A DNA stretch of 60,804 bases, taken from a virus. Lineage: Duplodnaviria > Caudoviricetes. Below, piece after piece: positions 1 to 60,804 of the stretch; positions within the stretch are counted from its first letter, which is position 1; each line of letters opens with the position of its first letter. The position numbers and the translations under genes were made by a program. Under the pieces are notes generated by a model, which was not told the DNA's origin, did no database searches, and was given only the letters and a program-made list of their open reading frames with translations. Where the stretch lies: the IMG/VR virus record IMGVR_UViG_3300048592_000232, positions 1-60,804 of that record. One strand, given 5' to 3'.

Positions 1-127
1 AGAGGAATGTCCATTGTGGGTTATCCCACGCCTGCTGTAACACGGCATCGATCCAGGCGGTAGGCACCCACTTACCGAACAAATCCGCCATGCTGCACAC
101 GAACACGTTGCGCTTGGCCATGCGCAA
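1..127. repeat. Terminal overlap identical to 60678-60804 (circular assembly)
   Basis: First 127 nt match the last 127 nt exactly, and an ORF reads continuously across the join. Confidence 0.97.
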
Positions 128-853
128 CACAGGGTCATCGATTGCCGACAAGTTGGGCGTCCTTGTGTTGGCCGGCGCGCTGAGTCGGTCGGGCAAGAAA
201 GACGGTGCGAACTTCTGAGGATAAAACCGATTTGCGATGTCCCTGGCGTAGCAGTATGGGCAATCGTGCAGGCAACCCGTTACCGGATTCCATGACCATG
301 CAGCCCACTCGATGTTGTCGTTGGTTTCGTTGAACGTGGACTTGCCGCCGTGCTGCATGAACAGCCAGTCACTGCGCTGCGCGTCGTTGGCGTCGTTCCA
401 CTCTTGCACGGAGATGGTAGCCGTCGCAGGCTTTTCGAGCTGCTCCTGTTCCGGTTCTTGCTTTCGGTACTCGTTGACAACCGCTTGCACGTGCGCCGCA
501 GTAACCTTGCCGTTTGTGGCTGTCTCGACTGCACGTTGCCACACTTCCCGCTGCTGTTCGGGTTCAAGGACGGTCAACGGGCGCGCTTGGCTTTCGGTGA
601 CTGGGATTTGTGTCCAATTGGACACATTCTCGACAACCTGCGCAGCGTCAATCAACCGGTATGCATGGCGGCGTTCCATGCTCCACCGCTCACGGCAATA
701 GTCCTCAAAGGTGCCGTGCGATGTGCGATACAGGCGGCTGTCTCGAATCTCCAACAATGCATTGCCGACATGCACGAAGGTTTGCATACCGGCGTCAATC
801 ACCGATTCCAGCACTTCCAGCCGTTGCACTTCTGTTGTTGTTAATGCATCCAT
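1..853 (-). CDS. 5' part of DUF5131 (Gp37/Gp68-like, three-Cys radical-SAM-like) protein with an extra N-terminal helical domain; continues at 60677-60301 (409 aa total)
   Basis: Manual translation from ATG 853 (purine-rich RBS upstream): MDALTTTEVQRLEVLE...NIEWAAWSWNPVTGCLHDCPYCYARDIA, in frame with the 60301-60804 ORF; missed by the ORF track because it spans the join. Confidence 0.85.
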   Translation of the reverse strand, partial: MDALTTTEVQRLEVLESVIDAGMQTFVHVGNALLEIRDSRLYRTSHGTFEDYCRERWSMERRHAYRLIDAAQVVENVSNWTQIPVTESQARPLTVLEPEQQREVWQRAVETATNGKVTAAHVQAVVNEYRKQEPEQEQLEKPATATISVQEWNDANDAQRSDWLFMQHGGKSTFNETNDNIEWAAWSWNPVTGCLHDCPYCYARDIANRFYPQKFAPSFLPDRLSAPANTRTPNLSAIDDPVLRMAKRNVFVCSMADLFGKWVPTAWIDAVLQQAWDNPQWTFL

Positions 854-857
854 TCCC

Positions 858-2117
858 CTACCCCCTCACTTTCGTTGTGTACTCGTTCAAAATCTTCAAC
901 GTCTTCGGCGACAGTTCCATCTCGCCCGCCGCGTCGAAGTAGTCACACAGAATCCCACGCACCATCTCCGTATCGCCGCCTGTCAGGTACTTGAAGCGCA
1001 GGTAGGCGATCACAAACTGCAAGTGGCCGAGCTGCAACAGGTCGTTGGCGTCCTTGCCTTCCAGCGACTGGGTCGCAGCGACCAGCCCGGACGCACCCGC
1101 CGCAATGTCTGCGCGCACCCTGGCCGCCCGATCCGGCTCATCCATCCAGACAAGCACCTTGCCGTAACGGTGCAAGAACGCCAACATCCCCGGCGTGAAC
1201 TTGGTGTCCTGGCTGCCGATGCTCATCACGTCCACGTTGGCGGTGTGCGCTTCCTGCCAGATGGACATCGCATTCAGTTCGCCCTCGCAGACAATCACCG
1301 TGCGCAGCCGTTCGGTGGGACGCTCCCCCGGCAGCAGCTTCACCAGGTGAAAGCCCGGCAAGCCAGCGCCGCCCCACAGCAGCCCGACAAACTCGCCGCG
1401 CCCGCTCTGCTTGTAACTCTTGCCGAGGGGGTTAGTCTGCTTCTCGATGAAGCGGTAGCGAACGCCCTTCAGGACATTGCCCGACCACCACGGCATGACA
1501 ATCGCCGGCGCTTTCTGCTTGCCCTCCGTCCCCGGCACCGGCACGGCTGGATCAAAGCCCAGCCCGAAGCGCTCCCACGTGGCGCGCTTGAAGCCGCGGC
1601 CTTCCAGGTACGCCACACCCGGCGCACCGTCCAACCCCGCTAAAATCGCCTGAGAGCGTTTCAGTTTGTCGGTGTAATATTCCGGGTCGAATTTTTTGGT
1701 TTCGCTCAATTTCGTGGCCTCTACGCCCGATGGCGGGGCTATTGCGCTAACGGCGCGGGTGATATTTTTCGGCGCCGTTGATTTTCCGGCAAACGTGCGC
1801 CCTGTCAGCGTTCTTACCGCGTCCGAGACGGACACCTTGTCGTAGTAGGTGATGAAATCTATCGGGTCCTTCCAGCCCTTCTCTTCCAGCGGGTAGCAAA
1901 TCCGGCAGAACCAGCCGTTCTTTTCCACCGAAACGTGTAGCCGATCCTCGCCTCCGCAGTACAAACAAGGACCGCTAAACTCCGAGCGCCCCGCTTCCGG
2001 CGTCAACTGCGCCCCATGCGCAATCGCCAGATCGAGGATCGGCTTCCGCTTGGCCTCTGCCAGCAAATCCCCGTTACTGTCCCCGTGACTGAATTTCCGT
2101 CCCACCGTTGCGTACAT
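858..2117 (-). CDS. DNA primase (CHC2-type zinc finger + TOPRIM)
   Basis: GPCLYCGGEDR...WFCRIC zinc finger; AYLEGRG; VCEGELNA and DEPD/GKDAND TOPRIM motifs. Confidence 0.85.
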   Translation of the reverse strand: MYATVGRKFSHGDSNGDLLAEAKRKPILDLAIAHGAQLTPEAGRSEFSGPCLYCGGEDRLHVSVEKNGWFCRICYPLEEKGWKDPIDFITYYDKVSVSDAVRTLTGRTFAGKSTAPKNITRAVSAIAPPSGVEATKLSETKKFDPEYYTDKLKRSQAILAGLDGAPGVAYLEGRGFKRATWERFGLGFDPAVPVPGTEGKQKAPAIVMPWWSGNVLKGVRYRFIEKQTNPLGKSYKQSGRGEFVGLLWGGAGLPGFHLVKLLPGERPTERLRTVIVCEGELNAMSIWQEAHTANVDVMSIGSQDTKFTPGMLAFLHRYGKVLVWMDEPDRAARVRADIAAGASGLVAATQSLEGKDANDLLQLGHLQFVIAYLRFKYLTGGDTEMVRGILCDYFDAAGEMELSPKTLKILNEYTTKVRG

Positions 2118-2138
2118 GACTCTCTCCCTTCCAGAAAA

Positions 2139-2167
2139 AGAATATCACCCAGGCTGATAAATGTCAA
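2139..2167 (-). promoter_or_regulatory. Sigma70-type promoter for the primase operon
   Basis: Minus strand TTGACA-17nt-TATTCT with extended -10 (GGGTGATATTCT). Confidence 0.7.
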
Positions 2168-2266
2168 GCATAAAGTATCGGCCTGTTTGATATTTATGTC
2201 ATGCTGGAACTGGACATTTTATGTCGAGTGGTGATCGGCGGCGCGGGGAGTATTTTTGGGTTGCTT

Positions 2267-2398
2267 TTCAGACGGGAAGGATGAAACGGGGGTTCTGAGT
2301 CTCTCTATCCCCCTAGTGTATATATATCTTTAGATATATATATACACGTAGGGGATATAGAGAGACTTGAAACCGCTGATTTCCCTTCCCGGTCTGAA
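2267..2398. repeat. Long imperfect inverted repeat with AT-rich core (hairpin A), origin-like
   Basis: ttcagac gggaagg...agtctctctatccccctagtgtatatatatct TT agatatatatatacacgtaggggatatagagagact...ccttccc ggtctgaa. Confidence 0.85.
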
Positions 2399-2454
2399 GC
2401 TCAAAAACAGGGGTTTACATCTTCAAATCACGCTTTTCCTGGCAGGCAATTTTG

Positions 2455-2635
2455 TTTGTGGAGAGTTTGAGAGTAGTTTGTGAGCAAATCGTGGACAATT
2501 AGTGGAGGCTTTGAGAACCTTACAAAAACCGCCGTTTTACTCTGGATAGATTTCCATAAAATTGAGTTAGCGGGCAATTAGTGGACAATTAGTGGAGGCT
2601 TGACGGTAAATTTGCGGTATGTTCACGGTATGTTT
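2455..2635. repeat. Degenerate 11-bp-period array containing a 73-bp block (2521-2593) duplicated at 24311-24383
   Basis: CAATTAGTGGA tandem units; gtggacaattagtggaggctt at 2491 and 2581; acggtaaattt/gcggtatgttc/acggtatgttt. Confidence 0.75.
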
Positions 2636-2723
2636 GTGACGCCTTGACGGTACGGCGTATATGCGCTATGCTGGTATGCGTAAGAGCCGATAAATCCATG
2701 TTTTGCTGATAGGGGAGATTGCA

Positions 2724-3032
2724 ATGTCTAAGAGGAATTTTGTTGCAGCCTGTGAGGCACACCAGCGTGTCGCCGAGATGCTGAAGGCCATTCAGGAACG
2801 CCGTGCATCCACCGCTTCGGTGGTGATGCGGATGCTTATCTATGAAGCTGCTGAGCGGACAAACGATAAGCGGATGCGCTTTGACAGGGCGTACACCGGC
2901 GGGGTAAGCATCCATGTTGACCTGTCGCGTGAAGAACGTGACAGGTTCCGTGAGATTCAGAAGCGGTGGGGGCTGTCGGCCAGCGACACGCTGCGCCATC
3001 TCATCGTAGAGGAATACGAGCGGATGGCGTAG
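2724..3032 (+). CDS. Small DNA-binding protein, probable tandem ribbon-helix-helix
   Basis: RBS AGGGGAG; two RHH-like units (SIHVDLSREERDRF...SASDTLRHLI); upstream TTGACG-17-TATGCT promoter. Confidence 0.55.
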   Translation: MSKRNFVAACEAHQRVAEMLKAIQERRASTASVVMRMLIYEAAERTNDKRMRFDRAYTGGVSIHVDLSREERDRFREIQKRWGLSASDTLRHLIVEEYERMA

Positions 3033-3036
3033 CGTG

Positions 3037-4494
3037 TTAGCGCGTCACGATCTGGGTGACGTTCCCGCCTTCGACCCAGATCGTGGCATGGCGCTTGAGG
3101 AATGCGTTGACCTTGACGATGTCGTAGTCGTCGCCGGTCAGCATGTCAACCGTGACGGCGACGAACTCTTGCAGCCGCTCAACCCGGTTGGCAACGTCGG
3201 CGTGTGTTGCCTGGTTGCGCCGGGCGATCAGTTGCAACTCTGCGTTGCGTTGCTGATTGCGGATGCGCGTCATGTGCGCTTGAAATTCTTCCAGGTCGAG
3301 AATGCCGTCAGTGTAGGCGCGTGTGAGCCGGTCTCGCTGCTGGGTCAAATCCTGCAAGGCAGTTTCAAGCTCTGCGATCTCTTTTTCGATTGGCGCCGTG
3401 TCTTGACGCAGCGACTCAATCATTGAGTCGTAGGTTTCCCGCCTTCTGATCTCGCCGATGTAGAGCAGAAGTGCAAAGGTAACGGCGCTTTCCCCGATCA
3501 GCGTCTTCGTGCACCTCTCCGCTTGGTTGCGCCGGTTGCTGCACACGTAGATGCGATCCGTGCGTCCGTAGCCTGCATTGTGAATGTGTTTGCGACCGTT
3601 CGACGCCAGCCGGCCTCCGCACTGCTGGCAGCGCAGGATGCCGCTGTACAACGCTGGCGACGAAACCGAACGCCTAGCCTCACTGCGTCGCGCTCGTTCG
3701 CTCTCGACTTCCTGCGCGGTGTCTTCGCTGACGATGGCTTCCCAGACGCCGCGGTTGCGCATGGGATCGTGCTTCTTGCTTTTCAGCCGGTACTGCGCAT
3801 AGCCCGCATATGTCCAAATCGTGTTGATGACATGTTCTGCCGTGCTGATCCCGATGCCTAGTTCCGTGGCGATCTTGCGCAGAGATAGCCCCTCGTACAG
3901 GTACAACTCGACGATGCGCTTGACCGTCTGCGCCTCTTGCGCATGGATCACATAATCGCCGTCGCCCTTTTTGCGGTAGCCAAACGGTGGGCGACCCGGC
4001 ATTTTGCCTGCCTTGATTCTGGCTTCCATACCAAAGGCGTGGCGCTTGCGCAGGTTGATCAGCTCCATCTGCAAGAAAAGACCTTCAATGCCGTAGGTGA
4101 TTTGCCCGCCAATCGACATGGCTTGTTCGTTGGCGTCAAGGGACTGCGGCGGCGAAGAACGCAAGTAGATGGCGCACCCGTTGGCGTGGCAGATGTCGAT
4201 TACCTGGCTGGCGAGCGCCGTCCTCCTGCCGAGCCGAGACAGGTCACGGGCGATCAGGATGTCAGCCGCGCCAGCCTTGACCATCTCACGCAGTTGGCGG
4301 TAGGCGAGAATGTTCGTTTCGGCGTCTACGAACTCCGTGTACTCTCTTGATTGTCCCGGCACATCCAGCACGGCAACAATCTCCGCGCCGATTTTGCGCG
4401 CGGCGGCTTCGTTCTCGCGGCGCTGTTCGTCGGGTGACTCCTTCTCCGCTTGTGGTCTGCTGGACACTGCAATCCAGGAAATTGCACGGCGCAT
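3037..4494 (-). CDS. Large serine recombinase (integrase)
   Basis: N-terminal resolvase domain (AVSSRPQ; DLSRLGR), GRPPFGY recombinase domain, SGILRCQQCG...YVC zinc ribbon, C-terminal coiled coil. Confidence 0.92.
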   Translation of the reverse strand: MRRAISWIAVSSRPQAEKESPDEQRRENEAAARKIGAEIVAVLDVPGQSREYTEFVDAETNILAYRQLREMVKAGAADILIARDLSRLGRRTALASQVIDICHANGCAIYLRSSPPQSLDANEQAMSIGGQITYGIEGLFLQMELINLRKRHAFGMEARIKAGKMPGRPPFGYRKKGDGDYVIHAQEAQTVKRIVELYLYEGLSLRKIATELGIGISTAEHVINTIWTYAGYAQYRLKSKKHDPMRNRGVWEAIVSEDTAQEVESERARRSEARRSVSSPALYSGILRCQQCGGRLASNGRKHIHNAGYGRTDRIYVCSNRRNQAERCTKTLIGESAVTFALLLYIGEIRRRETYDSMIESLRQDTAPIEKEIAELETALQDLTQQRDRLTRAYTDGILDLEEFQAHMTRIRNQQRNAELQLIARRNQATHADVANRVERLQEFVAVTVDMLTGDDYDIVKVNAFLKRHATIWVEGGNVTQIVTR

Positions 4495-4511
4495 GGTGTT
4501 CTCTCTCCAAA

Positions 4512-4538
4512 CAAAAAAGCGGCGACCTTTCAGCCGCC
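4512..4538 (-). terminator. Intrinsic terminator between repressor and integrase
   Basis: Minus strand ggcggc-tgaaag-gtcgcc-gc followed by TTTTTT. Confidence 0.55.
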
Positions 4539-4563
4539 ACTTACATGATTTTGGTTCGTGTGT

Positions 4564-5010
4564 TCAGGCCAGCGTGAATGTTCTGAGAAACGAGATAAGC
4601 GTTTTGCGTCTGTCGGATGGCGTTGATTGCACCAGTGCGCACAGTTCCTCGATTTCCGCCGCCGACTCTGGGCTATCCAAGTGTACGATCAGGACATCTT
4701 CGTCCCGCCTTGCGGGTAGCATCGGGTCTTCAGTCAACAGAACGAGAAAATCAGTCGTGGTTTTCAGCACGATGGCGAGTGCCTTGAGAAGCTGCCCGCT
4801 TGGATAGGTGTCCCCTCGTTCCAGTTCTGAGATGTAGGATTGCCCAACCTTTACGCCTCCTTCCAGGTCAAGCATTGAGGTCAGTTGTTCTTGCGTCATG
4901 CCCATATTGCGACGCAAGAAAAGAATCCGTTTACCGGGGGTGTCCAGTAACGTGTTTTCGTGTCGGTCTTTGCCCTTTCGCACCTTGCCTCCTTTGCGCT
5001 GATACTCCAT
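4564..5010 (-). CDS. XRE/HTH immunity repressor (CI-like)
   Basis: GKRILFLRRNMGMTQEQL...QSYISELERG...LKALAIVLKTTTDFL; upstream of integrase and divergent from early genes. Confidence 0.88.
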   Translation of the reverse strand: MEYQRKGGKVRKGKDRHENTLLDTPGKRILFLRRNMGMTQEQLTSMLDLEGGVKVGQSYISELERGDTYPSGQLLKALAIVLKTTTDFLVLLTEDPMLPARRDEDVLIVHLDSPESAAEIEELCALVQSTPSDRRKTLISFLRTFTLA

Positions 5011-5142
5011 TATCCATCATACCACGCCGATTTTGTTCGTATCGCCAACGCTGATAAATCTCGGAAAAATGATTGACATTTTGCTTGCTTGCTGGTAGGA
5101 TCATCACCAGCAACGATAAATTCATTCGGGAGAGGATAGATA

Positions 5143-5361
5143 ATGGCAAGACCACAGATACGCAACGAATTTGCGGCGGAAGTGCGCAAAGGCATTTACA
5201 TCATGCCGGAAACGCGCGACCGCCTGAACGATGTCAAGAAGCGTTTGGCGCAGAGCGCAGGCGCTGCACTGTCGCAGGACGACGTAATTGAACTGGGTCT
5301 GGCGCTGATCGACCACGTTGGCACCGACAGCGCCGTTTTGCTGTTGGAAGGGAGAAAGTAG
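5143..5361 (+). CDS. Cro-position small DNA-binding protein
   Basis: Divergent from repressor; TTGACA-17-TAGGAT promoter at 5073-5101; RHH-like pattern. Confidence 0.55.
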   Translation: MARPQIRNEFAAEVRKGIYIMPETRDRLNDVKKRLAQSAGAALSQDDVIELGLALIDHVGTDSAVLLLEGRK

Positions 5362-5505
5362 CATGGAGATCGTCATCAAGCACCCATTGGCGCCGCCTAT
5401 CGTTGTCCGGTTTACCGCTCGACCAGAACGTCTTGCCTCAAATCTCATTACCGACGCCTTAAAGACTGCTGAAGCTGCAAGAATATCACCTAAACCGATA
5501 ATATC

Positions 5506-5769
5506 ATGACAGAACTGATAGCCTTCGTCGCGGGTATCATCTGGGGTGTTATCTGGGTGTCATTTTTGTACGGCACCAAACGCGGTCGGTGGGTGCGCAT
5601 GTATCGCACCTGGATCACGGTCGTTGTCGGTGTGGGTGTCACCCTGCTGATCCAGGGCGTCGTCTTCGGCGTGGACGTGGCCGTCAGCGCGCTGATCGTC
5701 TTTGCCGGGTCAGGCACGCCGATCATCCTGGCAAGCCTGTACGACGAATACAAGCGAGACACCGAATAA
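5506..5769 (+). CDS. Small multi-pass membrane protein
   Basis: Three hydrophobic segments in 87 aa. Confidence 0.6.
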   Translation: MTELIAFVAGIIWGVIWVSFLYGTKRGRWVRMYRTWITVVVGVGVTLLIQGVVFGVDVAVSALIVFAGSGTPIILASLYDEYKRDTE

Positions 5770-6047
5770 TGGCGACGCCGACACGCCTTGCCAACAAAAC
5801 GATAGCCTCACTGGAGGCAGCGTTTGCACGGCTGGACAAGGCGAGTGCGGACATGTCCGTCCTGAATGAGTACCTGGAAACGGAAATGTCCGAGGCAAGG
5901 TTAAACATGGATCGGCGCCGACAGGCACGCGCCGGCGAGGCCGCGGCAGCGGTTGCACGTATCACGACAAACCTCTGGGTCATCGAGCGAATCCTCAATG
6001 ATGCCCGCTTGGGCAGATTCGACGACTTGCGCTACCCTGAGCAATAA
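5769..6047 (+). CDS. Hypothetical helical protein
   Basis: ATG overlapping the upstream stop (TAATG). Confidence 0.55.
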   Translation: MATPTRLANKTIASLEAAFARLDKASADMSVLNEYLETEMSEARLNMDRRRQARAGEAAAAVARITTNLWVIERILNDARLGRFDDLRYPEQ

Positions 6048-6125
6048 TTATCACTCTCAGCAATAATAAATGCTTGACATTTACCAGCACAAGTGATAAT
6101 CTGTTCTCTGCAAGGAGACAGAGAA

Positions 6126-8993
6126 ATGGTCACACTACGTGAATATCAAAAAGAGGCACGTGATGCCGTGTGTACGGCATGGGCGGAAGGGACGCACAGC
6201 GTCATTGTCGTGCTTCCCACGGGAATGGGCAAATGCTTGGGATGGCAGGAAGACGTATTTCTAGGGAACGGCAGTATCGTTCCTGCATACACACTTGTCG
6301 GCAAGACGGTTGACGTTATCGGAGTGACGGATACTGAGACGATGCAAAAGGTTTCAGTATCTGCAACGTTCACGGATAACGGAATCCGGGATGTGTATCG
6401 AGTCACGTTTGATAATGGTACTTCGATCATACGGACGGCAGAACACCCGTTGTGGACTGCGCGTATGAAAAAATACCACGTAAACGCGCAGACGGGGAAG
6501 GATTGCACGGTTCCGATTGACGCGGGTTGGGTGCAGACAAAAGATATTCTGCCCACCGGGAATCGTCGGGCGTATTACGATATGGGACACGTTGTTTTGT
6601 CCCCTGTCGGACTTCCCATGAAGGGATACGAAGTAGACCCAGATATTGTATTTCTGGCTGCGTTATTCTTTGCTGAAGGCGCGTTGTCAAATGGCGATGC
6701 AAGATTCTCTACTTCTGACCCCGAAACACTAGAACGCGCCCGCGTCATTGCAGCACGATATGGATGCAGGGTGCAACATATCGCAAACTACGATTATGCC
6801 CTGAGACTAGAAAACGGCACGCGTAATCCTATTACAAAGATTCTGAAGGAATGGGGCATGTGGGGGAAGCGCGCCGAACAAAAAACAATCCCCTCAGAGA
6901 TTATGCAAGGGGACGATCAAACAATCGCCCTGTTTTTGCGTCACCTTTGGGACATGGACGGATGGTATTCGTTCCAGCGGGACACCGCCAAAGCTCCGCA
7001 GATTGGTATAGCACTCGCCACAAAAGAGGGGGTTGAACAAGTCTCAAAACTCGCCCATCGCCTGGGAATCGTCGGTGGTCGAATCCGCTATCAAAAAAAT
7101 GAGAAACGCGGTGCATATCGATGGGTATCGAGCGAAGTAGAAAAATGGCAACAGATTATCGGCGCGAACGTCAAAGCGCAAAATCTTGCGGATTGCGTAA
7201 CGCATAATCAGGCACGAATCGAGGGGCGAAAATCTGAATGGCTTGCATGGCGCACGGCGCGCACGGATGGCAAGTTTGCAGATTGCCCGGAAGGGTATCG
7301 ATGGCTGAAAGTCGTTTCGGTCGAAGCGTTGCCCCCTCAGTCCACCGTGTCTATCGAGGTACATAACGACAATCATGCCTTCCTGGGATACGCGGTCGAG
7401 CATAACACGCATCTGCTGCTTTCTGTATTGGCGGCAGAGCGGGACGGCGGACAGTTAGGTCGAGCAATCATCCTGGCGCATCGCAAGGAGTTGATTGACC
7501 AGCCTGCCAGACGCATCGAAGAATTCTTCCTGGGACAATTGCCCATCCCCGGCATTGTCATGGGTGGGCGCAACGATGCCGGTGCGGAAGTCATCTGCGC
7601 GACCGTGCAGACGCTGTCCAGAGAGCGCCGTTTACGGGAAGTGCTGAGACATGGCCCCGTCACGCACCTTATCATTGATGAGGCGCACCATGCCGCCGCG
7701 AGCGGCTACGTCGAAGTCATCGAGCACTTGCGCAGCGTCAATCCCCATCTGCGCATCTTGGGCGTCACTGCGACCCCGAACCGATCCGACGCAGCGGCTT
7801 TGACCGTCTTCGACAAGCAGGTCTATAAGAAGACGATCAAGGATGCCATCCACAACTACAAAGTGCTGGTGCCTTTCGTCGCGATGGGAATCAAACTCCC
7901 GGTTGACATCAGCCGGGTCAAAATCCAACAGGGCGACTACAGCGCGGGCGAGCTTGGCAGCGTCATGGACGTTGCCAACGCCAATGACATCATTGTCGAG
8001 ACGTGGAAGAAGCACGCCAGCGACCGCCTGACGATGGCATTCACAGCCACCGTAGCACACGCCAAGCACCTGGCCGAGGCATTCCAGGATCACGGCGTCC
8101 GGGCGGAATGGGCGTCAGCAGACACGGCGAAAGAAGACCGAGACGCCATGCTGAAACGCTTCGAGCGTGGCGAAACCCGTGTTATTGTCAACTGCGCTTT
8201 ATTCACGGAGGGGTTAGATGTCCCCAACATCTCCTGTGTCCTCATGGCACGCCCGACGCAGAGCAATACCGTCTACACTCAGGCGGTCGGGCGTGGACTA
8301 CGGACGTTTCCCGGCAAAGAGAACTGCCTGATCCTTGACTTCGTGCCGACCAGCAACAAGAGCCTGTTGACCGGCAATGCGTTGCTGGAAGGCAAGCCGC
8401 TGGAACAGAGAAAGGCCGAAGACGCTGCGATGAAGCAGGGAACCATCCTGGAAGTCATCGGGATGGACATTCAGGGGAACGGCATTGACGCCGATCCGGA
8501 CACGGTTGTCATGCAAGCGTTGAACCTGCTAGGCAGTGCGCCGCTCGCATGGACATTCGACGGCAAGTTAGCGACGGCGGGTGGCGGGCAGAATTTGACG
8601 CTTGTCATTGTGTCGCCGCAGGAAGACAGAGTTGCAAAGGCGCAGCAACTCAAGGCGGCGGGGCAATGGAAGCCGGAATGGGACGCCAGCTTCGAGCGCA
8701 TCTCTGCCTACTCCGTCTACGCCGTCAACGGCAGCGTGTCGCACATCGGCAGTGTTGCGGAGTGGAGCGGCGCGGTGGAAGTGGCGCAGGACTACGTCGA
8801 GGAATACGGCGATCCCATGCTTGCCCGCAAATCGAAAAGTTGGCGCGGCGACGCGGCGACAGCAGGACAGCGCGGCATGATGAAGCGTCTCGGCGTCCCC
8901 TACAAGCCCGGCATGAGCAAAGGCGAGGCCTCACAAGCCATCGCTCACAAAATGGCCGAAATTGAACTCAAGAAAGTGGGCATACTGGCATGA
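6126..8993 (+). CDS. SF2 DEAD/DEAH-box (Res/III-like) helicase interrupted by an intein
   Basis: LREYQ, PTGMGK/T, IIDEAHH, GVTATP, TEGLDVP, QAVGRGLR; promoter TTGACA at 6074. Confidence 0.92.
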   Translation: MVTLREYQKEARDAVCTAWAEGTHSVIVVLPTGMGKCLGWQEDVFLGNGSIVPAYTLVGKTVDVIGVTDTETMQKVSVSATFTDNGIRDVYRVTFDNGTSIIRTAEHPLWTARMKKYHVNAQTGKDCTVPIDAGWVQTKDILPTGNRRAYYDMGHVVLSPVGLPMKGYEVDPDIVFLAALFFAEGALSNGDARFSTSDPETLERARVIAARYGCRVQHIANYDYALRLENGTRNPITKILKEWGMWGKRAEQKTIPSEIMQGDDQTIALFLRHLWDMDGWYSFQRDTAKAPQIGIALATKEGVEQVSKLAHRLGIVGGRIRYQKNEKRGAYRWVSSEVEKWQQIIGANVKAQNLADCVTHNQARIEGRKSEWLAWRTARTDGKFADCPEGYRWLKVVSVEALPPQSTVSIEVHNDNHAFLGYAVEHNTHLLLSVLAAERDGGQLGRAIILAHRKELIDQPARRIEEFFLGQLPIPGIVMGGRNDAGAEVICATVQTLSRERRLREVLRHGPVTHLIIDEAHHAAASGYVEVIEHLRSVNPHLRILGVTATPNRSDAAALTVFDKQVYKKTIKDAIHNYKVLVPFVAMGIKLPVDISRVKIQQGDYSAGELGSVMDVANANDIIVETWKKHASDRLTMAFTATVAHAKHLAEAFQDHGVRAEWASADTAKEDRDAMLKRFERGETRVIVNCALFTEGLDVPNISCVLMARPTQSNTVYTQAVGRGLRTFPGKENCLILDFVPTSNKSLLTGNALLEGKPLEQRKAEDAAMKQGTILEVIGMDIQGNGIDADPDTVVMQALNLLGSAPLAWTFDGKLATAGGGQNLTLVIVSPQEDRVAKAQQLKAAGQWKPEWDASFERISAYSVYAVNGSVSHIGSVAEWSGAVEVAQDYVEEYGDPMLARKSKSWRGDAATAGQRGMMKRLGVPYKPGMSKGEASQAIAHKMAEIELKKVGILA
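6234..7406 (+). mobile_element. Intein (391 aa) with LAGLIDADG-type homing endonuclease, inserted in Walker A
   Basis: GK|CL start, TAEHPLW block B, LFFAEG and LWDMDG endonuclease motifs, HN|T end; lower GC than flanks. Confidence 0.92.
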
Positions 8994-10171
8994 GTGATTT
9001 TGACGTAGAGGCTGCGCTTGATAGTGCGGCGCTGGCGGTGGATGCAGAGATTAAAAAGGCTGACGCGGGCGTATTGGGCAAAGCCTGGCAGGTGCGCAGT
9101 TTTCGGGATGCGTTCCAGCCTCGACCGCCGCTGCTCTACGTCGTGGACGGCCTGCTGGCCGCACCGTCGCTCAACATCTTCTATGGCGCACCCGGCAGCA
9201 TGAAATCGATGGTGCTGGCAGACCTGGCCGTCTGCGTTGCGCTGGGTGTGCCCTTCCTGCATTCCATCGAGGGGCAGCTTGGCAAGCCCGGCAGGACGTT
9301 CCGCACAGTGCGCAGTCCGGTGCTTTGGGTGGATATGGACAATGGGAAGCGACGCACCGACGTGCGCTTTGACGCCCTGGGCAGGGCGCACGGTGCGACC
9401 GTGGACGATGCGCAGTTGCAGTACATCTCGATGCCGTCACCGCACTTCAATGCCAGCAACGGCGAATTTATGAGCTACCTGGAAACGTTCATCCGGGCAA
9501 ACGAGCACCGGTTAGTTGTCATAGACAACTTGGGTCTCAGCATCGGTGACGCCGACGAAAACAAAGCGGAGATGGCGACAGTCATGCGCAACTTCAAGTA
9601 CGTTGCCGAAAACACGGCAACGTGCATCGTCATCATCCATCACCCGCGCAAAGGCGGCGCGGCGGAAGGCGTTCGGTTGGGCGACACCATGCGCGGACAC
9701 AGCACCATCGAGGCGAGCCTTGACGCCGCCTTCTACGTGGATCGGCTGGAAGGCAAGGACGCAATCAGTGTGGTTCCGGTCAAGGTGCGCGAGTACCGCA
9801 TTGACCCGTTTGGCGCCCTTTTCGCCTACGAGCATCGGGAAGGAACCTATGACTTGCAGACCGCGCGCTTTTTCAGCCAGTCGGTTGACTCGCCTGACGA
9901 AATGCGCAGAACGTTGGTACAGGACGCAATCCTGACTGTCGTCTTGCACTCCGGTACGGAAGGCATAGAACGCGGCGAGCTTTACGACGCCGTGCAGGGC
10001 AAAATGGAGGGACCACTCAAGATGAAATCGCCGGGTCGAAATGCCATCCGGGGACAACTGACCGTTTTGTGTGAAACCGGCATGATTGACGAGGTCAAAG
10101 AAGGACGCCGGTACATCTACATCCTAACTGAGAGCGGCTGGCCGGAAGCGCAGCGCCGCAAAGTTGGCTAG
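8990..10171 (+). CDS. RecA-family AAA_25 (RepA-like) replicative helicase with C-terminal winged helix
   Basis: YVVDGLL, GAPGSMKS Walker A, LVVIDNL Walker B, IIHHPRK, MRGHS. Confidence 0.85.
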   Translation: MSDFDVEAALDSAALAVDAEIKKADAGVLGKAWQVRSFRDAFQPRPPLLYVVDGLLAAPSLNIFYGAPGSMKSMVLADLAVCVALGVPFLHSIEGQLGKPGRTFRTVRSPVLWVDMDNGKRRTDVRFDALGRAHGATVDDAQLQYISMPSPHFNASNGEFMSYLETFIRANEHRLVVIDNLGLSIGDADENKAEMATVMRNFKYVAENTATCIVIIHHPRKGGAAEGVRLGDTMRGHSTIEASLDAAFYVDRLEGKDAISVVPVKVREYRIDPFGALFAYEHREGTYDLQTARFFSQSVDSPDEMRRTLVQDAILTVVLHSGTEGIERGELYDAVQGKMEGPLKMKSPGRNAIRGQLTVLCETGMIDEVKEGRRYIYILTESGWPEAQRRKVG

Positions 10172-10286
10172 TCATTCACGGCGGGTTTACGCCGTGCACT
10201 TCTTGAAGTGGCCTCCATAACCCGTCCAGCAATGACACTCACCTATTACCTGAAATGATAAATACCAGTTTAGGCGTAATGAATAC

Positions 10287-10345
10287 TTGACATTTATCAT
10301 CATGTGTGATAAATTTAGCTTGTACAGATATTCAGAGCGAATCGA
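10287..10345 (+). promoter_or_regulatory. Promoter with palindromic operator ATTTATCA-N7-TGATAAAT and leader motif GAGCGAA
   Basis: TTGACA-17-TAAATT with the inverted repeat in the spacer. Confidence 0.65.
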
Positions 10346-10375
10346 CAGATTCTTTTCAATTGTAAAGGAGACATC

Positions 10376-10831
10376 ATGGAGAAGACAAACGGCTACACGG
10401 CACAGGTTTCACCCTGGAGCACATTGCAGGGTGAATTGATCGATGCGTTTGATGGTCTTGATCAAGCCAACTATCGTCTCGCCGATGCGTTGGGTGAACA
10501 GGCGCGTGCGCTGGTGGCGCTGGACGCGGCCAAGCAGGTTGCGGAGGATGTTGAGTCTGAGTTCACAGGCGAGATCATGTTCTCCCTGGAGTTTCAGGAC
10601 AACAAATCCATCCAGAAGAACGCAGAGTCTCGCAAGGCGTACATGGACTTGCGGCTCGTGCGGGCACGCAAGCCCGGCGGCGTGATGTACTACGCTGCCG
10701 AGGCATTGACGAAGGCAAAAGAGGATCGGCTATTGGCCGACAACGAAGTCGAGCTTGCCAAGCGGCAGGTGCTGGCAATCCAGGCGAAGATTGACGCACT
10801 GTCGAGCCTTGTTCGTGGATTGAGCGCATGA
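10376..10831 (+). CDS. Hypothetical coiled-coil protein
   Basis: Strong RBS AAAGGAG; KNAESRKAY motif. Confidence 0.7.
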   Translation: MEKTNGYTAQVSPWSTLQGELIDAFDGLDQANYRLADALGEQARALVALDAAKQVAEDVESEFTGEIMFSLEFQDNKSIQKNAESRKAYMDLRLVRARKPGGVMYYAAEALTKAKEDRLLADNEVELAKRQVLAIQAKIDALSSLVRGLSA

Positions 10832-11022
10832 GCTTGACCACGGGCGACACGGCGAATCGTGGACAGCTTGCCGGTTGGGACAAGTTCCTGGCTGGCAAGC
10901 CCATCACCGAGTGTGCAACGCAGGAGGAACGCAACGGATGGTTAGCTGCTTTCTCCTGCTATGACGACAACTTTTCAGAGACAACTCAGAAGGAAACGAA
11001 CAATGACAACAGCACTCAGTAG
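10828..11022 (+). CDS. Small protein, possibly Rmf/CrpP-like fold
   Basis: RGQLAGW...G.P...C...ERNGWLAA pattern; ATGA coupling. Confidence 0.4.
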   Translation: MSLTTGDTANRGQLAGWDKFLAGKPITECATQEERNGWLAAFSCYDDNFSETTQKETNNDNSTQ

Positions 11023-11845
11023 GATCAGTGGCGTACCGGCAGGCGTGGCGGAATACGACGAAGAACTTGCCGCTTTGCTCGCCGAGGAAGACGAACAAGA
11101 GGAAACCGCATTTCATTTCCATGCAACCCGACTGAAGTTCCCATCGGGCGGCATGACGGCGGGATTCCCCACCAGCGACGATGAGATGATCCCTGTTCCC
11201 TTTGAGGCGATTATCCTGGTCAGCCAGACCACTCGCGCATGGTGGCCGCGCGAGGGCAACGAGAACAACATCGGCGGCGCGCCGGCCTGTGCAAGCAATG
11301 ATGGGCGTGTCGGCTTCTGGCGTGCGTCCGATGACATGTTTGCCAAGGCGACCAAGTACCCGATTCGGCATCCTGCCTTGCAGATGATTGATGAAGGCGC
11401 AGCGGCCACCATGCAGCCCTTCCAGTGCGCAAGCTGTCCGCTTGGTCAGTACCTGGAAGACAAAGGAACACCGTGCAAGGAATTGCGCCGCCTGTTGGTG
11501 CAAATTTCCGGTATGGCATCGCCGATCATCCTGACTGTGCCGACTGGGTCGATCTCAATTCTCGACCGCTACGCATCTGCGCAGAAGGTCAAGGGGCGGC
11601 GTTACTTCGCTGTTTGGACAAAGTTTGAGCTGACGAAGGAGACCAGCCGCGGCGGGATTGCCTACGCCCGCCTGAAGCTCTCCTTCGTGCGCAACTGCAC
11701 GCCGGATGAAGCACGGGCAGTCATCGAGGTGCGGCGTCAGTTTGGTGAGCTGGTGCGGCGCATGGAAATCACCAGCGACGATTACGAAGTCGGCGGGAAC
11801 GGCAACGGCGGCGTCACCATTGACGCTGATCCGATTCCGTTCTAG
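11003..11845 (+). CDS. Probable single-stranded DNA-binding/annealing protein
   Basis: Cys-containing core (CASNDG, CASCP, PCK) and acidic C-terminus ending DADPIPF; replication context. Confidence 0.6.
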   Translation: MTTALSRISGVPAGVAEYDEELAALLAEEDEQEETAFHFHATRLKFPSGGMTAGFPTSDDEMIPVPFEAIILVSQTTRAWWPREGNENNIGGAPACASNDGRVGFWRASDDMFAKATKYPIRHPALQMIDEGAAATMQPFQCASCPLGQYLEDKGTPCKELRRLLVQISGMASPIILTVPTGSISILDRYASAQKVKGRRYFAVWTKFELTKETSRGGIAYARLKLSFVRNCTPDEARAVIEVRRQFGELVRRMEITSDDYEVGGNGNGGVTIDADPIPF

Positions 11846-11853
11846 GAAGGAGG

Positions 11854-11890
11854 GAAGCGGGCGGCTTGGAGGGGTCGCCCGCTTCATTTC
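11854..11890 (+). terminator. Hairpin terminator
   Basis: gaagcgggcggc-loop-gtcgcccgcttc then atttc. Confidence 0.5.
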
Positions 11891-12113
11891 TCATGCAAAT
11901 TACAAAGGAGAGCGCCCGACAGGAAATAAATGAAGCATTGATGCGTGGGGATTTGTTCGCCGGGACGCTGGAATTTGAGCGCCTGGCAGACATGGCAAGA
12001 GCATTTTGTATCGAGGTTCCGACCGTCCTGATCCGGACAGAATGGAGCCGAAAGAACCTGGAGATCGTGCGGACTGAAACCCCGTCGATTTTCCCACCGA
12101 AACGGAAAGAGGC

Positions 12114-12374
12114 ATGAGTCAGGTAATTGTGAAAGAAAGGAAAATCATCACCTATGAATCTATCGACGCACTCAAAAAACTTATCGAAGAGGGTGCGCTT
12201 ATCGGCGTCAGGCGTACAAGCTGCGCCTTCTGTGCAGATCGCAGCCCGACCGTCAGCATGTTTCTCGTTCCCGCTGCCGTGCTCGCTGCCTTCCCTGGCG
12301 AGCGTTTGAGCACGCAAGAGACGCTGAATCAAATTGAAAAGGAAGAGCCGCGCATGATGGCGGCCTGGAATTAG
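12114..12374 (+). CDS. Hypothetical protein
   Basis: RBS and ATGA coupling; CAFC motif. Confidence 0.55.
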   Translation: MSQVIVKERKIITYESIDALKKLIEEGALIGVRRTSCAFCADRSPTVSMFLVPAAVLAAFPGERLSTQETLNQIEKEEPRMMAAWN

Positions 12375-12382
12375 GAGGCGAC

Positions 12383-12712
12383 ATGGCGAGGCAAAGCCCA
12401 TCGACGTGGAAGCGGCTAGAGCGCGAGACTGCCAAGCAGATCGGCGGCGTGCGCAACGGCAACCGGGGCGCAGCAACGGCAGACGCAGAGAATGACGTGC
12501 TTGCCGTCGAGTGCAAGTCCTGGGCGACGCTACCGGCCAAAGTGGAAGCCGCATTGCTTCAGGCGGAAAGCGCGGCACGAAATGCCGATGGGCTTCTGCC
12601 GGTCGCCCGCATTCACCGCAAAGGGCAGAAGGGCGACAACGACCTGGCTGTCGTGCGGTGGCACGTCATGCTGAAACTGTTGACCGATGCAGGATTTATC
12701 AAAGGAGAGTGA
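12383..12712 (+). CDS. PD-(D/E)XK nuclease, Holliday-junction resolvase-like
   Basis: KRLERE...AD...AVECKS...QAE...PVARIHR. Confidence 0.75.
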   Translation: MARQSPSTWKRLERETAKQIGGVRNGNRGAATADAENDVLAVECKSWATLPAKVEAALLQAESAARNADGLLPVARIHRKGQKGDNDLAVVRWHVMLKLLTDAGFIKGE

Positions 12713-12713
12713 C

Positions 12714-12824
12714 ATGCAACAACAAGAGGGGTACAGTCCACTGTTTTACGTGATGCTGTTTTTTGGCATCGTCGGCGTGTTGGGGTTCTTGTTCGTCAGC
12801 GCTAGCGCAGGGTTAGGAGGGTGA
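12714..12824 (+). CDS. 36-aa single-TM micropeptide
   Basis: RBS AAAGGAGAG; MQQQEGYSPLFYVMLFFGIVGVLGFLFVSASAGLGG; fills the gap exactly. Confidence 0.55.
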   Translation: MQQQEGYSPLFYVMLFFGIVGVLGFLFVSASAGLGG

Positions 12825-12825
12825 A

Positions 12826-13557
12826 ATGACTGAAACACTGAATCGTATCTTTCGGCGATACGCCGAAGCAATGCAGGCCGTCTCTGACGGGTCCAGCATC
12901 AGCCTGGACGCTGCGAATCTTTCGCTGGCGCTGGCGATCCGTGACATGGCCGACGATCACGAAAGCGCCAGCAGCACAGACGTGATTCAGGCACTGCAAA
13001 AGAAGCTGAGCGAAACGGCGGCGCATCTGGTGACGGTGCTTGACGAACAAGAAAAGCGCCGCGAGGACTTCTCGACGATGACGAAAGAGCTTGGCGACTG
13101 GCTGCTGAAAAACAAGCCGGATTCGCTCAACGGCGCCGGCCATATCGAGATTGTCAAGGCGGCGCTTGAGTCGTTGAAGGCGTTGACCGCCGAACGGGAT
13201 GAACTGGCAGTCAAGGTTGCCGTGTTGCTGCCCGCAAAACCAACGCTTACCTTGACTTCCAGCAACGGACACCACGGGAACGGCATTGTGATCAACCCGC
13301 CGTTTGAACCTTCCAGCGAAGCGCAGGACTACCGGGACGGCCTCGACGCCGGTCGCTGGAAGTGGATTCAGGTCCCGAAGCGAATCCGCTTGGAACTGGT
13401 GCGCAGCGTCATCGCAGCAACCGCCAATCACACGCAGACCGAGTTTGACGCCGCGCGCCCAAGCTGGATGGCGACAGCGACGGCGCACTGCTCCTCGTTC
13501 GGTGTGACGTGGCGAGAGTTGATTGATCTGGAGAAGGAGATCGAGGTCAAGCCATGA
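12826..13557 (+). CDS. Hypothetical coiled-coil protein
   Basis: RBS AGGAGG, 243 aa, operon coupling. Confidence 0.7.
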   Translation: MTETLNRIFRRYAEAMQAVSDGSSISLDAANLSLALAIRDMADDHESASSTDVIQALQKKLSETAAHLVTVLDEQEKRREDFSTMTKELGDWLLKNKPDSLNGAGHIEIVKAALESLKALTAERDELAVKVAVLLPAKPTLTLTSSNGHHGNGIVINPPFEPSSEAQDYRDGLDAGRWKWIQVPKRIRLELVRSVIAATANHTQTEFDAARPSWMATATAHCSSFGVTWRELIDLEKEIEVKP

Positions 13558-13670
13558 GTGTAGCCATGCAGTTGACAGCAATCGCCGTCGCCCTGGGTGC
13601 GGCTGCGATCCTGACCATGATTCTTTGGGCGGCCACGACAATGGCCGGGAAGGTGAATCGTGACGAATAG
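13554..13670 (+). CDS. 38-aa single-TM micropeptide
   Basis: ATGA coupling; MSVAMQLTAIAVALGAAAILTMILWAATT... Confidence 0.5.
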   Translation: MSVAMQLTAIAVALGAAAILTMILWAATTMAGKVNRDE

Positions 13671-13758
13671 AGACTGGCGATTCAACCATGATGTCTGGCA
13701 GTGGGTCTTCATCGCTGTCTTTCTCCTTTGGCTGGTGCTCATGGAGGTGGCTCGATGA
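13660..13758 (+). CDS. 32-aa single-TM micropeptide
   Basis: GTG start after GGAAGG; ...WQWVFIAVFLLWLVLMEVAR; stop overlaps the next ATG. Confidence 0.45.
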   Translation: MTNRDWRFNHDVWQWVFIAVFLLWLVLMEVAR

Positions 13759-14183
13759 ATGGCGCCTTACCAGCGCAGGAATGCCCGCACTGCAAACAGA
13801 TGATTCCCAGTAACGGAATCACCAACCACATACGCCGCTGTGTCTACGAACCGGAGCGCCGTGAACGTCTGCGCAACCTGGTGCCCGTGAATGCCAACAC
13901 AGCAGAATATAACCGTCTTCTCGCAGCAATGCCGGGCGAGTTGGTTGGACTTTCAACCATCGAGAAATGGTTCGGCACTTTCAGCGCGTTCATGCGCTGG
14001 CTGCACGGCGACCAGTACGTCACGAAGGAAGATGAGCTACTCGACAGTATCGACCGTGACCTGCTGGCAGGCGCTGGCGCGCTGCGCAACGAGCGCACCT
14101 ATCGTGGCGTGCCTGTCTTCGAGAAGCCGCGCCGAGAATGGACGGCAAACGGCAAAACTTATGTCGCATGGGGAGTGCGCTAA
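13755..14183 (+). CDS. Zinc-finger-containing hypothetical protein
   Basis: CPHC...H...C; FGTFSAF resembles homing-endonuclease-associated repeat. Confidence 0.6.
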   Translation: MNGALPAQECPHCKQMIPSNGITNHIRRCVYEPERRERLRNLVPVNANTAEYNRLLAAMPGELVGLSTIEKWFGTFSAFMRWLHGDQYVTKEDELLDSIDRDLLAGAGALRNERTYRGVPVFEKPRREWTANGKTYVAWGVR

Positions 14184-14197
14184 CTGAAAGGGGAACA

Positions 14198-14938
14198 ATG
14201 AAGACGCCAGACATCGAGACACTGAAACGCTGGAAAGATTCAACCAACTGGGCGGGCGTGCTGCTGTTTGCGGCGCTGCTCGCCCAAGCACCCCACGCCG
14301 CCTGGGTTTTCCTGCGCGTCGCTCCCCATGACGCCGGGTGGGAGATTGCCATTGCGCTTGTGGGCGCGGTCGTCTACGCCATCGCGCTGGAAGGGGCGAC
14401 AGCCTATTTCGTCTGGCAGGACGCCCGCCGCATTGCAGCCGCCTTTGCAGTGTTCAGCTTCCTGCACAACGTCGCCTACTACATGCCGGAACTGTGGGGC
14501 TTCGAGTTGTGGGGTGCAACGCTGACGGCAAGATTCATTCTCAGTATGCTTCTCATCTCCGCATCGTTGCCGATTGCAATCGCGGCGTTTTCGCACGTGC
14601 AGGCAGAGCGCCGCAACGTGCAAGAGACTGCGAAGCCGGTGCGAGAGACTGCGAAACCCGTGCAAGAGACTGCGAAACCTGTGCAAGAGACTGCGAAACC
14701 TGTGCAAGAGATTGCAGAGCCTGCAAAGCCGACACCGCAACTGCGAAGGGCGGCAATCGTTGCACACCTGTCCAACGGCTGGAACGGTGCAAAGCCAGCC
14801 GCCGAGATCGTAGACGCCATTGTTGAAGAGTTTGCAACGAACCCATCCACCGTCTACCGCGATTTGCAGAGCTTGCAGGATGCGAAGACGGTGCACAAGG
14901 ACGCAAACGGCGTCATCCACTTGAAAGGAATCGCATGA
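14198..14938 (+). CDS. Four-TM membrane protein with repeat linker and C-terminal HTH (DUF2637/Spd-like architecture)
   Basis: Hydrophobic N-half; about 5 VQETAKP repeats; IVEEFATNPSTVYRDLQSL helix-turn-helix. Confidence 0.7.
   Translation: MKTPDIETLKRWKDSTNWAGVLLFAALLAQAPHAAWVFLRVAPHDAGWEIAIALVGAVVYAIALEGATAYFVWQDARRIAAAFAVFSFLHNVAYYMPELWGFELWGATLTARFILSMLLISASLPIAIAAFSHVQAERRNVQETAKPVRETAKPVQETAKPVQETAKPVQEIAEPAKPTPQLRRAAIVAHLSNGWNGAKPAAEIVDAIVEEFATNPSTVYRDLQSLQDAKTVHKDANGVIHLKGIA
14618..14728 (+). repeat. 21-bp tandem repeat, about 5 copies
   Basis: gtgcaagagactgcgaaacct units encoding VQETAKP. Confidence 0.9.
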
Positions 14939-15453
14939 ATGAGATCATGACCCTGGCGCTGGCTGAGTCTGACTTTCGCCAGAACTGGGCGACGGAGTCT
15001 TTCCGTTCCGTCTACCGGCGTGGCTTTCACGACATTGGCAGCCTGCCAGTCAACAGCAAGGACAGTTATCTTGCAACGCAGTTCGTGCGGCTGGTCGAGG
15101 AATACTTCGAGTGGCAGCGTTCGCAAGGCGACGAAGCCTTGCAGGAACTCGCAGACATTTGCATTGTCGCTGCAAACATGGCGGCGCTGGTAGGCGTGGA
15201 CGTTGCAGACGATTTGCACGCAAGCACTTCGCAAGTCTCCGTGCAAACCGCGATGGAAGGTGTCGCACGTGCAATGCGAAGCGTCCGCAACGATGCAGGC
15301 GTGCAAATACAGGATGCACTGCGAACGCTGGTGCAAAGTTGTGGACAGGAAGCCCGCTTTGCAATTCGCATGGACTGCGACTTTGCAGGTGTCATTCTTG
15401 CGAAGCTCGACGCCGACGAACAGCGCGGTCGTTTGCATGGCGGTGCGAAATGA
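14935..15453 (+). CDS. MazG-like NTP pyrophosphohydrolase
   Basis: RLVEEYFE...QELADICIV motif. Confidence 0.65.
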   Translation: MNEIMTLALAESDFRQNWATESFRSVYRRGFHDIGSLPVNSKDSYLATQFVRLVEEYFEWQRSQGDEALQELADICIVAANMAALVGVDVADDLHASTSQVSVQTAMEGVARAMRSVRNDAGVQIQDALRTLVQSCGQEARFAIRMDCDFAGVILAKLDADEQRGRLHGGAK

Positions 15454-15935
15454 TTCTCAACCTAAGCAAGGAAGAAGCGTTTGCAATTGCATCCGGTGCA
15501 TTGCAGCGCCTCGAACGTCCATGCAAACCGCAACCATCCTTCTATCGAATCGAGAACGTTGGCGACTTCTGGGTCTGGTCGCCAACGGAAGGCAGAGTCT
15601 TTTTCGCACAGGCAAACGCAAACGCTTTTGCACTGCCGGAACTGACGCAGCGCGCGCCGTTTGCGCCGGGCGACGTGGTGATGCTGCGCGAGCCGTGGAA
15701 GCATCTACGCACGGAGCCGAACGGCGATCTGCTTGTCCAGTACGTGGACGGCGTAACGACGAAGTGCACGCCGGTTGGCGGCAAGTGGACGGTGCGTCAT
15801 CCGTATGGATGGAATTCCAGTTTGAACATGATGACGTGGCTGAGCCGCATGAGTGCGCAGATCACCCAGGTATACCTGGAGCGCAAAGGCAGCCTGTCAC
15901 CCTGGCAATGGATTTATGATTTTGTGTTGGTGTGA
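15450..15935 (+). CDS. ASCH/PUA-like phage protein
   Basis: PFAPGDVVMLREPW...WNSSLNM..WLSR...ITQV..ER. Confidence 0.6.
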   Translation: MILNLSKEEAFAIASGALQRLERPCKPQPSFYRIENVGDFWVWSPTEGRVFFAQANANAFALPELTQRAPFAPGDVVMLREPWKHLRTEPNGDLLVQYVDGVTTKCTPVGGKWTVRHPYGWNSSLNMMTWLSRMSAQITQVYLERKGSLSPWQWIYDFVLV

Positions 15936-15958
15936 AGCAAACGTCACTCACATACACA

Positions 15959-16044
15959 CCGTTCGGTCAGGCGTTCGGTCTGGCCGTTCGGTCGTTCGGT
16001 ACCTCTGGTAGCCCTCCCCCCGTTCGCACCGTTCGGCGTTCGGT
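15959..16044 (+). repeat. Cluster of 7 CGTTCG(G) direct repeats
   Basis: CGTTCGGT x4, then CGTTCGC, CGTTCGGC, CGTTCGGT in the intergenic space. Confidence 0.85.
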
Positions 16045-16071
16045 TTTGTACTGATATTCATGCGCTTCAAG

Positions 16072-16119
16072 TATTGACATTTGATTAAATGCCGTGTACA
16101 ATAGGAGACGTAAGAGCGA
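16072..16119 (+). promoter_or_regulatory. Strong promoter, twin of 49592-49639
   Basis: TTGACA-17-TACAAT followed by GTAAGAGCGA; 42/48 nt identical to its twin. Confidence 0.85.
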
Positions 16120-16149
16120 GTTAGAATATCAGCAGGGGAGATAATCAGC

Positions 16150-16332
16150 ATGGTAGAAATCTTCACAGGCCGCACACGGGGCAAGCAGGCCGCACGCTTC
16201 ATCGAAAAGATTGAAGCGGCTGGCGGCGAGGTCTACGAGACGTGTGACGATCAGGAAATCGAGACCGGGGTGCGCTTCCTCGAAGTGCACTACGAAATGC
16301 CAGCAGAGACCGAAGAAGAAGATGAGGAATAG
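16150..16332 (+). CDS. Small acidic protein
   Basis: First gene after the strong promoter; ends ETEEEDEE. Confidence 0.65.
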   Translation: MVEIFTGRTRGKQAARFIEKIEAAGGEVYETCDDQEIETGVRFLEVHYEMPAETEEEDEE

Positions 16333-16388
16333 CCAACCGGGGGAGGTGACGAGCCTCCCCACTATCTACCACATCGGGAGGGGATACC

Positions 16389-16583
16389 ATGATAGCTAGA
16401 ATCGACATCATCGTTAGAACGTGGGCATGGGGACAGGGAGAAACGACTGACATCGTTGTGCACCGCCCCTGGAACTCCGTGCCGCGTCGCTACTTTGGCC
16501 GCCATAACAACGTCACGACCGCCAGCTACATGCGCATCATGCACATGGCGAGAGCGAACCGTTGGGGCGTCAACTTCATCTAG
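16389..16583 (+). CDS. Small basic hypothetical protein
   Basis: RBS GGGAGGGG; flanked by repeated intergenic hairpins. Confidence 0.6.
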   Translation: MIARIDIIVRTWAWGQGETTDIVVHRPWNSVPRRYFGRHNNVTTASYMRIMHMARANRWGVNFI

Positions 16584-16638
16584 TCAACCGGGGGAGATCG
16601 TCAGGGTCTCCCCACTACCGAAAGGACTTGAGCAGACC

Positions 16639-16905
16639 ATGAACGCCGAACAGAACGCCGAAAAAGCCAAGCAGTTGTTGCGCCATTACTTCCGCCTGGC
16701 TTTTGAGAAAAGCAACAATACCCGCTGGGACAGCGACAACGCCGCCGAAGTCTCGGACATCGTTGACCACATTATCAACGCCTGGGACAGCGACAACGCC
16801 CCCGTCCAGCCCGACGCCCTGACCCGCATCGCCGTGGCGCTGGAACGCATCGCCGACCGGCTGGACGGCTTTAGCGACAACCTGGCAGAAGACGCCTTGC
16901 GCTGA
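16639..16905 (+). CDS. Hypothetical protein with duplicated WDSDNA
   Basis: RBS AAAGGA; C-ending codon bias; 19-bp internal direct repeat. Confidence 0.6.
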   Translation: MNAEQNAEKAKQLLRHYFRLAFEKSNNTRWDSDNAAEVSDIVDHIINAWDSDNAPVQPDALTRIAVALERIADRLDGFSDNLAEDALR

Positions 16906-16924
16906 TTGCCTAGGAGAGACTGAC

Positions 16925-17809
16925 ATGGAGAACACAAAGATCGAGTGGGCGCATCACACGTTTAACCCGTGGATTGGATGCGCAAAGGTGTCGGATGGTT
17001 GCCGGTTCTGCTACGCCGAAGCATTCGCCAGGCGCTACAACAAGGCCGAATGGGGACCAGCCGCGCAGCGCATACGCACCAGCGACGCCTACTGGCGCAA
17101 ACCGTTGTCGTGGAATCGGAAAGCCAAGCAAGAAGGCCGGCGCTATCGGGTGTTCTGCGCATCGCTGGCCGATGTCTTTGAGGATAAAGCCGAACTTGAT
17201 ACCTGGCGTCATGACCTCTTTCTTATAATTGAGCAGACACAGTCGCTTGATTGGCTTTTACTTACCAAACGACCAGAAAACGTGGCGACCATCATCGAGC
17301 GCCATGTTCCACAGGGAATTGCAAACTACTTCGATCTCAATCCGCACGTCTGGATCGGTGCGTCAATCGAAAACCAGGAGCAGGCAAACAAGCGTATCCC
17401 CCATCTGTTGGAAATACCTGCACGAGTACGCTTTCTAAGCATGGAACCACTGCTCGACCCAGTAGACCTAACCCCATGGGTAAACAGTTGCCCCAGTTGC
17501 GGCGCGCATCGCAAGGATAGCCTCCCAAATATCAGTTGTGGCTACTGCGAAGAACAACCACGCGTCCGTGGCCTCCAGTGGGTCATCGTCGGCGGCGAGA
17601 GTGGCGCCAAAGCCCGCCCAATGCGTGAAAGTTGGGTACGCTCCATTCTCAATCAATGCCAAGTATCGGCAACGCCATTCTTCTTCAAGCAATGGGGAGA
17701 ATGGGCGCCAACAGATCACTCTCCGACAGTAACCGACGTAATGAATCGCGTCGGAAAAACCGCAGCCGGACGCCAACTCAACGGGCGCACATGGGACGAA
17801 ACGCCATGA
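16925..17809 (+). CDS. DUF5131 / phage Gp37-Gp68 family protein
   Basis: TKIEW..TFNPWIGCAKVSDGCRFCYA; VFCASLADVF; LLLTKRPE; FLSMEPLL; WVIVGGESG; FFFKQWG. Confidence 0.9.
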   Translation: MENTKIEWAHHTFNPWIGCAKVSDGCRFCYAEAFARRYNKAEWGPAAQRIRTSDAYWRKPLSWNRKAKQEGRRYRVFCASLADVFEDKAELDTWRHDLFLIIEQTQSLDWLLLTKRPENVATIIERHVPQGIANYFDLNPHVWIGASIENQEQANKRIPHLLEIPARVRFLSMEPLLDPVDLTPWVNSCPSCGAHRKDSLPNISCGYCEEQPRVRGLQWVIVGGESGAKARPMRESWVRSILNQCQVSATPFFFKQWGEWAPTDHSPTVTDVMNRVGKTAAGRQLNGRTWDETP

Positions 17810-18183
17810 CCACCATCACCGACTACTCGCAGAAAGAGCTGCCGCAGAACATCCGCGACATGCTCGACGGCAAGCACGATGGCCGAGCGCTGGACGGCAA
17901 GAGCCTGGCGCAGGATGTGCGCGACCTGGGCGCAGCCAAAGAGCGCGTTAAGGCGCTGCTGTACATCGAAGGGCACGTAACCGGCGCTGACCTGTACACC
18001 CTGGCCGCCGATGAAATCGAGAGCCTGCGTGCGCAGGTGGAAGACCACATCGCCAATGCCCTGGTTAGGGCAAATCGGCAGGCGATCATCGTCGAGGCGC
18101 TGCGGCATATCCGGGAATTCAGCTTGTATCAACATGACCGAGAGGTTGCCACGCAGGTGCTGAGAGAGATTGGGGAGCAGTGA
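17806..18183 (+). CDS. Hypothetical protein
   Basis: ATGA coupling; AADEIESLR motif common in phage early genes. Confidence 0.6.
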   Translation: MTTITDYSQKELPQNIRDMLDGKHDGRALDGKSLAQDVRDLGAAKERVKALLYIEGHVTGADLYTLAADEIESLRAQVEDHIANALVRANRQAIIVEALRHIREFSLYQHDREVATQVLREIGEQ

Positions 18184-18328
18184 ACCATGACTAACGGCAT
18201 GGGATTTAAGACACTCATCTGGACGCACGTCGAACGCCCGTGCCGCTGCACGCCAGAGCACCGGCCATTCTGCCACCGCTGCGGAGGCACGGGCATCTAC
18301 AAAAGCGCACGACTACGGAGGATTGACC

Positions 18329-18571
18329 ATGTACATCAGCAGGAGACCGACGCCACGCACGGCGCACCTGACGCCGCAACCGATCACCAAGCAGCAGGTG
18401 CTTGACGCCGCTGCGCACTGGCGCAGGATCGCCAACGAGCAGGACGCCATCGCCGACAGCGAGACAGCGCAGGGTTTGCCGCGCGGCGACGTGTCCAGTT
18501 ACCGGGCACGTGCCACACTATGGCATCAAGTGGCGGATGACTTGAAAGCGCAAGCGGAGGTGATGGCATGA
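18329..18571 (+). CDS. Hypothetical protein
   Basis: RBS GGAGG; coupled to the next gene. Confidence 0.55.
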   Translation: MYISRRPTPRTAHLTPQPITKQQVLDAAAHWRRIANEQDAIADSETAQGLPRGDVSSYRARATLWHQVADDLKAQAEVMA

Positions 18572-18984
18572 ACACGACCATAACTGTCAACATTGCCGAC
18601 CTCGAAAAGGTCAAGGTCAATCTTGCCCACTATCGAAAACAAATCGAGCAAGCGGCAGAGCGTGAAAACACTTTGATGCGGCTCCTTGAGCGCGCAAACG
18701 CCGAACGGCAGCAACTCAAGGCGGAGATTGCTGCACTGAAGCGCCAACGGATTGCCGACCGCGACGCCATTGCGGAGTATCTGCGCAGGGCAATGTCGGA
18801 TTTCCTCCAGAACACGATCAAGTTTCAGTTGCGCGAGACGCCGGATAGCTACGTTGTCGAAAAGGAGATCGTCAACGCGTGGTGGAAAGCCGCCAATACG
18901 AACTACGAAGACCTGGACGAAGACGATAAGTCCCTGTACATCTGCGACGCTGACGCAATCGTATCGATAGTGAGAGTGAACTGA
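18568..18984 (+). CDS. Hypothetical coiled-coil protein
   Basis: RBS GGAGG; ATGA coupling. Confidence 0.6.
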   Translation: MNTTITVNIADLEKVKVNLAHYRKQIEQAAERENTLMRLLERANAERQQLKAEIAALKRQRIADRDAIAEYLRRAMSDFLQNTIKFQLRETPDSYVVEKEIVNAWWKAANTNYEDLDEDDKSLYICDADAIVSIVRVN

Positions 18985-18988
18985 CACC

Positions 18989-19174
18989 ATGAATACACCA
19001 ACCTATGTCCCGTGGCTTGTCCTGGCAGGCTATGCAATCGCCACAACATCGCTGGTGCATCTCACCATCAAGATAGGCGCTGATGCTGCGCTGGCATGGC
19101 TGGCAGTTGCTGCAATCAGCGTTGCCGTTCGACTTGGCGAGCGGCATTTGAGAAGGACAGAAAGGATACAGTAG
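18989..19174 (+). CDS. Small two-TM membrane protein
   Basis: Two hydrophobic segments. Confidence 0.5.
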   Translation: MNTPTYVPWLVLAGYAIATTSLVHLTIKIGADAALAWLAVAAISVAVRLGERHLRRTERIQ

Positions 19175-19428
19175 TGAGCAACGACACACGTGAAGCGGTT
19201 GCCAGCGTGCAACACGACATCTGGGCGCACTGGATGAAATATCTGTTTTCAGTTTGTTACGTGAATCATGACGGAACGGTGACGATCCCAGCGGACAAAG
19301 CAATTCGCTGGAAACGGCAAATGAATACTGAATACGCCAAGTTAAGCGATGAGGAACAGGAGAGCGACCGCAATCAAGCCGATAAAGTTATCGGAGTGCT
19401 GCAACAAATTGAGCAGGTGAAACCATGA
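19174..19428 (+). CDS. Conserved-type small phage protein
   Basis: HDIWAHW..Y...RWKRQMNTEYAKLSDEEQESDR motif. Confidence 0.6.
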   Translation: MSNDTREAVASVQHDIWAHWMKYLFSVCYVNHDGTVTIPADKAIRWKRQMNTEYAKLSDEEQESDRNQADKVIGVLQQIEQVKP

Positions 19429-19924
19429 ACACCACGATGCGAGCGTGGGTAGTTCGTTGCGAAGGCGAGAGTTGCGTTGTCGTTGCCCGAACTCCAAATC
19501 GGGCAAAACAAATCACACAGCGTTCTGCAAAGGACGCCGGACTCGATGCGCAGTGGACGACTATCACCGTGCGCCGGGCAAAGCAGTTTGACTGTCTCGC
19601 TTTACACCGGGAGATCGGCCCCATCACGCCAAAAGTAGCGGAAACGATGGCGGCGCTATGACTGCCCGCTACGCCATCCAGCTTGCCGACTTCATGGTGT
19701 TGCGCCAGCGTGAACCGGCGCTCGGCATCGTGCTGGCCGCCAACGTCGAGCGTCAGCCGATCACCATCGGCAAGGAGCGCTTTGACGACGAAGCCGTAAC
19801 GTTTGCGTGCCCGGCAGAACAGGCTGAAGCGCTGGTGCAAATCGTGCGCACCAAATACCGCCGCGACGAAGTGCGCATCTGGCGCAACGACACGGGAGCC
19901 AAGAGCGCATGGAGGCGGGTGTAG
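19425..19924 (+). CDS. Two coupled small hypothetical genes (19425-19661, 19658-19924)
   Basis: ATGA overlaps. Confidence 0.5.
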
Positions 19925-20053
19925 TGCTGCAACGAATCGGGCGAATCCGCCACAAAAGATGGCGTGCTATGCCACATTTTGTGGCATCTGCAGGTGTAGT
20001 GCTGCAACGAACTGCGACGCGTGCGTGGAACAGATGAAGGAGGAAAGGAAACA

Positions 20054-21388
20054 ATGGCTAAAAAATCATATTTGACTGTCACTGATCAGTTTTGCGGTGC
20101 GGGCGGTTCCAGTATCGGAGCCACCGCAACCGGTGTTGAATTGCGGGTGGCGCTCAATCACTGGCAACTTGCCATCGAGACACACAACAGCAATTTTCCA
20201 AACGCGCTACATGATTGCACCGACATCTCGGCCTGCGATCCGCGCCGCTACCCATCGACGGACATCCTGATTACCAGCCCGGAATGTACCAATCATAGCT
20301 TGGCGAAGGGAAAGCGCAGGCACAGCCAACCCGATCTATTCGGCGCGAACGTGCCCGACCCGGCAGAGGAACGCAGTCGAGCGACCATGTGGGACGTGCC
20401 CCGCTTTGCGGAGTATCATCGCTACAATGCCATCATCGTCGAGAACGTAGTCGATGCGAAACACTGGGTCACATGGGACGCCTGGCTGCACGCCATGCAG
20501 TTGCTTGGCTACGAGCACCAGATCGTCTTTTTTAACAGCATGTTCGCATGGCCGACGCCGCAGTCGAGAGATCGCATGTACGTGGTCTTCTGGCGCAAGG
20601 GCAATGCACGACCTGACCTCGACTTCCACCCGGCTGCGCACTGCGAGAGGTGCGGCAAGACTGTCGAGAGCGTCCAGTCCTGGAAGCGCCACGGGCAACG
20701 GTGGGGCCGCTACGGTGCGCAATACGTCTACCGCTGTCCCACCTGCGCCGCCGAGGTCAAGCCGTTCTACAACCCCGCTGCTAGCGCCATCGACTGGACG
20801 CTGCCCGCCCCGCGCATCGGAGACCGCAATAAGCCGCTTAAAGGGAAGACGGTTGATAGAATCCAAAAGGGGTTGGACAAATACGGAAGGCGAGAATTGA
20901 TCGTCGATACATCATTTGGCGACGGAGATCGCGCGTCGTTGGTGTCCGAACCACTGCGAACACAGACGACGCGTCAGACGATGGCGCTTATCATGCCCTA
21001 TTACAGCACCGGCGTCGCCAGGCCAACCAGCGAGCCAATTCCGACCGTAACAACGACCGACCGGCACGCGCTTGTAGTGGCGCCTCCGTTCATCCTCGGC
21101 TACTATACGCGCGTATCTGGCGTTCGGGCTGCAATCAGCGGAGTCAATGAGCCTATGCCGACGCAGAGCACGCAGCCGCGTCATTACTTGGTACAGCCGG
21201 GCGGCGTGCCATCTGTCGAGGATTGCGGCTTTAGAATGCTGCGTCCGCACGAGATTCACAACGCGATGGCGTTCCCCTCCGATTATAAAGTCCTCGGCAA
21301 CAATCGCGAACAAGTGCGGCAACTGGGTAACGCAGTCACGCCGCCAGTGATGAAACTGCTCGTTGAGCGTGTGGTGAGGGCACTATGA
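20054..21388 (+). CDS. DNA cytosine-5 methyltransferase (orphan)
   Basis: DQFCGAGG motif I, SPEC motif IV, VENV motif VI, PQSRDR motif VIII, QLGNAV motif X. Confidence 0.93.
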   Translation: MAKKSYLTVTDQFCGAGGSSIGATATGVELRVALNHWQLAIETHNSNFPNALHDCTDISACDPRRYPSTDILITSPECTNHSLAKGKRRHSQPDLFGANVPDPAEERSRATMWDVPRFAEYHRYNAIIVENVVDAKHWVTWDAWLHAMQLLGYEHQIVFFNSMFAWPTPQSRDRMYVVFWRKGNARPDLDFHPAAHCERCGKTVESVQSWKRHGQRWGRYGAQYVYRCPTCAAEVKPFYNPAASAIDWTLPAPRIGDRNKPLKGKTVDRIQKGLDKYGRRELIVDTSFGDGDRASLVSEPLRTQTTRQTMALIMPYYSTGVARPTSEPIPTVTTTDRHALVVAPPFILGYYTRVSGVRAAISGVNEPMPTQSTQPRHYLVQPGGVPSVEDCGFRMLRPHEIHNAMAFPSDYKVLGNNREQVRQLGNAVTPPVMKLLVERVVRAL

Positions 21389-22539
21389 GAAACCAAACGT
21401 CATTCTTTGAGGACATGCGCCTGACACTCGAAGACGCCATCGGCCTAAGCGTCGCCAGCCTGAACGAATACGGGCAACGGTATCGACACTGGGCGATTGC
21501 CTACAGCGGCGGCAAGGACAGCACGGCAACAGTTGCGTTTGTGGCGTGGGCGATTCGCACCGGGCTGGTGCCTGCTCCGGCGTCGCTGACCGTGCTCTAT
21601 GCAGACACGCGCATGGAGCTACCGCCGTTGCAGCAAAGCGCCATGCAGTTGCTGTCAGCATTGTCGGCGCAAGGAATCAGCACGCAGGTCGTGTTGCCGA
21701 AGATGGCGGACAGATTTTTCGTTTACATGCTTGGTCGTGGCGTTCCACCACCAAGCAACACGTTCAGATGGTGCACACCGCAACTCAAGATCGAGCCGAT
21801 GCACGCAGCATTAGCCGACTTACGCCAGCGGCACGGCGAAAAGCTGTTGATGTTGACTGGCGTCAGAATGGGTGAATCGGCGGCGCGTGACCAGCGAATT
21901 GCATTGTCATGCTCAAAAGATTCCGGAGAATGCGGGCAAGGATGGTTTCAGGTCGCCACGCCTGACAGCATGGCAGACACGCTTGCACCGCTTCTGCACT
22001 GGCGATTGTGTCACGTGTACGACTGGCTCTATTTCGATGATCGGCACGGCTATGACGCTTCTGGAATCGCAGCAATCTATGGCGAGGATGATGTGCGAAC
22101 TGGGTGCGTTGGATGCAATCTTGCCAGCCGTGACAACGCGCTAGAACGCCTGCTGCGCCGGCCTGAGTGGTCGCACCTGGCGCCGCTGTTGGAATTGCGC
22201 CCGCTTTACGCTGAACTGAAGCTCGCAAAAAACCGCAAACGCAAAGCCGAACCGGAACTGCGCAAGGACGGCACATTTGCAACGAACGTACAGCGTCTCG
22301 GCCCGCTGACAATGGATGCGCGTCGCTATGGACTTGACCGAGTGTTGGACATTCAGCGGCGCGCCGGCGTTGACCTGATCAATGATGAAGAGATCGCTCG
22401 CATCTTGGAATTGATCGCCGCCGACACCTGGCCGAACAAATGGAGTGGTGACGACATCGCTGGCGACAAGATGCTTGACGCAGTGAGCGTCACAACATTG
22501 GGCGATCTTGTGACGCAACCAATCCTGGTGCACCTATGA
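21385..22539 (+). CDS. Phosphoadenosine phosphosulfate reductase family (DndC-like PP-loop) protein
   Basis: AYSGGKDS, RWCTPQLKIEP, GVRMGESAARD, RTGCVGC. Confidence 0.88.
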   Translation: MRNQTSFFEDMRLTLEDAIGLSVASLNEYGQRYRHWAIAYSGGKDSTATVAFVAWAIRTGLVPAPASLTVLYADTRMELPPLQQSAMQLLSALSAQGISTQVVLPKMADRFFVYMLGRGVPPPSNTFRWCTPQLKIEPMHAALADLRQRHGEKLLMLTGVRMGESAARDQRIALSCSKDSGECGQGWFQVATPDSMADTLAPLLHWRLCHVYDWLYFDDRHGYDASGIAAIYGEDDVRTGCVGCNLASRDNALERLLRRPEWSHLAPLLELRPLYAELKLAKNRKRKAEPELRKDGTFATNVQRLGPLTMDARRYGLDRVLDIQRRAGVDLINDEEIARILELIAADTWPNKWSGDDIAGDKMLDAVSVTTLGDLVTQPILVHL

Positions 22540-22766
22540 ACTACTACATCTTCGACCGTGTACCGGGCTACCATCCAAAATACACGTTTGCGGTGTTGGC
22601 CGTCAACGCCAACGATGCACGGCAGTGGATGCGCAACGTCAACAAAGGCGGTGTGCTGATTCGCACGATCACAAGCGGCGAGGTAAAGGCCGACATGGGC
22701 GCATTGACCACAGCAGCAGAACACGTCATCAGGGAGAAGCGAGAACTTGAGGAAGGGGAGCTATGA
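22536..22766 (+). CDS. Small hypothetical protein
   Basis: ATGA coupling on both sides. Confidence 0.55.
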   Translation: MNYYIFDRVPGYHPKYTFAVLAVNANDARQWMRNVNKGGVLIRTITSGEVKADMGALTTAAEHVIREKRELEEGEL

Positions 22767-23422
22767 CACACGAACTCCGTCTCGACCTGGGCGACCGCAA
22801 CGATCTCACCTGGGCGCAGCGCATCGTCACCAGCTACCACTACCTGCGCCGCCCCGTTGACCCGCGCGCACGCCCGATGGTCTACATCGTGCGTCACGAT
22901 GCTGACACGTACCAGCGTCCCCTCGGTCTGATCATGCTCGGCATTCCGCACGCCACACGCTGCACGGGCTGGTGGGGCTATCCCGGCCTGCCGACACAGT
23001 GGCAGGTCGTGGACTTGTGCCGCATTTGGATTGACCCGGATTTGCAACCTGGTGGACGATGGTGCGACCCGTACACCGTCCCCGGCTTCTACGACCGCTG
23101 CGGCAAGTTTCGCCCGACTACACCAACATGGGCGATCAACGAGGTGCTACAGCGCGTGCAGGCTGACCGGGTGCGCCTGTGGCCTCCGGTCTATTTGGAC
23201 CAGCCCTATCACATCCGGCTCGCCATCTCGTATCATGACCCGCACTACCACCGCGGCACCATCTACCGGCACAGCCACGCCACGCCGATGTACACCGACG
23301 CAACCGGCAACCCGATCCCCGGCTCGTCTGGTAAGTTCGGCTGGTGCTGGCCTCTGCCCGCGCCGGCCTGGGAATGGTGCAACCTGGCGGATTTGCGGGC
23401 AAGACAGATCAGGATGATATGA
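22763..23422 (+). CDS. Mom-like GNAT-fold DNA modification protein
   Basis: IVTSYHYL, DLCRIW, ISYHDPHYHRGTIYR match the Mom-family pattern (HY; E/DLxR; SYxD..H.G.IY). Confidence 0.65.
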   Translation: MTHELRLDLGDRNDLTWAQRIVTSYHYLRRPVDPRARPMVYIVRHDADTYQRPLGLIMLGIPHATRCTGWWGYPGLPTQWQVVDLCRIWIDPDLQPGGRWCDPYTVPGFYDRCGKFRPTTPTWAINEVLQRVQADRVRLWPPVYLDQPYHIRLAISYHDPHYHRGTIYRHSHATPMYTDATGNPIPGSSGKFGWCWPLPAPAWEWCNLADLRARQIRMI

Positions 23423-23514
23423 TCTCTTGCAGCCAGTCGCTCCGACTGCGGAATTTCCGCAGTCACTTTCACACAAATGCATCTCACCAAACCGCAACAC
23501 ACAAGGAGCACGCC

Positions 23515-23976
23515 ATGAAACTCTACGCACTTCTGATCGCCGTCGCCGCTGCCATCCTCGCCACCACTGCCGCCGCGCCAGCAGCACCCCGCTGGCCGTC
23601 CGCATCGCTCACCTACTGGCAGGAGGCCGAGCCGCTGCTCGACACCCTCGACATGGAATGCCGCGCCGGGCTGAAAGCCATAGGCGACCCGGACGCCATC
23701 GAGACCCCCCTCGACGCCGTGACAGCCGTCCAGGAAAGCGCCGCCGAGCTTGACCCGCCGCCCGCCTTGCTGCCGCTGCATACCCGCTTGGCCTACGCCG
23801 CCGAAACGTGCCGGAACACCCTCCAGTATGCCAGCGGTGCAACAAACAACGACGACATGCGCATCGTAATTCCCATGATTACCCAGTTCGGCATTGAGAC
23901 GCTGCGCAGCCTCAATGAGGCACGCGTCGAAGCTGCCCGCTACGCTGCCACGGTCGGCGGATTCCCAGGACGCTAA
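23515..23976 (+). CDS. Secreted protein with N-terminal signal peptide
   Basis: RBS AAGGAG; MKLYALLIAVAAAILATTAAA. Confidence 0.7.
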   Translation: MKLYALLIAVAAAILATTAAAPAAPRWPSASLTYWQEAEPLLDTLDMECRAGLKAIGDPDAIETPLDAVTAVQESAAELDPPPALLPLHTRLAYAAETCRNTLQYASGATNNDDMRIVIPMITQFGIETLRSLNEARVEAARYAATVGGFPGR

Positions 23977-23997
23977 TGAGTTTGCCTGACAGGAGAT

Positions 23998-24129
23998 AGA
24001 AAGGGGAAGCGCCCGGCCAATGGAGACCGGGCGCCTTGTCTTGCGGGCAGTGGGCGCTGAAAGGAAGGGCGTAAGAGCGAATTACAACCCATGCAAAGGA
24101 GAGTGCGCCGCGAGCCTGCCCCTCGTTGC
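23998..24129 (-). ncRNA. Candidate small regulatory RNA
   Basis: TTGACA(24164-24159)-17-TATGCT(24141-24136) promoter; nested stems with apical loop UUCGCUC and CU-rich internal loops; terminator-like hairpin 24009-24034; no RBS-led ORF. Confidence 0.55.
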
Positions 24130-24255
24130 ATTGACAGCATAGCACGTCGCCCGCCCACTGTCAATGCACGGCGGATAAGTACCCTGGCGCACCCCTCCGC
24201 AAACTTCACATAAAACCGACTTTTTGCGCAGAGCTTACCAAGAGTTCACGGCTAT

Positions 24256-24480
24256 TTTTAGCACAGTTTGTGCACAATTGGTCTACAATTGGTCGTAGTA
24301 TTAAGAGCTTTACGAAAATCGCCTTTTTACTCTGGGCGGATTGTCATAAAATTGAGTTAGCGAGCAATTAGTGGACAATTAGTCGTAGTCTAGAGCATAG
24401 TTTTAGCACAGTTTGTGAAAAGTATACCGACTTTTTCGTAGACATAACGCAAAAATCTTCACGCAAACCATACGCAAACC
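24256..24480. repeat. 11-bp-period array containing the second copy (24311-24383) of the 73-bp block
   Basis: 64/73 identical to 2521-2593; ttttagcacagtttgtg at 24256 and 24401; acgcaaa repeats. Confidence 0.8.
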
Positions 24481-24564
24481 TTGCAGGATGTATGTGCTAA
24501 TCGGCGCAACTTGATAGTTACGTCAATTTCTGTAAGTGCCTCCCAGGAAATTTGTAGGTTTCAT

Positions 24565-24686
24565 GGCGACAGTCCGCCAGGGGTCACTTGTCCCAGGATA
24601 TATCCCCCTACGTGTATATATATCTAAAAGATATATACACTAGGGGGGATATCCTTTGGGACGGTGACACCCTGAGCGCTGTCGCC
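24565..24686. repeat. Long imperfect inverted repeat (hairpin B), core inverted relative to hairpin A
   Basis: ggcgacag...gtcac.tgtcccaggatatatccccctacgtgtatatatatct AAA agatatatacactaggggggatatcctttgggacggtgac...ctgtcgcc. Confidence 0.85.
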
Positions 24687-24916
24687 CGGCCTACCAGAAA
24701 ACAAAATCGGCCGCCGACACGCAAAACGCCTTAGACGGGCTGCAAGGCGTCGGAAGTTGCGCTCATGGTAGATTGTACCTTTTTCGTATTTCCGTTGAAC
24801 ATGACCCCCGCCACGACCGAAAACGGCCTATCCGCTGCATATTCGCTGGAAGGATATTTTTATATCAGCCGAAACCGCTAAAAATCATGCAGGCTGATAT
24901 GGTTGCCTGACAGGTA

Positions 24917-24962
24917 TTGACAATTGCTTTGTTTGTGCTACAATCGGGGCTGTAGGAGCGAA
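24917..24962 (+). promoter_or_regulatory. Promoter with leader motif GTAGGAGCGAA
   Basis: TTGACA-16-TACAAT with extended TG. Confidence 0.65.
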
Positions 24963-25070
24963 CAGTCAGGAACGTGCATGAAAGGAGCAAGCCAGTGATT
25001 CACCTATCAGATGCAGCCGCCGCACTGCTTGCGGATTGCGAAACCGCCGCGTGGCTGCAAGGAGCAGGCA

Positions 25071-25238
25071 ATGACGTACCCGGAGAAATTTCAAGTCGTC
25101 GAAGCGTGGGTCAACACCGCGTGGGTGTCCGTCTTCTGGGATGGCCAGGGGTGGCGATTCTTCCACACTCGGCAGACTATCGAAACGGCCATCACGCACT
25201 GGCGACCGCTGATCGGATTGAAGGTGACGCATGACTAG
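25071..25238 (+). CDS. Small hypothetical protein
   Basis: RBS AAGGAG. Confidence 0.5.
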   Translation: MTYPEKFQVVEAWVNTAWVSVFWDGQGWRFFHTRQTIETAITHWRPLIGLKVTHD

Positions 25239-25827
25239 CAATAAGCGGGAAGATCGCTTCTTTCACGTGGCCTTGACGGTCGCCAATGCGCTGGTGGTCA
25301 ATGCCGTCGCGCAGCATGGCGAGTCGCAGGGCGTAGAGTTCGAGCCGCCATTGGCAACCATCGCTTGGCACGAAGGAAATTTCTACATTGTCAACGACGA
25401 AACGATGATTGCTGAAACTGTACCGCCGAACGATGCCGCTGAATACCTTGCTGCCGTATGGCTAGGAAGCTGGCTGGCACGCCGGGACAGCCGCTCCGCA
25501 ATGGAACGTGCGATGCGCGAGAAGGGGCGACAGCTTGGCGTCTTGCAGCGTGGCGGCAGCCGACCCGCCGAACGCCCGGACGATGGACGCAAGTCCAACC
25601 GGGTGGGCACGCCTATCCCTGGCAGGCTCGCCAACCGTTTTGTACTGTCGCCTTTCTCCGCGGGCAAGGGAGAGGGATACTCGACAGCCACGCTGACGCT
25701 GACGCGCTGCAACACCTGCGGCGCGCTGTTCATCAACCCCTACACGGAGTGGGCGAACGGAACATCCTACCCGCACCCAGGCCAACCGATGCAGCACAAA
25801 GACGACTGTCCGATGAAGGGTGCGTAA
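25231..25827 (+). CDS. Hypothetical protein
   Basis: 198 aa; C-terminal CxxC...H...C. Confidence 0.6.
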   Translation: MTSNKREDRFFHVALTVANALVVNAVAQHGESQGVEFEPPLATIAWHEGNFYIVNDETMIAETVPPNDAAEYLAAVWLGSWLARRDSRSAMERAMREKGRQLGVLQRGGSRPAERPDDGRKSNRVGTPIPGRLANRFVLSPFSAGKGEGYSTATLTLTRCNTCGALFINPYTEWANGTSYPHPGQPMQHKDDCPMKGA

Positions 25828-25829
25828 GC

Positions 25830-26336
25830 GTGGCGTCCGGTCGCACGCACGCGCGTGTTGCTGCTGTCTTGCAGGTTCCGCTGACGATAGCGGGCGCCGT
25901 TCTGTTCCTGTCAGGCGACAGTGACTTGGGCGTCGGCTTGGTGATCGGTGGCTTCTTGGGGCTGCTGATTACACCGGACATCGACCACCACGCGCGCACG
26001 GTCGAGGAGGTGCGCTTCTACCAACTCGGCAAAGTGCCGGGTGTGGTGTGGGAGTGGCTTTGGTACGGCTACGCTTTGTTCGTGCCGCACCGAGGCTTGT
26101 CACATTGGCCGGTCATCGGTACGCTGTCGAGGATGCTTTACCTTGCCGTTCTGCTGCGCGTAGCGTCGTGGCTGCTGGCAGGCTTTACCGGCGACGTATG
26201 CCACTTCGCTGACTGCGAAGGCGTAACCGTTCCGCTTGGCGCAATGGCGCTCTTGTTGAGCTACCAGTCACTTTGGGCGGGCGTCCTGCTTGGCTGGATC
26301 ATGCAGGACTTGGGACATCTGTTACTCGACAGGTGA
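25830..26336 (+). CDS. DUF2227-type membrane metal-binding protein (putative hydrolase)
   Basis: SGRTH, TPDID, PHRGLSHWPVIGT, HLLLD with TM segments. Confidence 0.75.
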   Translation: MASGRTHARVAAVLQVPLTIAGAVLFLSGDSDLGVGLVIGGFLGLLITPDIDHHARTVEEVRFYQLGKVPGVVWEWLWYGYALFVPHRGLSHWPVIGTLSRMLYLAVLLRVASWLLAGFTGDVCHFADCEGVTVPLGAMALLLSYQSLWAGVLLGWIMQDLGHLLLDR

Positions 26337-26341
26337 GAAGG

Positions 26342-27208
26342 TTACGCCCGGCTTGCATCGTAGCGAATCCGGTTGCGCGCCAGCGTGTCGTACCAGAAGC
26401 GCAGCCACGTGCCGCCCAGCGGCTTTGGCGGCCTTCCCTTCTCGATGTGGTAGCCCTCCCCGGCTGCCCATTCGTCTTTGTACGTTGCAGAGGACACATG
26501 AAGCTGATCGTAGGTGTACGTGTGTCCTTGCGATGTGACGCCCGCCTTCGGTATCCACATCTGCCACGCTTCGTGGATATGGCCTGACAGGAAAATGTGA
26601 GCGCCGTCAATCATGGCCGAACGTCGATTCGTGTCGATAACGCCGCGCGTCACCGCGCCGCCGCCGCCTGATCCATGGTGGTAGTAGCAGCGAAACGCCG
26701 AACGCGTGCGCTTCTCCGCCTCGCCTGACAGGAATCGAAAGAGCATCCAGCCGCTGTAGGGCATAGCCTCCACGCCAAGCGCAGCCGCAAGCCGTTTGGT
26801 CGGATTCGTGCCAAGCCGTTTGCGCACCGCTGACTCGTGGTTGCCTTCGCTGACCATGAGGATGTTGGAAGCGTAGGGAGAGAGGAACGCTTGTGCATCG
26901 ATGAGTACCTGATCCAGGTAGTCAATCAGGTACTCGGCCTTCATCGATGCGCCGTCTCGCCGTGGGTCGTCACGACCTTGCATCAAGTCGAGCGTGTCGC
27001 CAAGCAGGATGATTCCTGCTTGGCGCTCCATTGCCTGATCAAGATGCGCCCGCAACAGCGTTCGGTCGCAGTGCGGATTGTCGAAGTGAATGTCGCTGGC
27101 GATCAGGAAGTGCCGCTCCCATCCTGCCGCAGCGTCATCGCTTTCAATCAGCAGGACATTGCTTGCCTTTCGTCGCACCGCCAGCCCCGCCGATTGTGTT
27201 TCGCTCAC
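26342..27208 (-). CDS. Calcineurin-like metallophosphoesterase
   Basis: SDIH, GD..D, GNHE, HHG, GHIH motifs. Confidence 0.85.
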   Translation of the reverse strand: MSETQSAGLAVRRKASNVLLIESDDAAAGWERHFLIASDIHFDNPHCDRTLLRAHLDQAMERQAGIILLGDTLDLMQGRDDPRRDGASMKAEYLIDYLDQVLIDAQAFLSPYASNILMVSEGNHESAVRKRLGTNPTKRLAAALGVEAMPYSGWMLFRFLSGEAEKRTRSAFRCYYHHGSGGGGAVTRGVIDTNRRSAMIDGAHIFLSGHIHEAWQMWIPKAGVTSQGHTYTYDQLHVSSATYKDEWAAGEGYHIEKGRPPKPLGGTWLRFWYDTLARNRIRYDASRA

Positions 27209-27916
27209 TGTGTTGGTTCCTCCGCTAATCCTTCCGGCTGACCCGCACTCGGCGCCACAAACCCCACGTCCGTACTGACAATCTGCCAATCATCTGGCAC
27301 GTCTAGCAACTCTCTCGCCGTCGCAATCACATCATTGATACGCTGCTGCTGCTGCTGCAACAGCGCCTGCATCGTCTGTTGCTCTTGCAGTGCCCGCTCC
27401 AGGATGGCCCGTGTCTTGGCCGGTAACGCAATCGGTGTCACTTTCTTACTCATCTTATTCTTCTTCCTGTTGGGTTGGCATTGCTGTCAGCGCCGCCAAC
27501 ATCTCATTCATACGCGTTGCAATTTCCGCCGCTGCCCCGGCCTGATCATCTAGCCAGTCAGCCACCGTCCATGTCCAGGCTGGCAGCGCCAGCAGCATAT
27601 TGATCAGCCGCGTGATCCCCTCCTTCGCCGGGTCGGGCATTCCCGGCATTGCCTGCGGCGCGGTGAATCCGCCCAGATTGACGCCCTGCACGGCGAGAGC
27701 ATTCTCCAGAAAGGTGCGCTCCGTCCGTGCGATCTGCCGTGCAATCAGATGCTCTGCTGTCGCCTGTCCTGCCATTTCAAGCACATCGATCTGCATGAGA
27801 ATCGCTGTCGCCGCCTTCCAACGTTCGACGCCAACGACCGTCAGCGCGCCAGCCACCTGCCGCCGAAAGGTCGGCGAGGCGACGAACGTTTCGATCTGTA
27901 GTGAATCCGATAGCAT
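27205..27916 (-). CDS. Two small genes downstream of the tail fibre (27455-27916, 27205-27453), probable fibre accessory/chaperones
   Basis: Position, RBSs, coiled-coil character. Confidence 0.5.
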
Positions 27917-27928
27917 AAGACCCCTCCT

Positions 27929-30900
27929 TTATCTCTTGTACACACAGTTGATTGACACGACCTGATTGGCGTTCACTGCCGCGCTAACGCGCACAATGCC
28001 GGTTGACAGTACATCCAGCGAACAGCCGAGGTTATTGGCTGTCGTTGCAAATTTCTGGTGTACGGAAGGTCGCAAATCGGCGACCAGCGTCGCAATAGTG
28101 GCGTTTGCGGCCTGATTGCTGCTCGGCAACACCAGCCCCCTCAGCACCACCCAATCGCCAAACACGGCATACTGCGCAGTCGCCCACCCCGATCCGTTGT
28201 TACCCCAGGGCGAGGTGAGCGTGAGGGTTGTCCAGGACGTACCGATTGTGCCACCTGATCGCACGTTGGCGTTGAGCAGGATCGTAGTGGCATCTAACGT
28301 CGTCGTCCCGGACTCATTCGCCAACGTGACCGAGTTGCCACCGGAAAATGATGTGCGCACCATCAAACCGATTGCATATACGCCCGCGTTGGTCGCCACA
28401 CCAAAGTACGCGGTCGCATCGCCATTCAAATAGCCATGAGCGAAAGCACGCAGCACATTGTGCGATGCACTCGCCTTGTACGCTCGGATACCAGCAACTC
28501 GATTTGTGTTCGTGATCGGAAACGCCGTGCCCCAGTCAATGGTGCGCATTTCCGGTGCTGTCGGCTCTGTCGTAGTCGCCAACAGCCCAATGCCACTGGA
28601 TGTGTTGAAATGCACCTGCGTGACGCCTGCTGTCTGCGCTACAATCTCACCACTGTCGATGTTCCAGCCGTTGAGATTGCTGTTTTTTGTCCCGCTGCCT
28701 ACCCGGATGCTGGCCCCGTTGATCAGCGTCGAGATGCCTGAGTTGGCGAGGTTGGTGTCGGCTTTGCCAGCCAGCCCGGTTGAGAGCGCGGTCGTCGTCG
28801 CGGCGTTCCCACTTACCACGTTGATTGCCCCACTCACCGTCAACGTCGTACCGTCCCAGGACATATAGTTACTGCCTGCTCCGGCGTTGACGTAGAACCT
28901 ACCGGCGCTGTCCATGTAGGTGCGCCAAGCCGTGCCTGTCCAGTAGCCCATATAGTCTGCGCCAAGAAGCAGACCGGCATAGCCTGCACCCGGATTCGCC
29001 CCCCAGTTGACGCCAGGATCGACCCGGCTTTGAATAATGCCACCCGACGAGATGGCGGTCGTAATACGCCCATCGGTCAACTCAGCCGGACGACCGGTCA
29101 GGTTCGTACCCCACGCTGCCCCAACCGTTGCATTGTCAGCAGGCTTGCCTGTACCAGTCACTTGCGTTGACCACGTTACACTGCTCTGCGTCGCCAGTGC
29201 GCCTGCATCTGAGAAGGAACCGATGCCCGACGATCCGGACTGGATGACGATTGCACCGTTGATGGTCAACGTCGTGCCATTCCATGCCATGTAGTTACTG
29301 CCTGCTCCGGCGTTGACATAGAAGCGCCCGGCATTGTCCATGTAGGTGCGCCAAGCCGTGCCTGTCCAGTAGCCCATGTAATCGCCACCGAGCAGCAGAC
29401 CGGCATAGCCCGCGCCAGGATTCGCACCCCAGTTGACGCCAGGATCGACCCGGCTAACCACGATGCCGCTAGAGTTGAGCGCCGCAGGTATACGCCCATC
29501 GGTCAACTCGGTCGGGCGACCGGTCAGGTTCGTTGCCCAGGCTGCTCCCACTGTCGCGTTGTCAGCAGGCTTGCCTGTACCGGCGACCTGAGTCGCCCAG
29601 TTTGCGCTGTTCGCCGTCGCTAGCGCGCCCTGCCCGGCGATGGAGTTGGCGGCCCCACCCGGCGTTGATGCGCCTGCATAGTTGACGCCCGAAAACGACC
29701 CGGTGATAACGACTGTGCCGCGCACGGTGAGGTTCGTACCATCCCAATGGATGCCCTGCGCTAGTGCTCCGGTTGTGATTGTTCCGACCCGGAATTGATA
29801 AGCACCCCCGGACAACCCCATCCAAATACCGGAGTTGGTAAGCGGCGCGGTCGGCAGGGGCGACCCCATTGCGAAGGATGGTGCGTTGTTGCTACTGCCC
29901 GCTGAGAGCAGGACGGTATTGTTCGCTCCATCGTAGAGAGCGAGCGGCACGTTGCGCAACTCGACCACCTCCGACGAGGCTCGGAAATACCGACTGGTCA
30001 CCGTCGTGCCATTGCCGGCAAACAAGCCAAACTCATTGGCGACGTTGGTGATGCCGCGCAGATTCCCGAAGCGTGCGCGCACCGTCTGCGTCGCCGGATG
30101 CGTCTGCCACGTGACGACCTGCGCGTAGGGAGAATTTAGCCCATACGCTCCGTCGATGGCGTTGACTTCGTAAAAGCCGTTCCCCGAAACGCCGAAATCG
30201 AGCACGAGCGCATCGACCGGAATCACGCCTGTGGCGGCGCCCGCAGTGGCGTGCCGCGTGAATGTCCACGTCTGCGTGCCATCCGTCTGATCGGCATAGG
30301 CTGTCACCGTACCCCATGCCCACCCGACCGTGAGCGATCCGCTCGCTCGGCTGAATACGCGCATGGCAACGAAATCGCCGGTCTGGAATACCGCCATGTT
30401 GGGCGCAGAAGGCAGGTCACGGACGCGCAGCGTTCCGGTAGCACCCGCAGCAGGCAGCGTGAAGGCAACTGCTACTACCGCCACCGACTTGGCAATGATC
30501 TGCCCCCCGGCCAACGCCTGCTCAAGGTCGGCAATAAAGCTCTTGACGTGCATCTCGTCAGCAAAGAGATAGCGAAAGTCGCCCTCGCCCAAATCAGTGA
30601 TCCGCCAGCCGGTCGTCTGGCTGGCATAGCTGCTCGCCTGAATCGCATCGCCGCTCGCCATGCGCACCAGTCCGCTGCCTGGATTGAGGATCAGGTCAAG
30701 CGTAGGAGAGATCGTCATGCTGACGCCCGCTGCCGTGTCGAGCAGAGGCGTGCGCACCCTGGTCGTACCGGTCAACTGCACCAACGTCAGGAAGCCGCTC
30801 GCATCGCTTGCCAGCAGGCGCGCAGCCGCTCCTGGATCGCTGCTGCTCGTGATAGCGTGCGTGTGATCTGCTCTCGCGAGATTTGCACTTGTCCCTGTCG

Positions 30901-31678
30901 TGTTCGTGCTGGCGACATTCAGCGTCGAGGCTGAACCAGTCGCAATCGCATGAGTATGATCCGCACGCACCAAATTTGTACTTGTGCCTGCTGCATTCGT
31001 TGTCGCGGCACTCAGTCCAACGGCCGCGGCTGTCGCAATGGCGTGCGTGTGGCTCCCGGCCGCGCTGTTGGTCGTTGCAGCGGTCAAGCCACCCGGCGTC
31101 GTCAGTGCCACCGTATCGGCTGCGACCGTAATCCCGTCGCCAGCACCAACCGCAAATGCGCCACTCACGAATGTCAGCCCGCTTCCGGCAAAGGTCGAGA
31201 GCGCGGTATAGGCAGGCGTGTAGGGAGATGCTCCTGTAACCGGCACTTGGTATTGCGCACTGCCATTCGCCAGCCCAACGGTATCGGCGGCCACGGCGAT
31301 CAGCGTGCCCGCTCCGACGTTCAAAGACACGTCTGAGGATAGTGCTCCGCCACCGGTCAGCCCGTTCCCGGCCAGCACCTGCCTCGACGTGCGCACCACG
31401 GTATTGTTGACGGCGACCTGCTGACCAGTAACGCTCATGCCGTCGCCAGCGGTCACCGGCGAATGGTGTGCGGAGGCGTTCCCGGCGTGCGCGATTATAT
31501 CCGTCTTCGTGGCTGCCCACGGCGCCTGTGCAGCGCTTAGCAGGCCGGTATGGCTTGGACCATCCAGCGCATGAATCGCCATCCCGCCCGCCGCACTGCC
31601 GGAGCCTCCGACCGCTTCGGCGATCCAGCCCCGCACAATGGCCTCAAGTCCTGTTGCCGCCTCGGTGTATCGCTGCAT
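27929..31678 (-). CDS. Tail fibre / receptor-binding protein
   Basis: AGNGLTGGG repeats, ARADHTH motifs, internal 142-aa duplication, C-terminal tip domain (LRGLV...DLRP). Confidence 0.8.
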   Translation of the reverse strand: MQRYTEAATGLEAIVRGWIAEAVGGSGSAAGGMAIHALDGPSHTGLLSAAQAPWAATKTDIIAHAGNASAHHSPVTAGDGMSVTGQQVAVNNTVVRTSRQVLAGNGLTGGGALSSDVSLNVGAGTLIAVAADTVGLANGSAQYQVPVTGASPYTPAYTALSTFAGSGLTFVSGAFAVGAGDGITVAADTVALTTPGGLTAATTNSAAGSHTHAIATAAAVGLSAATTNAAGTSTNLVRADHTHAIATGSASTLNVASTNTTGTSANLARADHTHAITSSSDPGAAARLLASDASGFLTLVQLTGTTRVRTPLLDTAAGVSMTISPTLDLILNPGSGLVRMASGDAIQASSYASQTTGWRITDLGEGDFRYLFADEMHVKSFIADLEQALAGGQIIAKSVAVVAVAFTLPAAGATGTLRVRDLPSAPNMAVFQTGDFVAMRVFSRASGSLTVGWAWGTVTAYADQTDGTQTWTFTRHATAGAATGVIPVDALVLDFGVSGNGFYEVNAIDGAYGLNSPYAQVVTWQTHPATQTVRARFGNLRGITNVANEFGLFAGNGTTVTSRYFRASSEVVELRNVPLALYDGANNTVLLSAGSSNNAPSFAMGSPLPTAPLTNSGIWMGLSGGAYQFRVGTITTGALAQGIHWDGTNLTVRGTVVITGSFSGVNYAGASTPGGAANSIAGQGALATANSANWATQVAGTGKPADNATVGAAWATNLTGRPTELTDGRIPAALNSSGIVVSRVDPGVNWGANPGAGYAGLLLGGDYMGYWTGTAWRTYMDNAGRFYVNAGAGSNYMAWNGTTLTINGAIVIQSGSSGIGSFSDAGALATQSSVTWSTQVTGTGKPADNATVGAAWGTNLTGRPAELTDGRITTAISSGGIIQSRVDPGVNWGANPGAGYAGLLLGADYMGYWTGTAWRTYMDSAGRFYVNAGAGSNYMSWDGTTLTVSGAINVVSGNAATTTALSTGLAGKADTNLANSGISTLINGASIRVGSGTKNSNLNGWNIDSGEIVAQTAGVTQVHFNTSSGIGLLATTTEPTAPEMRTIDWGTAFPITNTNRVAGIRAYKASASHNVLRAFAHGYLNGDATAYFGVATNAGVYAIGLMVRTSFSGGNSVTLANESGTTTLDATTILLNANVRSGGTIGTSWTTLTLTSPWGNNGSGWATAQYAVFGDWVVLRGLVLPSSNQAANATIATLVADLRPSVHQKFATTANNLGCSLDVLSTGIVRVSAAVNANQVVSINCVYKR

Positions 31679-31679
31679 T

Positions 31680-33713
31680 TTATCCCTCGCTCAATCCTTG
31701 CCCCCACCCCTTCGCACTGGTAGGCGATACGGTGTAGGTTTGCGTGCGAGCGTCATACTCGACTTCTTCGGCGTACATCCACGACATATTCGACAATGTG
31801 TCGTCCAGATTCCCCGGCCATGCGATGCGCACCCACTCACCAGGGAAGAGAGACCCTTCGTCAATCGGGTCGCCCGAAATGCCCTTCACGCCTTGCGCCG
31901 TCCAGGAAATGCGCGGCGTCGTCGGCGGCGTCGTGGAGGCTGGCGTAATCAGCACGCCCCGCTCCTCCGTCACCTGCACGGCAAGCCGATACACATCGGT
32001 CGTCCCGTAAGTCGAAGCGCCCATATCGAGCAGCTTGGCAACCTCTACCGCCGCTGTCGTGTCGCCAGGTCGGTAGATGATCGACAAAATACCGGTCTTG
32101 TTGTCAGTTGCCGTCCCATACACCATTACGCCTGTGATGTACGGTGCGCAAGCATAATTGAGGATGTCAATCATCTGCGTGCCGGTGTCGTCCTCTCCCC
32201 ACAGACGATAGGCAAGATTCCATGTCGTGCTCTGATAGGCAGTGCCATCCCACAGGCGCATGTTCGACGAACCCGCCGCCGTGTCGATAGCGACGGCGTA
32301 GTAATTCTCCGGGTCTGGATCGCCGTCCCGCTCGATGACGATCCAGAAGTCGCCAGGCAAGCCGCCCTCGTCGTAGGTAAAATCGAACATCTTCCAGGTC
32401 GCTGTCGTGCCGATCTCCGCGGCGGTCAGGTAGGAGGATGCAATTTCACTGCCCGGTGCGCCGCCGTCGTCGATGCGAACGATGACGGTCAACCAGTCGC
32501 TCGGATTGCCAATCTTGCGCACCTTGAGCGCCACTCGCCCAAACTTCGCCCACGGTTGCGTCAGGGTAATTCGCTGCGCAATGCGCAAGCCGACCAATTC
32601 ACAGTTGATCCCCGATGTGCCCGGCGTCACCGAAGTCGGCGCGGCAGTCAAGCTGACGGCGTTTCCCTGCGTAATCGTCACCGTGTAGCCCGACACGTTT
32701 TCATCTTGAGTGAGGCTGTCCCACTTGAACGCCGTCGCGATATGCGTATTGCCGTCGCTGGGTCCATCATCCATGATGTAGTGCCCATCGTTGTACAGGC
32801 TTCCTGCGATACGGATTGGGTTGTACCGCTCGAAGGCTGACATGTCGGTATACTTCAAGTCATCCGACATTTCAATGCGGATGGACGCACTGTCCACGAT
32901 CTGCGTGCCCTCGAAGCTGGTCGTCTCTTGCACCTGCCACAGGCCATTGTTGGCGACTGCGTTCGAGATGCGAAACCGGTCGCCCACCTTGATGCCGTCA
33001 GCGTGCAGCCTTGCCCCGATGTCACACAGCAGGTTGCGCCCGTCGATATTGTCCGCAAAGCCAATGTCGTCACTGTCATAGATTGCCCAGCCGACAACCT
33101 GCTCGGCATTGTCGGATTCGTACTCGATGCGTCCGCTCTCTTGTGCGTAGTAACGCCATTCCGCCGTTGTCAGCAGCCCCTTGCAGAAGAGCGTCGCCTT
33201 CGTTTCGCCTCCACCAATTGACGGGTTGCCGGTTGGCGTGGCGATCCGTTCCAGCATCCTGTCGCGCAGATTCACCGCAACCGCTTCCGTCATCTCACTG
33301 CGCGATAGCACCATCTCCTTGATACCGTAGTTGCTGATCGACACGTCACTTTGCGCCCATTCCGTGTCGCCGCGCTGCACCGTCCCGTTCGGGTCGCTGT
33401 AGGTGTAGATCGTCTTGATACGATTGCTCATGCCATCCAGGGACAGCGTAGCCGTTACGCCTGAAATGGATACCTCAATCTCGTTGACGTACCCGATCCA
33501 CACCGTCACCCCGGCGTCATTGATGATGCGCACGCCGAAGCGCAGCCACGCCGACAGCGAAGCCAGGGCGTCCGGGTCACCGCGCACATCAATGCGCGCC
33601 GTTTTGTAGCCAATCTTGTCGTTAGCTGATAGGCGACCGACCGTTAGTGTCAGATCGTCCGGCGTGTTGATCGGTGCGAAGTCTCGATTCAGAATCACGG
33701 CGTGCAGCGTCAT
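31680..33713 (-). CDS. Minor tail / baseplate hub (Tal-position) protein
   Basis: Between Dit-position gene and fibre; SISNYGIKE motif typical of siphovirus tail tips. Confidence 0.65.
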   Translation of the reverse strand: MTLHAVILNRDFAPINTPDDLTLTVGRLSANDKIGYKTARIDVRGDPDALASLSAWLRFGVRIINDAGVTVWIGYVNEIEVSISGVTATLSLDGMSNRIKTIYTYSDPNGTVQRGDTEWAQSDVSISNYGIKEMVLSRSEMTEAVAVNLRDRMLERIATPTGNPSIGGGETKATLFCKGLLTTAEWRYYAQESGRIEYESDNAEQVVGWAIYDSDDIGFADNIDGRNLLCDIGARLHADGIKVGDRFRISNAVANNGLWQVQETTSFEGTQIVDSASIRIEMSDDLKYTDMSAFERYNPIRIAGSLYNDGHYIMDDGPSDGNTHIATAFKWDSLTQDENVSGYTVTITQGNAVSLTAAPTSVTPGTSGINCELVGLRIAQRITLTQPWAKFGRVALKVRKIGNPSDWLTVIVRIDDGGAPGSEIASSYLTAAEIGTTATWKMFDFTYDEGGLPGDFWIVIERDGDPDPENYYAVAIDTAAGSSNMRLWDGTAYQSTTWNLAYRLWGEDDTGTQMIDILNYACAPYITGVMVYGTATDNKTGILSIIYRPGDTTAAVEVAKLLDMGASTYGTTDVYRLAVQVTEERGVLITPASTTPPTTPRISWTAQGVKGISGDPIDEGSLFPGEWVRIAWPGNLDDTLSNMSWMYAEEVEYDARTQTYTVSPTSAKGWGQGLSEG

Positions 33714-34966
33714 GCCGATAACCTCCGTGGCCGATACCACGCACGCACCGTCACAATGTTGGTGGGCAACGTCCCGGTCTGCGTGTCAACCAGGATAATA
33801 AGCCGCTGATTCCTGCCAGGAAAGACATTCAGCTTGCCAGCAAATGAGCCGAAGACGAACGAACGCTGTGAAGATTGCAGGAGCCACGCCCGATCTTCAA
33901 TCCAGTCGAAGTTCAGCACGCCCCCGACAGCCACGACGCCACCCATCTGGCTGATTCTCGAAAACGCATCGGTGGGCAAGATGAAAAGCTCATTCAGGTC
34001 AACAGAGCCGGAGCCGAACCCCTGCACGATGATGCTTAGCGCCGCGTTGCTTGACGTACCGCCGCCCGGAGGCAACGGTGTGCCGCCCAAGTCCAACAGG
34101 CGGCTGCTCCCGCCCTGCACGGAGACCGAAGGTCGCCACACCTCCCCGCCGCCGCTCTGGATGGACGCGCGGAAGAAGGCGCTTGTCGTCGTGTTGGCCG
34201 CCGTCGTTGCCAGTAGGCGAAAGCGCCTTCCTGCTGCGCTTTCCACCGCCGTTGCGCCAAGCGTAAACGCCTCGACCGTCTGCCAGATGTTGATCAGACT
34301 CACGCCGCCCACCGCCGAATTAATCAAATGCGTCATGTTGGCGGGCGCGCCTTCAGCGTTGTTGCTGAAGTAGAAGTTGCGTGAGGACAGCGTGCCAGCC
34401 GTGTTGGTGATCTCCATCCGCACTGGCGCTGGTACGTCGCCGCCGATGCTCGTACTCTGAATGTTGGCGTAGGGCAACGTGGTCAGTGTGATGTTGCGCC
34501 CGCCTACGCCATCCGTCATGTTGGCGGCGGTAGACATCGGAATCTCTTGCTCTGCGCCTTCCCAGAACGGGTTTCGCTCGACAATCAACCTGACAGGCAA
34601 AATGTTGTTGCCCCACGCCCGGAAGGTGTCCTTATCGGGCAGCAGTGCGCCGTCGAAAATCTCCGAGCGCAGATAAGTCGCCTCATTCATCGGGCGCCAT
34701 TCCAGGTAGATGCGTGCGCCCGCCTGATTCTTGGCGCGCGTCTGCGCTCGATGCAGCAACCGCAGGATGGACGTTTTCGCCGCGTCCACTGCCGCCCGAT
34801 TTGCGCCATACAGATGAAGCTCAATCTCTTCCGTCAACGTCTTTCCGGCGTCGTAGTCTGCCATGCTTGCCTGCGTCGGCGTGTAGCTCATCAGCCGAGA
34901 GGACGTAGCTGTCAAATCGAACGTCACACTGAGGTCAGGAGCCGACAAGCGCAAACTGTGTGTCAT
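33710..34966 (-). CDS. Distal tail (Dit-like) protein
   Basis: PFWEG and GDVPAPVRMEI motifs; ends WYRPRRL. Confidence 0.65.
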   Translation of the reverse strand: MTHSLRLSAPDLSVTFDLTATSSRLMSYTPTQASMADYDAGKTLTEEIELHLYGANRAAVDAAKTSILRLLHRAQTRAKNQAGARIYLEWRPMNEATYLRSEIFDGALLPDKDTFRAWGNNILPVRLIVERNPFWEGAEQEIPMSTAANMTDGVGGRNITLTTLPYANIQSTSIGGDVPAPVRMEITNTAGTLSSRNFYFSNNAEGAPANMTHLINSAVGGVSLINIWQTVEAFTLGATAVESAAGRRFRLLATTAANTTTSAFFRASIQSGGGEVWRPSVSVQGGSSRLLDLGGTPLPPGGGTSSNAALSIIVQGFGSGSVDLNELFILPTDAFSRISQMGGVVAVGGVLNFDWIEDRAWLLQSSQRSFVFGSFAGKLNVFPGRNQRLIILVDTQTGTLPTNIVTVRAWYRPRRLSA

Positions 34967-35676
34967 AAGTCCCTCAGTAGTAAGAAAATGCCGACGATGC
35001 CACCCAGAACAATCATTACCTCAATCACGACAACACCCACCAGCACATTGATGATTGTGCTCATGTGCCTTGTCAAGCGCTCGACAGCAAAGTTCAACGT
35101 GTCGGTTGTCTGGCGAATGAAGTGAATCTCCGCTTGCAGATTGCCCATTGAGTTTTGTTGCTGCCTCGTAGCCGAGCGGGTTGAACGTGTGGCGGGAAAG
35201 AACCGATACCGGTTATCGACCTCTCGCACTCTATCGTATGCCTCTTGCAGATTGTCCGTGTCGTTCAGGGACTCGGCCAGCATTCTGCCCATGCGCCACG
35301 CGCTGACATCCTCGATCCCGCTTGGGTCAGCCACGGCGATTACATCCATGCCGGCGCGCGTGTAGATGTGCGCTGCACTGTCGGACTCGCACATATTCAG
35401 CACCACCCACGACACCCCGGCCTCGGCAAACGCTACGGCCAGAACGCCATGCGGTACGATGCCGGATTGCAGCAGGACACCTTCGGCGTTGGCGTGCGAA
35501 GCTACCCAGACGCCATCGAAAGGCGCCATCGAAACCAGTGCGTTGTAGACATCATTCTCGGTGACGGTGCCTTGCAGAATGTGACGAGGACGCAGCGAAT
35601 TTACCACCGACATCGCTTCTGGTACGACAAATTCCAGATCGGGGTGGAACGGTGCTATCAGAAGCGTCTCACACAT
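34963..35676 (-). CDS. CHAT-domain (caspase-fold) protease with C-terminal coiled coil and TM anchor
   Basis: L..V..E; DGVWVASH(61)A; VVLNMC(96)ES; VIA...IED.SA; C-terminal VLVGVVVIEVMIVLGGIVGIFLLL. Confidence 0.65.
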   Translation of the reverse strand: MCETLLIAPFHPDLEFVVPEAMSVVNSLRPRHILQGTVTENDVYNALVSMAPFDGVWVASHANAEGVLLQSGIVPHGVLAVAFAEAGVSWVVLNMCESDSAAHIYTRAGMDVIAVADPSGIEDVSAWRMGRMLAESLNDTDNLQEAYDRVREVDNRYRFFPATRSTRSATRQQQNSMGNLQAEIHFIRQTTDTLNFAVERLTRHMSTIINVLVGVVVIEVMIVLGGIVGIFLLLRDL

Positions 35677-35708
35677 CTAGCAAGCCTTTCAGGTAAGAGG
35701 AATCGTTT

Positions 35709-35809
35709 GTGAATATCACTATAGCTGATATTCACACTCAATTGCAAACTTACCATATCACCCCTACTGGTAGAATCGTCGGGGATCGGGGGAAACCCCC
35801 GACGATGTT
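35709..35809 (-). promoter_or_regulatory. Hairpin, promoter and perfect palindromic operator upstream of the CHAT gene
   Basis: TGTGAATATCA-N7-TGATATTCACA at 35709-35737 over TTGCAA-18-TATAGT; atcgtcgggg...ccccgacgat hairpin at 35774-35806. Confidence 0.6.
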
Positions 35810-36124
35810 CTAGCTCGCCGAGTGCAGGTTGACGACCTCGTACACGTACTGTGCCACCACCTGATCGGCGTCCCCGTAGACGCCTGTCACCGTCACCACA
35901 TGGCGCTCTGTCGCCAGAGACGCCGACACGATGACGTTGTCGCTAGGCGTCAAGACAATTTCTACCGACGCAGCAGACGACACCGCCGTCGCTTCTCGAA
36001 TTGGCGTGCGTGTCAGCGCGTCGTCAACCCGATAGGTGATGCTGGTAGGCTGCTGAAGCGTCCCCGCTTTGTTGAGGAAGCTCGCCAGCAGATAGGCCGT
36101 GCTCTGTTCGTTCACCTGCTGCAT
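35810..36124 (-). CDS. Virion accessory protein (beta-rich)
   Basis: RBS GGAG; tail module context. Confidence 0.55.
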   Translation of the reverse strand: MQQVNEQSTAYLLASFLNKAGTLQQPTSITYRVDDALTRTPIREATAVSSAASVEIVLTPSDNVIVSASLATERHVVTVTGVYGDADQVVAQYVYEVVNLHSAS

Positions 36125-36133
36125 GGCACGCTC

Positions 36134-36649
36134 CTAGCTAATCGTCAACGAAACGTCCACTGTCCACGTCTGCCCGCTCGCCTTCGTGCCCTGCGCACTG
36201 ACGCGCCGGTTCAGGTTCGTTCCGGCGTTGCTGTTGCCGTTGACAATCGAGAACTCGTTCCAAGCAATGTTGGCGTCATCGCTGCCGAAGACGGCGCGCC
36301 ACGTCACCGTTTGTCCGCTGCGACTCGGATAGCCGGACTCCATCGGGCGAAACGTCGTTGTACTGCCGAGTAAGCCAGTCTGTGCCGCCGCCGCCGCCGT
36401 GCTATCCTCACCGACGCCGATATAGGCGTTGGCGTTGGCGTAGGTCGTGCCGCCCGCACCAATCAGCAGATCGAGCAGCAACTGAATGCCCTCGTTCAAC
36501 AAAACATTCCCTTCAATCTCCGAGACGCCTGGCAGGACTTGCCCATCTTCGCACGGGATGGGCGTAGGCGTCCCCGCCTGAAACGCTGCGTTGTCGGCGT
36601 AGCGGCGCACCGTCCAATGCGTGCAGTAACTCAGTTTGTCGTCAATCAT
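36134..36649 (-). CDS. Tail-associated structural protein
   Basis: NVLLNEG...IGVG...AAQTGL...ANIAWNE pattern seen in fibre/whisker N-terminal domains. Confidence 0.6.
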   Translation of the reverse strand: MIDDKLSYCTHWTVRRYADNAAFQAGTPTPIPCEDGQVLPGVSEIEGNVLLNEGIQLLLDLLIGAGGTTYANANAYIGVGEDSTAAAAAQTGLLGSTTTFRPMESGYPSRSGQTVTWRAVFGSDDANIAWNEFSIVNGNSNAGTNLNRRVSAQGTKASGQTWTVDVSLTIS

Positions 36650-36660
36650 TCCCTTCTCCT

Positions 36661-38625
36661 TCACATTGAAAATTCGATTGAGCGTTGCGCCCACTCGAAG
36701 ACAGCTCTACGATTTTGCCAGCCGATGTCAATCTGTCGCTGCAACCAACCGAACTCGACAGAACGTTGTAACCAACCGAACGCAATCGAGCGACGGCGCA
36801 CCGCAAACGTAATGGAGACAATGCGTGTTGCGGAGTCGAAACTAGCCGTCACGTCCACGCCAGCGCCAACGTCAACCACTGCCAGCGCCGCCGCCAATGC
36901 GCCCAGCGTTTCCGCCGCTTGCCCAACGTCCGACACCGGCACGCTGACCGCAATGTCGCCCGTGCCATCAACCGCCGCCGCCGCTTCGCTGACCGCAATC
37001 AGCACGCCAGCCAGCAGTCCGTCAATGCCCGCCGCATTGTCGCTAAGCGACAGCGCAACCTGCGCAACCGTCGCCTCACTGCCTACCCCGGCGTCACTGA
37101 TAAGCAGCGGATCGAGCGTCACCGCAATCGACTCACCGCCCGTCGCCACTTCAAACAGCGATACCAACGTTGCCGACAGCAGCGACAGGCCGCTTTGCCC
37201 TGTGCCGATCTCCGCAACCGTCAACGAGGCCGCAATCGGCGCCGCTTCCGTGCCACTGCCCGACTCGCCAACCGTCAGCGTCACCGTCATGCTTAGCGAC
37301 TCGCCGCCGCCTGCATTCTCCGTTACGTCAATCTGGACGGCTGGCACAAGCACGGCGTCAGACCCTGCGCCGCCCTCTGTGATTTGTTTCAGCGCCTCTG
37401 TCAGCAGCGCCAGGGTGTCCGTGGCCTGTGCACTGTCGCCCACATTCAACGCAACACTGACGGAGGCTGCATCTGTTCCGCCGCCGCTGTCGGCCAACGT
37501 CAACGAAACCAGCGGGGACAGCACGCTATCCATGCCGCCGCCTGACTCGCCAATCTGTTTCAGCGCAGCAATCAGCAGCGTCGCGGCGTCGCTTGCACTC
37601 CCTGTGTCCGACACCGACACCGTCACGACAGCAAACGCCGCGGCATCGTCACCTGTCCCCGATTCACTGACAGGCACGCTTGCCGACAGGCTGGTAACAG
37701 CGTCCGTCCCAGTCCCGCTGTCAGTCAGCGCAGCCAGCACACCAGCCAGCAGCCCGTCAACGCTTGCCCCGGCGTCGGTCACGGTCAACGTGACTGTCAG
37801 GGTATGCGTCTCTAGCCCGCTTCCACTCTCGACAACAGGCACGCTCGCCAGCACGTTGTCAGGCGTATCCAGCCCGCCGCCCGTTTCATTCAACGCCAGC
37901 GCCGCCAGCACCTGCGCCAGCGCGTCAACGCTTGTCCCTGTCTCCGTTGTTGGCACGCCCGCTGCGCCGCCGAAGGATTCATCCCCTGCGCCGCTGTCAT
38001 TAAGCCCCAGGCTCACGCCAAGCTGCGCCAGCGCGTCAACGCCTGCGCCGCTGTCCGTTACGTCAACCTCTAGCGCGCCGCCGCCCAGGTCAATCGCCGT
38101 CCAGGTATCGGCGTAGCAGTTGGTATTGCCGCCGCCATACCCGGCAATGCCGGGCGCGCCGCTGGTCAGTGTCGAGTGTGTCGCCTCGACCAGCAGATCG
38201 CCGTTGACATAGCCACGCAGCGCAGTGCCTTCCACCTCCAGCCGCAACGTGTAGGCGGTGGATGTGTTGGCCGTGAATCCGCTTGACGAGGCCAGCACCG
38301 TCTCAGCGCCGCCGTTGATGTAGACCAAATACGCGCCGTACCCTCCGAAGATAATCAGCGCATAGTACGTCACGGTGCTGGCTGCCGTCAGGCGTGCGGC
38401 GGGTCCAATGCCGTGGCCGTCCGTTGGCGCACGCCCAACGATCTCAACCGAGTAGTCATTGCTGTCCATCGCCGCGCCGATCCAGCGCAGCTTTCGATAG
38501 CTGCTGCCCGTCGTGTAGTTGTAGACAGTGTTGCTATTGATTCGCCAATCGCCGCTATCCTCAGACCAATCTGATCCCAGTGACGTGCTATTGGCTCGGT
38601 TGAAATCGTCAGACCGTGTTGTCAT
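36661..38625 (-). CDS. Lectin-like N-domain plus long D/E-x-G-x-G-x-D repeat stalk (virion appendage)
   Basis: SDDFNRANS start; about 20 repeats such as DSGAGVD, ESGTGDD. Confidence 0.65.
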   Translation of the reverse strand: MTTRSDDFNRANSTSLGSDWSEDSGDWRINSNTVYNYTTGSSYRKLRWIGAAMDSNDYSVEIVGRAPTDGHGIGPAARLTAASTVTYYALIIFGGYGAYLVYINGGAETVLASSSGFTANTSTAYTLRLEVEGTALRGYVNGDLLVEATHSTLTSGAPGIAGYGGGNTNCYADTWTAIDLGGGALEVDVTDSGAGVDALAQLGVSLGLNDSGAGDESFGGAAGVPTTETGTSVDALAQVLAALALNETGGGLDTPDNVLASVPVVESGSGLETHTLTVTLTVTDAGASVDGLLAGVLAALTDSGTGTDAVTSLSASVPVSESGTGDDAAAFAVVTVSVSDTGSASDAATLLIAALKQIGESGGGMDSVLSPLVSLTLADSGGGTDAASVSVALNVGDSAQATDTLALLTEALKQITEGGAGSDAVLVPAVQIDVTENAGGGESLSMTVTLTVGESGSGTEAAPIAASLTVAEIGTGQSGLSLLSATLVSLFEVATGGESIAVTLDPLLISDAGVGSEATVAQVALSLSDNAAGIDGLLAGVLIAVSEAAAAVDGTGDIAVSVPVSDVGQAAETLGALAAALAVVDVGAGVDVTASFDSATRIVSITFAVRRRSIAFGWLQRSVEFGWLQRQIDIGWQNRRAVFEWAQRSIEFSM

Positions 38626-38636
38626 GATTCAGTTAC

Positions 38637-39704
38637 TCAGTTCGGCAGTACGACGCCGCTGCCTGAGAAGGTGCGCTGCACCGCGTTGCCGGGGAATGTC
38701 ATCGGCTGCACGGTGGGTGCGATGTACTGCCGCAAGCAGAGCGTCGGGTACGTGCGCTCGCCTACCGTGCGTGGTGTACCACATACCGGGTCGCTTGCTC
38801 CGCTGACAATGCGTCCCCACTGCGTTGCCCAGAACTCGCCACGAGGTGCGGGGCGAATCCCGCTGCCGCCCAGATACCAAGCAAACTCAATACGCCGATC
38901 CAGATTGCGGATTCCGCCTGTCGGCGTCCAGGTTGCCGGGTTTGCCGGGTCACCGCCGTGGAAGTAGTTGGGGTTAATGTTGAAGCCGAAGTCAGGCGCC
39001 CATCCGCCGCTACCGCCTGCTCGTGCGTACCACGACTCGAAGTTGACGGAACAGCCAAGCTCTGTCGGCGTCATAACCGGCCGCACGCCGGTGTCATTAC
39101 CGCAGATCGGGACAACCTGCGGGCCTGTGCTGTTGCCGACGCCGAAGTCCAGCCAGCCCGTAACGAAACTCACCGCGCCGGTTGCGTCTCGCACCCAAAG
39201 CTGATAGGAGTGGAAGCGACTCACGCGCCCGCCAGGGTGAAAGTCAAGGTGAAAGATACCGAACCAATCCTGATTGCTGAATCTGCCCGCCCACTGCTTG
39301 AACGCCGTGTGCTTCTCGCATGGCAAATTCTCAGCAGGCGTCATCGCTGCATGGTCGAAGCGCGGCGAGTATCCAGCGTCCAGCACCCACTGCGATACAG
39401 GGTCGCCGTGCTCGTGCGCCGTGCATCCGTCGTGCGCAATGCCGGGTGCGTGCCATGTCGCCTTGTCAATGCCTGGTGCTTGCGTCGCTGTCGGTTCCGG
39501 CGTCGCTGTCGGTGGCTCTGTGGTTGGCGTCGGTTCAGGTGTCGGTGTCGGTTCCGCTGGCTGGAAAGGCTCGCAATCCAGCGTGATCCGCCCGCCGTCG
39601 CCAACCGTGATGGCGCACAAGAACAAGTCTTGTGCAGATGCAGCGCCAAAGGCAGCCAGCACCAGAGCAATAGCCACGATGAAGATGATCGATGTTCTCT
39701 GCAT
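38637..39704 (-). CDS. Secreted protein with signal peptide, Pro/Thr linker and His-rich domain
   Basis: MQRTSIIFIVAIALVLAAFGAASA; EPTPTPEPTPT; WH...HEHGD...KH...FH. Confidence 0.75.
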   Translation of the reverse strand: MQRTSIIFIVAIALVLAAFGAASAQDLFLCAITVGDGGRITLDCEPFQPAEPTPTPEPTPTTEPPTATPEPTATQAPGIDKATWHAPGIAHDGCTAHEHGDPVSQWVLDAGYSPRFDHAAMTPAENLPCEKHTAFKQWAGRFSNQDWFGIFHLDFHPGGRVSRFHSYQLWVRDATGAVSFVTGWLDFGVGNSTGPQVVPICGNDTGVRPVMTPTELGCSVNFESWYARAGGSGGWAPDFGFNINPNYFHGGDPANPATWTPTGGIRNLDRRIEFAWYLGGSGIRPAPRGEFWATQWGRIVSGASDPVCGTPRTVGERTYPTLCLRQYIAPTVQPMTFPGNAVQRTFSGSGVVLPN

Positions 39705-39720
39705 GGTTCCCCTCATTGAC

Positions 39721-40227
39721 TTAACGTAACGTAGCCTTGACGGTGGGCGTCACTGCGCCCGTTGCCGCCACTTTCACGCGAACAAACTCGCCTGCAATCG
39801 GCGTGCGAAAGAGGCCGGTCTTGGATGCGCCCGACAGTGAAGCGTTGAGCGTGTAGGTGTTGCTGGTCAGCGTGCCTGTGGTGTTGAAGGTATGTACGAT
39901 CTCCGTTGCATCCGCCCACAACTCCTGATCGGGGCTGAACTGCACCGTCACCACCACCGAGCCGGTTGTCGCAGCGTCTGTGGCTGCGAAAATTTCCACT
40001 TGACTGTAATTGCTGGTGCGTGAGTTGTCGATACCCTGCACGAGTAGCGGCGCTTCGCTGTAGGTTGTGCCGGTCGTCACCGCTGTGGGCGGGTAGAGCG
40101 TCACGGTGCGCGGCGTCGCAATCTGTGCAGGCGGCGCAGCAGTGACAGCCGGTGTGCCCCACAACGTCGCCAGCAGCCCCAGCAGCAGCACGAAAGCGAC
40201 TACGATCCCAAATCCAGACTTCTGCAT
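39721..40227 (-). CDS. Secreted/anchored beta-sandwich protein
   Basis: N-terminal hydrophobic signal; Thr-rich beta strands. Confidence 0.7.
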   Translation of the reverse strand: MQKSGFGIVVAFVLLLGLLATLWGTPAVTAAPPAQIATPRTVTLYPPTAVTTGTTYSEAPLLVQGIDNSRTSNYSQVEIFAATDAATTGSVVVTVQFSPDQELWADATEIVHTFNTTGTLTSNTYTLNASLSGASKTGLFRTPIAGEFVRVKVAATGAVTPTVKATLR

Positions 40228-40248
40228 GATGTGTTCCTCCCGGAAACT

Positions 40249-43200
40249 CTAGCCATTCCTGTCAATCACTTGCTTGATTCGATAAGCAAGTCGCTCTATG
40301 TCTACGTCGTTCGTTACGGTCGCATGTACCGTGACGCTGACGGGATTGCCGGTCAGCATTCCTTGCATTTCCCGATTGTTGTACACCTGACTGCCGCGCG
40401 GCAGGCCGACCAACTCCGGCCCATTCTCGCCAACCAACGTCAAGCCGCCCGGCGCAAACGAGGTGCCGAGACGATTCCCGCCAAACAGATCATTCCACGC
40501 CTGCCCAGCGCCACCGATGGCGTCGTTGACCGCTTGACCGGCCTCACCAACGGCCTCCTGCGCACCTTCTACCGCGGCACCGATACCGGTCACGTTGCCA
40601 AGTTCAGCGATGATACCGGCGATCATGTCCTGGAGGGCTTTCAGGACTGCGCTGCCGAGGTCGTTGAACGCACCGCCGATCATGTCCCACTTGATGGACG
40701 TGATCGCATTACGCACAGCCGCCGTGAAGCCGCCCCAGGAGATGCCGCCGCCGCCTTCCTCACCGCTGCCGCCAATCATGGACGCCAACGCGCTCACCAT
40801 GTTCTTGCCGAGCGCCGACCAGTCCATCGTCTTGATTTTCTCACCAAGCGAATCCACCATAGCGACGAAGTCCCACGATGCCGCTGTCCAGTCAACTGCG
40901 CTGATCGCCCCGGCCACGCCGTCAACGATTCTCTGATCCAGCCCCTGCATGGTCGTGTCAATCTGCGTCCACAGCCCCGCCATTGCGTCGGTCAGGCCAG
41001 CCCCTTCGTTGAAGCCAGCCCACAGCCCGGTAATGGCGCCCAGGATGGCGTCACGTAGCCCAACGAACGATTCACCGATGCTGGCAAAGTCCAGGTCAGT
41101 GATCGCCTGCTCAATCGACATGCGCAGCCCGTTGAAAGCGAATGCCTCCCCTTCGGGCGTAGAGGACTCACCAAACAGCGCCCCGATGCCATCCACGATG
41201 GACTTGACGAAGTTCCCAAAGCTGAAACCTGCGCCCGCCCAATCAATCTCGTTGATGTATCCGGTGATCGAATCGATGAAACTCTGGACGGACAACCCCG
41301 CCGCCTTCCAGTCAATCGAATTGACGGCCATCGTCGCCGCCATGGCCAGCTTGGTGCGCAGTGCGGAGAAGCCATCCGCCGACCACTCGAAGCCATTCAG
41401 CGCAAACTGAATCGAGTCAGCGATGCTCTGCAAATCCAGTGCGGCGACAACGTCCTTCTTGAGTTGCTCGAAGGCGTCGCCCGTGAACAGGGCTTTGAGC
41501 GTCTCGCCCATTTTGGCGATCTCCTCACCCATCGTTGCGCCCAGGTCGCCAAACGAGATTTCACCCGCCATGAACTGCTGGAAGGTTTCCCAAATTGCCG
41601 CAATGTTGCCCTTCACGCTTTCAGCATTGGCCAGCCACGAACCGAACGCCTCCGAGATGGCCGCAATCTTGCCCTGTACGCCGCCCAGGTCGAGGTACCA
41701 GATCGCCGCACCCAACGCCACGATAGCGCCGATCACCAGCACAACCGGAGAGGTCAGCGCCGCCAATGCCGCCGATAAGCCGCCGATCACTGGACCCGCC
41801 AGCCACGCCAGCATCTTGGCGAACGTGCCTACTGCCATCAAGCCGGGACCAATCGCCGCAACAACGCCTGTCAGCAGCAGGATTACCCGCTGCATGGCCG
41901 GTGACAGGTTGGTGAAGGAGGAAATTAGATCCGCCGCCTGCCGAATCATGTCGGAGATGCCGCCCAGGAACGGGTAGACTGCTGCGATCAGCGTCGATTC
42001 GAGCGAACCTTTGAAGTACTCGATTGCACCTTTCAGGCCGTCCATCTTCGCACCCGCCATCGCAGCCGCTGCACCCTGCTCGCCGACAGCGCCCACCATC
42101 GCGGCAATATCTTCCTCGGATTGATTCAGCAGGATGGACAGTGCGCGCACCGCGTCAGCGCCGCCAAGCGTGCTTAGCATGGCGTTGCGCTCGGCCTCCG
42201 TGTATTCCTTCATCACGGTGGTTGCTGTGCCTTGAATGCCTGCCAGGGAGTTGTATTCCGCCTGCATCGCGGCAAGTTCACGGTTCAGCCGATCCACCGC
42301 GACGATCTTGTCGTTCTCACTCTGCGCAACGCCTGCAATGCCGCTTGCGTAGTCGGAAAGTTTTGTGTTGACGCCCTGAATCCGCTTTTGCAGATCGGCC
42401 ATACGATCCGCCTGCTCCTGCGTGCGCCCACCCGAAACAACCGTTACCTCATTCAGCCCGTACAGGCTGGAACGCATGTCGTTGATTACGTCGAACAGCG
42501 GGCGTGCCTTCCCTTCGGCGTCGTAGGCAGAGATGCCAAGCTGCTGCATGATGCCAGCCGCTTCATCTGTCGGCGCATACAGGCGCATCATCGCTGTCTT
42601 GAGCGAAGTGCCTGCATCGCTGCCTCTCAGGGCGTTGTCGTTGAGAAGGGCGAGCGCCGCCGTAGTGGTGCCAAGCGACTGCCCGAAGGTGTTGGCGACG
42701 GCGCTTGACATCTGCATCCCCATACCCAGGTCAGAGATGTCAGCCGCCGACGAAACCGCCGCCGCTGCCAGCATGTTGGCGACTTCTCCCGACGCCGAGG
42801 CGTCCATGTTGAAGGCTTTCAGCGTTTTGGCGGTCAGCGATGCCGCCTGATCCAGACTCATGCCCGAAGCCGCCGCCAAATCAAGCACACCGCCGATACT
42901 CGCCATTGTCTGCGATGCGTCGAAGCCCGCTTTGCCAAGCTCGACCATCGCTTGCGCTGCGTCGCCTGCTGAGAAGCTGGTGACGGCGCCGAGGCGCAGC
43001 GCCTCCGCTTGCAGCGCCTGCAAGTCACCCTCCGTCGCGCCGGCAACGACGGCAATCGTGTTCATCGCTTGCTCGAATGTACCCGCGGAATTGAGCGCCA
43101 CCGCGCCCATGCCGACGATGGGAGCCGTGACCGCAAGGGACATCTTCTGTCCGATGCCGGTCACGGAATCGCCGAAGGATTGCAGCTTTTCCTTTGCGCC

Positions 43201-43266
43201 ATTGAGGGCACGCTCTAGCGACTGCGCATTGCCGAGGATGTTGATCGCAATCGTTGCTGTGGACAT
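40249..43266 (-). CDS. Tape measure protein (TP901-type)
   Basis: About 1005 aa; FSAGDAAQAMVELGKAG, GSDAGTSLK; IDW repeats; LVGENGPELV. Confidence 0.92.
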   Translation of the reverse strand: MSTATIAINILGNAQSLERALNGAKEKLQSFGDSVTGIGQKMSLAVTAPIVGMGAVALNSAGTFEQAMNTIAVVAGATEGDLQALQAEALRLGAVTSFSAGDAAQAMVELGKAGFDASQTMASIGGVLDLAAASGMSLDQAASLTAKTLKAFNMDASASGEVANMLAAAAVSSAADISDLGMGMQMSSAVANTFGQSLGTTTAALALLNDNALRGSDAGTSLKTAMMRLYAPTDEAAGIMQQLGISAYDAEGKARPLFDVINDMRSSLYGLNEVTVVSGGRTQEQADRMADLQKRIQGVNTKLSDYASGIAGVAQSENDKIVAVDRLNRELAAMQAEYNSLAGIQGTATTVMKEYTEAERNAMLSTLGGADAVRALSILLNQSEEDIAAMVGAVGEQGAAAAMAGAKMDGLKGAIEYFKGSLESTLIAAVYPFLGGISDMIRQAADLISSFTNLSPAMQRVILLLTGVVAAIGPGLMAVGTFAKMLAWLAGPVIGGLSAALAALTSPVVLVIGAIVALGAAIWYLDLGGVQGKIAAISEAFGSWLANAESVKGNIAAIWETFQQFMAGEISFGDLGATMGEEIAKMGETLKALFTGDAFEQLKKDVVAALDLQSIADSIQFALNGFEWSADGFSALRTKLAMAATMAVNSIDWKAAGLSVQSFIDSITGYINEIDWAGAGFSFGNFVKSIVDGIGALFGESSTPEGEAFAFNGLRMSIEQAITDLDFASIGESFVGLRDAILGAITGLWAGFNEGAGLTDAMAGLWTQIDTTMQGLDQRIVDGVAGAISAVDWTAASWDFVAMVDSLGEKIKTMDWSALGKNMVSALASMIGGSGEEGGGGISWGGFTAAVRNAITSIKWDMIGGAFNDLGSAVLKALQDMIAGIIAELGNVTGIGAAVEGAQEAVGEAGQAVNDAIGGAGQAWNDLFGGNRLGTSFAPGGLTLVGENGPELVGLPRGSQVYNNREMQGMLTGNPVSVTVHATVTNDVDIERLAYRIKQVIDRNG

Positions 43267-43978
43267 TACTCCCACCCCATTTCGGCGGCTAAATCTTCAA
43301 ACTTCTGCATGTTGGCGTGCCGCTTGATACTCGATTCGTCGTGCAGTTGCTGCCTGCCAGACCAGTTGACAAGGAAGTCATCAACCTTGAATCGAGCCTT
43401 GCCGCCACCCATCGCAGCGAATCCGTTGGCGATTGTCGTCATGACCATAGCCGCCAACGCGTCGCCCCGCTCACCGCCAAGTGGTCCAAACTCAGCCTCA
43501 TACGCCTGCCAGGAAGTCAACTCAGCCGACGAGATGTTGCTCAGCCCCCACTCGACTGACGGCCAGCCAAGCGCCAGGGCTAATCGGTGATAGAATCGTC
43601 GCCCTGGTCGGCGAAAAAATCTTCCGCCGCCTTCTCTTTGGCTTCCTCACCAATGCCGCTCAACCGTTGCGCGACCTTGGCGACACGCTCCAGCGCCGAC
43701 GCGGACTTGCGTCCCAGCCTGGCAACATCGGCGTCCGTGAAGATGCGCTCGCCCTTTTCGTCAACCACGCACAGGCTCACCAGCCGTGCACGCATGTTGA
43801 CCATGTTGACTTCAATCTCGCCCTTCGCACCGCGCTTGATCGACATCTGCTCGAAGGTGTCTCGTTCCTTGCCGGTCAGCGCACGCACGCGCACGTTGCC
43901 GCCCCACTCCGGGACAGTGACGATCTCGGCGACCATATCGTCCGCGTCAAAGATTGCATTCCGTGAAAGTAGTGTCAT
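43266..43978 (-). CDS. Tail assembly chaperones G (43580-43978) and G-T via -1 frameshift (to 43266)
   Basis: Slippery T TTT TTC at 43619-43613; -1 frame reads RRFYHRLALALG...ISSAELTSWQAYE...GPLG. Confidence 0.85.
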
Positions 43979-43986
43979 TATGCCCC

Positions 43987-44979
43987 CTACAACGTCGCCC
44001 GGCTGTTCGTCACCGAGAACTCGGCATACAGTGCGTCCGTAGGCGAATAGACGGCGTGTCCGTCAAACTTGACGCCCGTTGCGCCGTCGTCCAGCTTCTC
44101 GTATGGATTGACCTTGTCCCACCGCACTGCCATGTCTGCCGTGAAGCTGCGATTCGATGCGCCCGGCGTCTGCAAGCGCAGCAGGCGAATCACGTTCGCT
44201 GCAAAGTCGGCGCGCTCCGCTGCGACAATGTTGTCGTCATTTTCGAGCGCAAGCGTCAAGCTGATCTCGATGGCCGGTCGGTCAAACCAGTGGTTGATGT
44301 AGTACAGTTGCCCGTCGCCGGGCACAACGTACTTGACGCCCGTCTGCACACGCATCGAGAAGGCGCGTAGCACCCCTTCCGCCTGTGTCGTGCCGATGGT
44401 GCCGCCTGTGTCGTCTAGGTAGAGCAGGGTGTTGGCGAAAATCATCGGCGTCACCGACAGCAGCGACAGCGCCCCCGTAGGCGTTCCGCTGGTAAGCCGC
44501 TGCCCGTTCCATGTCGAAGCAATCATCCATGCCTCGCCTGACTGACCCGACAGCTCAAACTCCGACACGAAACAATAAGGAACAACCTGGAAGTCACCCG
44601 TTGCAATGGAGTTGCCACAGCGAAGGGTGTACGGTCGGATCGTGTTGAATGTGGTTCCGAGCGCAAAGCTGTACTCGCGCACGTAGTTGGGCGCGGTGCC
44701 CGTGGGCGTCGCTGTCAAGATGCCAGCCTCGAAGATGTGCGGCAGTTGCTCATACGATGCTTCTGTCGCTGGCAACTGAATAATGGCGCCGTACTGCGTA
44801 TCGTAGGTGTCTTCAGCCGGGACAAGCAGCCCGACTTCTTCCTCTCGTGCCGTGCGTGTGCGGTCGTCATCCGGGTAGGCGGCAAGCCCGCGCCAGATTT
44901 CCGTAGCGGCTACCGCAGTGCCTGCTACGCTTTCTCGCCCAAGCTGGACCAGCCCCAAACTATAATTCGCCTGTGGCAT
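43987..44979 (-). CDS. Major tail tube protein
   Basis: QLGRESVAGTAV start; position before the chaperones. Confidence 0.8.
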   Translation of the reverse strand: MPQANYSLGLVQLGRESVAGTAVAATEIWRGLAAYPDDDRTRTAREEEVGLLVPAEDTYDTQYGAIIQLPATEASYEQLPHIFEAGILTATPTGTAPNYVREYSFALGTTFNTIRPYTLRCGNSIATGDFQVVPYCFVSEFELSGQSGEAWMIASTWNGQRLTSGTPTGALSLLSVTPMIFANTLLYLDDTGGTIGTTQAEGVLRAFSMRVQTGVKYVVPGDGQLYYINHWFDRPAIEISLTLALENDDNIVAAERADFAANVIRLLRLQTPGASNRSFTADMAVRWDKVNPYEKLDDGATGVKFDGHAVYSPTDALYAEFSVTNSRATL

Positions 44980-45141
44980 TGTCTTCTTCTCCCTCTGGCG
45001 TTTCGTCGCCAATCACTTCATAAAGGCGATCAGGGCAAGCCTCAATCTCTACCCTGTGCGCTTCATATTCCGCCGCCGTCAGGTCTCTGGCAGGCACGCC
45101 CGGCAGGTGAGCGCCACCCAGGTACTTTGCATAGAATTGCG

Positions 45142-45585
45142 TCATGCCCCCCCCACCAGCGCCAGTAGGCTAATCTGCTCGACCAGGTACGTGTATGGCC
45201 CGATCAGCGTGCTTTGAATCAGGCTTGGCCGCTCGTAATGCAGTTGATTCCATGCAGTCGTTTGCGTGTTGTCGATAACCCAATTCGCAATGGCCACCTC
45301 GATGTTGTCGAGCATGTCTTCACTGGCCGCTTGCTCTGCGTCCGTCGCATTCTCATCAACCAGCACCCACACCTGGATGGTGATCCGGATTGCGTTGTTG
45401 ATATTCTGCGTTCGGCTTTCCGGTCTCTGCGCCGACTCCGACCACACGCGCACGATGGGCGATTCACCCTCGAAGCCGGTCTTCAGGTAGTCGTACACCA
45501 CCGGGACAGGCGTCAATGTCGCCGTTGCGGACACCACCCCCGCCCCGATAGCTTCCCTCACCAATCGACGATTAGGCGCTGTCAT
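45142..45585 (-). CDS. Tail terminator-position protein
   Basis: Size and synteny. Confidence 0.6.
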   Translation of the reverse strand: MTAPNRRLVREAIGAGVVSATATLTPVPVVYDYLKTGFEGESPIVRVWSESAQRPESRTQNINNAIRITIQVWVLVDENATDAEQAASEDMLDNIEVAIANWVIDNTQTTAWNQLHYERPSLIQSTLIGPYTYLVEQISLLALVGGA

Positions 45586-45905
45586 TTGCGCACGCTCTCA
45601 ATCATTAACTGCATCGCAGTGTCCAGCGGGCGCAGCCACGTCGAAACGCCGCGCACGATGTACCGCTCGCTGCCGATGGCGACCACGTCGCCTTGCACAA
45701 TGTCGTACTCGCCCGCAACGAAGCACTCGAAGACGTTGACCACCGACTGAATCATGCCGACAGCCTGCATCTGTCCAAGCCGCTGCACATCCGCCGATAC
45801 AGGCGGCGTCACCGGCACACTCGACAGGTGCAAAGACTCCGTACGCGTCGCGCCCGCGCGCCGGTAAATGTCTGCACTCGCCGTCGCCTTGAGTGCGATT
45901 GTCAT
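45582..45905 (-). CDS. Head closure (stopper) protein
   Basis: DIVQGDVV...RYIVRGV; synteny. Confidence 0.6.
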   Translation of the reverse strand: MTIALKATASADIYRRAGATRTESLHLSSVPVTPPVSADVQRLGQMQAVGMIQSVVNVFECFVAGEYDIVQGDVVAIGSERYIVRGVSTWLRPLDTAMQLMIESVRK

Positions 45906-46324
45906 AACGACACAATCCCCGTTCGGCGTAGCACCGTCTCGCCTGCGCCCACGTTGACGCCGTGCACGGCAAGAATTTCAGCGCGCTTCTCACGCCGTGC
46001 CGTTTCTAGCCGCCGCGCAAGATCGTTGTAGTCGTCGCGCAGCGGACCCGTCTGGTTTGTCGTGGCCGTCAGGTTGCCGTACATCGAATTAAGCAGGCGC
46101 AGTTCGGCAAGGTCGATCAGCGCTTCATCCTGCGCAATGGCGACGACTTCCCCACTCGTTGCATCCACGAACGAAGCTGTCGATCCACCAAGGCGACGCA
46201 CCGCCCAGGCAATCGCCTGATCGGGGGATGGGCTGTCCTGGCTGCCCGTGAGCGTTCGCACCAGCGCAAGCATTGCGCCCGTGCGTTCGGTCAGGATCGC
46301 CGTAACCTCCGCCTTTGTCGCCAC
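45902..46324 (-). CDS. Head-tail adaptor
   Basis: Helical, synteny. Confidence 0.55.
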   Translation of the reverse strand: MATKAEVTAILTERTGAMLALVRTLTGSQDSPSPDQAIAWAVRRLGGSTASFVDATSGEVVAIAQDEALIDLAELRLLNSMYGNLTATTNQTGPLRDDYNDLARRLETARREKRAEILAVHGVNVGAGETVLRRTGIVSL

Positions 46325-46660
46325 TTACTTCACTTCTTCCTGGTAGGCGTCGATACCCTGCTTCAGCCAGAACACCGCAGCTTCGATTGCCGCCTTCAGA
46401 TGTTCACCCTGTAGCGCCGGGAACTCCGCTTCCAACAGGGACATGGCGTAGTCGAACCGCGCGCCCGCTGGCAACTTGCCCGTGCGCCACAGTTGCTCCG
46501 CCGCTGCGACCGCCGTCTCTGCTACCGCCGACACTTCTTGCAGGCTGGCAATCGCCTCACCTACGCTGGTAGGTCGAGTGCGCAGCCAGACCACGATCAG
46601 CAGGATCGCCGTCAGCATGACCGACGCCAACCCCAGAATTTCACCGCTAGACAGTTCCAT
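46325..46660 (-). CDS. Holin, LL-H-like family
   Basis: N-terminal TM; TAVAAAEQL...RFDYA...AAIEAAV. Confidence 0.7.
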   Translation of the reverse strand: MELSSGEILGLASVMLTAILLIVVWLRTRPTSVGEAIASLQEVSAVAETAVAAAEQLWRTGKLPAGARFDYAMSLLEAEFPALQGEHLKAAIEAAVFWLKQGIDAYQEEVK

Positions 46661-46961
46661 TCAGTGTCTCCCTAATTTGTTCCAGCGCCGTCTCACCAAT
46701 CCCGCGAACAGCAAGCAACTCGTCATCGCTTGCCGCGCTTGCAGACGCCGGGTTGAAGCCTGCACTTTCCAGCCGCCGCGCAATCTTGTCGTCAAGACCG
46801 TTCCAGCTTGGCATGGCCTCGCAGCGTTCCGGCTCCTGGACAGGCGTCAACTTGTCCAGGAACCCCCGCGCCGCTGCGTCATCGATCTCGACGATGTCAC
46901 CTGACGCAAACTCATTGCTTGCGCCGAAGTGACACCCCGGATTGACTTGATACAGGCTCAT
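46647..46961 (-). CDS. Small helix-hairpin-helix protein
   Basis: LLAVRGIGETALEQI. Confidence 0.65.
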   Translation of the reverse strand: MSLYQVNPGCHFGASNEFASGDIVEIDDAAARGFLDKLTPVQEPERCEAMPSWNGLDDKIARRLESAGFNPASASAASDDELLAVRGIGETALEQIRETLNGTV

Positions 46962-46963
46962 GG

Positions 46964-48049
46964 CTATGCACCTGTGGCGTGAATGATGCCGCTCTTGCCG
47001 TCTGCGCGTGCCTTGATCTTTGGCGCTGCGATGGTCATCACACGCCAGTTGACTTCCATGCCGTCACCCGTGCGCCACTCGCGCGTCATCGGCGCCAGCG
47101 TTTCCGCCCAGGTCACAACGTCGCTGCTCATCTGCACAAGCAAAACGTTTCCGTCCGCCAGCATCGGAGCCGGAACCTTCTTGATCTCACTGATCTGCTT
47201 GGTGCCGTCTGCGCCCATGCCAAAGGTGCGCTTGAGGCGCATCAGGGCAGTTTCCGCGCCGTTGCTGCCGTCGCTGAAATACGTCTGCGCCGCTTCGTCG
47301 TACTGCGTCTCGGACACATACAGGTTGTATGGCCCGTAGTGGCGATTCGTGTTGCTGGCCGAACGCAGCATCCCGGCGACTGTGGCGACGACGTTGGCCG
47401 GAGTGCCCCAATCACCGCCGCCAAAGCTGCCTACCGCCGCCGTGCTGCGGTTTGGATGCGTGGTGTAGCCGTACACGACGCTGCCCTGGAAGTTGACGCC
47501 GCTGTCCCCGTTGAACAGCATGTACTCCAGCGATTCAGCCACGACGCGCGCGGCTTCGATGGAGGTGGTTGTGTCGATGCCGTTGCCAAGCAGCCGGGAA
47601 GCCTCCAGGAAGCGCAGATCAACCGCGAATTCCTTGAAGGTCACGGGCAGGGGCACGCCGGCCTGGGTCATGTCGGGCAAGTCACGGTCGCCGCGAGAAC
47701 GCCCGGTCATGTTGCGCTGCGCAGCAGTGATTTCGCTCGACATGTACCATGTCGCCATCAACGTGCCGATGCTGCCGATCTGCTCGACCAACCCAGCAGC
47801 GCGCAAGTCAGCGACGCCGCCCAGTGGGTAACGCGCAGCAGGCAACACTGCCCGGTCGATAGCTTCCCACTCGTCCTCGAAAAGAACGGAGTTGACAATT
47901 GGCTGCCCGTTCGGGACAAGCACGCCGTCCTTGAGGCCGTAGCCGCTCAAGGCGACCAGTCCGTTTTCAGCCACGCCCAGCGGACGGTAGCTGTTGGTGA
48001 TGTGCTGTAGCGCGTCACGCCCTGCCATCACGTTTGCTCTGCTATTCAT
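46964..48049 (-). CDS. Major capsid protein (encapsulin/linocin-like HK97 fold)
   Basis: EWEAIDRAV, PLPVTFKEF, AARVVAESLEYMLFNG, YGYTTHPNR, GPYNLYV. Confidence 0.85.
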   Translation of the reverse strand: MNSRANVMAGRDALQHITNSYRPLGVAENGLVALSGYGLKDGVLVPNGQPIVNSVLFEDEWEAIDRAVLPAARYPLGGVADLRAAGLVEQIGSIGTLMATWYMSSEITAAQRNMTGRSRGDRDLPDMTQAGVPLPVTFKEFAVDLRFLEASRLLGNGIDTTTSIEAARVVAESLEYMLFNGDSGVNFQGSVVYGYTTHPNRSTAAVGSFGGGDWGTPANVVATVAGMLRSASNTNRHYGPYNLYVSETQYDEAAQTYFSDGSNGAETALMRLKRTFGMGADGTKQISEIKKVPAPMLADGNVLLVQMSSDVVTWAETLAPMTREWRTGDGMEVNWRVMTIAAPKIKARADGKSGIIHATGA

Positions 48050-48057
48050 GGTTCCTC

Positions 48058-48516
48058 CTACCCGATCCGAACTGTGACCAAAGCGGTTGCACCCGCGCCG
48101 GTCGTGGTTGCCACTTCGACAGTGCCGACGCGTGTACCGGAGGCAAGTTCGACTACCCAACCGCCCGTGTCCACTTCGACTTCGTCGCCGACTGCCAGGT
48201 TCTGCGACGCGGCCGCGACAAGCTGCACCAGGTCGCCCGGCAGCAGGTACATGTGCGGCACGAGTGCGCCGCTGGCATAGGCGGCCGTTGTCGCCGCGCC
48301 AGCGGACAGGTTGCCAGCGATGTACTTGTTCTCCGTCGCGACGATCCAGGGCCCGTCATGCGCGTCGCCAGCGCCATCTACGGCGCCAGCAGAAGTCTTG
48401 ACCAGCAGCAGACCGGGCACGATGTTTGCATCTGCCGCGACAGCTTCAAACGTCGGGCGGTCAAATGCCCCGTTCTGCTGCAAAACAATCACAGTGTTGC
48501 TTCGTGTGCGAGACAT
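48058..48516 (-). CDS. Capsid decoration/cement protein
   Basis: 152 aa, beta-rich, between scaffold and major capsid genes. Confidence 0.65.
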   Translation of the reverse strand: MSRTRSNTVIVLQQNGAFDRPTFEAVAADANIVPGLLLVKTSAGAVDGAGDAHDGPWIVATENKYIAGNLSAGAATTAAYASGALVPHMYLLPGDLVQLVAAASQNLAVGDEVEVDTGGWVVELASGTRVGTVEVATTTGAGATALVTVRIG

Positions 48517-49494
48517 CTACTTTTCCTCCGTTGGAGCAATGTAGGGCTTCAGCCCTGCCGGTTTGCGCTCCGTGCTTGCCGCACTGACCCCGGTGTAGTC
48601 GGCATTCGCCTTGACGCCGACGTTCGCCAGCTTTGCGAGCGCAGCGTTGGTCATGCCTGCCAGGTCTTCAGCCGTCAAGCCAAGCGCCTTGTTGCCGGTA
48701 ATGCGTGCGATCAGGTCGTCACGCTCCCGATTGACATTTGCGCGCAGACCGTCCAGCAGACTGCGCAGCGCATCCACGCCACCGAAGCTGTCGGCAAACG
48801 CCGTAAAAGCATCCGGCTGGCCGGTCGTCGATTCAGCCCCACTGACCTCGACCACCTCTTCGACTTGTTCCTCGTTCACTTCCACCTCCACTTCATCCTG
48901 TTGCGTTTCGTTCACCTGCATAGAAATGCCTCCGTTGGAATTGGTGCGACCGACGCCGCACCCGTCCTTGATTGAACATGCGCCGATTTCATCCAGCAGG
49001 ATCGCCAGATGGTCGGGGGTAATGTCTCTCTGTACGCCGAAGTATTGCGTACCCTCATGCTCACCGCCTACCGCTTCAATCTCACACCAGTAGGCAGTTG
49101 ACACCTCAATCTGTCGCCCGGCAGACAGCGCCGCCAAGATTGCCGAACCGCGCGCCGTAGCCTCACACTGCGCCACGTCGAACCACGCCTCGCCAAGCAG
49201 CTTGTCATCCTGCGCCTGCGCGCCGAACAGTTGCCCCAAGCCAAAGCGCGCCAGCGTGCATGGACAATTCGCCGTGACGTACATCCCTGCATCATCCTGC
49301 GGATGCCCATCCACCAGCGGACGCCCATTCCAGGCAAACGGGCGCTTTGCAATCTCCTCAGCAGGTAAGTACTGACCGTTCAGCACCTTCGCAATCACAG
49401 CCACCACCGGCGCGACGACATAGGAACGATCCCCAATGCGGTCGCTGCGCAGACTGTTTCCCGCTATCTCAAATTTGTGCGTGATGAGTTCCAT
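48517..49494 (-). CDS. DUF2213-type prohead protease/scaffold
   Basis: EVSTAY, PDHLAIL...GACS..DGCG; acidic C-terminal scaffold; own promoter TTGACA-17-TATTGT at 49567-49539. Confidence 0.8.
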   Translation of the reverse strand: MELITHKFEIAGNSLRSDRIGDRSYVVAPVVAVIAKVLNGQYLPAEEIAKRPFAWNGRPLVDGHPQDDAGMYVTANCPCTLARFGLGQLFGAQAQDDKLLGEAWFDVAQCEATARGSAILAALSAGRQIEVSTAYWCEIEAVGGEHEGTQYFGVQRDITPDHLAILLDEIGACSIKDGCGVGRTNSNGGISMQVNETQQDEVEVEVNEEQVEEVVEVSGAESTTGQPDAFTAFADSFGGVDALRSLLDGLRANVNRERDDLIARITGNKALGLTAEDLAGMTNAALAKLANVGVKANADYTGVSAASTERKPAGLKPYIAPTEEK

Positions 49495-49591
49495 GCTTGC
49501 CCCAATCGCAATGCACTTGACGTAAAAGTGGCATAACTACAATAGCAAGTATCAGCGGGCGTGTCAAATATCGTATTTAGTGATATTTGCC

Positions 49592-49639
49592 TATTGACAT
49601 TTGATTCGATGTCGTGTAAAGTAGGAGATGTAAGAGCGA
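49592..49639 (+). promoter_or_regulatory. Strong promoter, twin of 16072-16119
   Basis: TTGACA-17-TAAAGT followed by GTAAGAGCGAA. Confidence 0.8.
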
Positions 49640-49667
49640 AACAATTCAGGCAGTAAAGGAGAGAGTC

Positions 49668-49871
49668 ATGCCTACAATTACACTGGAAGGGAAGGTTTAT
49701 CGGGTTTTGGGAAACCAGACCCCGGAGACCGTCGAAGCGGAGGAGTTGCCGACCCAGGCGGCGCACTACCGCAAGATGGGCATTACGGACGTGTACAACC
49801 TGGCCGACAACACCGGCTGGTTTCACGCAACCGTCACTGTCAACGGCGTCGAAGTCGTGCGCATCGGGTAG
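49668..49871 (+). CDS. Small hypothetical protein (moron gene 1)
   Basis: RBS AAAGGAG. Confidence 0.65.
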   Translation: MPTITLEGKVYRVLGNQTPETVEAEELPTQAAHYRKMGITDVYNLADNTGWFHATVTVNGVEVVRIG

Positions 49872-49878
49872 GTGCGAC

Positions 49879-50055
49879 ATGACACAGACAGCCACGCTCG
49901 TGTTCGACCTGCCAGTTTCCCTCAACTGGCAGGTGTGGGAAGAAGAGCCGGAAATGATGCAGGGAGAAGCGGAGGAACTGCCTATTGAAGATGAGATTTT
50001 TGAAGAAGAGTACGGTATCGAAGACGACTACGATTGGATCAGGCGAGGGTGCTGA
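49879..50055 (+). CDS. 58-aa highly acidic protein (moron gene 2)
   Basis: Manual translation MTQTATLVFDLPVSLNWQVWEEEPEMMQGEAEELPIEDEIFEEEYGIEDDYDWIRRGC; 18 D/E vs 2 R. Confidence 0.6.
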   Translation: MTQTATLVFDLPVSLNWQVWEEEPEMMQGEAEELPIEDEIFEEEYGIEDDYDWIRRGC

Positions 50056-50056
50056 C

Positions 50057-50242
50057 ATGAGCAAAGAACAAGTTGAACGGGTGTCAGCCCTCAGCCACTT
50101 CAAAAACTACGTGCCGCCTGTGGATGACTACGAGTTTGGCGGATACGTACAGCAGTACGGGCTAGGCAGGCAGTATTGCAGCAACGACATACAGCGCAAG
50201 GGCTTCGATGATGCGGAAAGAAAAGTAAAGGAGGTAGAGTAA
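50057..50242 (+). CDS. Small hypothetical protein (moron gene 3)
   Basis: RBS GAGGG; followed by terminator. Confidence 0.6.
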   Translation: MSKEQVERVSALSHFKNYVPPVDDYEFGGYVQQYGLGRQYCSNDIQRKGFDDAERKVKEVE

Positions 50243-50248
50243 ATTACC

Positions 50249-50290
50249 AGCCCGGCAGTCATTGAAGGTTGACTGCCGGGCTTTTTGTTT
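50249..50290 (+). terminator. Intrinsic terminator between convergent genes
   Basis: agcccggcagtc-loop-gactgccgggct then TTTTGTTT. Confidence 0.8.
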
Positions 50291-50789
50291 GGCGCACCCC
50301 TGCCAGCACCAGCGACAATCGTTCCAACACTTCGTCTGAATCGTGACCGTCAAAAGTGCTGTACCGTTCGACTTCCGGCACTTTCACCAACTCCCAAAGC
50401 TCCATAGGCAGATGATAAGAAATGTCGCCATAGTCCGAAACGATGACGCCGACGAACCAACCCGGATGCTCTGATCCGTCGTCATGCTTGCGCGTCTTGA
50501 ATGCCCGCTCGCTTTTCAGATTCATCAGCCACGCAAATAGCCGACAGCGATGATCGTAAAGCTCATGGAACGTATGATAGCCGTCGCTGATAATGTCCGT
50601 CCTGCGATGCAGCACCGGCTTTCCCTGATCCATCTCGTAGTAGTAGCCCGCCTTGCTTGCCAGCCGTGCTATCGTCATGTAGGCGTTGTGCCCGCCCGTA
50701 CCGTGTGCAAATTGCGTGGCGTAAAGCAAAGACAGCAACACTTCTTTTTCTTGCCGGTCATCCAACTGAGTCAGTTTGTCGAAGTTCAT
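50259..50789 (-). CDS. WDGH-like domain phage protein
   Basis: SDGYHTFHELYDHR..LF; ISYHLP; FDGH...V.ERL. Confidence 0.7.
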   Translation of the reverse strand: MNFDKLTQLDDRQEKEVLLSLLYATQFAHGTGGHNAYMTIARLASKAGYYYEMDQGKPVLHRRTDIISDGYHTFHELYDHRCRLFAWLMNLKSERAFKTRKHDDGSEHPGWFVGVIVSDYGDISYHLPMELWELVKVPEVERYSTFDGHDSDEVLERLSLVLAGVRQTKSPAVNLQ

Positions 50790-51612
50790 TGCTCACTTGC
50801 CTCTCCGTCTCCGTCATAACGCTTGAAACTTCCGCCGAACCGCATGATTCACAACTAGACGCCTTGATACTGCGCCATCTGCCGCAGTGCGCACACCGAA
50901 CCCATGCGACCGGCTCAACAGGCATTAGCGGCATTGGTGGGACACGTAACCCCATCACTTGCCTCCCTGTTCCGCCAGCGCCGCCAACACCACCGGCGCA
51001 TCTTCCCGGCGCACGAACACCATACTGCCCGTCAACGCCTTTTCAATGGCGCCTTCAACCGGCTCCGGTTTGCTGTACTGCAAGAGCACATTCTCGCAGT
51101 AGACCACGCCTGACGGCCTGCGCCCGATACGTGACGCTTCAGTCCAAGGCCCCGTCACAATTCACTCCAAGCCGCTTCATCCTGCGCTGACAGCCACGTA
51201 GTTGATAACGACGCATCGTCAGCAAGCACATTGGCGCACGAAGTTGCGTACAGGGGCTGCAACCGCGGCGCTATCGAATCCGGCTCGGCTGGTAGGCGTG
51301 GCGACGGGTCGCAATGGCAATAGCGCGACATTGCCTCCAAGCAAGCAACTCTCCGTTCTAGCTCCGCAACTCTTTCTTCTAGGTTTGCGATCCTTTGCTT
51401 CTTCTTCATGCCGCGCCGCTCCCATTCACCAGCCGATGCACCAGCGATTCGAGATGCCGCACGCGCCGCTCTAGCGAATCAATGCGCCGCTGTGCCTTTT
51501 CCGGCCACGCCTCCACCCGCTTTTCTTCCGGCACGTAGGCGTGAAGCTGCCCAGGGATCGTGCATTCGTCATCCATCATATCGACCAAAGCACCCTCTCC
51601 CATTGTCACCAC
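50758..51612 (-). CDS. Run of four small coupled hypothetical genes (51406-51612, 51155-51409, 50955-51158, 50758-50958)
   Basis: Overlapping start/stop codons; the last has a zinc ribbon. Confidence 0.5.
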
Positions 51613-51788
51613 TCCTGTTCTGGCACTTCTACATGACTGTCGATCCGCTCCTGCTGCCTCCCAATGATTTGGTGCAGGGTTTCCCGTTCCCGCTCTGACC
51701 GCACCATCAGCCAGAAAACGCCGTTCGCACCGATGACCAGACCGGTGCAGAAGATGATCACGCCCAGCAGCATTCCATCTTGCATTGT

Positions 51789-52250
51789 CTACTCCAATCC
51801 CCTACGCAATGCCGATTCGACTTCACGAATAATGAACGAACGATTCCGCTCCAGGACATCCTCGTCTGTCTGCCAGATGCCCCGGTGAATGTTCGCTTGA
51901 AACTTCCTGGATTGCACCCACGCTGCGTACTGCGTCTGGTTGAACACAACCGCGCCGTACTGCCCCATTACGCCGTCAGTAAAGCGCCACGTCCACGCCC
52001 TGCCAAGCTGCCCGCTGCGCTGCCACGCGCCGCCGTTCTCACGCATCTTGGCAAAGAAGGCACGACGCTGCGCCGGGGTCGCCCTCGCCATGAATGACCC
52101 CGGTGGACGCTCCGGGTACACCTTCATTTCCTCCTCGATACGCAGCGCCGCATTGCGCAGCCCAGGACGAATCATCGCGCCGACGCGCCGACTCAGCAGG
52201 CTCTGCGCCGCTTCCATCCCCTTGATCTCAAAAGAGACTACAGAGTCCAT
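51789..52250 (-). CDS. HK97 gp10-like neck/tail completion protein
   Basis: RSGQLGRAW...NQTQYAAWV. Confidence 0.6.
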   Translation of the reverse strand: MDSVVSFEIKGMEAAQSLLSRRVGAMIRPGLRNAALRIEEEMKVYPERPPGSFMARATPAQRRAFFAKMRENGGAWQRSGQLGRAWTWRFTDGVMGQYGAVVFNQTQYAAWVQSRKFQANIHRGIWQTDEDVLERNRSFIIREVESALRRGLE

Positions 52251-53020
52251 ATTGACCGTCCTCTCACGGGCCCCGCATCACCGATGACTTCCAAGTGTCG
52301 AGGCTGGCAGATCGGGCACACCCGATCATCTACTACCGTGTACCAGACATAAGACAGCCGCCCGCTTTCCTGCGCCACGCCCACGAAGCAGCGACACCCA
52401 GGGTGTGCGGGGGGCCTGTCCGCTGGGCGCGGCGCCAGCCCGATGGCCTCGTAGTAGTCGAACGCTCCTTCGGTGAAAGCAAAGGTTGATTCCGTGACGG
52501 CGATCAGCTTGGCGCGCTCAAGGCCGAACAGGCCCGGCGCTTGCAGCCGGTCGCGCAAATCGCTGATCGGCGCACCGGAGGCAATCCATGCCGCAATTTC
52601 ATCACGCAATCTTTGCCGTGTCGTCTCGTTGATGCGCGTCACCAGCGCAGCGGAGTACTGTTCCGCCCAGCGTATCGCCCACTCGTGACGATACGCCCCA
52701 TAGCCCGGCATAGTTGGCCACGCCGCCGCCGCCAACTGAGACCCGCCGACAGCCGCATCGACCAACAATCGAAGCAGCGCAATTTGCAGCACGTCAGACT
52801 GCGCATCCACCGAACGCAGCGCCGCGCCCACGTCGAAGCCGACGCCGAGCAACACATCACCCGGCGATAACACGATGCCAGCCTCCATCGTCGCCAGCGC
52901 GCCGGCCACCTCCCGCGTCCCTTCCGCTGCGTAGCCGTCCAGGACACTCTGCCACTGCGCCGGGTCGATCAGCAGGCTATCTTCACGGATACGTTGCCCA
53001 GCGGCGTAGAAATTCCGCAT
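52238..53020 (-). CDS. Minor head protein (SPP1 gp7/MuF-like)
   Basis: INETTR, RAKLIAVTES, PPAHPGCRC, W.TVVDDRVCPIC. Confidence 0.85.
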   Translation of the reverse strand: MRNFYAAGQRIREDSLLIDPAQWQSVLDGYAAEGTREVAGALATMEAGIVLSPGDVLLGVGFDVGAALRSVDAQSDVLQIALLRLLVDAAVGGSQLAAAAWPTMPGYGAYRHEWAIRWAEQYSAALVTRINETTRQRLRDEIAAWIASGAPISDLRDRLQAPGLFGLERAKLIAVTESTFAFTEGAFDYYEAIGLAPRPADRPPAHPGCRCFVGVAQESGRLSYVWYTVVDDRVCPICQPRHLEVIGDAGPVRGRSIWTL

Positions 53021-54425
53021 TGACCTTTGCCTCCTGTTCATCTTCCGATGTCTGTTCCGGCTGTTCCGGCTCAAGTTCCGGCTGTTCCGGCTCAAGTTCC
53101 GGCTGTTCCGGCTCGTTGCTGACGGCGTCTTCCGGCAAGTCAGGCAGGTAGACGGCAACGAACGCCTTTGCATCCACCTGCGCGCCGATTTTCTGGAGTG
53201 CGCTGGCTGCCTTGTCTGCCCGCTCTACCGCTTCGCTTGGGTTGTCGCCTAGCAGCGGCTCCCAATTGCACACGTAGCGCCCGGTAGCCGGTTGCGGCAA
53301 GACGCCAGCCCACCGCAAGCGATTGACCACAGGCCGCACGAGGATCGGCTCTGCGAAGGTGCTGCGCCGCGCGTCAATCTTGTTCGACCAGTTCTTTTCA
53401 TCCTGAGAGGATGCAAGCTCGCCGCGCTCACTGCCGGTCAGCAGCCGAACAGGAATGCCGGTCGCCGCGCTGACCATCTTAATGTACGCGTCCAGCGCGC
53501 CGTTAGGGTCGCTCATCTGCACATCTTCCCAGTGCGGCTCCAGCCCTTCCAGTGCCACGGCGCGACGCAGACCGTGCACAAGTTCGTCAATCTGTCCCTC
53601 CTGCTTGTCCAGCGCCGCCTGCAATGCCGTCCGCATGTCTTCCGGCATGGAGGGGTCAGGGTTGGGCAACTGATAGCCGTCCTTCGTCGCGAAGATGACG
53701 CTTGGATTCATCAGCCGCCAGCCACCTTCGCCCGTGGCCGCCATGATCTTCTCGATGTCGAGCAAGCGGTTGTAGATCGAGCGCAGTCTCGGCTGGCCTA
53801 GCAGGTCGTTTGTCAGCGGCTTCTCGGCCACGTGCACGCAGCGTGTCCAGTGCGCAAAGCGGATGTCAATCTTCTCACCGTTCGTGACCTTGAGGTTATA
53901 GCCGACCGGCTTGCCGTAACGCCGATTGCTTGCGTCTGTCTCGTAGGCGGCAATGCCCGCCTGTTCCTCGGAGTATACCGACAGGTACATCAAGTCACCT
54001 TCCGCCATGCTGCCCGGTCTCACCGGCTCCGATAGCGGCTGCCCATCCGCAAAGCCCAGCAGCAGCACGGCGTAGCGCCCCATGCCCGCCACCACGTCAG
54101 TGCGCTGAAGGTAGTGCGTAATGCCGGGTCTGGTATCGCCGTCCTCCGACTCTTGCGTAACAAGCAAATCCAGCCACGCTTGCTCAAAAATCGAAAGCTC
54201 CGTCTCCTCGTTCTCTTGCAGTTCCAGCGCGCCGCGCCACGTTTCCTCTGCGTAGATTTCGATAACACGCTGCGCGATGTCCTGCCGCTCGTAGCGATCC
54301 AGGTAATCGCTCGCCGTCAATGCCCGCGGGTATCCCGCGGCCTCGAAGACATCACGCTTGCCGCCAAACGTGGCGCGCGTGCTGAAGAAGCGTTCCGCCA
54401 AAAGTCCGTTCAACTTGTATCTCAT
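52983..54425 (-). CDS. Portal protein (DUF1073-type)
   Basis: Follows terminase; ATGIPVRLLTGSERGELASSQD; C-terminal EPEQPEL repeats (21-bp units, 53054-53113). Confidence 0.85.
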   Translation of the reverse strand: MRYKLNGLLAERFFSTRATFGGKRDVFEAAGYPRALTASDYLDRYERQDIAQRVIEIYAEETWRGALELQENEETELSIFEQAWLDLLVTQESEDGDTRPGITHYLQRTDVVAGMGRYAVLLLGFADGQPLSEPVRPGSMAEGDLMYLSVYSEEQAGIAAYETDASNRRYGKPVGYNLKVTNGEKIDIRFAHWTRCVHVAEKPLTNDLLGQPRLRSIYNRLLDIEKIMAATGEGGWRLMNPSVIFATKDGYQLPNPDPSMPEDMRTALQAALDKQEGQIDELVHGLRRAVALEGLEPHWEDVQMSDPNGALDAYIKMVSAATGIPVRLLTGSERGELASSQDEKNWSNKIDARRSTFAEPILVRPVVNRLRWAGVLPQPATGRYVCNWEPLLGDNPSEAVERADKAASALQKIGAQVDAKAFVAVYLPDLPEDAVSNEPEQPELEPEQPELEPEQPEQTSEDEQEAKVNAEFLRRWATYP

Positions 54426-55864
54426 GCCGCCCCCGTTGTTTTTACTGTGCTGACCAATTGCACCCTGGCACGGTCTGCCAAGGCGACACTATCGGCAAGG
54501 TCATCGTGCGCGCCGCCTGGCGCCCGTAACGTCGCCCCTTCAATTGATGAAAGCTGCATGTACGACTCGAAGGTATGCAGGATGATGTTCCGGTCACGCA
54601 GCGATTCCGCTACGCCTGAATACATCAATGCCTTGCCCAGGGAGTTGGACAACCAGCCCGGCTTTTCTGCGATGCCCCTTTTCCCGCCGTCATGCCCTTC
54701 CAGAATTTTGATTCTGCTGTTCTGCCGAAACCACAAAATGAATGCATGTCCGTGATTGTTGCGCTCTGGCAACACTGCCGCCCACCGGAAATACTTGGCA
54801 AGCTCATCAACGTAGGCGGCAAAGGTGTCGATCTCGAATCGACCCGTCAGCGATGCGACTTCCTCCCCGCTCTCAAATTCCAACACGGTCGCCGCCGATG
54901 GGTCACTCGTTGGGTTGCCTTCCGCCGTGTCTACGCCAATGACGTAGGTTGTGCCGGGTTGCGGGTAGGCGTAGACCGTCAACCCCGGAATGGAAGGAAT
55001 GCCGCTGCGCAATGGCGCCGCTTCCACGTAGCACTGTTCCAGCCATTCGCCGGGAATGCGCTTGTCGAGGCTGCGCGGGGAGAGCGCCTGCGTGTCGGTT
55101 TCCGGGTACTCCTGATACAGGTCGTCAAGCGATCCCGTGTTGGCCTTGGTATCCCTTGCCTGCGCATCGTACCATTCCCGCGTGCGCCCCGGTCGAGCGT
55201 GCCACGGCAGAAAAACGCCGTGCCATTCATTCAACTTGGCTTTGGCTGCCCGGTAGGTGTTCTTGAATCTCGATTCAGGCAAACTCTTGTCCGAGGTGGA
55301 AAGCAAAATCATCCTGCCGCCGCCGTCAATCGCCGGTTTCGATGCCCGCATCAAAGCATCCAAATCAGGCTGAAAGTCAGCCTCATCGACCAGCACCAGG
55401 GAGAAGGTGTAGGATCGCCCGCCTGTCGTGGCGAAAGCCATTGCCGTAGAGCCGTTACTGAGTCGCCACCGGCTCTTGTTATCCTCCGCTATCCGCTCCG
55501 CACGCATCCAGACCGGCAATCGCTCGTACATCCCCTTCAAGCGAAAGTCAAGCAGTTCTTTGGCGTCCGTCTCAATGCGGCTGAAGATGCCGATCACCGA
55601 CGCCGGGCGAAAGAGCATCAACCACAGACAGAAGCCCAACGCCAACCAGGTCAGCCCCAACTGACGCGCCTTGAGCACGATCACCAGCCTGTGATCGTCC
55701 ATCTGGTAGAGCACGTCTCGCTGCGTAGGCCACAGCGAAAACTGCATCCACTGTTCTTCGTTGGCGTTGAATACCCAACAGTACCGATGCACGAAGTAGC
55801 CAACATCGGCGTAGCAGCGCGCCCACTCTGCCGCCTGCTCCCAGGACAAATCACTGCGCAGCAT
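54422..55864 (-). CDS. Terminase large subunit
   Basis: LKARQLGLTW, LVDEADF, QEYP, GVDTAEG, ERNNHG, HDDLADS. Confidence 0.93.
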   Translation of the reverse strand: MLRSDLSWEQAAEWARCYADVGYFVHRYCWVFNANEEQWMQFSLWPTQRDVLYQMDDHRLVIVLKARQLGLTWLALGFCLWLMLFRPASVIGIFSRIETDAKELLDFRLKGMYERLPVWMRAERIAEDNKSRWRLSNGSTAMAFATTGGRSYTFSLVLVDEADFQPDLDALMRASKPAIDGGGRMILLSTSDKSLPESRFKNTYRAAKAKLNEWHGVFLPWHARPGRTREWYDAQARDTKANTGSLDDLYQEYPETDTQALSPRSLDKRIPGEWLEQCYVEAAPLRSGIPSIPGLTVYAYPQPGTTYVIGVDTAEGNPTSDPSAATVLEFESGEEVASLTGRFEIDTFAAYVDELAKYFRWAAVLPERNNHGHAFILWFRQNSRIKILEGHDGGKRGIAEKPGWLSNSLGKALMYSGVAESLRDRNIILHTFESYMQLSSIEGATLRAPGGAHDDLADSVALADRARVQLVSTVKTTGAA

Positions 55865-56378
55865 CGTCGATCATCTTGCCGCGCTGCTTCATGGCCTCCG
55901 TCACCAACGCCGCCATTGTGTCCGAGTTCACACTGACGGTGCGCTTGCCGCCGTCCGCTTCGTCCAGCATCTGCAAAGCCGCTCGATCCAAAATGGAGTT
56001 GGCAGCGGCAAGGCGAATTTTTGGATCATCACTCGCCAGCAGGTTAAACAACTCATCTCCCGCCGCCCTTGCCGCCGTTGCCAGGCTGCGCTTTGCCGCG
56101 CGCAGATTCTCCAGCGACTCCCGATCCATGTAAGCGAATGCGAGCCGCTCAACCTCTTCAAGCACCTCTTTGAAGATAGGGTCTTCTTCCATCCAACGAT
56201 AATATGCCCCTTCGCTGCATGGACGATCTGACGACGCCCACAACTGCGTCAAGGAAATGCCGCTCGTGCGCGCTGTCACAACGGCCAAAATCGCCGAGCG
56301 TTTCTTCCGGCTCGCCCCATCCTTGAGACGATCCAGAACTCGTATGACTTCACTTTCCCACGGCGGTTGCTTGTTCAT
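55851..56378 (-). CDS. Terminase small subunit
   Basis: HTH-like N-part (AYYRW...F), RLAAANSILDR; promoter TTGACG-18-TATTTT upstream. Confidence 0.7.
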   Translation of the reverse strand: MNKQPPWESEVIRVLDRLKDGASRKKRSAILAVVTARTSGISLTQLWASSDRPCSEGAYYRWMEEDPIFKEVLEEVERLAFAYMDRESLENLRAAKRSLATAARAAGDELFNLLASDDPKIRLAAANSILDRAALQMLDEADGGKRTVSVNSDTMAALVTEAMKQRGKMIDDAAQ

Positions 56379-56429
56379 ATTGCCTCTCAATTTTATTGAC
56401 TACTAACAAAAATATCACCCAAACCGCTA

Positions 56430-58076
56430 TTACGTCAAGCCATTCTCGGCGTCCCATTCCTTGAAGCAGTCCGAAATGTAGCCCCGGCCATACTCCATGT
56501 TGTGTTCGGCGCGCAGCCAGTTCCGAAAATCCGCCTGGCTGTATTCCGGGTAACGGTTGCGCCACTCGAAAATAACTTCACGCTTGGGCGCAGTTCGTGG
56601 ATTGGGGATTTCGCCAGCGTAGGCAACGTCCCATTCCGGCGCAAGGCTGACCGGCTCAGCAGCAACCGAAGGGGCGACCGGCGCACCGTCCATCAATGCC
56701 GGGAATGCCGTCTTCGGCGTGGCAGCCAGCAGCCCGGCGCACGTGCCCGCCATGTCGAACGAGCGATATTTATCATCACGCAGGTAGAATTCGCCAACGT
56801 CCAGGTTGCCCGCCTTGGGCGCGCTGACCTTGGCTCCCTTGCCGCCGTCAATCTGGAAGACGTACTTCGTCTTGGCGTTGACCAGGGTCTGATCAGGCCA
56901 GAGGTTGGGGTACTGGTCAAAGAGCATAATGTGAATGCCGGTCTTCCGGCTCTTCCGCATCAATTCGTCAAGGATGTCATTCACCCTGCCTTTGTCGCCA
57001 CTGCGCTGGCCGAACGATTGCAGCAGCGAACCGTATTCCTCGACGATCACGAAGATGCGCGGGTTGTCGGCATAGACCGCTGCGTCTGCCTCGATGGAGT
57101 CCAGATCGTGTCGCAGCAATATCTGGTCGCGGCGCGCCTTCTCCGCTGCGACGGCGACAAGCTGATCCTCGAAGACGCCTGAATCCGTCTCATGCCACTC
57201 CGCATGACCGGCAAAGCGGCGCCAGTCTACGCCGCCGTCAGCGTCCAGGATGATCAGCCGCCCGCCCGAGCGCAACGCGTGCAGCGCCATCAAGTAACCG
57301 ATTGACTTAGTCTTGCCGCTGCCTGTCGCGCCAACTATCGCCGCGTGTACGTCCGTGGCTGGACGGAAAACCGCGTACCCGGCGCTTCCTTCCTCCTGAC
57401 CCAGAATCCAGTAGTCAGGACGGCTCGCGCGCAGCGCAGCTTCACCATTCAGCAAACGCGGGTTGAAGTCGCCCGGCTCGATGACGCCGTTCGGCGTGGT
57501 AGCCGCCGTCAACAGTTTCGGTGGTTTGGCTGCCGACAAGGTCTTGCCGGGCGACTTCGGCATTTGCGACATGTGTCCATACTTGTCCATGCGCGCCACG
57601 TCACCGGGAAATACCGAGCGCGCCGTGTTCGTCTTCTCCTGTTCCAGCTTCAACGCCAGCCGCCGATCTGCGCCGTACTCAGGATTGCTGAAGGTCGTCA
57701 ATCCCTGTCGGCTGATGACCGCAAAGTCATCGAAAGTGGTGTTGGGATTCCAGTACGCCACGACGCCGTTGCCGAGCTTGCGCTCGATCAGCGGGAATGC
57801 GCCATCCTCCATGCGCAACCGCCGCACCCGCCCACCCTGGTAGGCGTTCCACGCCTTGACCGCAAAGTACGTGACTGCCACGCCAGCACCCAACGAACCC
57901 GTTACGACGATGGTGTAGGTGACAGCCTCGAAGCCGAAAATGAGCACAGCGCCCAGCGCGTCGAAGAACGAACCGACGTTGTCGGTCGCCGCGTCAATAC
58001 GCTCCGAGCGCGTCGCACCAAACGACATGATGACGATCAGGAGGAAGCTAAAGAGGGAAAGCGAAAACCACTTCAT
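56430..58076 (-). CDS. Membrane-anchored FtsK/HerA-superfamily ATPase with C-terminal HTH-like domain
   Basis: N-terminal TM helices; GATGSGKT; IVEEY; RKSRKTGIHIMLFDQ. Confidence 0.8.
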   Translation of the reverse strand: MKWFSLSLFSFLLIVIMSFGATRSERIDAATDNVGSFFDALGAVLIFGFEAVTYTIVVTGSLGAGVAVTYFAVKAWNAYQGGRVRRLRMEDGAFPLIERKLGNGVVAYWNPNTTFDDFAVISRQGLTTFSNPEYGADRRLALKLEQEKTNTARSVFPGDVARMDKYGHMSQMPKSPGKTLSAAKPPKLLTAATTPNGVIEPGDFNPRLLNGEAALRASRPDYWILGQEEGSAGYAVFRPATDVHAAIVGATGSGKTKSIGYLMALHALRSGGRLIILDADGGVDWRRFAGHAEWHETDSGVFEDQLVAVAAEKARRDQILLRHDLDSIEADAAVYADNPRIFVIVEEYGSLLQSFGQRSGDKGRVNDILDELMRKSRKTGIHIMLFDQYPNLWPDQTLVNAKTKYVFQIDGGKGAKVSAPKAGNLDVGEFYLRDDKYRSFDMAGTCAGLLAATPKTAFPALMDGAPVAPSVAAEPVSLAPEWDVAYAGEIPNPRTAPKREVIFEWRNRYPEYSQADFRNWLRAEHNMEYGRGYISDCFKEWDAENGLT

Positions 58077-58079
58077 GGG

Positions 58080-58541
58080 CTAATCCCGGAACATGTCGCC
58101 GAACACGTCGAAGATTGCTTCAATCGGCGTTCTTGCCCGTGTCCGCTTGCCACCCTCCCAGGGAGGAGGTAAGCGACCGTTATGTTTGGCCGCCCACTGC
58201 ACGTTACGCGTATCCAACATCTTCGTTGTCAGCGACAAACCAGCCCGACAGAGCACGTACTCGGCAAGCCGCGCTTGTTTGCGGTTGACCCACATCCACC
58301 TATGCATCTCGCGCCGCTTCTTCCCGTCCCTGTCAGGCACAAGATGGACGGCAATCGCGCGCCCATGCGCATGAATGTTGTACCGGCGCAAGACATCCTC
58401 GACCGCATAGCCGCTGGTATCGATCCAGCCAAACTTCTGTAGCCTGCCATACCGCAGCAGACCATACAGGAAGTCCAGCCAACCGATAATGTCCATCCTG
58501 AAGAGCGTATTTTCGATAGCAACCATCGATTCTTGACTCAT
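58080..58541 (-). CDS. Hypothetical basic protein co-transcribed with the FtsK-like gene
   Basis: RBS AAAGGGGAG; promoter TTGATT-17-TATTCT at 58620-58592. Confidence 0.6.
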   Translation of the reverse strand: MSQESMVAIENTLFRMDIIGWLDFLYGLLRYGRLQKFGWIDTSGYAVEDVLRRYNIHAHGRAIAVHLVPDRDGKKRREMHRWMWVNRKQARLAEYVLCRAGLSLTTKMLDTRNVQWAAKHNGRLPPPWEGGKRTRARTPIEAIFDVFGDMFRD

Positions 58542-58674
58542 TTTCTCCCCTTTGCGTGCTGAAAAGGCGTCATAAGCCGCCCATACATGACAGAATATCA
58601 CCCCATGCAATAAAAATCAAGCATTTTTGGATTACTTGCTGCAAATTTATCGTTTTTGGTCATGTTTATGAGCG

Positions 58675-58715
58675 AAAAAGAAAGCCGCAGGCACAAAACC
58701 CACGGCTTTTTCTTG
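58675..58715. terminator. Bidirectional terminator-like hairpin
   Basis: aaaaagaaagccg...cggctttttctt. Confidence 0.6.
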
Positions 58716-58820
58716 GCTTCCTACCAGTCTGTACGCAAAACCTGGTAGGCGTTGACTCGATTCCACTGACGACGGTAAAGGAGAGTAAACCACCGTGCGC
58801 ACCTAACTATCGAGCGCCAG

Positions 58821-59510
58821 CTAGGTGTCTTTCTTCGTGTGCTTCAACCCGTACTCACGCTCCATCTCCAGTTCTTCGGCATAGCAATCGTCGCAAAGCA
58901 TCAACGTGTCGGTGTGACTGCGAATCGTGACGGCGATCTTGTGCCTTGCCGGTCTTCCGCAGTCACACCAGCCCAACGAATCGACGCCCCACAGATAGGA
59001 AGGGCGCTCCCCGCGCCCACGCTGCTGGTATTCGTAGCAGACCCGACACAACCCCCTCGACGGTCGTCCACGCCCAGCACGGACGCCAGACCCAAGCGGA
59101 TACCCACAGTTCCGGCACCGTTCAGGACGGTCATACCAGCGACGCGGACGCGGGCGACCGGTGGCGTGCTGATAGTTGTAGCAAGAGTTGCATAGCCCCT
59201 TGACGGACGCAACCTGACGGCGACAATTCTTGCATATCCCGCCCGCCCTGGGACGCCTGTCAGCCTCGGTGCGTATTCGTCCATTCTTGTAGAAGAAGCT
59301 GCGACAGGTGTTGCACATGCCGTTGCTTCTGTGCCCCTTTTGCAGTGGGCCTCCGCAGTTGACGCATTCCGTTACATCCTGGTACTTGCACTTCGCTTCC
59401 GGGCGCATCACGCCGTGCCTCTTCCAGTACCGGTAGCAGTTATTGCACATGCCGTGCGCTTTGTGTTCGTGCGCGCCGCAATTGATGCAGACTCGAATTG
59501 GTTCCGTCAT
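58821..59510 (-). CDS. Multi-zinc-finger protein with four GATA-like CxNC...G(M/L)CxxC(Y)...G..RP repeats
   Basis: CINCG..GMCNNCYRYWKRHGVMRP; CVNCG..GMCNTC; CKNC..GLCNSCY..GRPRP; CRNCG..GLCRVCY..GERP. Confidence 0.75.
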   Translation of the reverse strand: MTEPIRVCINCGAHEHKAHGMCNNCYRYWKRHGVMRPEAKCKYQDVTECVNCGGPLQKGHRSNGMCNTCRSFFYKNGRIRTEADRRPRAGGICKNCRRQVASVKGLCNSCYNYQHATGRPRPRRWYDRPERCRNCGYPLGSGVRAGRGRPSRGLCRVCYEYQQRGRGERPSYLWGVDSLGWCDCGRPARHKIAVTIRSHTDTLMLCDDCYAEELEMEREYGLKHTKKDT

Positions 59511-59511
59511 G

Positions 59512-60297
59512 CTAGAAAATGCTTGGCTGTAATTCCGCCATGAGTTGCTTCTTGGTTTTGGCCAGTTGCCTCCAAACCTTCAGCCCTTTGTCCGTATCCA
59601 TCCGGTAAAATCCAGCCTTCTCCCACTCAGGCGCGTTCGCCCAGTTTGTACCCACGAGCAACGACCATTGGTGCCTGGCGTGAGGCTCCCTGACAAGCCA
59701 CGTTCGCTTGTTGACCCGCGCCAGCAATGAATCAAGCGCAATGTCATCGTAGTTTTCTTTCTGAATCATCCGCTTCAACGAAGCTGCCGCAATGTTGACA
59801 ATCAAATCCGTGCGGTTGAACGATTGTCTGGAGAACATGTCAACCAACATATCGATGGGCAACTTCGCATCGTTCGGATCGGCGTAGACATACCCAAACC
59901 GTTCGGCGCCAAAGTACCCCGGCAAGGTCGGCGGTAGCGTGATCTCATTGTCACCCTGCAACACCGTGACCTTGTTGTCGAGCACGAAGTGTCGCTGCAA
60001 ATCTGCCGCATTGTCGGCGCGCAGTTCACACAGTACCGCCCTGTAACTCAAGCCATGCTGTCTGGCTCTGGTGACGCCCAAAACGGCGCTACCGATGATC
60101 CGCTCGCCTGTATCCTCATCGACATATTCGCTGCGCGCTGCGTTCAAGTCGTAGATCCAAAAATATGGATTGCAATTACGCCACCTTGCCATGCTGCGCT
60201 TGGCGACGGGCATCAGGATGTCAAGGATTCCCACAAAATGTTTTTGCTTTGTCGCTGTTTCTGGGCTTGTACAAATACCATATCGGTTCTTGCCCAT
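59512..60297 (-). CDS. Three-Cys-motif partner protein (TcmP-like, SAM-dependent methyltransferase fold)
   Basis: T..KQ, YDLNA, GSAV, LCE, GDN, YADPN, TDLIVN; directly downstream of DUF5131 as in known pairs. Confidence 0.65.
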   Translation of the reverse strand: MGKNRYGICTSPETATKQKHFVGILDILMPVAKRSMARWRNCNPYFWIYDLNAARSEYVDEDTGERIIGSAVLGVTRARQHGLSYRAVLCELRADNAADLQRHFVLDNKVTVLQGDNEITLPPTLPGYFGAERFGYVYADPNDAKLPIDMLVDMFSRQSFNRTDLIVNIAAASLKRMIQKENYDDIALDSLLARVNKRTWLVREPHARHQWSLLVGTNWANAPEWEKAGFYRMDTDKGLKVWRQLAKTKKQLMAELQPSIF

Positions 60298-60300
60298 CGA

Positions 60301-60804
60301 TTACGCTCCCACCGGGTATTCACGCACACGTTGCTCAATGCCCAGGTTGGTCTTCATGTAGACCGGCAAGTCGAGCGCCTTCGCTTGCGTCCACAGATGT
60401 ACGATCCATTCAAACGGCGGACGATGCTCAGGCGTCTGCGTTGATTTGCTGGACCCGCCCATGATGACCCAATCGAACATGCCCAAGCTGCCGAAGGTCA
60501 AACGTTCCATCATCGGCTCGCAGGATAGCCAAGCAATCCCTTCATATCCGCCATTGCGAATCTTGGTAAAAGCCTTCTGTGCACGGTCAACCGTATACTG
60601 CCAGTCAACGGTCGTCCCGATCCAGCTATTCTTGGGAAATTGAAACTCCGCCATCCGCACGGGGAACTTGGTCAGAAAGAGGAATGTCCATTGTGGGTTA
60701 TCCCACGCCTGCTGTAACACGGCATCGATCCAGGCGGTAGGCACCCACTTACCGAACAAATCCGCCATGCTGCACACGAACACGTTGCGCTTGGCCATGC
60801 GCAA
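60301..60804 (-). CDS. 3' part of the join-spanning DUF5131 protein
   Basis: VFVCSMADLFG, FLFLTK, WLSCEP, DWVIMGG, VYMKTNL. Confidence 0.88.
   Translation of the reverse strand: MRMAKRNVFVCSMADLFGKWVPTAWIDAVLQQAWDNPQWTFLFLTKFPVRMAEFQFPKNSWIGTTVDWQYTVDRAQKAFTKIRNGGYEGIAWLSCEPMMERLTFGSLGMFDWVIMGGSSKSTQTPEHRPPFEWIVHLWTQAKALDLPVYMKTNLGIEQRVREYPVGA

Follow-up and report, generated by a model that had tools for sequence, protein, structure and literature searches.

To our knowledge, the replication origins of uncultivated phages have almost never been identified. At the complementary-strand origin of phage G4 and at plasmid ssi sites, DnaG primase recognises a structured hairpin on one strand, so that the sites are orientation-specific; those of the G4 type work on SSB-coated single-stranded genomes or on lagging strands, with the host primase. 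The satellite phage P4 has two separated cis sites with shared repeats, ori and crr, both needed by its primase-helicase initiator; they are arrays of short direct repeats, and primase, helicase and origin-binding functions are all combined in the alpha protein. In the IncQ plasmid RSF1010, as presented in the source cited, ssiA and ssiB are a pair of 40-nt inverted repeats, similar in sequence and able to form hairpins, that neighbour each other in a single oriV and act on opposite strands as entry sites for the RepB' primase, which is not a Toprim/DnaG enzyme (PMC8567376). A different arrangement is that of the Bacillus siphovirus SPP1, for which the cited accounts describe two origins of similar organisation, both having repeats and an AT-rich element for unwinding and separated on the circle by 12-13 kb: oriL (inside gene 38) and oriR are direct repeats bound by gp38, the host DnaG is used, and the second copy is proposed to block forks and, together with a Holliday-junction resolvase, to set off the switch from theta to sigma replication (PMC3485210, PMC6316719). 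OriS and OriL of HSV-1, again as set out in the source cited, are palindromic origins in which inverted protein-binding boxes surround an (AT)n spacer with C/G at its ends; the origin is present redundantly, in several copies of which two are inverted, and the origin-binding protein is the SF2 helicase UL9 (PMC12543377).

The locus considered here lies in a window, i.e. the whole stretch of 60,804 nt analysed, that represents a temperate phage genome with a circular assembly of 60,677 bp. It has two long hairpins, hpA and hpB, about 22.3 kb apart, and the following features are relevant.

858..2117, minus strand: primase of DnaG/T7-gp4 type (zinc ribbon and Toprim), the gene linked to the palindrome in relatives
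2139..2167, minus strand: primase promoter-like site, TTGACA-17-TATTCT with TG, which in gene sense follows hpA after about 100 nt
2267..2398, minus strand: hpA, 132-nt imperfect palindrome with 55 pairs, core 2309-2359
2466..2593, plus strand: iteron block D3, between hpA and the promoter of the RHH gene
2703..3032, plus strand: ribbon-helix-helix (RHH) gene, divergent from the primase gene
6093..10171, plus strand: SF2 helicase (with intein) and AAA_25 RepA-like helicase
12383..12712, plus strand: RusA-like Holliday-junction resolvase (PHROGs scan)
24009..24043, plus strand: terminator-like hairpin, GCGCCCGG-10 nt-CCGGGCGC then CTTGTCTTG, read by eye
24256..24383, plus strand: second iteron block D3', a direct repeat of D3, with hpB 170 nt to its right
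24554..24694, plus strand: hpB, 141-nt imperfect palindrome with 59 pairs, core 24599-24647
24917..24944, plus strand: promoter-like site, TTGACA-16-TACAAT (11/12), downstream of hpB and serving genes 24974-26336

Like the HSV-1 origins as described, hpA and hpB have inverted repeats around an easily melted AT-rich centre, with a conserved A-rich 3' flank, and an SF2 helicase opens the phage operon. However, the arms are longer in the phage, at about 65 bp, the host is of another domain and the helicase is RadD-like, so that the comparison with OriS would be an analogy of mechanism only, giving a working class and not a sequence family. With SPP1 the window shares the presence of two copies, here 22.3 kb apart, together with a RusA-like gene, although the SPP1 origins, in the accounts cited, are not long palindromes; a gp38-type origin-binding protein was not found among the annotated ORFs, which is a weak test. 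The resolvase gene bears only on fork-reversal and cruciform readings.

The first-pass annotation had likened the pair to the opposed IncQ hairpins. Opposite polarity and a RepA-type hexameric helicase (AAA_25 match at 8990-10171, E 1.3e-25) are indeed shared, but the likeness goes no further: the phage sites, of 132 and 141 nt, are 22.3 kb apart in place of a close pair, the primase is of DnaG/T7-gp4 and not RepB' type, and a single copy is present in each of the 9 relative records searched, of which one is rated complete. Membership of the IncQ ssi class was rejected, neither a RepB'-type primase nor adjacent sites of about 40 nt within one oriV being present in the window. With G4-type sites there would be in common a DnaG-type primase and an orientation-specific hairpin, the host primase being the one used in the G4 case; the P4 sites differ in not being long palindromes.

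Structure and polarity of the two hairpins

Both hairpins were confirmed where they had been placed. As single-stranded DNA, hpA (2260-2405) has a predicted folding energy of -42.6 kcal/mol against -12.8 (sd 2.6) for shuffled sequence (z -11.5), and hpB (24555-24695) one of -43.9 kcal/mol (z -9.1), with none of 200 shuffles as good in either case. The extent of hpB had been given as 24565-24686; it is slightly longer, since the fold pairs 59 positions over 24554-24694. When a 200-nt self-reverse-complement alignment was slid over the whole window, hpA and hpB were the sole places above the threshold score of 70, and all five occurrences of the core word GTGTATATATATCT (at most 2 mismatches; 0.05 expected) fall within them.

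That the two share a core in opposite orientation was also borne out. The cores (2309-2359 and 24647-24599) are 90.4% identical over 52 nt when inverted, versus 84% over 50 nt in direct orientation (blastn), and the inverted relation is favored because several asymmetries agree with it. The loop is ATCTAAAGAT on the minus strand of hpA and ATCTAAAAGAT on the plus strand of hpB, the 5' arm exceeds the 3' arm by C plus TA in both, and on the 3' side of both there is an A-rich run followed by a GC box (CGCGCCGCCG and GGCCGCCGAC, respectively). By the loop CTAAAG, the longer 5' arm and the A-rich 3' flank, hpA is directed along the minus strand, in the sense of the primase gene; hpB has the same polarity on the plus strand and points to the promoter-like site at 24917-24944. 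The outer arms of hpA and hpB have no similarity detectable by blastn, yet each is self-complementary, as had been claimed.

Just inside each hairpin is one member of a direct repeat of 119-128 nt, D3 and D3', 78-80% identical, with iterons (A/G)CAATT(A/G)GT(G/C)G at 11-nt spacing. In D3 two pairs of such 11-nt-spaced iterons, 90 nt apart, flank CTCTGG. Hairpin core plus D3-type block are thus present at both sites as two copies of one organisation. The direct repeat was absent from the first-pass annotation.

The hairpins are not artefacts of the window's assembly. Both copies are found in strains from three other studies: runs X2, X3 and X4 each have one contig with the exact TA and loop differences that separate the hpA core from that of hpB, and hpB is spanned by a 4189-nt contig of X2 (23444-25858) and a 1150-nt contig of X3 (23929-25078), both co-linear with the window. 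No inversion junction at the hairpins was seen in the other-sample contigs, from which rare isomers could escape; a single 'opposite strands' joint in X2 (24310 to 24605) is explained by a paralogous D3-hpA contig.

A palindrome between helicase and primase genes in relatives

The window's primase has a Toprim_2 domain (Pfam) with a weak dnaG match, and profile matches to DnaG (2au3, 1d0q) and T7 gp4 (1nui). Relatives were taken as loci with a DnaG-type primase 31-51% identical to it, with redundant loci kept, neither locus set being de-replicated. On that footing, the top palindrome of the locus falls within the 600 nt that precede the primase start in 21/30 viral and genome loci and in 35/55 metagenome loci; in the other 9/30 and 20/55 the upstream palindrome is not top-scoring, and several top ones are weak (scores 41-55). 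Among the 27 loci inspected, all 12 large co-oriented ORFs that end just before the palindrome encode helicases (9 AAA_25, 2 D5_N/DUF5906 and 1 VapE). The palindrome is therefore situated within the replication gene module, between helicase and primase genes in relatives and, in the window, with hpA adjoining the primase gene. Some of the records are labelled Chloroflexota, Propionivibrio, Saccharibacteria and others. In these loci a long palindrome, which usually comes just after a replicative-helicase gene, is the most conserved non-coding feature beside the primase gene, and hpA is part of a conserved module, which is new here.

The type of palindrome varies. In many relatives there are 2-4 tandem iterons, set in inverted arrays about an AT-rich centre, or else CACAC..TATA..GTGTG hairpins. 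TAGTGT/ACACTA occurs in 12/35 regions versus 1.1 expected, against a mostly coding background that inflates AT-rich words, and CCCTAC/GTAGGG in 11/35 versus 1.8, the background again being mostly coding DNA. Loci L012 and L013 have the order SF2 helicase, AAA_25 helicase, small ORFs, RHH gene on the opposite strand, D3-like block (with CCAGAGTAAAA), hairpin, promoter and primase; the RHH protein of the window is homologous to the RHH_1 proteins that these two loci encode at the same position (29-34% identity). The primase promoter-like site is conserved in L012, L013 and L079, and so is the polarity, loop CTAAAG and longer 5' arm being present in gene sense in 4/4 sequences of the core type (hpA and these three loci).

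In L079, whose primase is 44% identical, the core is CCCCTAGTAATATATATATCTAAAGATATATATTACGTAGGG and the outer arms are unrelated to the window's; the core thus appears better conserved than the primase protein. The outer arms of hpA, hpB and L079 are mutually unrelated and all pair, and in L012, L013 and L077 two pairs are altered on both sides, which suggests that selection acts on arm pairing. Long palindromes are normally unstable in bacteria, and their persistence despite this points to strong selection. The pairing of hairpins is not general: no second copy was found in the 9 relative records searched (only one rated complete), each having a single one, and the second copy, hpB with D3', is specific to the window's lineage.

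Proposed replication sites and rival explanations

With a probability of about one half, hpA and hpB are replication origins or helicase-primase entry sites, hpA being most likely a putative cis-acting replication element of the phage replication module. Structure, conservation, synteny and polarity are observed and speak for it, as do the persistence of both copies in strains from three other studies and the place of hpA between divergent promoters. The first-pass annotation had tied such sites to the Toprim primase and RepA-like helicase, and comparative synteny and polarity strongly support that part of its proposal, whereas the IncQ likeness falls away. Pertinent is the architecture of hpA, in which a T-run, a long palindrome with C/G clamps around (TA)n, an A-rich run and a GC box stand in fixed polarity before the primase promoter. 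We infer melting, protein recognition and priming, and any role of hpB, as follows. The (TA)n centre would melt under negative supercoiling or upon initiator binding, and the arms would fold as a cruciform or a single-strand hairpin. On one strand, the phage helicase and/or DnaG-type primase would then recognise the folded structure, its conserved loop and unpaired bases included, along with the A-rich single-stranded tail beside it, and so start a fork, with the D3 iteron block and the divergent RHH gene as the control part. With D3', hpB is a second copy, of equal polarity on the opposite strand; by analogy with SPP1 oriL/oriR or HSV OriS it would serve as another origin or, when bound, would stall or regulate forks.

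The GC-skew profile, proposed as a check, is of mixed import: the detrended cumulative minimum, at 2150, is beside hpA, whereas the maximum lies away from hpB, at 22760 in the raw and 27112 in the detrended profile, and skew here is confounded with gene orientation. An origin-binding initiator was not identified, which counts against replication sites. A more elaborate possibility, distinctly less probable, is that the opposed units have a joint function. They may be a split strand-specific origin, each unit (hairpin and 3' A-rich tail) loading helicase-primase on one strand so that two forks, one heading each way, would depart from the 22-kb early arm. Or else the early arm may be flipped, or theta converted to rolling-circle replication, when forks reverse or the inverted cores undergo exchange with the RusA-like resolvase assisting; this would be akin to the model for SPP1 oriR, or to the yeast 2-micron plasmid, in which inversion drives amplification. 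In either version, long cruciform-prone palindromes set between helicase and primase genes would constitute a type of origin that is common among uncultivated phages but as yet undescribed.

A rival to replication sites, though an unlikely one, is duplex-level control of transcription. The palindromes would be operator or enhancer-like sites for a dimeric or multimeric regulator, such as the adjacent RHH protein, setting expression of the primase operon at hpA and of genes 24974-26336 at hpB, with the hairpin incidental. RHH proteins bind arrays of short direct or inverted repeats, relatives carry iteron arrays, hpA is between the divergent RHH and primase promoters, a strong promoter-like site of the same polarity follows each hairpin within 100-225 nt, and the synteny with primase would fit this reading too. 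However, the palindromes, of 100-140 bp, far exceed operator length and end 80-225 nt upstream of the -35 box, separate iterons (D3) already adjoin the RHH promoter, and a sequence-specific duplex binder has no need of unrelated yet pairing outer arms in hpA, hpB and L079. That 0/21 small ORFs near other relatives' palindromes have a Pfam match (E 0.001) carries little weight, as Pfam likewise misses the RHH protein of the window itself. Action at the RNA level, as a terminator, insulator, RNase III processing or antitermination site at a module border, comparable to the nut sites of lambda or the put sites of HK022 in two operons, is improbable. In its favour, the hairpins keep one polarity with respect to the way in which the gene downstream is read, the upstream helicase operon of L012 and L013 aims at the hairpin, and a weak promoter-like site inside D3' (24372-24401, 9/12) faces hpB. 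Against this, there is no U-tract, a T-run before and an A-run after the hairpin on either strand being the reverse of a terminator, Rfam matches are sub-threshold and to generic hairpins (miRNA) only, and the iteron-array palindromes of relatives are unlike RNA elements. Besides, a transcript across hpA is not expected, given its place between divergent promoters; only antisense read-through could reach it, the next unit upstream being the RHH gene, which is divergent. The early rightward operon is closed, 500 nt before hpB, by its own terminator-like hairpin at 24009-24043, which was read by eye as its 10-nt loop exceeds the 8 nt allowed in the terminator scan. An intrinsic terminator, with GC-rich stem and U-tract, was considered and rejected, neither hairpin being listed by that scan, and is disfavoured.

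Recombination at the inverted cores is quite improbable, whether they are taken as attP- or invertase-like targets of a serine recombinase or as sites of homologous or RusA-mediated exchange flipping the 22-kb early arm. An imperfect dyad of 46-52 bp resembles large-serine-recombinase att sites in general shape, a distance of 640 nt separates hpA from the 3' end of the integrase gene, the genome encodes a RusA-like resolvase, and a flip between the inverted copies would, on our reading, restore the relatives' order of helicases, early genes, hairpin and primase. But the palindrome tracks primase and not integrase: an integrase homologue is absent from 4/5 relative records with the palindrome, no serine integrase being found in G001, G002, G004 (rated complete) and G005. 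The attP alternative of the first-pass annotation is disfavoured because such relatives retain the palindrome; the imperfect dyad core of about 50 bp is there, but in two copies and with the RHH gene between int and hpA. Large serine integrases, moreover, normally do not recombine two like sites, and the X2 and X3 contigs over hpB match the window's arrangement. Least probable of all is a cruciform or telomere-type resolution site, along with the view that the palindromes are selfish or neutral and have no function. In their length, TA centre and unpaired bases they are reminiscent of the targets of protelomerases and of the concatemer junctions of poxviruses. However, each arm is palindromic for about 65 bp and no further, cutting at two sites would leave the genome in two pieces, and no protelomerase or tyrosine recombinase was found among 41 and 32 ORFs (two Pfam scans) and 54 ORFs (PHROGs), some ORFs being without annotation; the telomere site is disfavoured. 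Neutrality is at odds with conservation of position, polarity and core across relatives, and no additional copies are scattered in the genome.

If replication sites are what these palindromes are, their signature, a top-scoring palindrome that stands with constant polarity between replicative helicase and DnaG-type primase genes, marks where the origin probably lies in dozens of phages and prophages from metagenomes. Confirmation would make it a handle for origin annotation and provide a defined substrate for how a stand-alone phage DnaG-type primase locates its start site, with the present genome a natural two-copy arrangement in which the second copy could be compared as origin or fork barrier.

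The A-tract-rich DNA reported outside each hairpin was confirmed in part. The stretch 24690-24890, with 7 runs of at least 4 A/T, is in the top 0.4% of such sliding segments, whereas 1640-1830, with 4 runs (top 2.5%), is inside the primase ORF; the relevant A-rich run directly abuts each of hpA and hpB.

The two hairpins and their genomic setting

The window, a complete IMG/VR virus record, begins and ends with an exact 127-bp repeat (1-127 = 60678-60804), most likely because the two ends of a circular assembly overlap; this gives a unit genome of 60,677 bp. Pfam and PHROGs annotation shows a phage that is, by its predicted genes, temperate and siphovirus-like; a search of it for tRNA and tmRNA genes found none. 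Two palindromes, hpA and hpB, divide the circle into a 22.3-kb arc with the early and lysogeny genes and a 38.4-kb arc with the primase and the late genes.

Features of the window
From about 320 to 1 and on from 60804 to 60301, minus strand: DUF5131 gene over the circle junction
858-2117, minus strand: primase (Pfam/PHROGs), behind a promoter-like site at 2139-2167
2267-2398, minus strand: hpA
2466-2593: D3, iteron block beside hpA
3037-4494, minus strand: serine integrase, lysogeny block
4564-5010, minus strand: HTH regulator, lysogeny block
5506-23976, plus strand: long early operon, including a RusA-like resolvase, a second DUF5131 gene, a C5 methyltransferase and a PAPS-reductase-like protein
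6093-8993, plus strand: intein-bearing SF2 helicase, early operon
8990-10171, plus strand: AAA_25 RepA-like helicase, early operon
24256-24383: D3', iteron block beside hpB
24554-24694, plus strand: hpB
24974-26336, plus strand: short unit after the early operon
Down to 26342, minus-strand block: tail genes
40249-43275, minus strand: tape measure
Minus-strand block: portal and major capsid protein genes
54422-55864, minus strand: TerL
56430-58076, minus strand: FtsK/SpoIIIE/TraB-like ATPase, immediately upstream of the terminase genes

Both hairpins, which a first-pass annotation had picked out by sequence inspection, are real and lie where it placed them, far beyond chance expectation. Predicted folding energy is -42.6 kcal/mol for hpA against about -13 for shuffles (z -11.5), and -43.9 against about -17 for hpB (z -9.1), with 55 and 59 pairs, respectively, over their full extents; across the whole window the 200-nt self-reverse-complement alignment score exceeds 70 at these two places only. 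The same annotation was right that the core of hpB is inverted relative to that of hpA: blastn gives 90% over 52 nt in inverted versus 84% in direct orientation, and the inverted reading is backed by the agreement of several asymmetries; these concern the loop sequence, the extra C and TA in the 5' arm and, on the 3' side, an A-rich run with a GC box behind it (the last two being short motifs picked out by eye). Its further observation, that the outer arms are unlike yet self-complementary, is also borne out, as blastn detects no similarity between those of hpA and hpB, though each set pairs with itself; a MAFFT alignment of both with the hairpin of a relative, L079, is poor across these unrelated arms. 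What it missed is the direct repeat formed by D3 and D3', 119-128 nt, 78-80% identical, located just inside each hairpin and carrying iterons spaced 11 nt apart. Beyond this repeat and the core, blastn shows no significant similarity of the flanks.

In IMG/VR the exact core pattern was found in 8 stretches, each single-armed and none palindromic like the window's, which are chance matches. The loop-centred pattern ATATATCTWWWRGATATAT occurred in 75 stretches; 55 plus-strand matches were scored, and the 15 best, inspected individually, lie in DNA of 15-23% G+C, with the C/G-clamped architecture in none of the 15.

Persistence of the pair in other samples

Strain comparison was made on Logan contigs of sequencing runs, X1 to X4 among them. 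Contigs of independent runs span hpB and its flanks (X2, 23444-25858; X3, 23929-25078), and X2, X3 and X4 each have a second contig that differs from hpB by exactly the differences that mark hpA, with TA inserted after 24614 and an altered loop at 24628. In X2 the hpA-type contig connects to a D3-like segment of the opposite strand, which is what the hpA locus predicts. Assemblers typically stop at palindromes, and X1 and X4 contigs end inside hpB (at 24644 and 24656). The hairpins are not artefacts and, given that contigs of other runs carry both types, the pair is stable in strains from three other studies. Elsewhere in the early arc such contigs skip or replace parts of 16300-23400 (e.g. 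16881-19665, 20448-22342 and 22772-23333 in X2), which is a mosaic accessory region, whereas the region of D3' and hpB is kept.

The palindrome at the primase gene of relatives

Close relatives of the primase are few, the nearest at 97% (P0001) and the next at 44-52%, with one, P0002, on a 39-kb contig. Megablast of window positions 1-25000 against 50,697 phage records returned zero matches, and a locus search with the single primase protein found no relative; alignment-based searches did recover them, an alignment of 18 primases (A2) fetching 28 viral, 14 genome and 80 metagenome loci. Among the viral loci the best two are L012 and L013 (about 50% primase identity), each with a palindrome of 121-125 nt that lies 150-200 nt ahead of the primase gene and has the window's architecture, CCCCC - TATAATAATAATATCT - AAA - GATATTATTATA - GGGGG. 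A divergent RHH gene and a block resembling D3 precede the palindrome; behind it are an A-rich run, a GC box and the promoter TTGACA...TGTGATAAT, which is conserved. Window ORF 2703-3032 (plus strand) is homologous to the RHH protein of these loci; the minus-strand ORF 2589-2999 is thus probably spurious, and hpA sits between divergent promoters.

In the more distant L079/L080 (44% identity) the core, CCCCTAGTAATATATATATCTAAAGATATATATTACGTAGGG, is nearly the window's while the outer arms are unrelated, and L077 and L081 have core variants. Two pairs are altered on both sides in L012, L013 and L077. Polarity is likewise shared: the gene-sense loop ATCTAAAGAT is present in hpA (minus strand), L012, L013 and L079, with the 5' arm 1-3 nt longer in all four, and in L079 only the extra C is on the other arm. 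On the plus strand, hpB has the same loop and arm polarity relative to its own downstream promoter, 24917-24944.

A second copy is a different matter. Paired hairpins do not prove general among relatives, as only one copy was found in every other record searched (G001-G009), including G003 (64.8 kb, rated 75% complete), G004 (46 kb, rated complete) and G008 (50 kb), as well as G005-G007, G009 and the close relatives G001 and G002, which are fragments ending short of the expected second-copy position. As far as can be seen, the pair would be specific to the window's lineage. In L081 there is a second very strong palindrome at 4651-4850 (self-alignment score 174), some 1.4 kb further downstream than the point where the primase match ends (about 1.4 kb) and close to the end of the 4.9-kb contig.

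A helicase-palindrome-primase module

The family-wide survey gave each 200-nt window of a locus a self-complementarity score and tested whether the top-scoring one in the 600 nt preceding the estimated start of the primase gene outscores every window in the rest of that locus. This holds for 21 of the 30 viral and genome loci and 35 of the 55 metagenome loci, counts that include near-duplicates (L015/16/17, L021/22, L030/31, L079/80) and some weak top scores (41-55). The better matches, 31 of the 42 viral and genome loci, had been entered, with L029 dropped for too little upstream sequence and L035-L039, L069 and L072-L076 left out for weak or partial matches; 56 of the 80 metagenome loci, those with a match starting well inside the contig, were entered, L077 being removed by a 450-nt filter.

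The palindromes are of two types, inverted arrays of 2-4 tandem iterons about an AT-rich centre (e.g. L028, L030, L064, L086, L088, L101, L105, L153 and L156) and CACAC..TATA..GTGTG hairpins. Against a background of mostly coding DNA, TAGTGT/ACACTA is present in 12 of 35 non-redundant regions (1.1 expected) and CCCTAC/GTAGGG in 11 of the 35 (1.8 expected). In the 27 loci inspected, 12 large ORFs are co-oriented and stop shortly ahead of the palindrome, and every one of them encodes a helicase (9 AAA_25, 2 D5-like and 1 VapE-like), which points to a conserved module of helicase gene, palindrome, promoter and DnaG-type primase gene. This module, present family-wide and with conserved polarity, is the main gain of the analysis; no description of it was found in the limited collection of literature searched.

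What the palindrome may do

The evidence tells against several identities. An intrinsic terminator is at odds with the T-run before and A-run after the hairpin on both strands; a terminator scan called neither hpA nor hpB, and the early operon has a terminator-like hairpin of its own at 24009-24043. The suggestion in the first-pass annotation of an attP for the serine integrase is disfavoured, since the integrase homologue is missing in four of five palindrome-bearing relative records, one of them rated complete. A protelomerase site has no support in the Pfam and PHROGs annotation, and the hairpins belong to no known RNA family, Rfam matches being sub-threshold, to miRNA-like hairpins at 18-34 bits versus gathering scores of 50-140. 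The comparison to the opposed ssi hairpins of IncQ replicons does not hold either, as the window's primase is of the DnaG/T7-gp4 type, whereas RSF1010, as described in PMC8567376, uses RepB' on two adjacent 40-nt repeats.

A role in replication is the part of the earlier opposed-priming-site reading that gained support, its IncQ analogy being loose and pairing not general. At roughly even odds, the palindrome would melt and fold and, through the folded form, act as an origin or helicase-primase entry site. The case is made by its position in a replication module and its anatomy of inverted repeats about an AT-rich centre, by pairing selected regardless of sequence with a core conserved beyond the protein, and by fixed polarity with an adjoining A-rich tail. 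GC skew is compatible with this: the detrended minimum, at 2150, is beside hpA, and skew is close to zero over the integrase and HTH genes of the minus strand, versus negative plus-strand skew of the late genes. Skew is, however, confounded with gene orientation, and the maximum (22760 raw, 27112 detrended) is away from hpB.

The nearest working model is the HSV-1 origin, where, in the account of PMC12543377, an SF2 helicase binds inverted boxes around an (AT)n spacer; three redundant origins are described there, two within inverted repeats. For a second copy the nearest phage precedent is SPP1, with oriL and oriR 12-13 kb apart; oriR is there a proposed fork-stalling site, after which a Holliday-junction resolvase aids the switch to concatemer synthesis (PMC3485210, PMC6316719). 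The window encodes a RusA-like resolvase.

Gene order and inversion

Relatives have helicases, hairpin and primase in one-strand order. In the window the early arc, which carries the helicases, is turned round with respect to the primase, and flipping the segment between hpA and hpB would restore the relatives' order. This could be the product of past events, a duplication plus an inversion whose end points lay in the module, or inversion could be ongoing, an alternative raised in the first-pass annotation. Against the latter, contigs show the window's arrangement only, though a minor isomer is possible given that assembly drops rare ones. Near hpB a single joint is of the 'opposite strands' kind (X2, 24310 to 24605), and the paralogous D3-hpA contig accounts for it.

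Small sites and other features

With at most 2 mismatches allowed, TTGCCTGACAGG, a motif with the dyad CCTGnCAGG, matches at 21 places versus 5.6 expected, among them 23982-23993, 24903-24914 and 2438-2449, and may be a candidate site for a middle or late regulator. Exact copies are found at the early-operon end and directly ahead of the -35 box that belongs to promoter 24917; another copy is 45 nt upstream of hpA, and L012/L013 have one similarly placed upstream of their hairpin. A near-identical promoter-like family, TTGACATTTATCAGC...GTGATAAT, stands at the start of several early units and of the primase, and the primase promoters of L012, L013 and L079 share its form.

Promoter-like sites of the TTGACATTTATCAGC...GTGATAAT family
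2139-2171, minus strand
5479-5501, minus strand
6064-6099, plus strand
10277-10312, plus strand
16122-16144, minus strand

Between the early operon and D3', some 260 nt (23990-24250) hold no convincing ORF and may encode a putative small RNA; besides the operon's terminator-like hairpin they contain a small palindrome (24121-24174) and, on the minus strand, a strong promoter-like site (24164-24136). A candidate attP place is the inverted repeat with 11-bp arms and then a T-tract at 4517-4542 (minus strand), in the 70-nt gap between the HTH and integrase genes, scored terminator-like by the scan.

The SF2 helicase is RadD-like, with an intein N-terminal splicing region at residues 48-122 and LAGLIDADG_3 at 278-346; its 575-aa homologue in L013 has no LAGLIDADG or intein match in Pfam. 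The two DUF5131 (phage Gp37/Gp68-like) genes are paralogues, one at 16925-17809 (plus strand) in the early arc and the junction-spanning one directly downstream of the primase. Upstream of the terminase genes, the FtsK/SpoIIIE/TraB-like ATPase has an unusual position for a tailed-phage packaging block. ORF 14138-14938 has five 21-nt tandem units (a 7-residue repeat) at 14617-14742, one of which is left out, at 14639, in an X2 contig, and the gene for a 1249-residue tail protein has an internal 300-nt direct repeat (28823-29122 versus 29249-29548, 82% identical).

Follow-up and report, generated by a model that had tools for sequence, protein, structure and literature searches.

In Streptomyces, double-stranded plasmid DNA is transferred by TraB, a membrane FtsK-like ATPase with a C-terminal DNA-recognition domain, and SpdB2 is a separate oligomeric, DNA-binding membrane protein with four predicted TM helices (PMC4447253, PMC4170104). 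The cis locus of this system, clt, is built from short words that recur within or beside coding sequence, namely direct 8-bp repeats in a short locus near traB. SpdA2 of pIJ101 binds DNA at a palindromic target, sps, inside its own gene and affects segregational stability (PMC4170104). ToxR-type proteins are membrane-integral winged-helix proteins that tether DNA to the membrane via several degenerate sites (PMC10629549). ToxR has an N-terminal winged helix, one TM helix, a periplasmic sensor and promoter targets.

Other systems bring DNA to the cell envelope with different parts. Protein p16.7 of phage phi29 is an early protein with an N-terminal membrane anchor of one TM helix and a C-terminal DNA-binding domain. 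It brings phage DNA to the membrane and binds DNA without sequence preference; we know of no dedicated cis array for it. In the Noc-NBS, RacA-ram and SeqA-GATC systems of host chromosomes, a multivalent binder assembles on clustered short sites and connects the DNA with the envelope. These readers are soluble or peripheral, and GATC reading needs Dam methylation. To our knowledge none of the three extends across a kilobase of coding DNA beside the gene of its reader. Full-text searches of the literature gave nothing relevant on TGCA arrays or on membrane-anchored HTH tethers in phages.

The window, the whole 60,804-nucleotide stretch of DNA analysed here, is the complete genome (60.8 kb) of a temperate tailed phage. 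Its genes include those for a terminase, a portal protein and a serine integrase; as a phage it differs from the Streptomyces system, which is a plasmid. At 14430-15640 a field of the word TGCA runs across consecutive genes, the first of which encodes a predicted membrane-anchored HTH protein (memHTH). The features of this locus are as follows.

14198..14938, + strand: memHTH gene (246 aa), with a hydrophobic N-domain, a repeat linker and a C-terminal winged helix
14935..15453, + strand: second gene (172 aa), which hosts lobe 2; 'MazG-like' on weak evidence
15450..15935, + strand: third gene (161 aa); the field ends in its first ~75 nt
14618..14715, + strand: 21-bp tandem repeat (TRF), 4.7 copies of the unit GTGCAAGAGACTGCGAAACCT
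14434..14895, no strand: lobe 1 of the TGCA field, 18 TGCA plus TGCG variants, in the 3' two-thirds of the memHTH gene
15072..15525, no strand: lobe 2 of the TGCA field, 20 TGCA, within the second gene and on into the third gene for ~75 nt

The initial annotation had counted about 39 TGCA in about 1.2 kb by hand against 4-5 expected from base composition. The exact count in 14430-15640 is 39 (32/kb), and composition predicts 4.4 (3.66/kb). TGCA occurs at 5.0/kb outside the field in the same window, a rate that would place 6.1 sites in this interval, and its density in the field is 6.2x the window background. Dinucleotide-preserving shuffles of the field gave 12.2±3.0 TGCA with a maximum of 23 (n=1000). 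The variants TGCGAA and GCAAA, already described as numerous, are present 10 times each (0.41 and 2.2 expected, respectively). The two lobes are set apart by 176 bp without TGCA, and a lone outlier site lies at 15629. The core of the motif is a 4-bp palindrome with a weak T on the 5' side and a weak A on the 3' side; TGCG is partly tolerated, and there is no further information content.

The 21-bp repeat encodes the VQETAKP linker repeats of memHTH. It is indeed built from the motif: each unit contains a single TGCA and a single TGCGA, and the distance between successive words alternates between 10 and 11 bp. This local duplication supplies 6/39 sites, and 33 TGCA remain in 1090 bp when it is removed. 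Gap analysis found no helical periodicity of the sites outside the repeat. The proposed spacing of 8-13 bp accounts for only 9/38 TGCA gaps and 21/51 TGC[AG] gaps, mostly inside the repeat.

Two codon controls were carried out, synonymous permutation within each gene (2000 each) and synonymous resampling from the window's own codon usage (1000). The memHTH gene has 18 TGCA versus 8.9±2.0 (maximum 16) under permutation, and the second gene 15 versus 5.7±1.7 (maximum 11). The third gene has 7, versus 5.4±1.3 (maximum 10) under permutation and 3.0±1.2 under resampling. Together the three genes hold 40 TGCA, and resampling gave 14.3±2.75 with a maximum of 24 in 1000 (z 9.3). Among 63 crude ORFs, the memHTH gene and the second gene rank as the top two for TGCA excess by codon resampling. 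Protein constraint alone does not account for the field, as the initial annotation had argued. The enrichment persists against codon-preserving shuffles and genome background in the memHTH and second genes, which carry the two lobes; the suggested extension through a third gene shrinks to the ~75 nt listed above, and that gene is not clearly enriched alone. These results support the field as a DNA-level feature without explanation from protein coding. Variant positions fall within TGCA in 4 of the 27 listed, against ~13% expected, in micro-diversity data too sparse to reveal purifying selection on the sites.

The names first given to the two downstream genes fared less well. The second gene, called MazG-like, has one weak PHROG match, to the pyrophosphatase phrog_9236 (E 0.0034), and no Pfam match. 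It has syntenic homologues in L086-L095, and neither the single protein nor an alignment query matched viral contigs. The label ASCH-like for the third gene found no Pfam support at E<=0.01; its match is to phrog_874 (unknown function, E 3.6e-6).

The field was surveyed in relatives at the 30 memHTH loci in which 450 nt or more of the field region is covered. The ratio of observed to expected TGCA is at least 3.9 in 22/30 loci, and the control palindromes ACGT, TCGA, GTAC and CATG are near 1. TGCA-rich loci include relatives that are 34-36% identical in protein (L083, L117-L120). Synonymous resampling revealed a TGCA excess in 11/14 gene segments (z 4.1-10.2); the other 3/14 are expected controls or the memHTH gene of L118 itself, with 3 TGCA versus 2.6. 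Sites of the memHTH gene recur at the same aligned position in 4-8 of 18 cases at 55-64% nucleotide identity, and those of the second gene in 5-7 of 15 at 55-59%. TGCA and TGCG are exchanged at identical aligned positions among relatives. These alignments support the view that the field has been conserved through turnover of sites and sequence. A distant blastn search of 13700-16200 against 50,697 phage records gave no match. Neighbours of DUF5131, tried as relatives and rejected, served as controls only; 0/80 of these loci have a comparable field, with at most 16 TGCA per kb-window versus 33 in the window's locus.

The field starts inside or just after memHTH and extends ~1.5 kb downstream over whatever gene is there. 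In the aggregate of 18 loci, TGCA is at a baseline of 5-10/kb upstream, reaches 29-43/kb at +300..+700, stands at 17-26/kb at +1000..+1500, and is at baseline again from +1600. It is thus found solely downstream of the 5' part of the memHTH gene. In L118, memHTH is directly followed by a gene for an FtsK-like ATPase, and the field occupies the 5' half of that gene. Over the first half of this gene, 81% identical in protein between L118 and L125, L118 has 22 TGCA versus 6 in L125. The L125 homologue has no memHTH nearby and shows no TGCA excess over synonymous resampling. The position of the field tracks the memHTH gene, not the overlapped gene. There are also non-coding cases: L121 and L122 have 16 and 13 TGCA, respectively, within 300 bp of intergenic DNA just upstream of an FtsK-like operon, and no memHTH was found in the parts of these contigs searched.

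Some relatives carry another word. In L106, CGCAA|TTGCG occurs 22 times versus 5.5±2.0 at the same position, and TGCA is not enriched. A different motif at the same position in this lineage is what co-evolution of a protein reader and its sites would predict. Both orientations of CGCAA/TTGCG are enriched about equally over expectation in L096, L106 and L116, which points to double-stranded DNA rather than RNA. The prediction that different HTH helices would go with different fields had a mixed outcome. Loci with TGCA fields encode HTHs of three unrelated classes (DeoR-like winged helix, HTH_23-like and a third type), a finding that makes it less likely that the motif is set by the overlapped HTH. 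One class (class B) occurs with TGCA fields and with CGCAA fields, and within one N-domain clade the HTH is swapped (L109 versus L110-112) while the TGCA-type field stays. These results argue against the variable HTH as the determinant of specificity.

memHTH is a new family of membrane-anchored HTH proteins, so far seen in metagenomes only, with about 90 members (n=90 homologues). By alignment and hydropathy the N-domain has 3-4 membrane helices with invariant polar residues; it is followed by the disordered repeat linker. The C-terminus matches HTH_DeoR (E 0.012; best family member 0.00089), and the winged helix is modelled by AlphaFold at pLDDT 94-97. Fold searches returned generic winged-helix matches alone (best E 0.04) and none for the membrane domain. 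Judged from the models, the protein appears to be built as an anchor. Across 26 members, none of the listed Pfam families matched the N-domain at E<=1. Likeness of the membrane domain to DUF2637/SpdB2 was not found: the ESM-Atlas DUF2637 cluster came at rank 21 with a score of 0.82, which makes it no more than a lead. GTDB species representatives gave no match to the memHTH alignment and none to the FtsK-like alignment, and viral contigs gave one weak, partial match to the memHTH query (L002).

Elsewhere in the genome, the following features bear on how the field may be used.

56430..58076, - strand: membrane-anchored FtsK/SpoIIIE-family ATPase (Pfam FtsK_SpoIIIE, E 2e-7; DUF87; TrwB_AAD_bind), separate from the terminase
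58821-59510: multi-zinc-ribbon protein, a candidate reader
55851-56390: likely terS
54422-55864: likely terL
15960-16042: repeat array
15960-16102: iteron and promoter region; the field end adjoins a conserved array of CGTTCG repeats and a TTGACA-17-TACAAT promoter
2300-2620: origin candidate, an AT-rich palindrome and repeats beside the primase gene, with no TGCA

The FtsK-like ATPase has N-terminal hydrophobic segments by hydropathy, and its best fold matches are TcpA (1.6e-8), EccC and the FtsK motor (1.3e-7). As in TraB, a membrane FtsK/SpoIIIE translocase is joined to a C-terminal domain, here a three-helix domain in a model of moderate confidence (mean pLDDT 60.9). The NCBIfam model plasmid_TraB scores 18.6 bits, far below its cut-off of 800. 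The protein is 36% identical (E 1e-48) to the product of the field-bearing gene beside memHTH in L118, and is a candidate partner in the memHTH/field system. Since contigs are mostly 1-4 kb long, memHTH and an FtsK-like gene are seen together in two records only, those of the window and of L118. A complex predicted for the two proteins scored 0.00 in a run without controls and is evidence neither way. A pac/cos reading of the field was rejected; the likely terS and terL hold 0-2 TGCA per 200 bp.

Taken together with an array and a predicted 3-4-TM DNA-binding protein, the FtsK/TcpA-like ATPase makes the phage resemble the TraB/clt/SpdB2 system. The likeness to clt is partial. In L118, L121 and L122 the array lies in or upstream of the FtsK-like gene. 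The field of the window differs from the direct 8-bp repeats of a short locus near traB in being a 4-bp palindrome spread over 1.2 kb, far from the FtsK-like gene; more generally the phage field covers 1.2-1.5 kb across three genes and has asymmetric variants in both orientations. SpdA2 and sps offer the likeness of a target within the coding sequence of its own putative binder (here memHTH). However, SpdA2 is a soluble protein and its sps site, a palindrome of 12 bp, has only 2-3 copies, whereas the phage combines a membrane protein with 4-bp sites that number in the dozens and continue into downstream genes. Like p16.7, memHTH combines an N-terminal membrane part with a C-terminal domain of DNA-binding type and is encoded among replication functions. 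This is a likeness of design only, and the conserved polytopic membrane domain of memHTH differs from the one TM helix of p16.7. Compared with ToxR, memHTH has the reverse topology and a conserved, polytopic TM domain, and its putative sites are within genes. In the GATC cluster of oriC, too, a palindromic 4-mer is clustered, at a local density similar to that of the TGCA field.

The initial annotation read the field as a centromere-like zone bound by the protein whose gene it overlaps. That reading survives in part: the feature is at the DNA level, conserved and tied to the membrane-HTH gene, and, as in partition systems, it is an array of repeated putative binding sites. The partition genes were not found. 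PF13614 (AAA_31) and PF02195 (ParB_N) had 0 matches each in the whole 60.8-kb genome, with positive controls detected, and there is no partition gene among the 40/63 crude ORFs scanned against PHROGs and/or Pfam. With no ParA (AAA_31) or ParB_N gene, the field is not a classical centromere.

The field is best read as a selected cis-acting array of very short sites over coding DNA, placed by codon and residue choice, and as part of a module whose marker gene is memHTH, a membrane-embedded protein with a cytoplasmic C-terminal HTH. Our tentative preference, held at somewhat short of even confidence, is that it serves as a multivalent, membrane-linked docking array for DNA that is tied to memHTH and resembles clt or a centromere. 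memHTH would enter the membrane during its own translation. Many low-specificity DNA-binding domains, either its own HTH or those of a partner protein, would then coat the dense array beside its gene. The part of the phage genome beside the replication genes would thereby be pinned to the membrane. Such pinning might serve membrane-organised replication or segregation, or a clt-like hand-over to a membrane FtsK/TraB/TcpA-like DNA pump. The FtsK/TcpA-like membrane ATPase encoded by the phage makes it plausible that the field helps to handle DNA at the membrane. Other observations run against this docking model. Few HTH sites are as short as a palindrome of 4 bp, a length typical of modification enzymes; TGCA arrays occur without a detected memHTH in L121 and L122, and the memHTH gene of L118 is not enriched.

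The array could instead be a loading site, or one like clt, whose reader is a protein other than memHTH, and memHTH would then be an SpdB2-like accessory neighbour; this is unlikely, though it is the most serious of the alternatives. The reader might be the C-terminal three-helix domain of the FtsK-like protein, the zinc-ribbon protein or a host factor. FtsK-like proteins of the window, L118, L121, L122 and L125 have the C-terminal motif RGY[IV]S..F.E in common, the arrays of L118, L121 and L122 lie in or just upstream of that gene, and relatives without this C-terminus (L123, L124, L126) show no TGCA array. L118, L121 and L122 each encode a zinc-ribbon homologue, which in L121 and L122 immediately precedes the array, and the motif remains TGCA though the HTH class of memHTH changes. 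However, the comparison is a tiny sample of 3 records versus 3, and L125 has the conserved C-terminus yet only a weak TGCA excess in the gene. The contrast between L118 and L125 links the field to memHTH adjacency, and the window's own FtsK-like gene region has no array (0-2 TGCA per 200 bp), its field lying 17 kb off around the circle. We regard as decidedly unlikely that TGCA is a methyltransferase or modification target whose clustering times or sequesters a nearby function such as the iteron and promoter region. GATC clusters at oriC (SeqA) and at the P1 pac site are parallels for such timing or sequestering. Modification sites typically look like this word, a bare 4-bp palindrome with hardly any information in its flanks; the field end adjoins the CGTTCG repeats and the promoter, and a C5-cytosine methyltransferase (PF00145) and a DndC-like protein are encoded a few kb downstream. 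Against this, the matches of the methyltransferase to solved enzymes span the catalytic core only, and the adenine methyltransferase families PF01555 and PF02086 have 0 matches each in the phage genome. Moreover, deamination would yield TGTA/TACA, yet the fields are poor in this product (0.4x) rather than enriched, the CGCAA/TTGCG lineage is non-palindromic, and the link to memHTH is left without explanation.

A replication element, as an origin-proximal zone of initiator or primase sites, is very unlikely. The field does sit at the end of a replication/recombination block (helicase, DnaB-like, RusA-like; a DnaN-like gene in L118), and TGCA gives GCA on both strands, a word that some phage primases recognise. 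In L125, TGCA-containing 9-mers (GGTGCAGAT x3 and inverted copies) flank an AT-rich core beside the primase gene. The field of the window is not AT-rich and has no iteron-length consensus, its span of 1.2-1.5 kb is far above known origins, and a further repeat array is present at 15960-16042. The better origin candidate at 2300-2620, which lacks TGCA, down-weights the origin reading. Least probable of all is that the field is an RNA-level feature, as UGCA-rich mRNA that is structured or is bound or cleaved by an RNA-binding protein or nuclease, or that it is a functionless by-product of repeat expansion or mutation bias. Every array is in a transcribed sense region, the 21-bp repeat is a local duplication, and lobe 2 folds somewhat better than shuffles (z -3.49). 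Some folding excess is expected anyway because shuffling breaks up a self-complementary word; the centroid structure of lobe 2 is mostly unpaired and lobe 1 has no folding excess (z -0.77). The enrichment of the asymmetric variant in both orientations and the 33 sites outside the repeat also weigh against this reading. A neutral by-product is ruled out because relatives with 34-60% protein identity have kept the density of the field while its sites turned over.

The field would be a clear instance of a second code that overlies protein-coding genes. To keep a 4-bp word at 30-45 copies/kb over a kilobase, the choice of codons and even of residues would be bent, and this density would be maintained by site turnover in phages with only about a third of their protein sequence in common. 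The memHTH family would be linked to the membrane FtsK-like ATPase of tailed phages. Should the array tether phage DNA at the membrane or feed it there, two ideas of long standing, membrane-organised phage replication and conjugation-like spreading of phage DNA, become directly testable. For annotation, local word-density scans can reveal cis elements hidden in ORFs.

A bolder possibility, which we consider quite improbable, is a second, virion-independent mode of spread. The FtsK-like ATPase and memHTH would form a TraB/Spd/clt-like pump for double-stranded DNA and the TGCA field would be the captured locus, so that genomes might cross septa between cells of a filamentous host or stay at the septum at division. 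One distant memHTH family member comes from an Anaerolineae MAG, according to its source; Anaerolineae are filamentous. Sequence like the window was found in 24 sequencing runs, all as contigs and with no RNA run among those listed, and the near-identical contigs are from runs labelled aquatic or sludge metagenome. In contigs of two public runs the tandem repeat occurs as a variant that is one 21-bp unit shorter.

An exact count bore out the dense TGCA field described at 14430–15640 in the initial annotation. The field holds 39 TGCA (32/kb), against 3.7/kb expected from base composition and 5.0/kb in the rest of the window. Shuffling the field 1000 times with its dinucleotides preserved left 12.2 ± 3.0 TGCA and never more than 23. 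The sites form two lobes separated by a site-free gap of 176 bp, with a single outlier TGCA at 15629, and lie on these features:

14198–14938 (+): memHTH gene, membrane-HTH protein of 246 aa (from hydropathy, structure model and homologues)
14935–15453 (+): second gene
15450–15935 (+): third gene
14434–14895: lobe 1 of the field, 18 TGCA
15072–15525: lobe 2 of the field, 20 TGCA
14618–14715: 21-bp tandem repeat, 4.7 copies, encoding the memHTH linker repeat

With the tandem repeat removed, 33 TGCA are still present in 1090 bp. Longer words exceed expectation from the rest of the window, including TTGCA (20 vs 1.85), TGCAA (18 vs 1.60), GTGCA (13 vs 1.20) and TGCGA (12 vs 1.47); TGCGAA variants, already reported as numerous, occur 10 times against 0.41 expected. 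In a position matrix of the sites the four core bases carry nearly all information, with a weak T on the 5′ side and a weak A on the 3′ side. Among strand-symmetrised 4-mers TGCA stands at 6.2× background, CGCA/TGCG at 1.5× and all other one-letter variants at 0.3–0.9×. The 8–13 bp spacing noted earlier applies to 9/38 gaps, mostly from the 21-bp repeat, and not to the remaining gaps. No helical periodicity of TGCA sites was found outside the repeat. Repeat copy number varies among assembled contigs, those of two public runs having one unit fewer; in the cluster representative P0001 the memHTH protein has 7 residues fewer than in the window.

TGCA sites occupy two reading-frame positions, xxT-GCA and xTG-CAx, and the Cys-coding frame is rare. 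Within-gene permutation of synonymous codons left an excess in memHTH (18 observed vs 8.9 ± 2.0) and the second gene (15 vs 5.7 ± 1.7). The third gene by itself is not clearly enriched (7 vs 5.4 ± 1.3). When synonymous codons were resampled from phage usage, the three genes had 40 TGCA against 14.3 ± 2.75 (z 9.3, maximum 24 of 1000), and memHTH and the second gene were the two most deviant among 63 ORFs. The resampling expectation exceeds that of average sequence; the amino-acid sequences too lean towards TGCA. Enrichment thus persists under codon-preserving shuffles, in agreement with the original view that protein constraint alone is unlikely to explain it.

Hydrophobic helices, three strong and one moderate, are followed in the memHTH protein by a disordered linker of VQETAKP repeats; the winged helix at the C-terminus has a pLDDT of 94–97 in the model. 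Fold matches of the C-domain are to generic winged-helix DNA-binding domains; the HTH_DeoR match is weak. Homologues at E ≤ 1e-3 number 90, almost all of them metagenomic; a scan of GTDB species representatives returned none. The N-domain matched no Pfam family and is well conserved, with invariant polar Q30, H33, R40, E65, N91 and S132 and a nearly invariant H133. The linker is hypervariable among homologues, and the C-terminal HTH is of at least four kinds, A (DeoR-like winged helix), B, C (HTH_23/sigma-70 region 4-like) and D. Of the functional names given to the neighbours, "MazG-like" for the second gene rests on a single PHROG match (E 0.0034), and "ASCH-like" for the third has no Pfam support. 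In relative L095 the memHTH homologue (2586–3401) is split over two frames (matches 2586–2987 and 3056–3271), which is a frameshift or assembly error; the contig also has two N at ~4702.

Alignment-based scans yielded 1 viral and 37 metagenome loci encoding memHTH relatives. The field region of each locus was set to start 150 nt inside the tblastn match and to stop 700 nt beyond the gene end, and 30 rows, window included and many near-duplicates, had ≥450 nt of it. TGCA observed/expected was at least 3.9 in 22/30 rows (range 3.9–9.5), and the control palindromes ACGT, TCGA, GTAC and CATG were near 1. By N-domain lineage this amounts to about nine TGCA lineages against three others, and the TGCA lineages take in relatives at just 34–36% protein identity (L083, L117, L118, L119, L120). 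Codon resampling revealed a TGCA excess in 11/14 gene segments tested (z 4.1–10.2); none was seen in memHTH of L118 or in two FtsK-like segments, the second half of the gene in L118 and the gene in L125. Codon-aware alignment of the window with the syntenic group L084–L095 (55–64% nucleotide identity) gave 4–8/18 position-matched sites in memHTH and 5–7/15 in the second gene, chance expectation for four fully conserved bases being ~9–17%. Many sites occur in single lineages, and TGCG takes the place of TGCA, or the reverse, at identical positions, so that field density is kept up by turnover.

A positional profile was built from 18 TGCA-type loci anchored on the conserved AQAPH motif, leaving out near-identical L084, L091, L093 and L111, L114 (no anchor), and loci with a TGCA ratio <3.9; short L094 (348 nt, ratio 6.4) was kept. 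TGCA density is 5–10/kb upstream, climbs from +100, reaches 29–43/kb at +300 to +700, is 12–15/kb at +700 to +1000 and 17–26/kb at +1000 to +1500, and is at baseline again from +1600. The L118 memHTH gene is not enriched; the field there (~4890–5600) occupies the 5′ half of the gene after it, which encodes a membrane-anchored FtsK/HerA-like ATPase. The homologous ATPase of L125 has 81% identity to it across 539 residues, and 21 kb of L125 sequence contained no detectable memHTH. The first half of the ATPase gene has 22 TGCA in L118 vs 6 in L125, and the L125 gene shows no excess (7 vs 6.5 on resampling). From these sequence comparisons, of which the L118/L125 contrast is the cleanest, the field is seen as a positional cis feature, not a property of the overlapped gene.

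Three loci carry a different word. TGCA is not enriched in L106 (2 vs 2.5), L116 (0 vs 1.6) or L096 (5 vs 2.6), and CGCAA/TTGCG is (22 vs 5.5 ± 2.0, z 8.2; 14 vs 4.0, z 5.5; 11 vs 5.6, z 2.6, respectively). Both orientations are about equally enriched relative to expectation, which points to duplex DNA, not mRNA. The L101/L103 lineage has a marginal GCGC excess, and L097/L102 give weak signals only. A motif that differs between lineages is as predicted for a co-evolving protein reader. All class A loci (window, L084–L095, L118) and all class C loci (L083, L110–112, L114, L117, L119, L120) carry TGCA, and class D loci have no TGCA field. Class B has CGCAA in L096, L106 and L116 and TGCA in L109. 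Since L109 falls in the same N-domain clade as class C L110–112, the TGCA-type field persisted through an HTH swap within one clade. Motif therefore tracks lineage better than HTH class, and the proposed correspondence between HTH helices and motif fields had a mixed outcome: TGCA is kept across classes A, C and B (L109), but the two class B groups have different recognition helices (RTAQxD vs RTADGD). Given this difference and a poorly resolved tree (2/12 inner branches well supported), the HTH may still have a role in reading the array.

A second candidate partner is encoded far from the field:

56430–58076 (−): membrane-anchored FtsK/TcpA/TraB-like ATPase, flanked by a 175-aa ORF on one side and the likely terminase genes, small and large, on the other

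A "terminase large subunit" PHROG match was rejected for this gene, which has an FtsK/SpoIIIE-like PHROG match too. The protein has N-terminal hydrophobic segments, an FtsK_SpoIIIE/HerA/TrwB-type ATPase core, a disordered linker and a C-terminal three-helix domain. Its model (mean pLDDT 60.9, moderate) best matches the conjugative coupling protein TcpA (E 1.6e-8), EccC/EssC ATPases and the DNA-bound FtsK motor (1.3e-7). It is 36% identical to the field-bearing L118 gene product (E 1e-48), and the C-terminal domain is conserved in L118, L121, L122 and L125. L121 and L122 are closer phage relatives, syntenic with window 52983–60804 plus 1–10171, with a 60% identical ATPase. Just upstream of the ATPase operon they have intergenic arrays of 16 and 13 TGCA per 300 bp, respectively, with words including ATTTGCAT and ATTTGCAA; the available parts of these contigs showed no memHTH. 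More distant ATPase relatives without the conserved C-terminus (L123, L124, L126) have no TGCA array, and TGCA was the top local 4-mer cluster in 0/32 unrelated control loci of ≥8 kb. MemHTH and the ATPase are seen together in only two records, most relatives being 1–4-kb contigs. A perfect inverted repeat in mid-array, TATCACT-GAT-AGTGATA (L121 9040–9060, L122 5526–5542), looks like an operator. Directly upstream of the arrays lies a zinc-ribbon gene, whose window homologue (58821–59510, −) encodes tandem double-zinc-ribbon repeats, CxNCG...GLCxxCYxYxRxxGxxRP; there are 5–6 repeats in L121 (7974–8999) and one in L118. The protein may be a DNA binder.

The window, a complete IMG/VR record of 60,804 bp with direct terminal repeats, is a temperate tailed phage. 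Scanning 40/63 ORFs of a crude GC3-based gene list against PHROGs and/or Pfam gave:

858–2117 (−): primase
3037–4494 (−): large serine integrase
4564–5010 (−): CI-like repressor
6093–8993 (+): helicase
8990–10171: DnaB-like protein
12383–12712: RusA-like resolvase
16925–17809: DUF5131 protein (Gp37/Gp68)
20021–21388: C5-cytosine methyltransferase
21385–22539: DndC-like PAPS-reductase-family protein
52983–54425 (−): portal
54422–55864 (−): large terminase
minus strand: structural genes

Clustering of the DUF5131, methyltransferase and DndC-like genes at 16925–22539 suggests a DNA modification module. An intein seems to interrupt the 966-aa helicase at residues ~48–438, with matches to the N-terminal splicing region of inteins and to DnaB/RecA/GyrA models that contain inteins; its homologue in L121 is contiguous over window residues 1–47 and 439–965 and lacks the insert. 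A likely replication origin lies at 2300–2620, between the primase gene and ORF 2703, with an AT-rich palindrome of 28-nt arms (TCTCTCTATCCCCCTAGTGTATATATAT and its inverted copy) and, after it, direct repeats of the type GTGGACAATTAGTGGAGGC. Adjoining the L125 primase gene, 4680–4830 has a comparable AT-rich core flanked by three GGTGCAGAT and inverted copies.

We tentatively propose that the field belongs to the memHTH module, where it would offer a DNA-binding domain of low specificity a multivalent docking array. MemHTH would be inserted co-translationally into the membrane, and binding beside its own gene would pin that part of the phage genome there, for membrane-organised replication or segregation or for hand-over to the FtsK-like pump. 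Related cases are phi29 p16.7, Noc, RacA, SeqA/oriC and P1 pac. The Streptomyces TraB/clt/SpdB2 apparatus is a parallel design to memHTH, field and ATPase, and its description already notes SpdB2 homologues on actinophages (PMC4447253). SpdA2, with a palindromic site inside its own gene, is another parallel (PMC4170104). Further precedents are ToxR, which tethers DNA via multiple degenerate sites (PMC10629549), and Gbn, which reads GATC (PMC9239103). The centromere-like zone of the initial annotation does not fit a classical partition system, as neither an AAA_31-type ParA nor a ParB_N was found in the genome. Nor does it fit a canonical clt, which consists of 8-bp direct repeats, the field word being a 4-bp palindrome. 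No description of such arrays was found in full-text literature searches.

It is unlikely, though it comes next after the docking proposal, that the array is read by another protein, whether the FtsK-like C-domain, the zinc-ribbon protein or a host factor. A cluster of modification sites is distinctly improbable: the bare 4-bp palindrome fits, as does the presence of a C5-methyltransferase and a DndC-like gene, but no adenine methyltransferase family (PF01555, PF02086) was found in the genome, deamination products are depleted in the field and the CGCAA variant is non-palindromic. That the field is a replication element is very doubtful given the better origin candidate at 2300–2620, and an RNA-level feature or neutral by-product is slightly more doubtful still, folding z-scores being −0.77 and −3.49 without a defined structure.

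Directly after the field, at 15960–16102, CGTTCG occurs seven times in 83 bp, six times as CGTTCGG; a C-run and then a near-consensus promoter follow (TTGACA 16074–16079, 17 bp, TACAAT 16097–16102). The array may serve the following operon as operator or iterons. L086 (nine CGAACG) and L095 (six CGAACG) have a comparable layout after the third gene, with the repeats reversed relative to the promoter. The top local 4-mer clusters of the entire window lie in a strongly AT-rich island at ~24200–24900 (21 AAAA/TTTT and 12 ATAT in 600 bp), where the gene list has no ORF.

Follow-up and report, generated by a model that had tools for sequence, protein, structure and literature searches.

A candidate trans-acting antisense RNA directed at a family of duplicated promoter-leader sequences in a temperate phage

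The known RNA immunity factors of phages, P1 c4 and P4 CI, act on one operon each and are cut from the regulated transcript, c4 from the transcript that it controls. The c4 RNA of P1 and P7 is described as a trans-acting phage RNA whose loop-exposed segments pair with leader sites, one of them at the ribosome-binding site, and so block expression (PMC12197685). The same source presents P22 sar and lambda OOP as small phage RNAs whose pairing at or close to the translation start represses a phage gene, and STnc6030 of BTP1 as a prophage sRNA that is made in the lysogen, acts on mRNA of phages and restricts superinfection (PMC12197685). P4 CI is described as an RNA immunity factor that pairs with two sites in the untranslated leader RNA of its own operon, is processed from that same leader transcript and acts via premature transcription termination (PMC4825925).

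Here we report on a window of 60,804 bp, which is a complete, metagenome-derived virus record with direct terminal repeats. The phage is predicted to be temperate from its gene content: a serine integrase (3040-4494, minus strand; PHROG E 4.5e-60), an HTH repressor-like protein (4567-5010, minus strand; Pfam HTH_3 E 3.3e-09) and, on the plus strand, a divergent early promoter at 5073 with replication genes. No near relative of the phage was found in the annotated phage records searched. With moderate confidence, we read positions 24164-24005 on the minus strand as a putative gene for a trans-acting antisense RNA that would block translation of a duplicated promoter-leader regulon.

The predicted logic is akin to that of P1 c4 and P4 CI, as the initial annotation had suggested: exposed segments of the RNA are complementary to leader sites that include the ribosome-binding site. 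As with c4, two exposed segments face two leader sites, one over the Shine-Dalgarno (SD) sequence (24081-24071 with the 5' motif and 24103-24095 with the SD), and as with P4 CI the logic is that of RNA pairing with two leader sites. That the RNA would be unrelated to both in sequence was likewise borne out by the Rfam search. Rfam includes a C4 model; the whole window gave 0 matches at the gathering score, and at E up to 10 the segment 23900-25050 gave only hairpin-like miRNA and weak unrelated matches, with the C4 model not among them. Unlike c4 and P4 CI, the candidate RNA has its own predicted promoter (24164-24136) and would not be cut out of a target transcript; its predicted targets lie on the other strand at 2.7, 10.3, 16.1, 24.95 and 49.6 kb. 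Whereas c4 serves one antirepressor operon, this RNA would have several dispersed targets 0.8-25 kb away, and its complementarity covers nearly the whole leader; in contrast to P4 CI, the targets are at other loci, and a translation block is the simplest prediction. Because there is no model match, because the promoter is its own and because several targets are dispersed, we conclude that the candidate RNA is not a member of the c4 or P4 CI family. Like P22 sar and lambda OOP, it is a small phage RNA predicted to pair at or near a translation start. However, sar and OOP overlap their target on the opposite strand with perfect complementarity, whereas this RNA pairs imperfectly and overlaps no predicted target, and it is therefore not a cis-antisense RNA of that kind. 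Compared with STnc6030, its predicted targets are 5' leaders that form a duplicated family.

The putative RNA gene and its fold

The minus-strand promoter that had been proposed, TTGACA-17-TATGCT, is present at 24136-24164, with the -35 hexamer TTGACA (24164-24159), a 17-nt GC-rich spacer and an extended -10 element, TGcTATGCT (-10 hexamer 24141-24136); its score in the promoter scan was 10/12 with TG. Eight promoters scoring at least 10/12 were detected in the genome (121.6 kb on two strands), and the remaining seven each stand before a gene or operon. Since these seven all face genes, the promoter scan predicts well in this phage. The predicted non-coding transcript of ~125 nt (24005-24129, minus strand) would start at G 24129, 7 nt past the -10 hexamer, and its 3' end was placed from a hairpin. 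An SD-led ORF was sought in the predicted transcript and none was found, in agreement with the initial annotation. The combination of an own promoter with a non-coding transcript, as predicted here from the sequence, is that of a trans-encoded sRNA. A type I toxin-antitoxin arrangement was considered and rejected: the sole plus-strand ORF (24091-24213) encodes an Arg-rich rather than a hydrophobic product, and there is no gap between its SD and its start codon.

The terminator-like hairpin proposed for the end of the RNA was found in part. A GC-rich hairpin of 12 bp folds at 24007-24036 on the minus strand and is followed by UUCCCCUUUCU, a weak, U-poor tract, and the terminator scan did not list this hairpin (24036-24007). 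Lacking a proper U-tract and missed by the scan, it leaves the 3' end of the RNA uncertain. The hairpin also lies 3' of the stop codon of the plus-strand gene 23512-23976, and therefore may terminate transcription on both strands. The RNA gene is convergent with the last gene of the operon headed by promoter P16074, and the end hairpin is common to both. The transcript (24129-24005) overlaps no predicted target and only abuts the 3' end of gene 23512-23976. Adjoining the RNA gene is a 0.7-kb non-coding block of iteron-like repeats with a 120-nt palindrome, and a paralogous repeat/palindrome block at 2.3-2.6 kb is without such an RNA gene.

The minimum-energy fold reproduced the stems and the loop that had been read by eye, namely GGGCAG/CUGCCC, GGCGC/GCGCC and GGG.UGUAA/UUACGCCC with the loop UUCGCUC. 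Two nested closing stems frame the antisense segment (24045-24121, minus strand; minimum-energy fold and ensemble): GGGCAG/CUGCCC joins 24121-24116 with 24050-24045, and GGCGC/GCGCC joins 24109-24105 with 24057-24053. Within them stands the apical hairpin GGGUUGUAA-UUCGCUC-UUACGCCC (24067-24090, minus strand), the loop of which was ~0.9 unpaired. Loop and 3' arm together (24081-24071) are a perfect complement of GTAAGAGCGAA, the motif found at the predicted start of the target transcripts. A single-stranded anti-SD stretch, CUCUCCUUU (24095-24103, minus strand), was 0.7-0.9 unpaired in the ensemble and paired in the predicted duplexes with AAAGGAGAG or GGGGAG of the leaders. A second CU-rich single-stranded stretch, CCCUUCCUUUC (24059-24069, minus strand), was ~0.9 unpaired, and the sole partner suggested for it is GGAAGGG in the leader of promoter P2167, a borderline case. 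The anti-SD segments had been annotated as exposed, and this held in the ensemble, in which UUCGCUC, CUCUCCUUU and UUCCUUUC were each 70-99% unpaired. The fold as a whole was not better than that of shuffled sequences (z = -1.35; 21/200 shuffles folded equally well).

Complementarity to dispersed leaders

The motif GTAAGAGCGAA was matched with at most 1 mismatch at four positions (16110, 24071, 24952 and 49630), all on the plus strand, against 0.77 expected, and 0/100 shuffles reached four. With up to 2 mismatches the 15 matches found (11.5 expected) were at chance level, since 18/100 shuffles reached 15, and in exact k-mer matching other 11-12-mers of the RNA also matched unrelated places, so that an 11-mer match alone is not special. 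For both of these reasons, the motif count by itself is modest evidence. The placement of the motif is more telling. All five sites proposed in the initial annotation just after the -10 of plus-strand promoters exist, with 0 mismatches at 49630, 1 at 16110 and 24952, and 2 at 2680 and 10331/10333. In P16074, P49594, P24917 and P2644 the spacing from the -10 to the motif is exactly 7 nt, that is, the motif begins at the predicted transcript start, whereas in P10287 it lies ~17 nt past the predicted -10, so that the proposed placement held for four of the five promoters. As judged from these predicted elements, the placement of the motif after the -10 is not chance-like. A variant shorter by one base, GTAAGAGGAAT, occurs at 35693 and is inverted in the P35747 leader.

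Complementarity was wider than the motif first noticed: the alignment of the RNA gene's plus strand with the five leaders spans everything between transcript start and SD. Compared with P49594, this strand has 11 + 9 identical bases, with a spacing of 13 versus 14 nt. The common leader starts with GUAAGAGCGAA and closes with a ribosome-binding site, either AAAGGAG or GGGGAG.

Two of the five predicted targets, all on the plus strand, are strong. At P16074 (TTGACA-17-TACAAT; 16074-16152), GTAAGAGCGAG (16110-16120) follows after 7 nt, then an SD, AGGGGAG (16134-16140), and ATG 16150. This promoter heads an operon of ~8 kb, bounded downstream by the hairpin next to the RNA gene, with genes for a 60-aa acidic protein, a DUF5131 protein, a C5 cytosine methylase, a PAPS-reductase-like protein and others; the RNA is predicted to form a 15-bp helix, with one G-U pair, with the 5' end of its leader. 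P49594 (TTGACA-17-TAAAGT; 49594-49670) is followed after 7 nt by GTAAGAGCGAA itself (49630-49640), the SD AAAGGAGAG (49655-49663) and ATG 49668, and its cassette consists of three small ORFs with their own terminator (50249-50282). Two targets are moderate. P2644 (TTGACG-17-TATGCT; 2644-2726) has, after 7 nt, GTAAGAGCCGA (2680-2690), the SD AGGGGAG (2711-2717) and ATG 2724, and its 102-aa gene product has a weak match to a transcriptional regulator family (PHROG E 0.0034). P24917 (TTGACA-16-TACAAT; 24917-24997) has, again after 7 nt, GTAGGAGCGAA (24952-24962), the SD AAAGGAG (24981-24987) and GTG 24995. The fifth, P10287 (TTGACA-17-TAAATT; 10287-10378), with CAGAGCGAA (10333-10341), the SD AAAGGAG (10364-10370) and ATG 10376, is weak. 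AAAGGAG had been said to follow the motif at 49630 and 10333, and it does so at 49655 and 10364.

Unbiased scans placed the stronger of these leaders at or near the top. When the central 50 nt of the RNA were run as duplexes against ~20,000 windows of 45 nt on both strands (mean -19.3, sd 5.1), rank 1 was the P16074 leader (16099-16143, -47.9), rank 2 the P49594 leader (49621-49665, -45.5), rank 5 the P24917 leader (24943-24987, -42.1) and rank 18 the P2644 leader (2677-2721, -37.9); these four are sense-strand leaders directly behind strong promoters. An earlier duplex scan with 82 nt of the RNA against 50-nt windows was swamped by long-looped GC-rich duplexes and uninformative, and the 50-nt centre and cofolding were used instead. 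In the cofold scan, where each RNA's own energy was subtracted from the cofold energy so as to charge for opening both (10,086 windows; mean -7.5, sd 3.8), the top three windows belonged to the P16074 and P49594 leaders (-33.1, -30.8 and -26.5). Because the first duplexes took in 7 nt upstream of the likely start, the test was repeated from the predicted +1. The ddG was then -23.9 for P16074 (7/10,086 windows as good), -22.8 for P49594 (9/10,086), -18.4 for P2644 (107/10,086), -16.4 for P24917 (232/10,086) and -10.1 for P10287 (2234/10,086). Among the control leaders it was -7.3 for P5073 (4727/10,086), -5.4 for P49567 (6898/10,086), -6.6 for P35747 (5535/10,086) and -14.1 for P2167 (592/10,086). 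With 300 dinucleotide-preserving shuffles of the RNA centre, scored by duplex energy, 0/300 were as good for P16074, P49594, P2644 and P10287, and 6/300 for P24917; for the control leaders 245, 110 and 90 of 300 were as good, so that three of the four resembled shuffles, and P2167 was borderline (15/300).

The scans and shuffles thus gave what is expected of a trans-encoded sRNA, imperfect complementarity to distant translation initiation regions beyond chance. The targets are unequal: P16074 and P49594 are strong, P2644 and P24917 moderate, and P10287 weak or doubtful, being indistinguishable from background once the cost of opening structure is counted. The two best matches should be taken as one evolutionary event, not two, because P16074 and P49594 are paralogues over positions -37 to +12. 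The five leaders yielded 0 consensus secondary-structure pairs, which fits accessible targets and speaks against a cis-acting structured leader; a riboswitch or put-like element was ruled out on this ground.

The initial interpretation is partly supported. Its core, one minus-strand RNA that matches the motif and ribosome-binding site of several leaders, came out of the unbiased tests strengthened, with P10287 falling back to background. A protein operator is present as well: TATCA-N7-TGATA was counted 13 times where 0.62 would be expected, with sites at or next to P2167, P5073, P10287, P16074, P24917, P35747 and P49567/P49594. As the target promoters carry this operator, the RNA would add a second level of control and would not be the only silencer.

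Conservation and alternative readings

The candidate RNA gene is retained in close variants, as judged from contigs of four other metagenome runs (4 studies) that span it. The X1 contig covers 23845-24644 with 10 differences, X2 covers 23917-24656 (740 nt) with 3 substitutions and 4 gap letters, X3 covers 23444-25200 with 63 differences and X4 covers 24089-24357 with 6 differences; neighbouring X2 contigs, among the matches listed, were ~5-10% different. The region occurs in public sequencing runs (20 entries listed, from 12 studies), and no RNA run was among the entries listed. Beyond such near-identical metagenome contigs, no homologue of the RNA was found in viral, metagenome or genome contigs. 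The 219-aa neighbour protein has 13 relatives in viral contigs; synteny stops at 23420-23423 in 13/13, and neither the RNA region nor the motif was found in any of these contigs. The 154-aa and 198-aa neighbour proteins had no relatives in viral contigs, and none were found for the 325-aa protein beside P49567. In contig scans, the RNA hairpin 17-mer and the promoter spacer pattern gave 0 matches each, and a leader 16-mer gave 18, all in unrelated contexts. A two-block pattern matched 21 metagenome and 8 genome contigs and an iteron pattern gave 41 matches, none of which resembled the window by blastn. Strong-promoter leaders in four related records and in loci L002-L014 had no antisense copies. 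G003, a 27.6-kb fragment of ~70% identity, was the closest relative found; it keeps an orthologue of P49594 in which the operator is present and TATACT precedes GTAAGCGAT by 7 nt. The start-of-transcript motif is partly conserved in this predicted leader, with a one-base deletion, and no antisense copy was found within the 27.6-kb fragment.

Complementarity of this kind could also be mere common descent, since the plus-strand copy can be aligned with the leaders as their homologue. Positions 24058-24103 on the plus strand would then be a decayed cassette copy, the minus-strand promoter would be fortuitous or otherwise used, for example in transcriptional interference with read-through from the upstream operon, and no pairing with leaders would take place in vivo. 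A degenerate TTGTCT-16-TGAAAG-7 in the right register before the copy is consistent with such decay, as are the fold z-score of only -1.35, the weak U-tract of the end hairpin and the contig scans, in which no conserved homologue appeared. We nevertheless regard a remnant as unlikely. A near-consensus extended -10 promoter lies ~55 nt from the motif and is directed into it, and the other seven of the eight such promoters genome-wide stand before genes. The pairing blocks of 11 and 9 nt are intact though the sense promoter is degraded, both lie in unpaired parts of the fold, and the region is nearly unchanged in the contigs of four other runs.

The fixed 7-nt register from -10 to motif in P16074, P49594, P24917 and P2644, kept in the G003 orthologue (TATACT-7-GTAAGCGAT), would agree as well with a function of GTAAGAGCGAA in the DNA, either as the operator of a phage protein or as a signal in the initial transcribed sequence that governs promoter escape or pausing; the copy in the RNA gene would be an extra binding site. 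We consider this quite improbable. The phage plainly uses repeated DNA operators, but no site shows the motif as a palindrome or in repeated form, and 4/4 copies at up to 1 mismatch share one orientation. The variant GTAAGAGGAAT at 35693, inverted in the P35747 leader, would suit an operator; it requires a deletion, however, and by a rough estimate ~1 such match is expected by chance. Moreover, an operator would not predict complementarity that continues to the SD, and at 24071 there is no functional sense promoter for the copy to regulate. Finally, the RNA may be real and serve another end, as an antisense or termination element acting in cis on the convergent P16074 operon, as a regulator linked to the adjacent iteron-like/palindrome block (replication control), or as an anti-SD RNA against host mRNAs, all of which we hold to be highly improbable. 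The RNA gene does converge on the last gene of the P16074 operon with a common end hairpin, and it does adjoin the 0.7-kb iteron-like/palindrome block, but the paralogous block at 2.3-2.6 kb lacks an RNA gene. Its two CU-rich single-stranded stretches could pair with many SD sequences, whereas its strongest complementarity within the phage genome is with particular leaders far away and not with sequence next to the gene.

A possible mechanism and its meaning

Under the preferred reading, that of a trans-acting antisense RNA, a candidate RNA of ~125 nt would be transcribed from its own strong sigma-70-type promoter, and its central 50 nt would be the antisense of a promoter-less copy of the leader common to several dispersed plus-strand operons. 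The 7-nt apical loop UUCGCUC would meet the unstructured 5' end of the mRNA, pairing would run along the leader to CUCUCCUUU and mask the SD, and ribosome loading would be prevented; the long imperfect duplex would probably also open the mRNA to cleavage or early termination. The main targets would be P16074, with an operon that includes DNA-modification genes, and P49594, the secondary ones P2644 and P24917, with P10287 doubtful. Such an RNA would form a post-transcriptional layer that may reinforce silencing during lysogeny, target a superinfecting genome or time the shut-off of early genes.

The plus-strand copy is preceded in register by TTGTCT-16-TGAAAG-7, whose hexamers match at 4/6 and 3/6 positions; with a probability by chance of ~0.02 (rough estimate), this is only a hint. 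The arrangement suggests that the copy is a duplicated cassette in which the sense promoter died and an antisense promoter arose. Tentatively, and as a possibility to which we give less credence than to the antisense RNA itself, we propose an RNA counterpart of a repressor-operator network: a copied cassette turned antisense would act as master RNA for the transcript start and ribosome-binding site of every cassette, and the gain of a cassette would automatically enrol a gene in one common post-transcriptional regulon, serving immunity or timing, alongside the protein repressor. The prediction is easily tested, as the seed of 7-15 nt offers clear compensatory-mutation pairs and the four other strong leaders are built-in negative controls. 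If true, this would be a free-standing antisense RNA that co-regulates dispersed operons via a common duplicated leader. A post-transcriptional regulon could then arise through cassette duplication and inversion of promoter polarity, and an RNA layer would have been added to a lysogeny circuit with a conventional repressor and operators.

Operator-like repeats and predicted RNA pairing at strong promoters

Scanning the window for the inverted repeat TATCA-N7-TGATA with at most one mismatch returned 13 sites against 0.62 expected (2143, 2176, 5040, 5484, 5535, 6082, 10244, 10295, 16127, 24883, 35714, 35756 and 49569). Nearly all strong promoters of the window carry this repeat at or adjoining them, and the copy at 16127–16143 overlaps the Shine-Dalgarno (SD) sequence in the leader of the strong promoter P16074, a predicted target of the candidate antisense RNA. 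The repeat probably serves as operator for the HTH repressor (4567–5010) or for a Cro-like protein.

Two further strong-promoter leaders served as controls for RNA pairing. In the leader of P35747, a minus-strand promoter of an operon, GTAAGAGGAAT (35693–35703, plus strand) stands inverted; it is the RNA-complementary leader motif minus one base, and the leader sequence is therefore RNA-like, not target-like. No pairing between this leader and the RNA was detected (ddG, the cofold energy minus that of the separate RNAs, –6.6; 90 of 300 dinucleotide shuffles of the RNA centre as good), and the match is probably due to chance. The P2167 leader (2108–2132, minus strand), which precedes the primase-like gene, has GGAGAGAGTCATG in common with the leader of P49594, another predicted target, and its GGAAGGG could pair with the second CU-rich stretch of the RNA. 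Scores for this leader with the RNA were borderline (ddG –14.1; 592 of 10,086 windows; 15 of 300 shuffles).

Repeats around the candidate RNA gene, and cassettes in a distant relative

There are 7 occurrences of the 11-nt sequence TGCCTGNCAGG where 0.14 would be expected (23983–23993 and 24904–24914, and also at 2438, 34589, 42237, 48654 and 58329). Two identical 12-nt copies of TTGCCTGACAGG flank an entire 921-bp non-coding block containing the RNA gene, repeats and a palindrome; the pair may mark where a module was inserted, or may be bound by a protein. Within the RNA gene, a plus-strand promoter-like geometry, TTGTCT-16-TGAAAG-7 (24036–24070), immediately precedes the plus-strand copy of the leader in the same register as in the real cassettes. 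The promoter here has probably decayed; any weak activity from it would yield a perfect complement of the RNA, that is, a sponge.

Paralogous non-coding sequence is found in two blocks (24265–24383 with 24565–24686, and 2475–2593 with 2306–2359), one adjoining the RNA gene and the predicted target promoter P24917, the other the primase-like gene and P2644, also a predicted target. A 119-nt unit is 80% identical between them (24265–24383 versus 2475–2593) and holds two ACYAATTG-N3-ACYAATTG site pairs 90 bp apart, a sequence present at 5 sites against 0.09 expected. Both blocks also have an AT-centred palindrome, whose arms at 24.6 kb span ~120 nt. Their make-up resembles that of an origin, or of a region to which a regulator binds.

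A distantly related viral contig, L010, has its own repeated strong-promoter family with the spacer TTGACAAAATTAT... (2023, 3115, 6999 and 7773, plus strand; 1961, minus strand). Three of its leaders (2023, 7773 and 1961) start with TTCGCT or GTCGCT, and two of these three have small 5' hairpins. L010 offers a further example of promoter-leader cassette duplication, with no sequence relationship to the cassettes of the window.

Genes behind P24917 and P16074

Downstream of P24917 lie two overlapping candidate first ORFs (24995–25238, plus strand): one of 79 aa starting at GTG 24995, whose SD is the one the RNA would cover, and one of 55 aa starting at ATG 25071 with its own AAGGAG. Between 16925 and 23419 (plus strand), the P16074 operon encodes a DUF5131 protein (E = 1.6e-85), a C5 cytosine methylase (E = 1.1e-26) and a PAPS-reductase-domain protein (E = 3.3e-09). 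This gene content suggests a module for DNA modification or anti-restriction, which would be the main cargo controlled by the candidate RNA.
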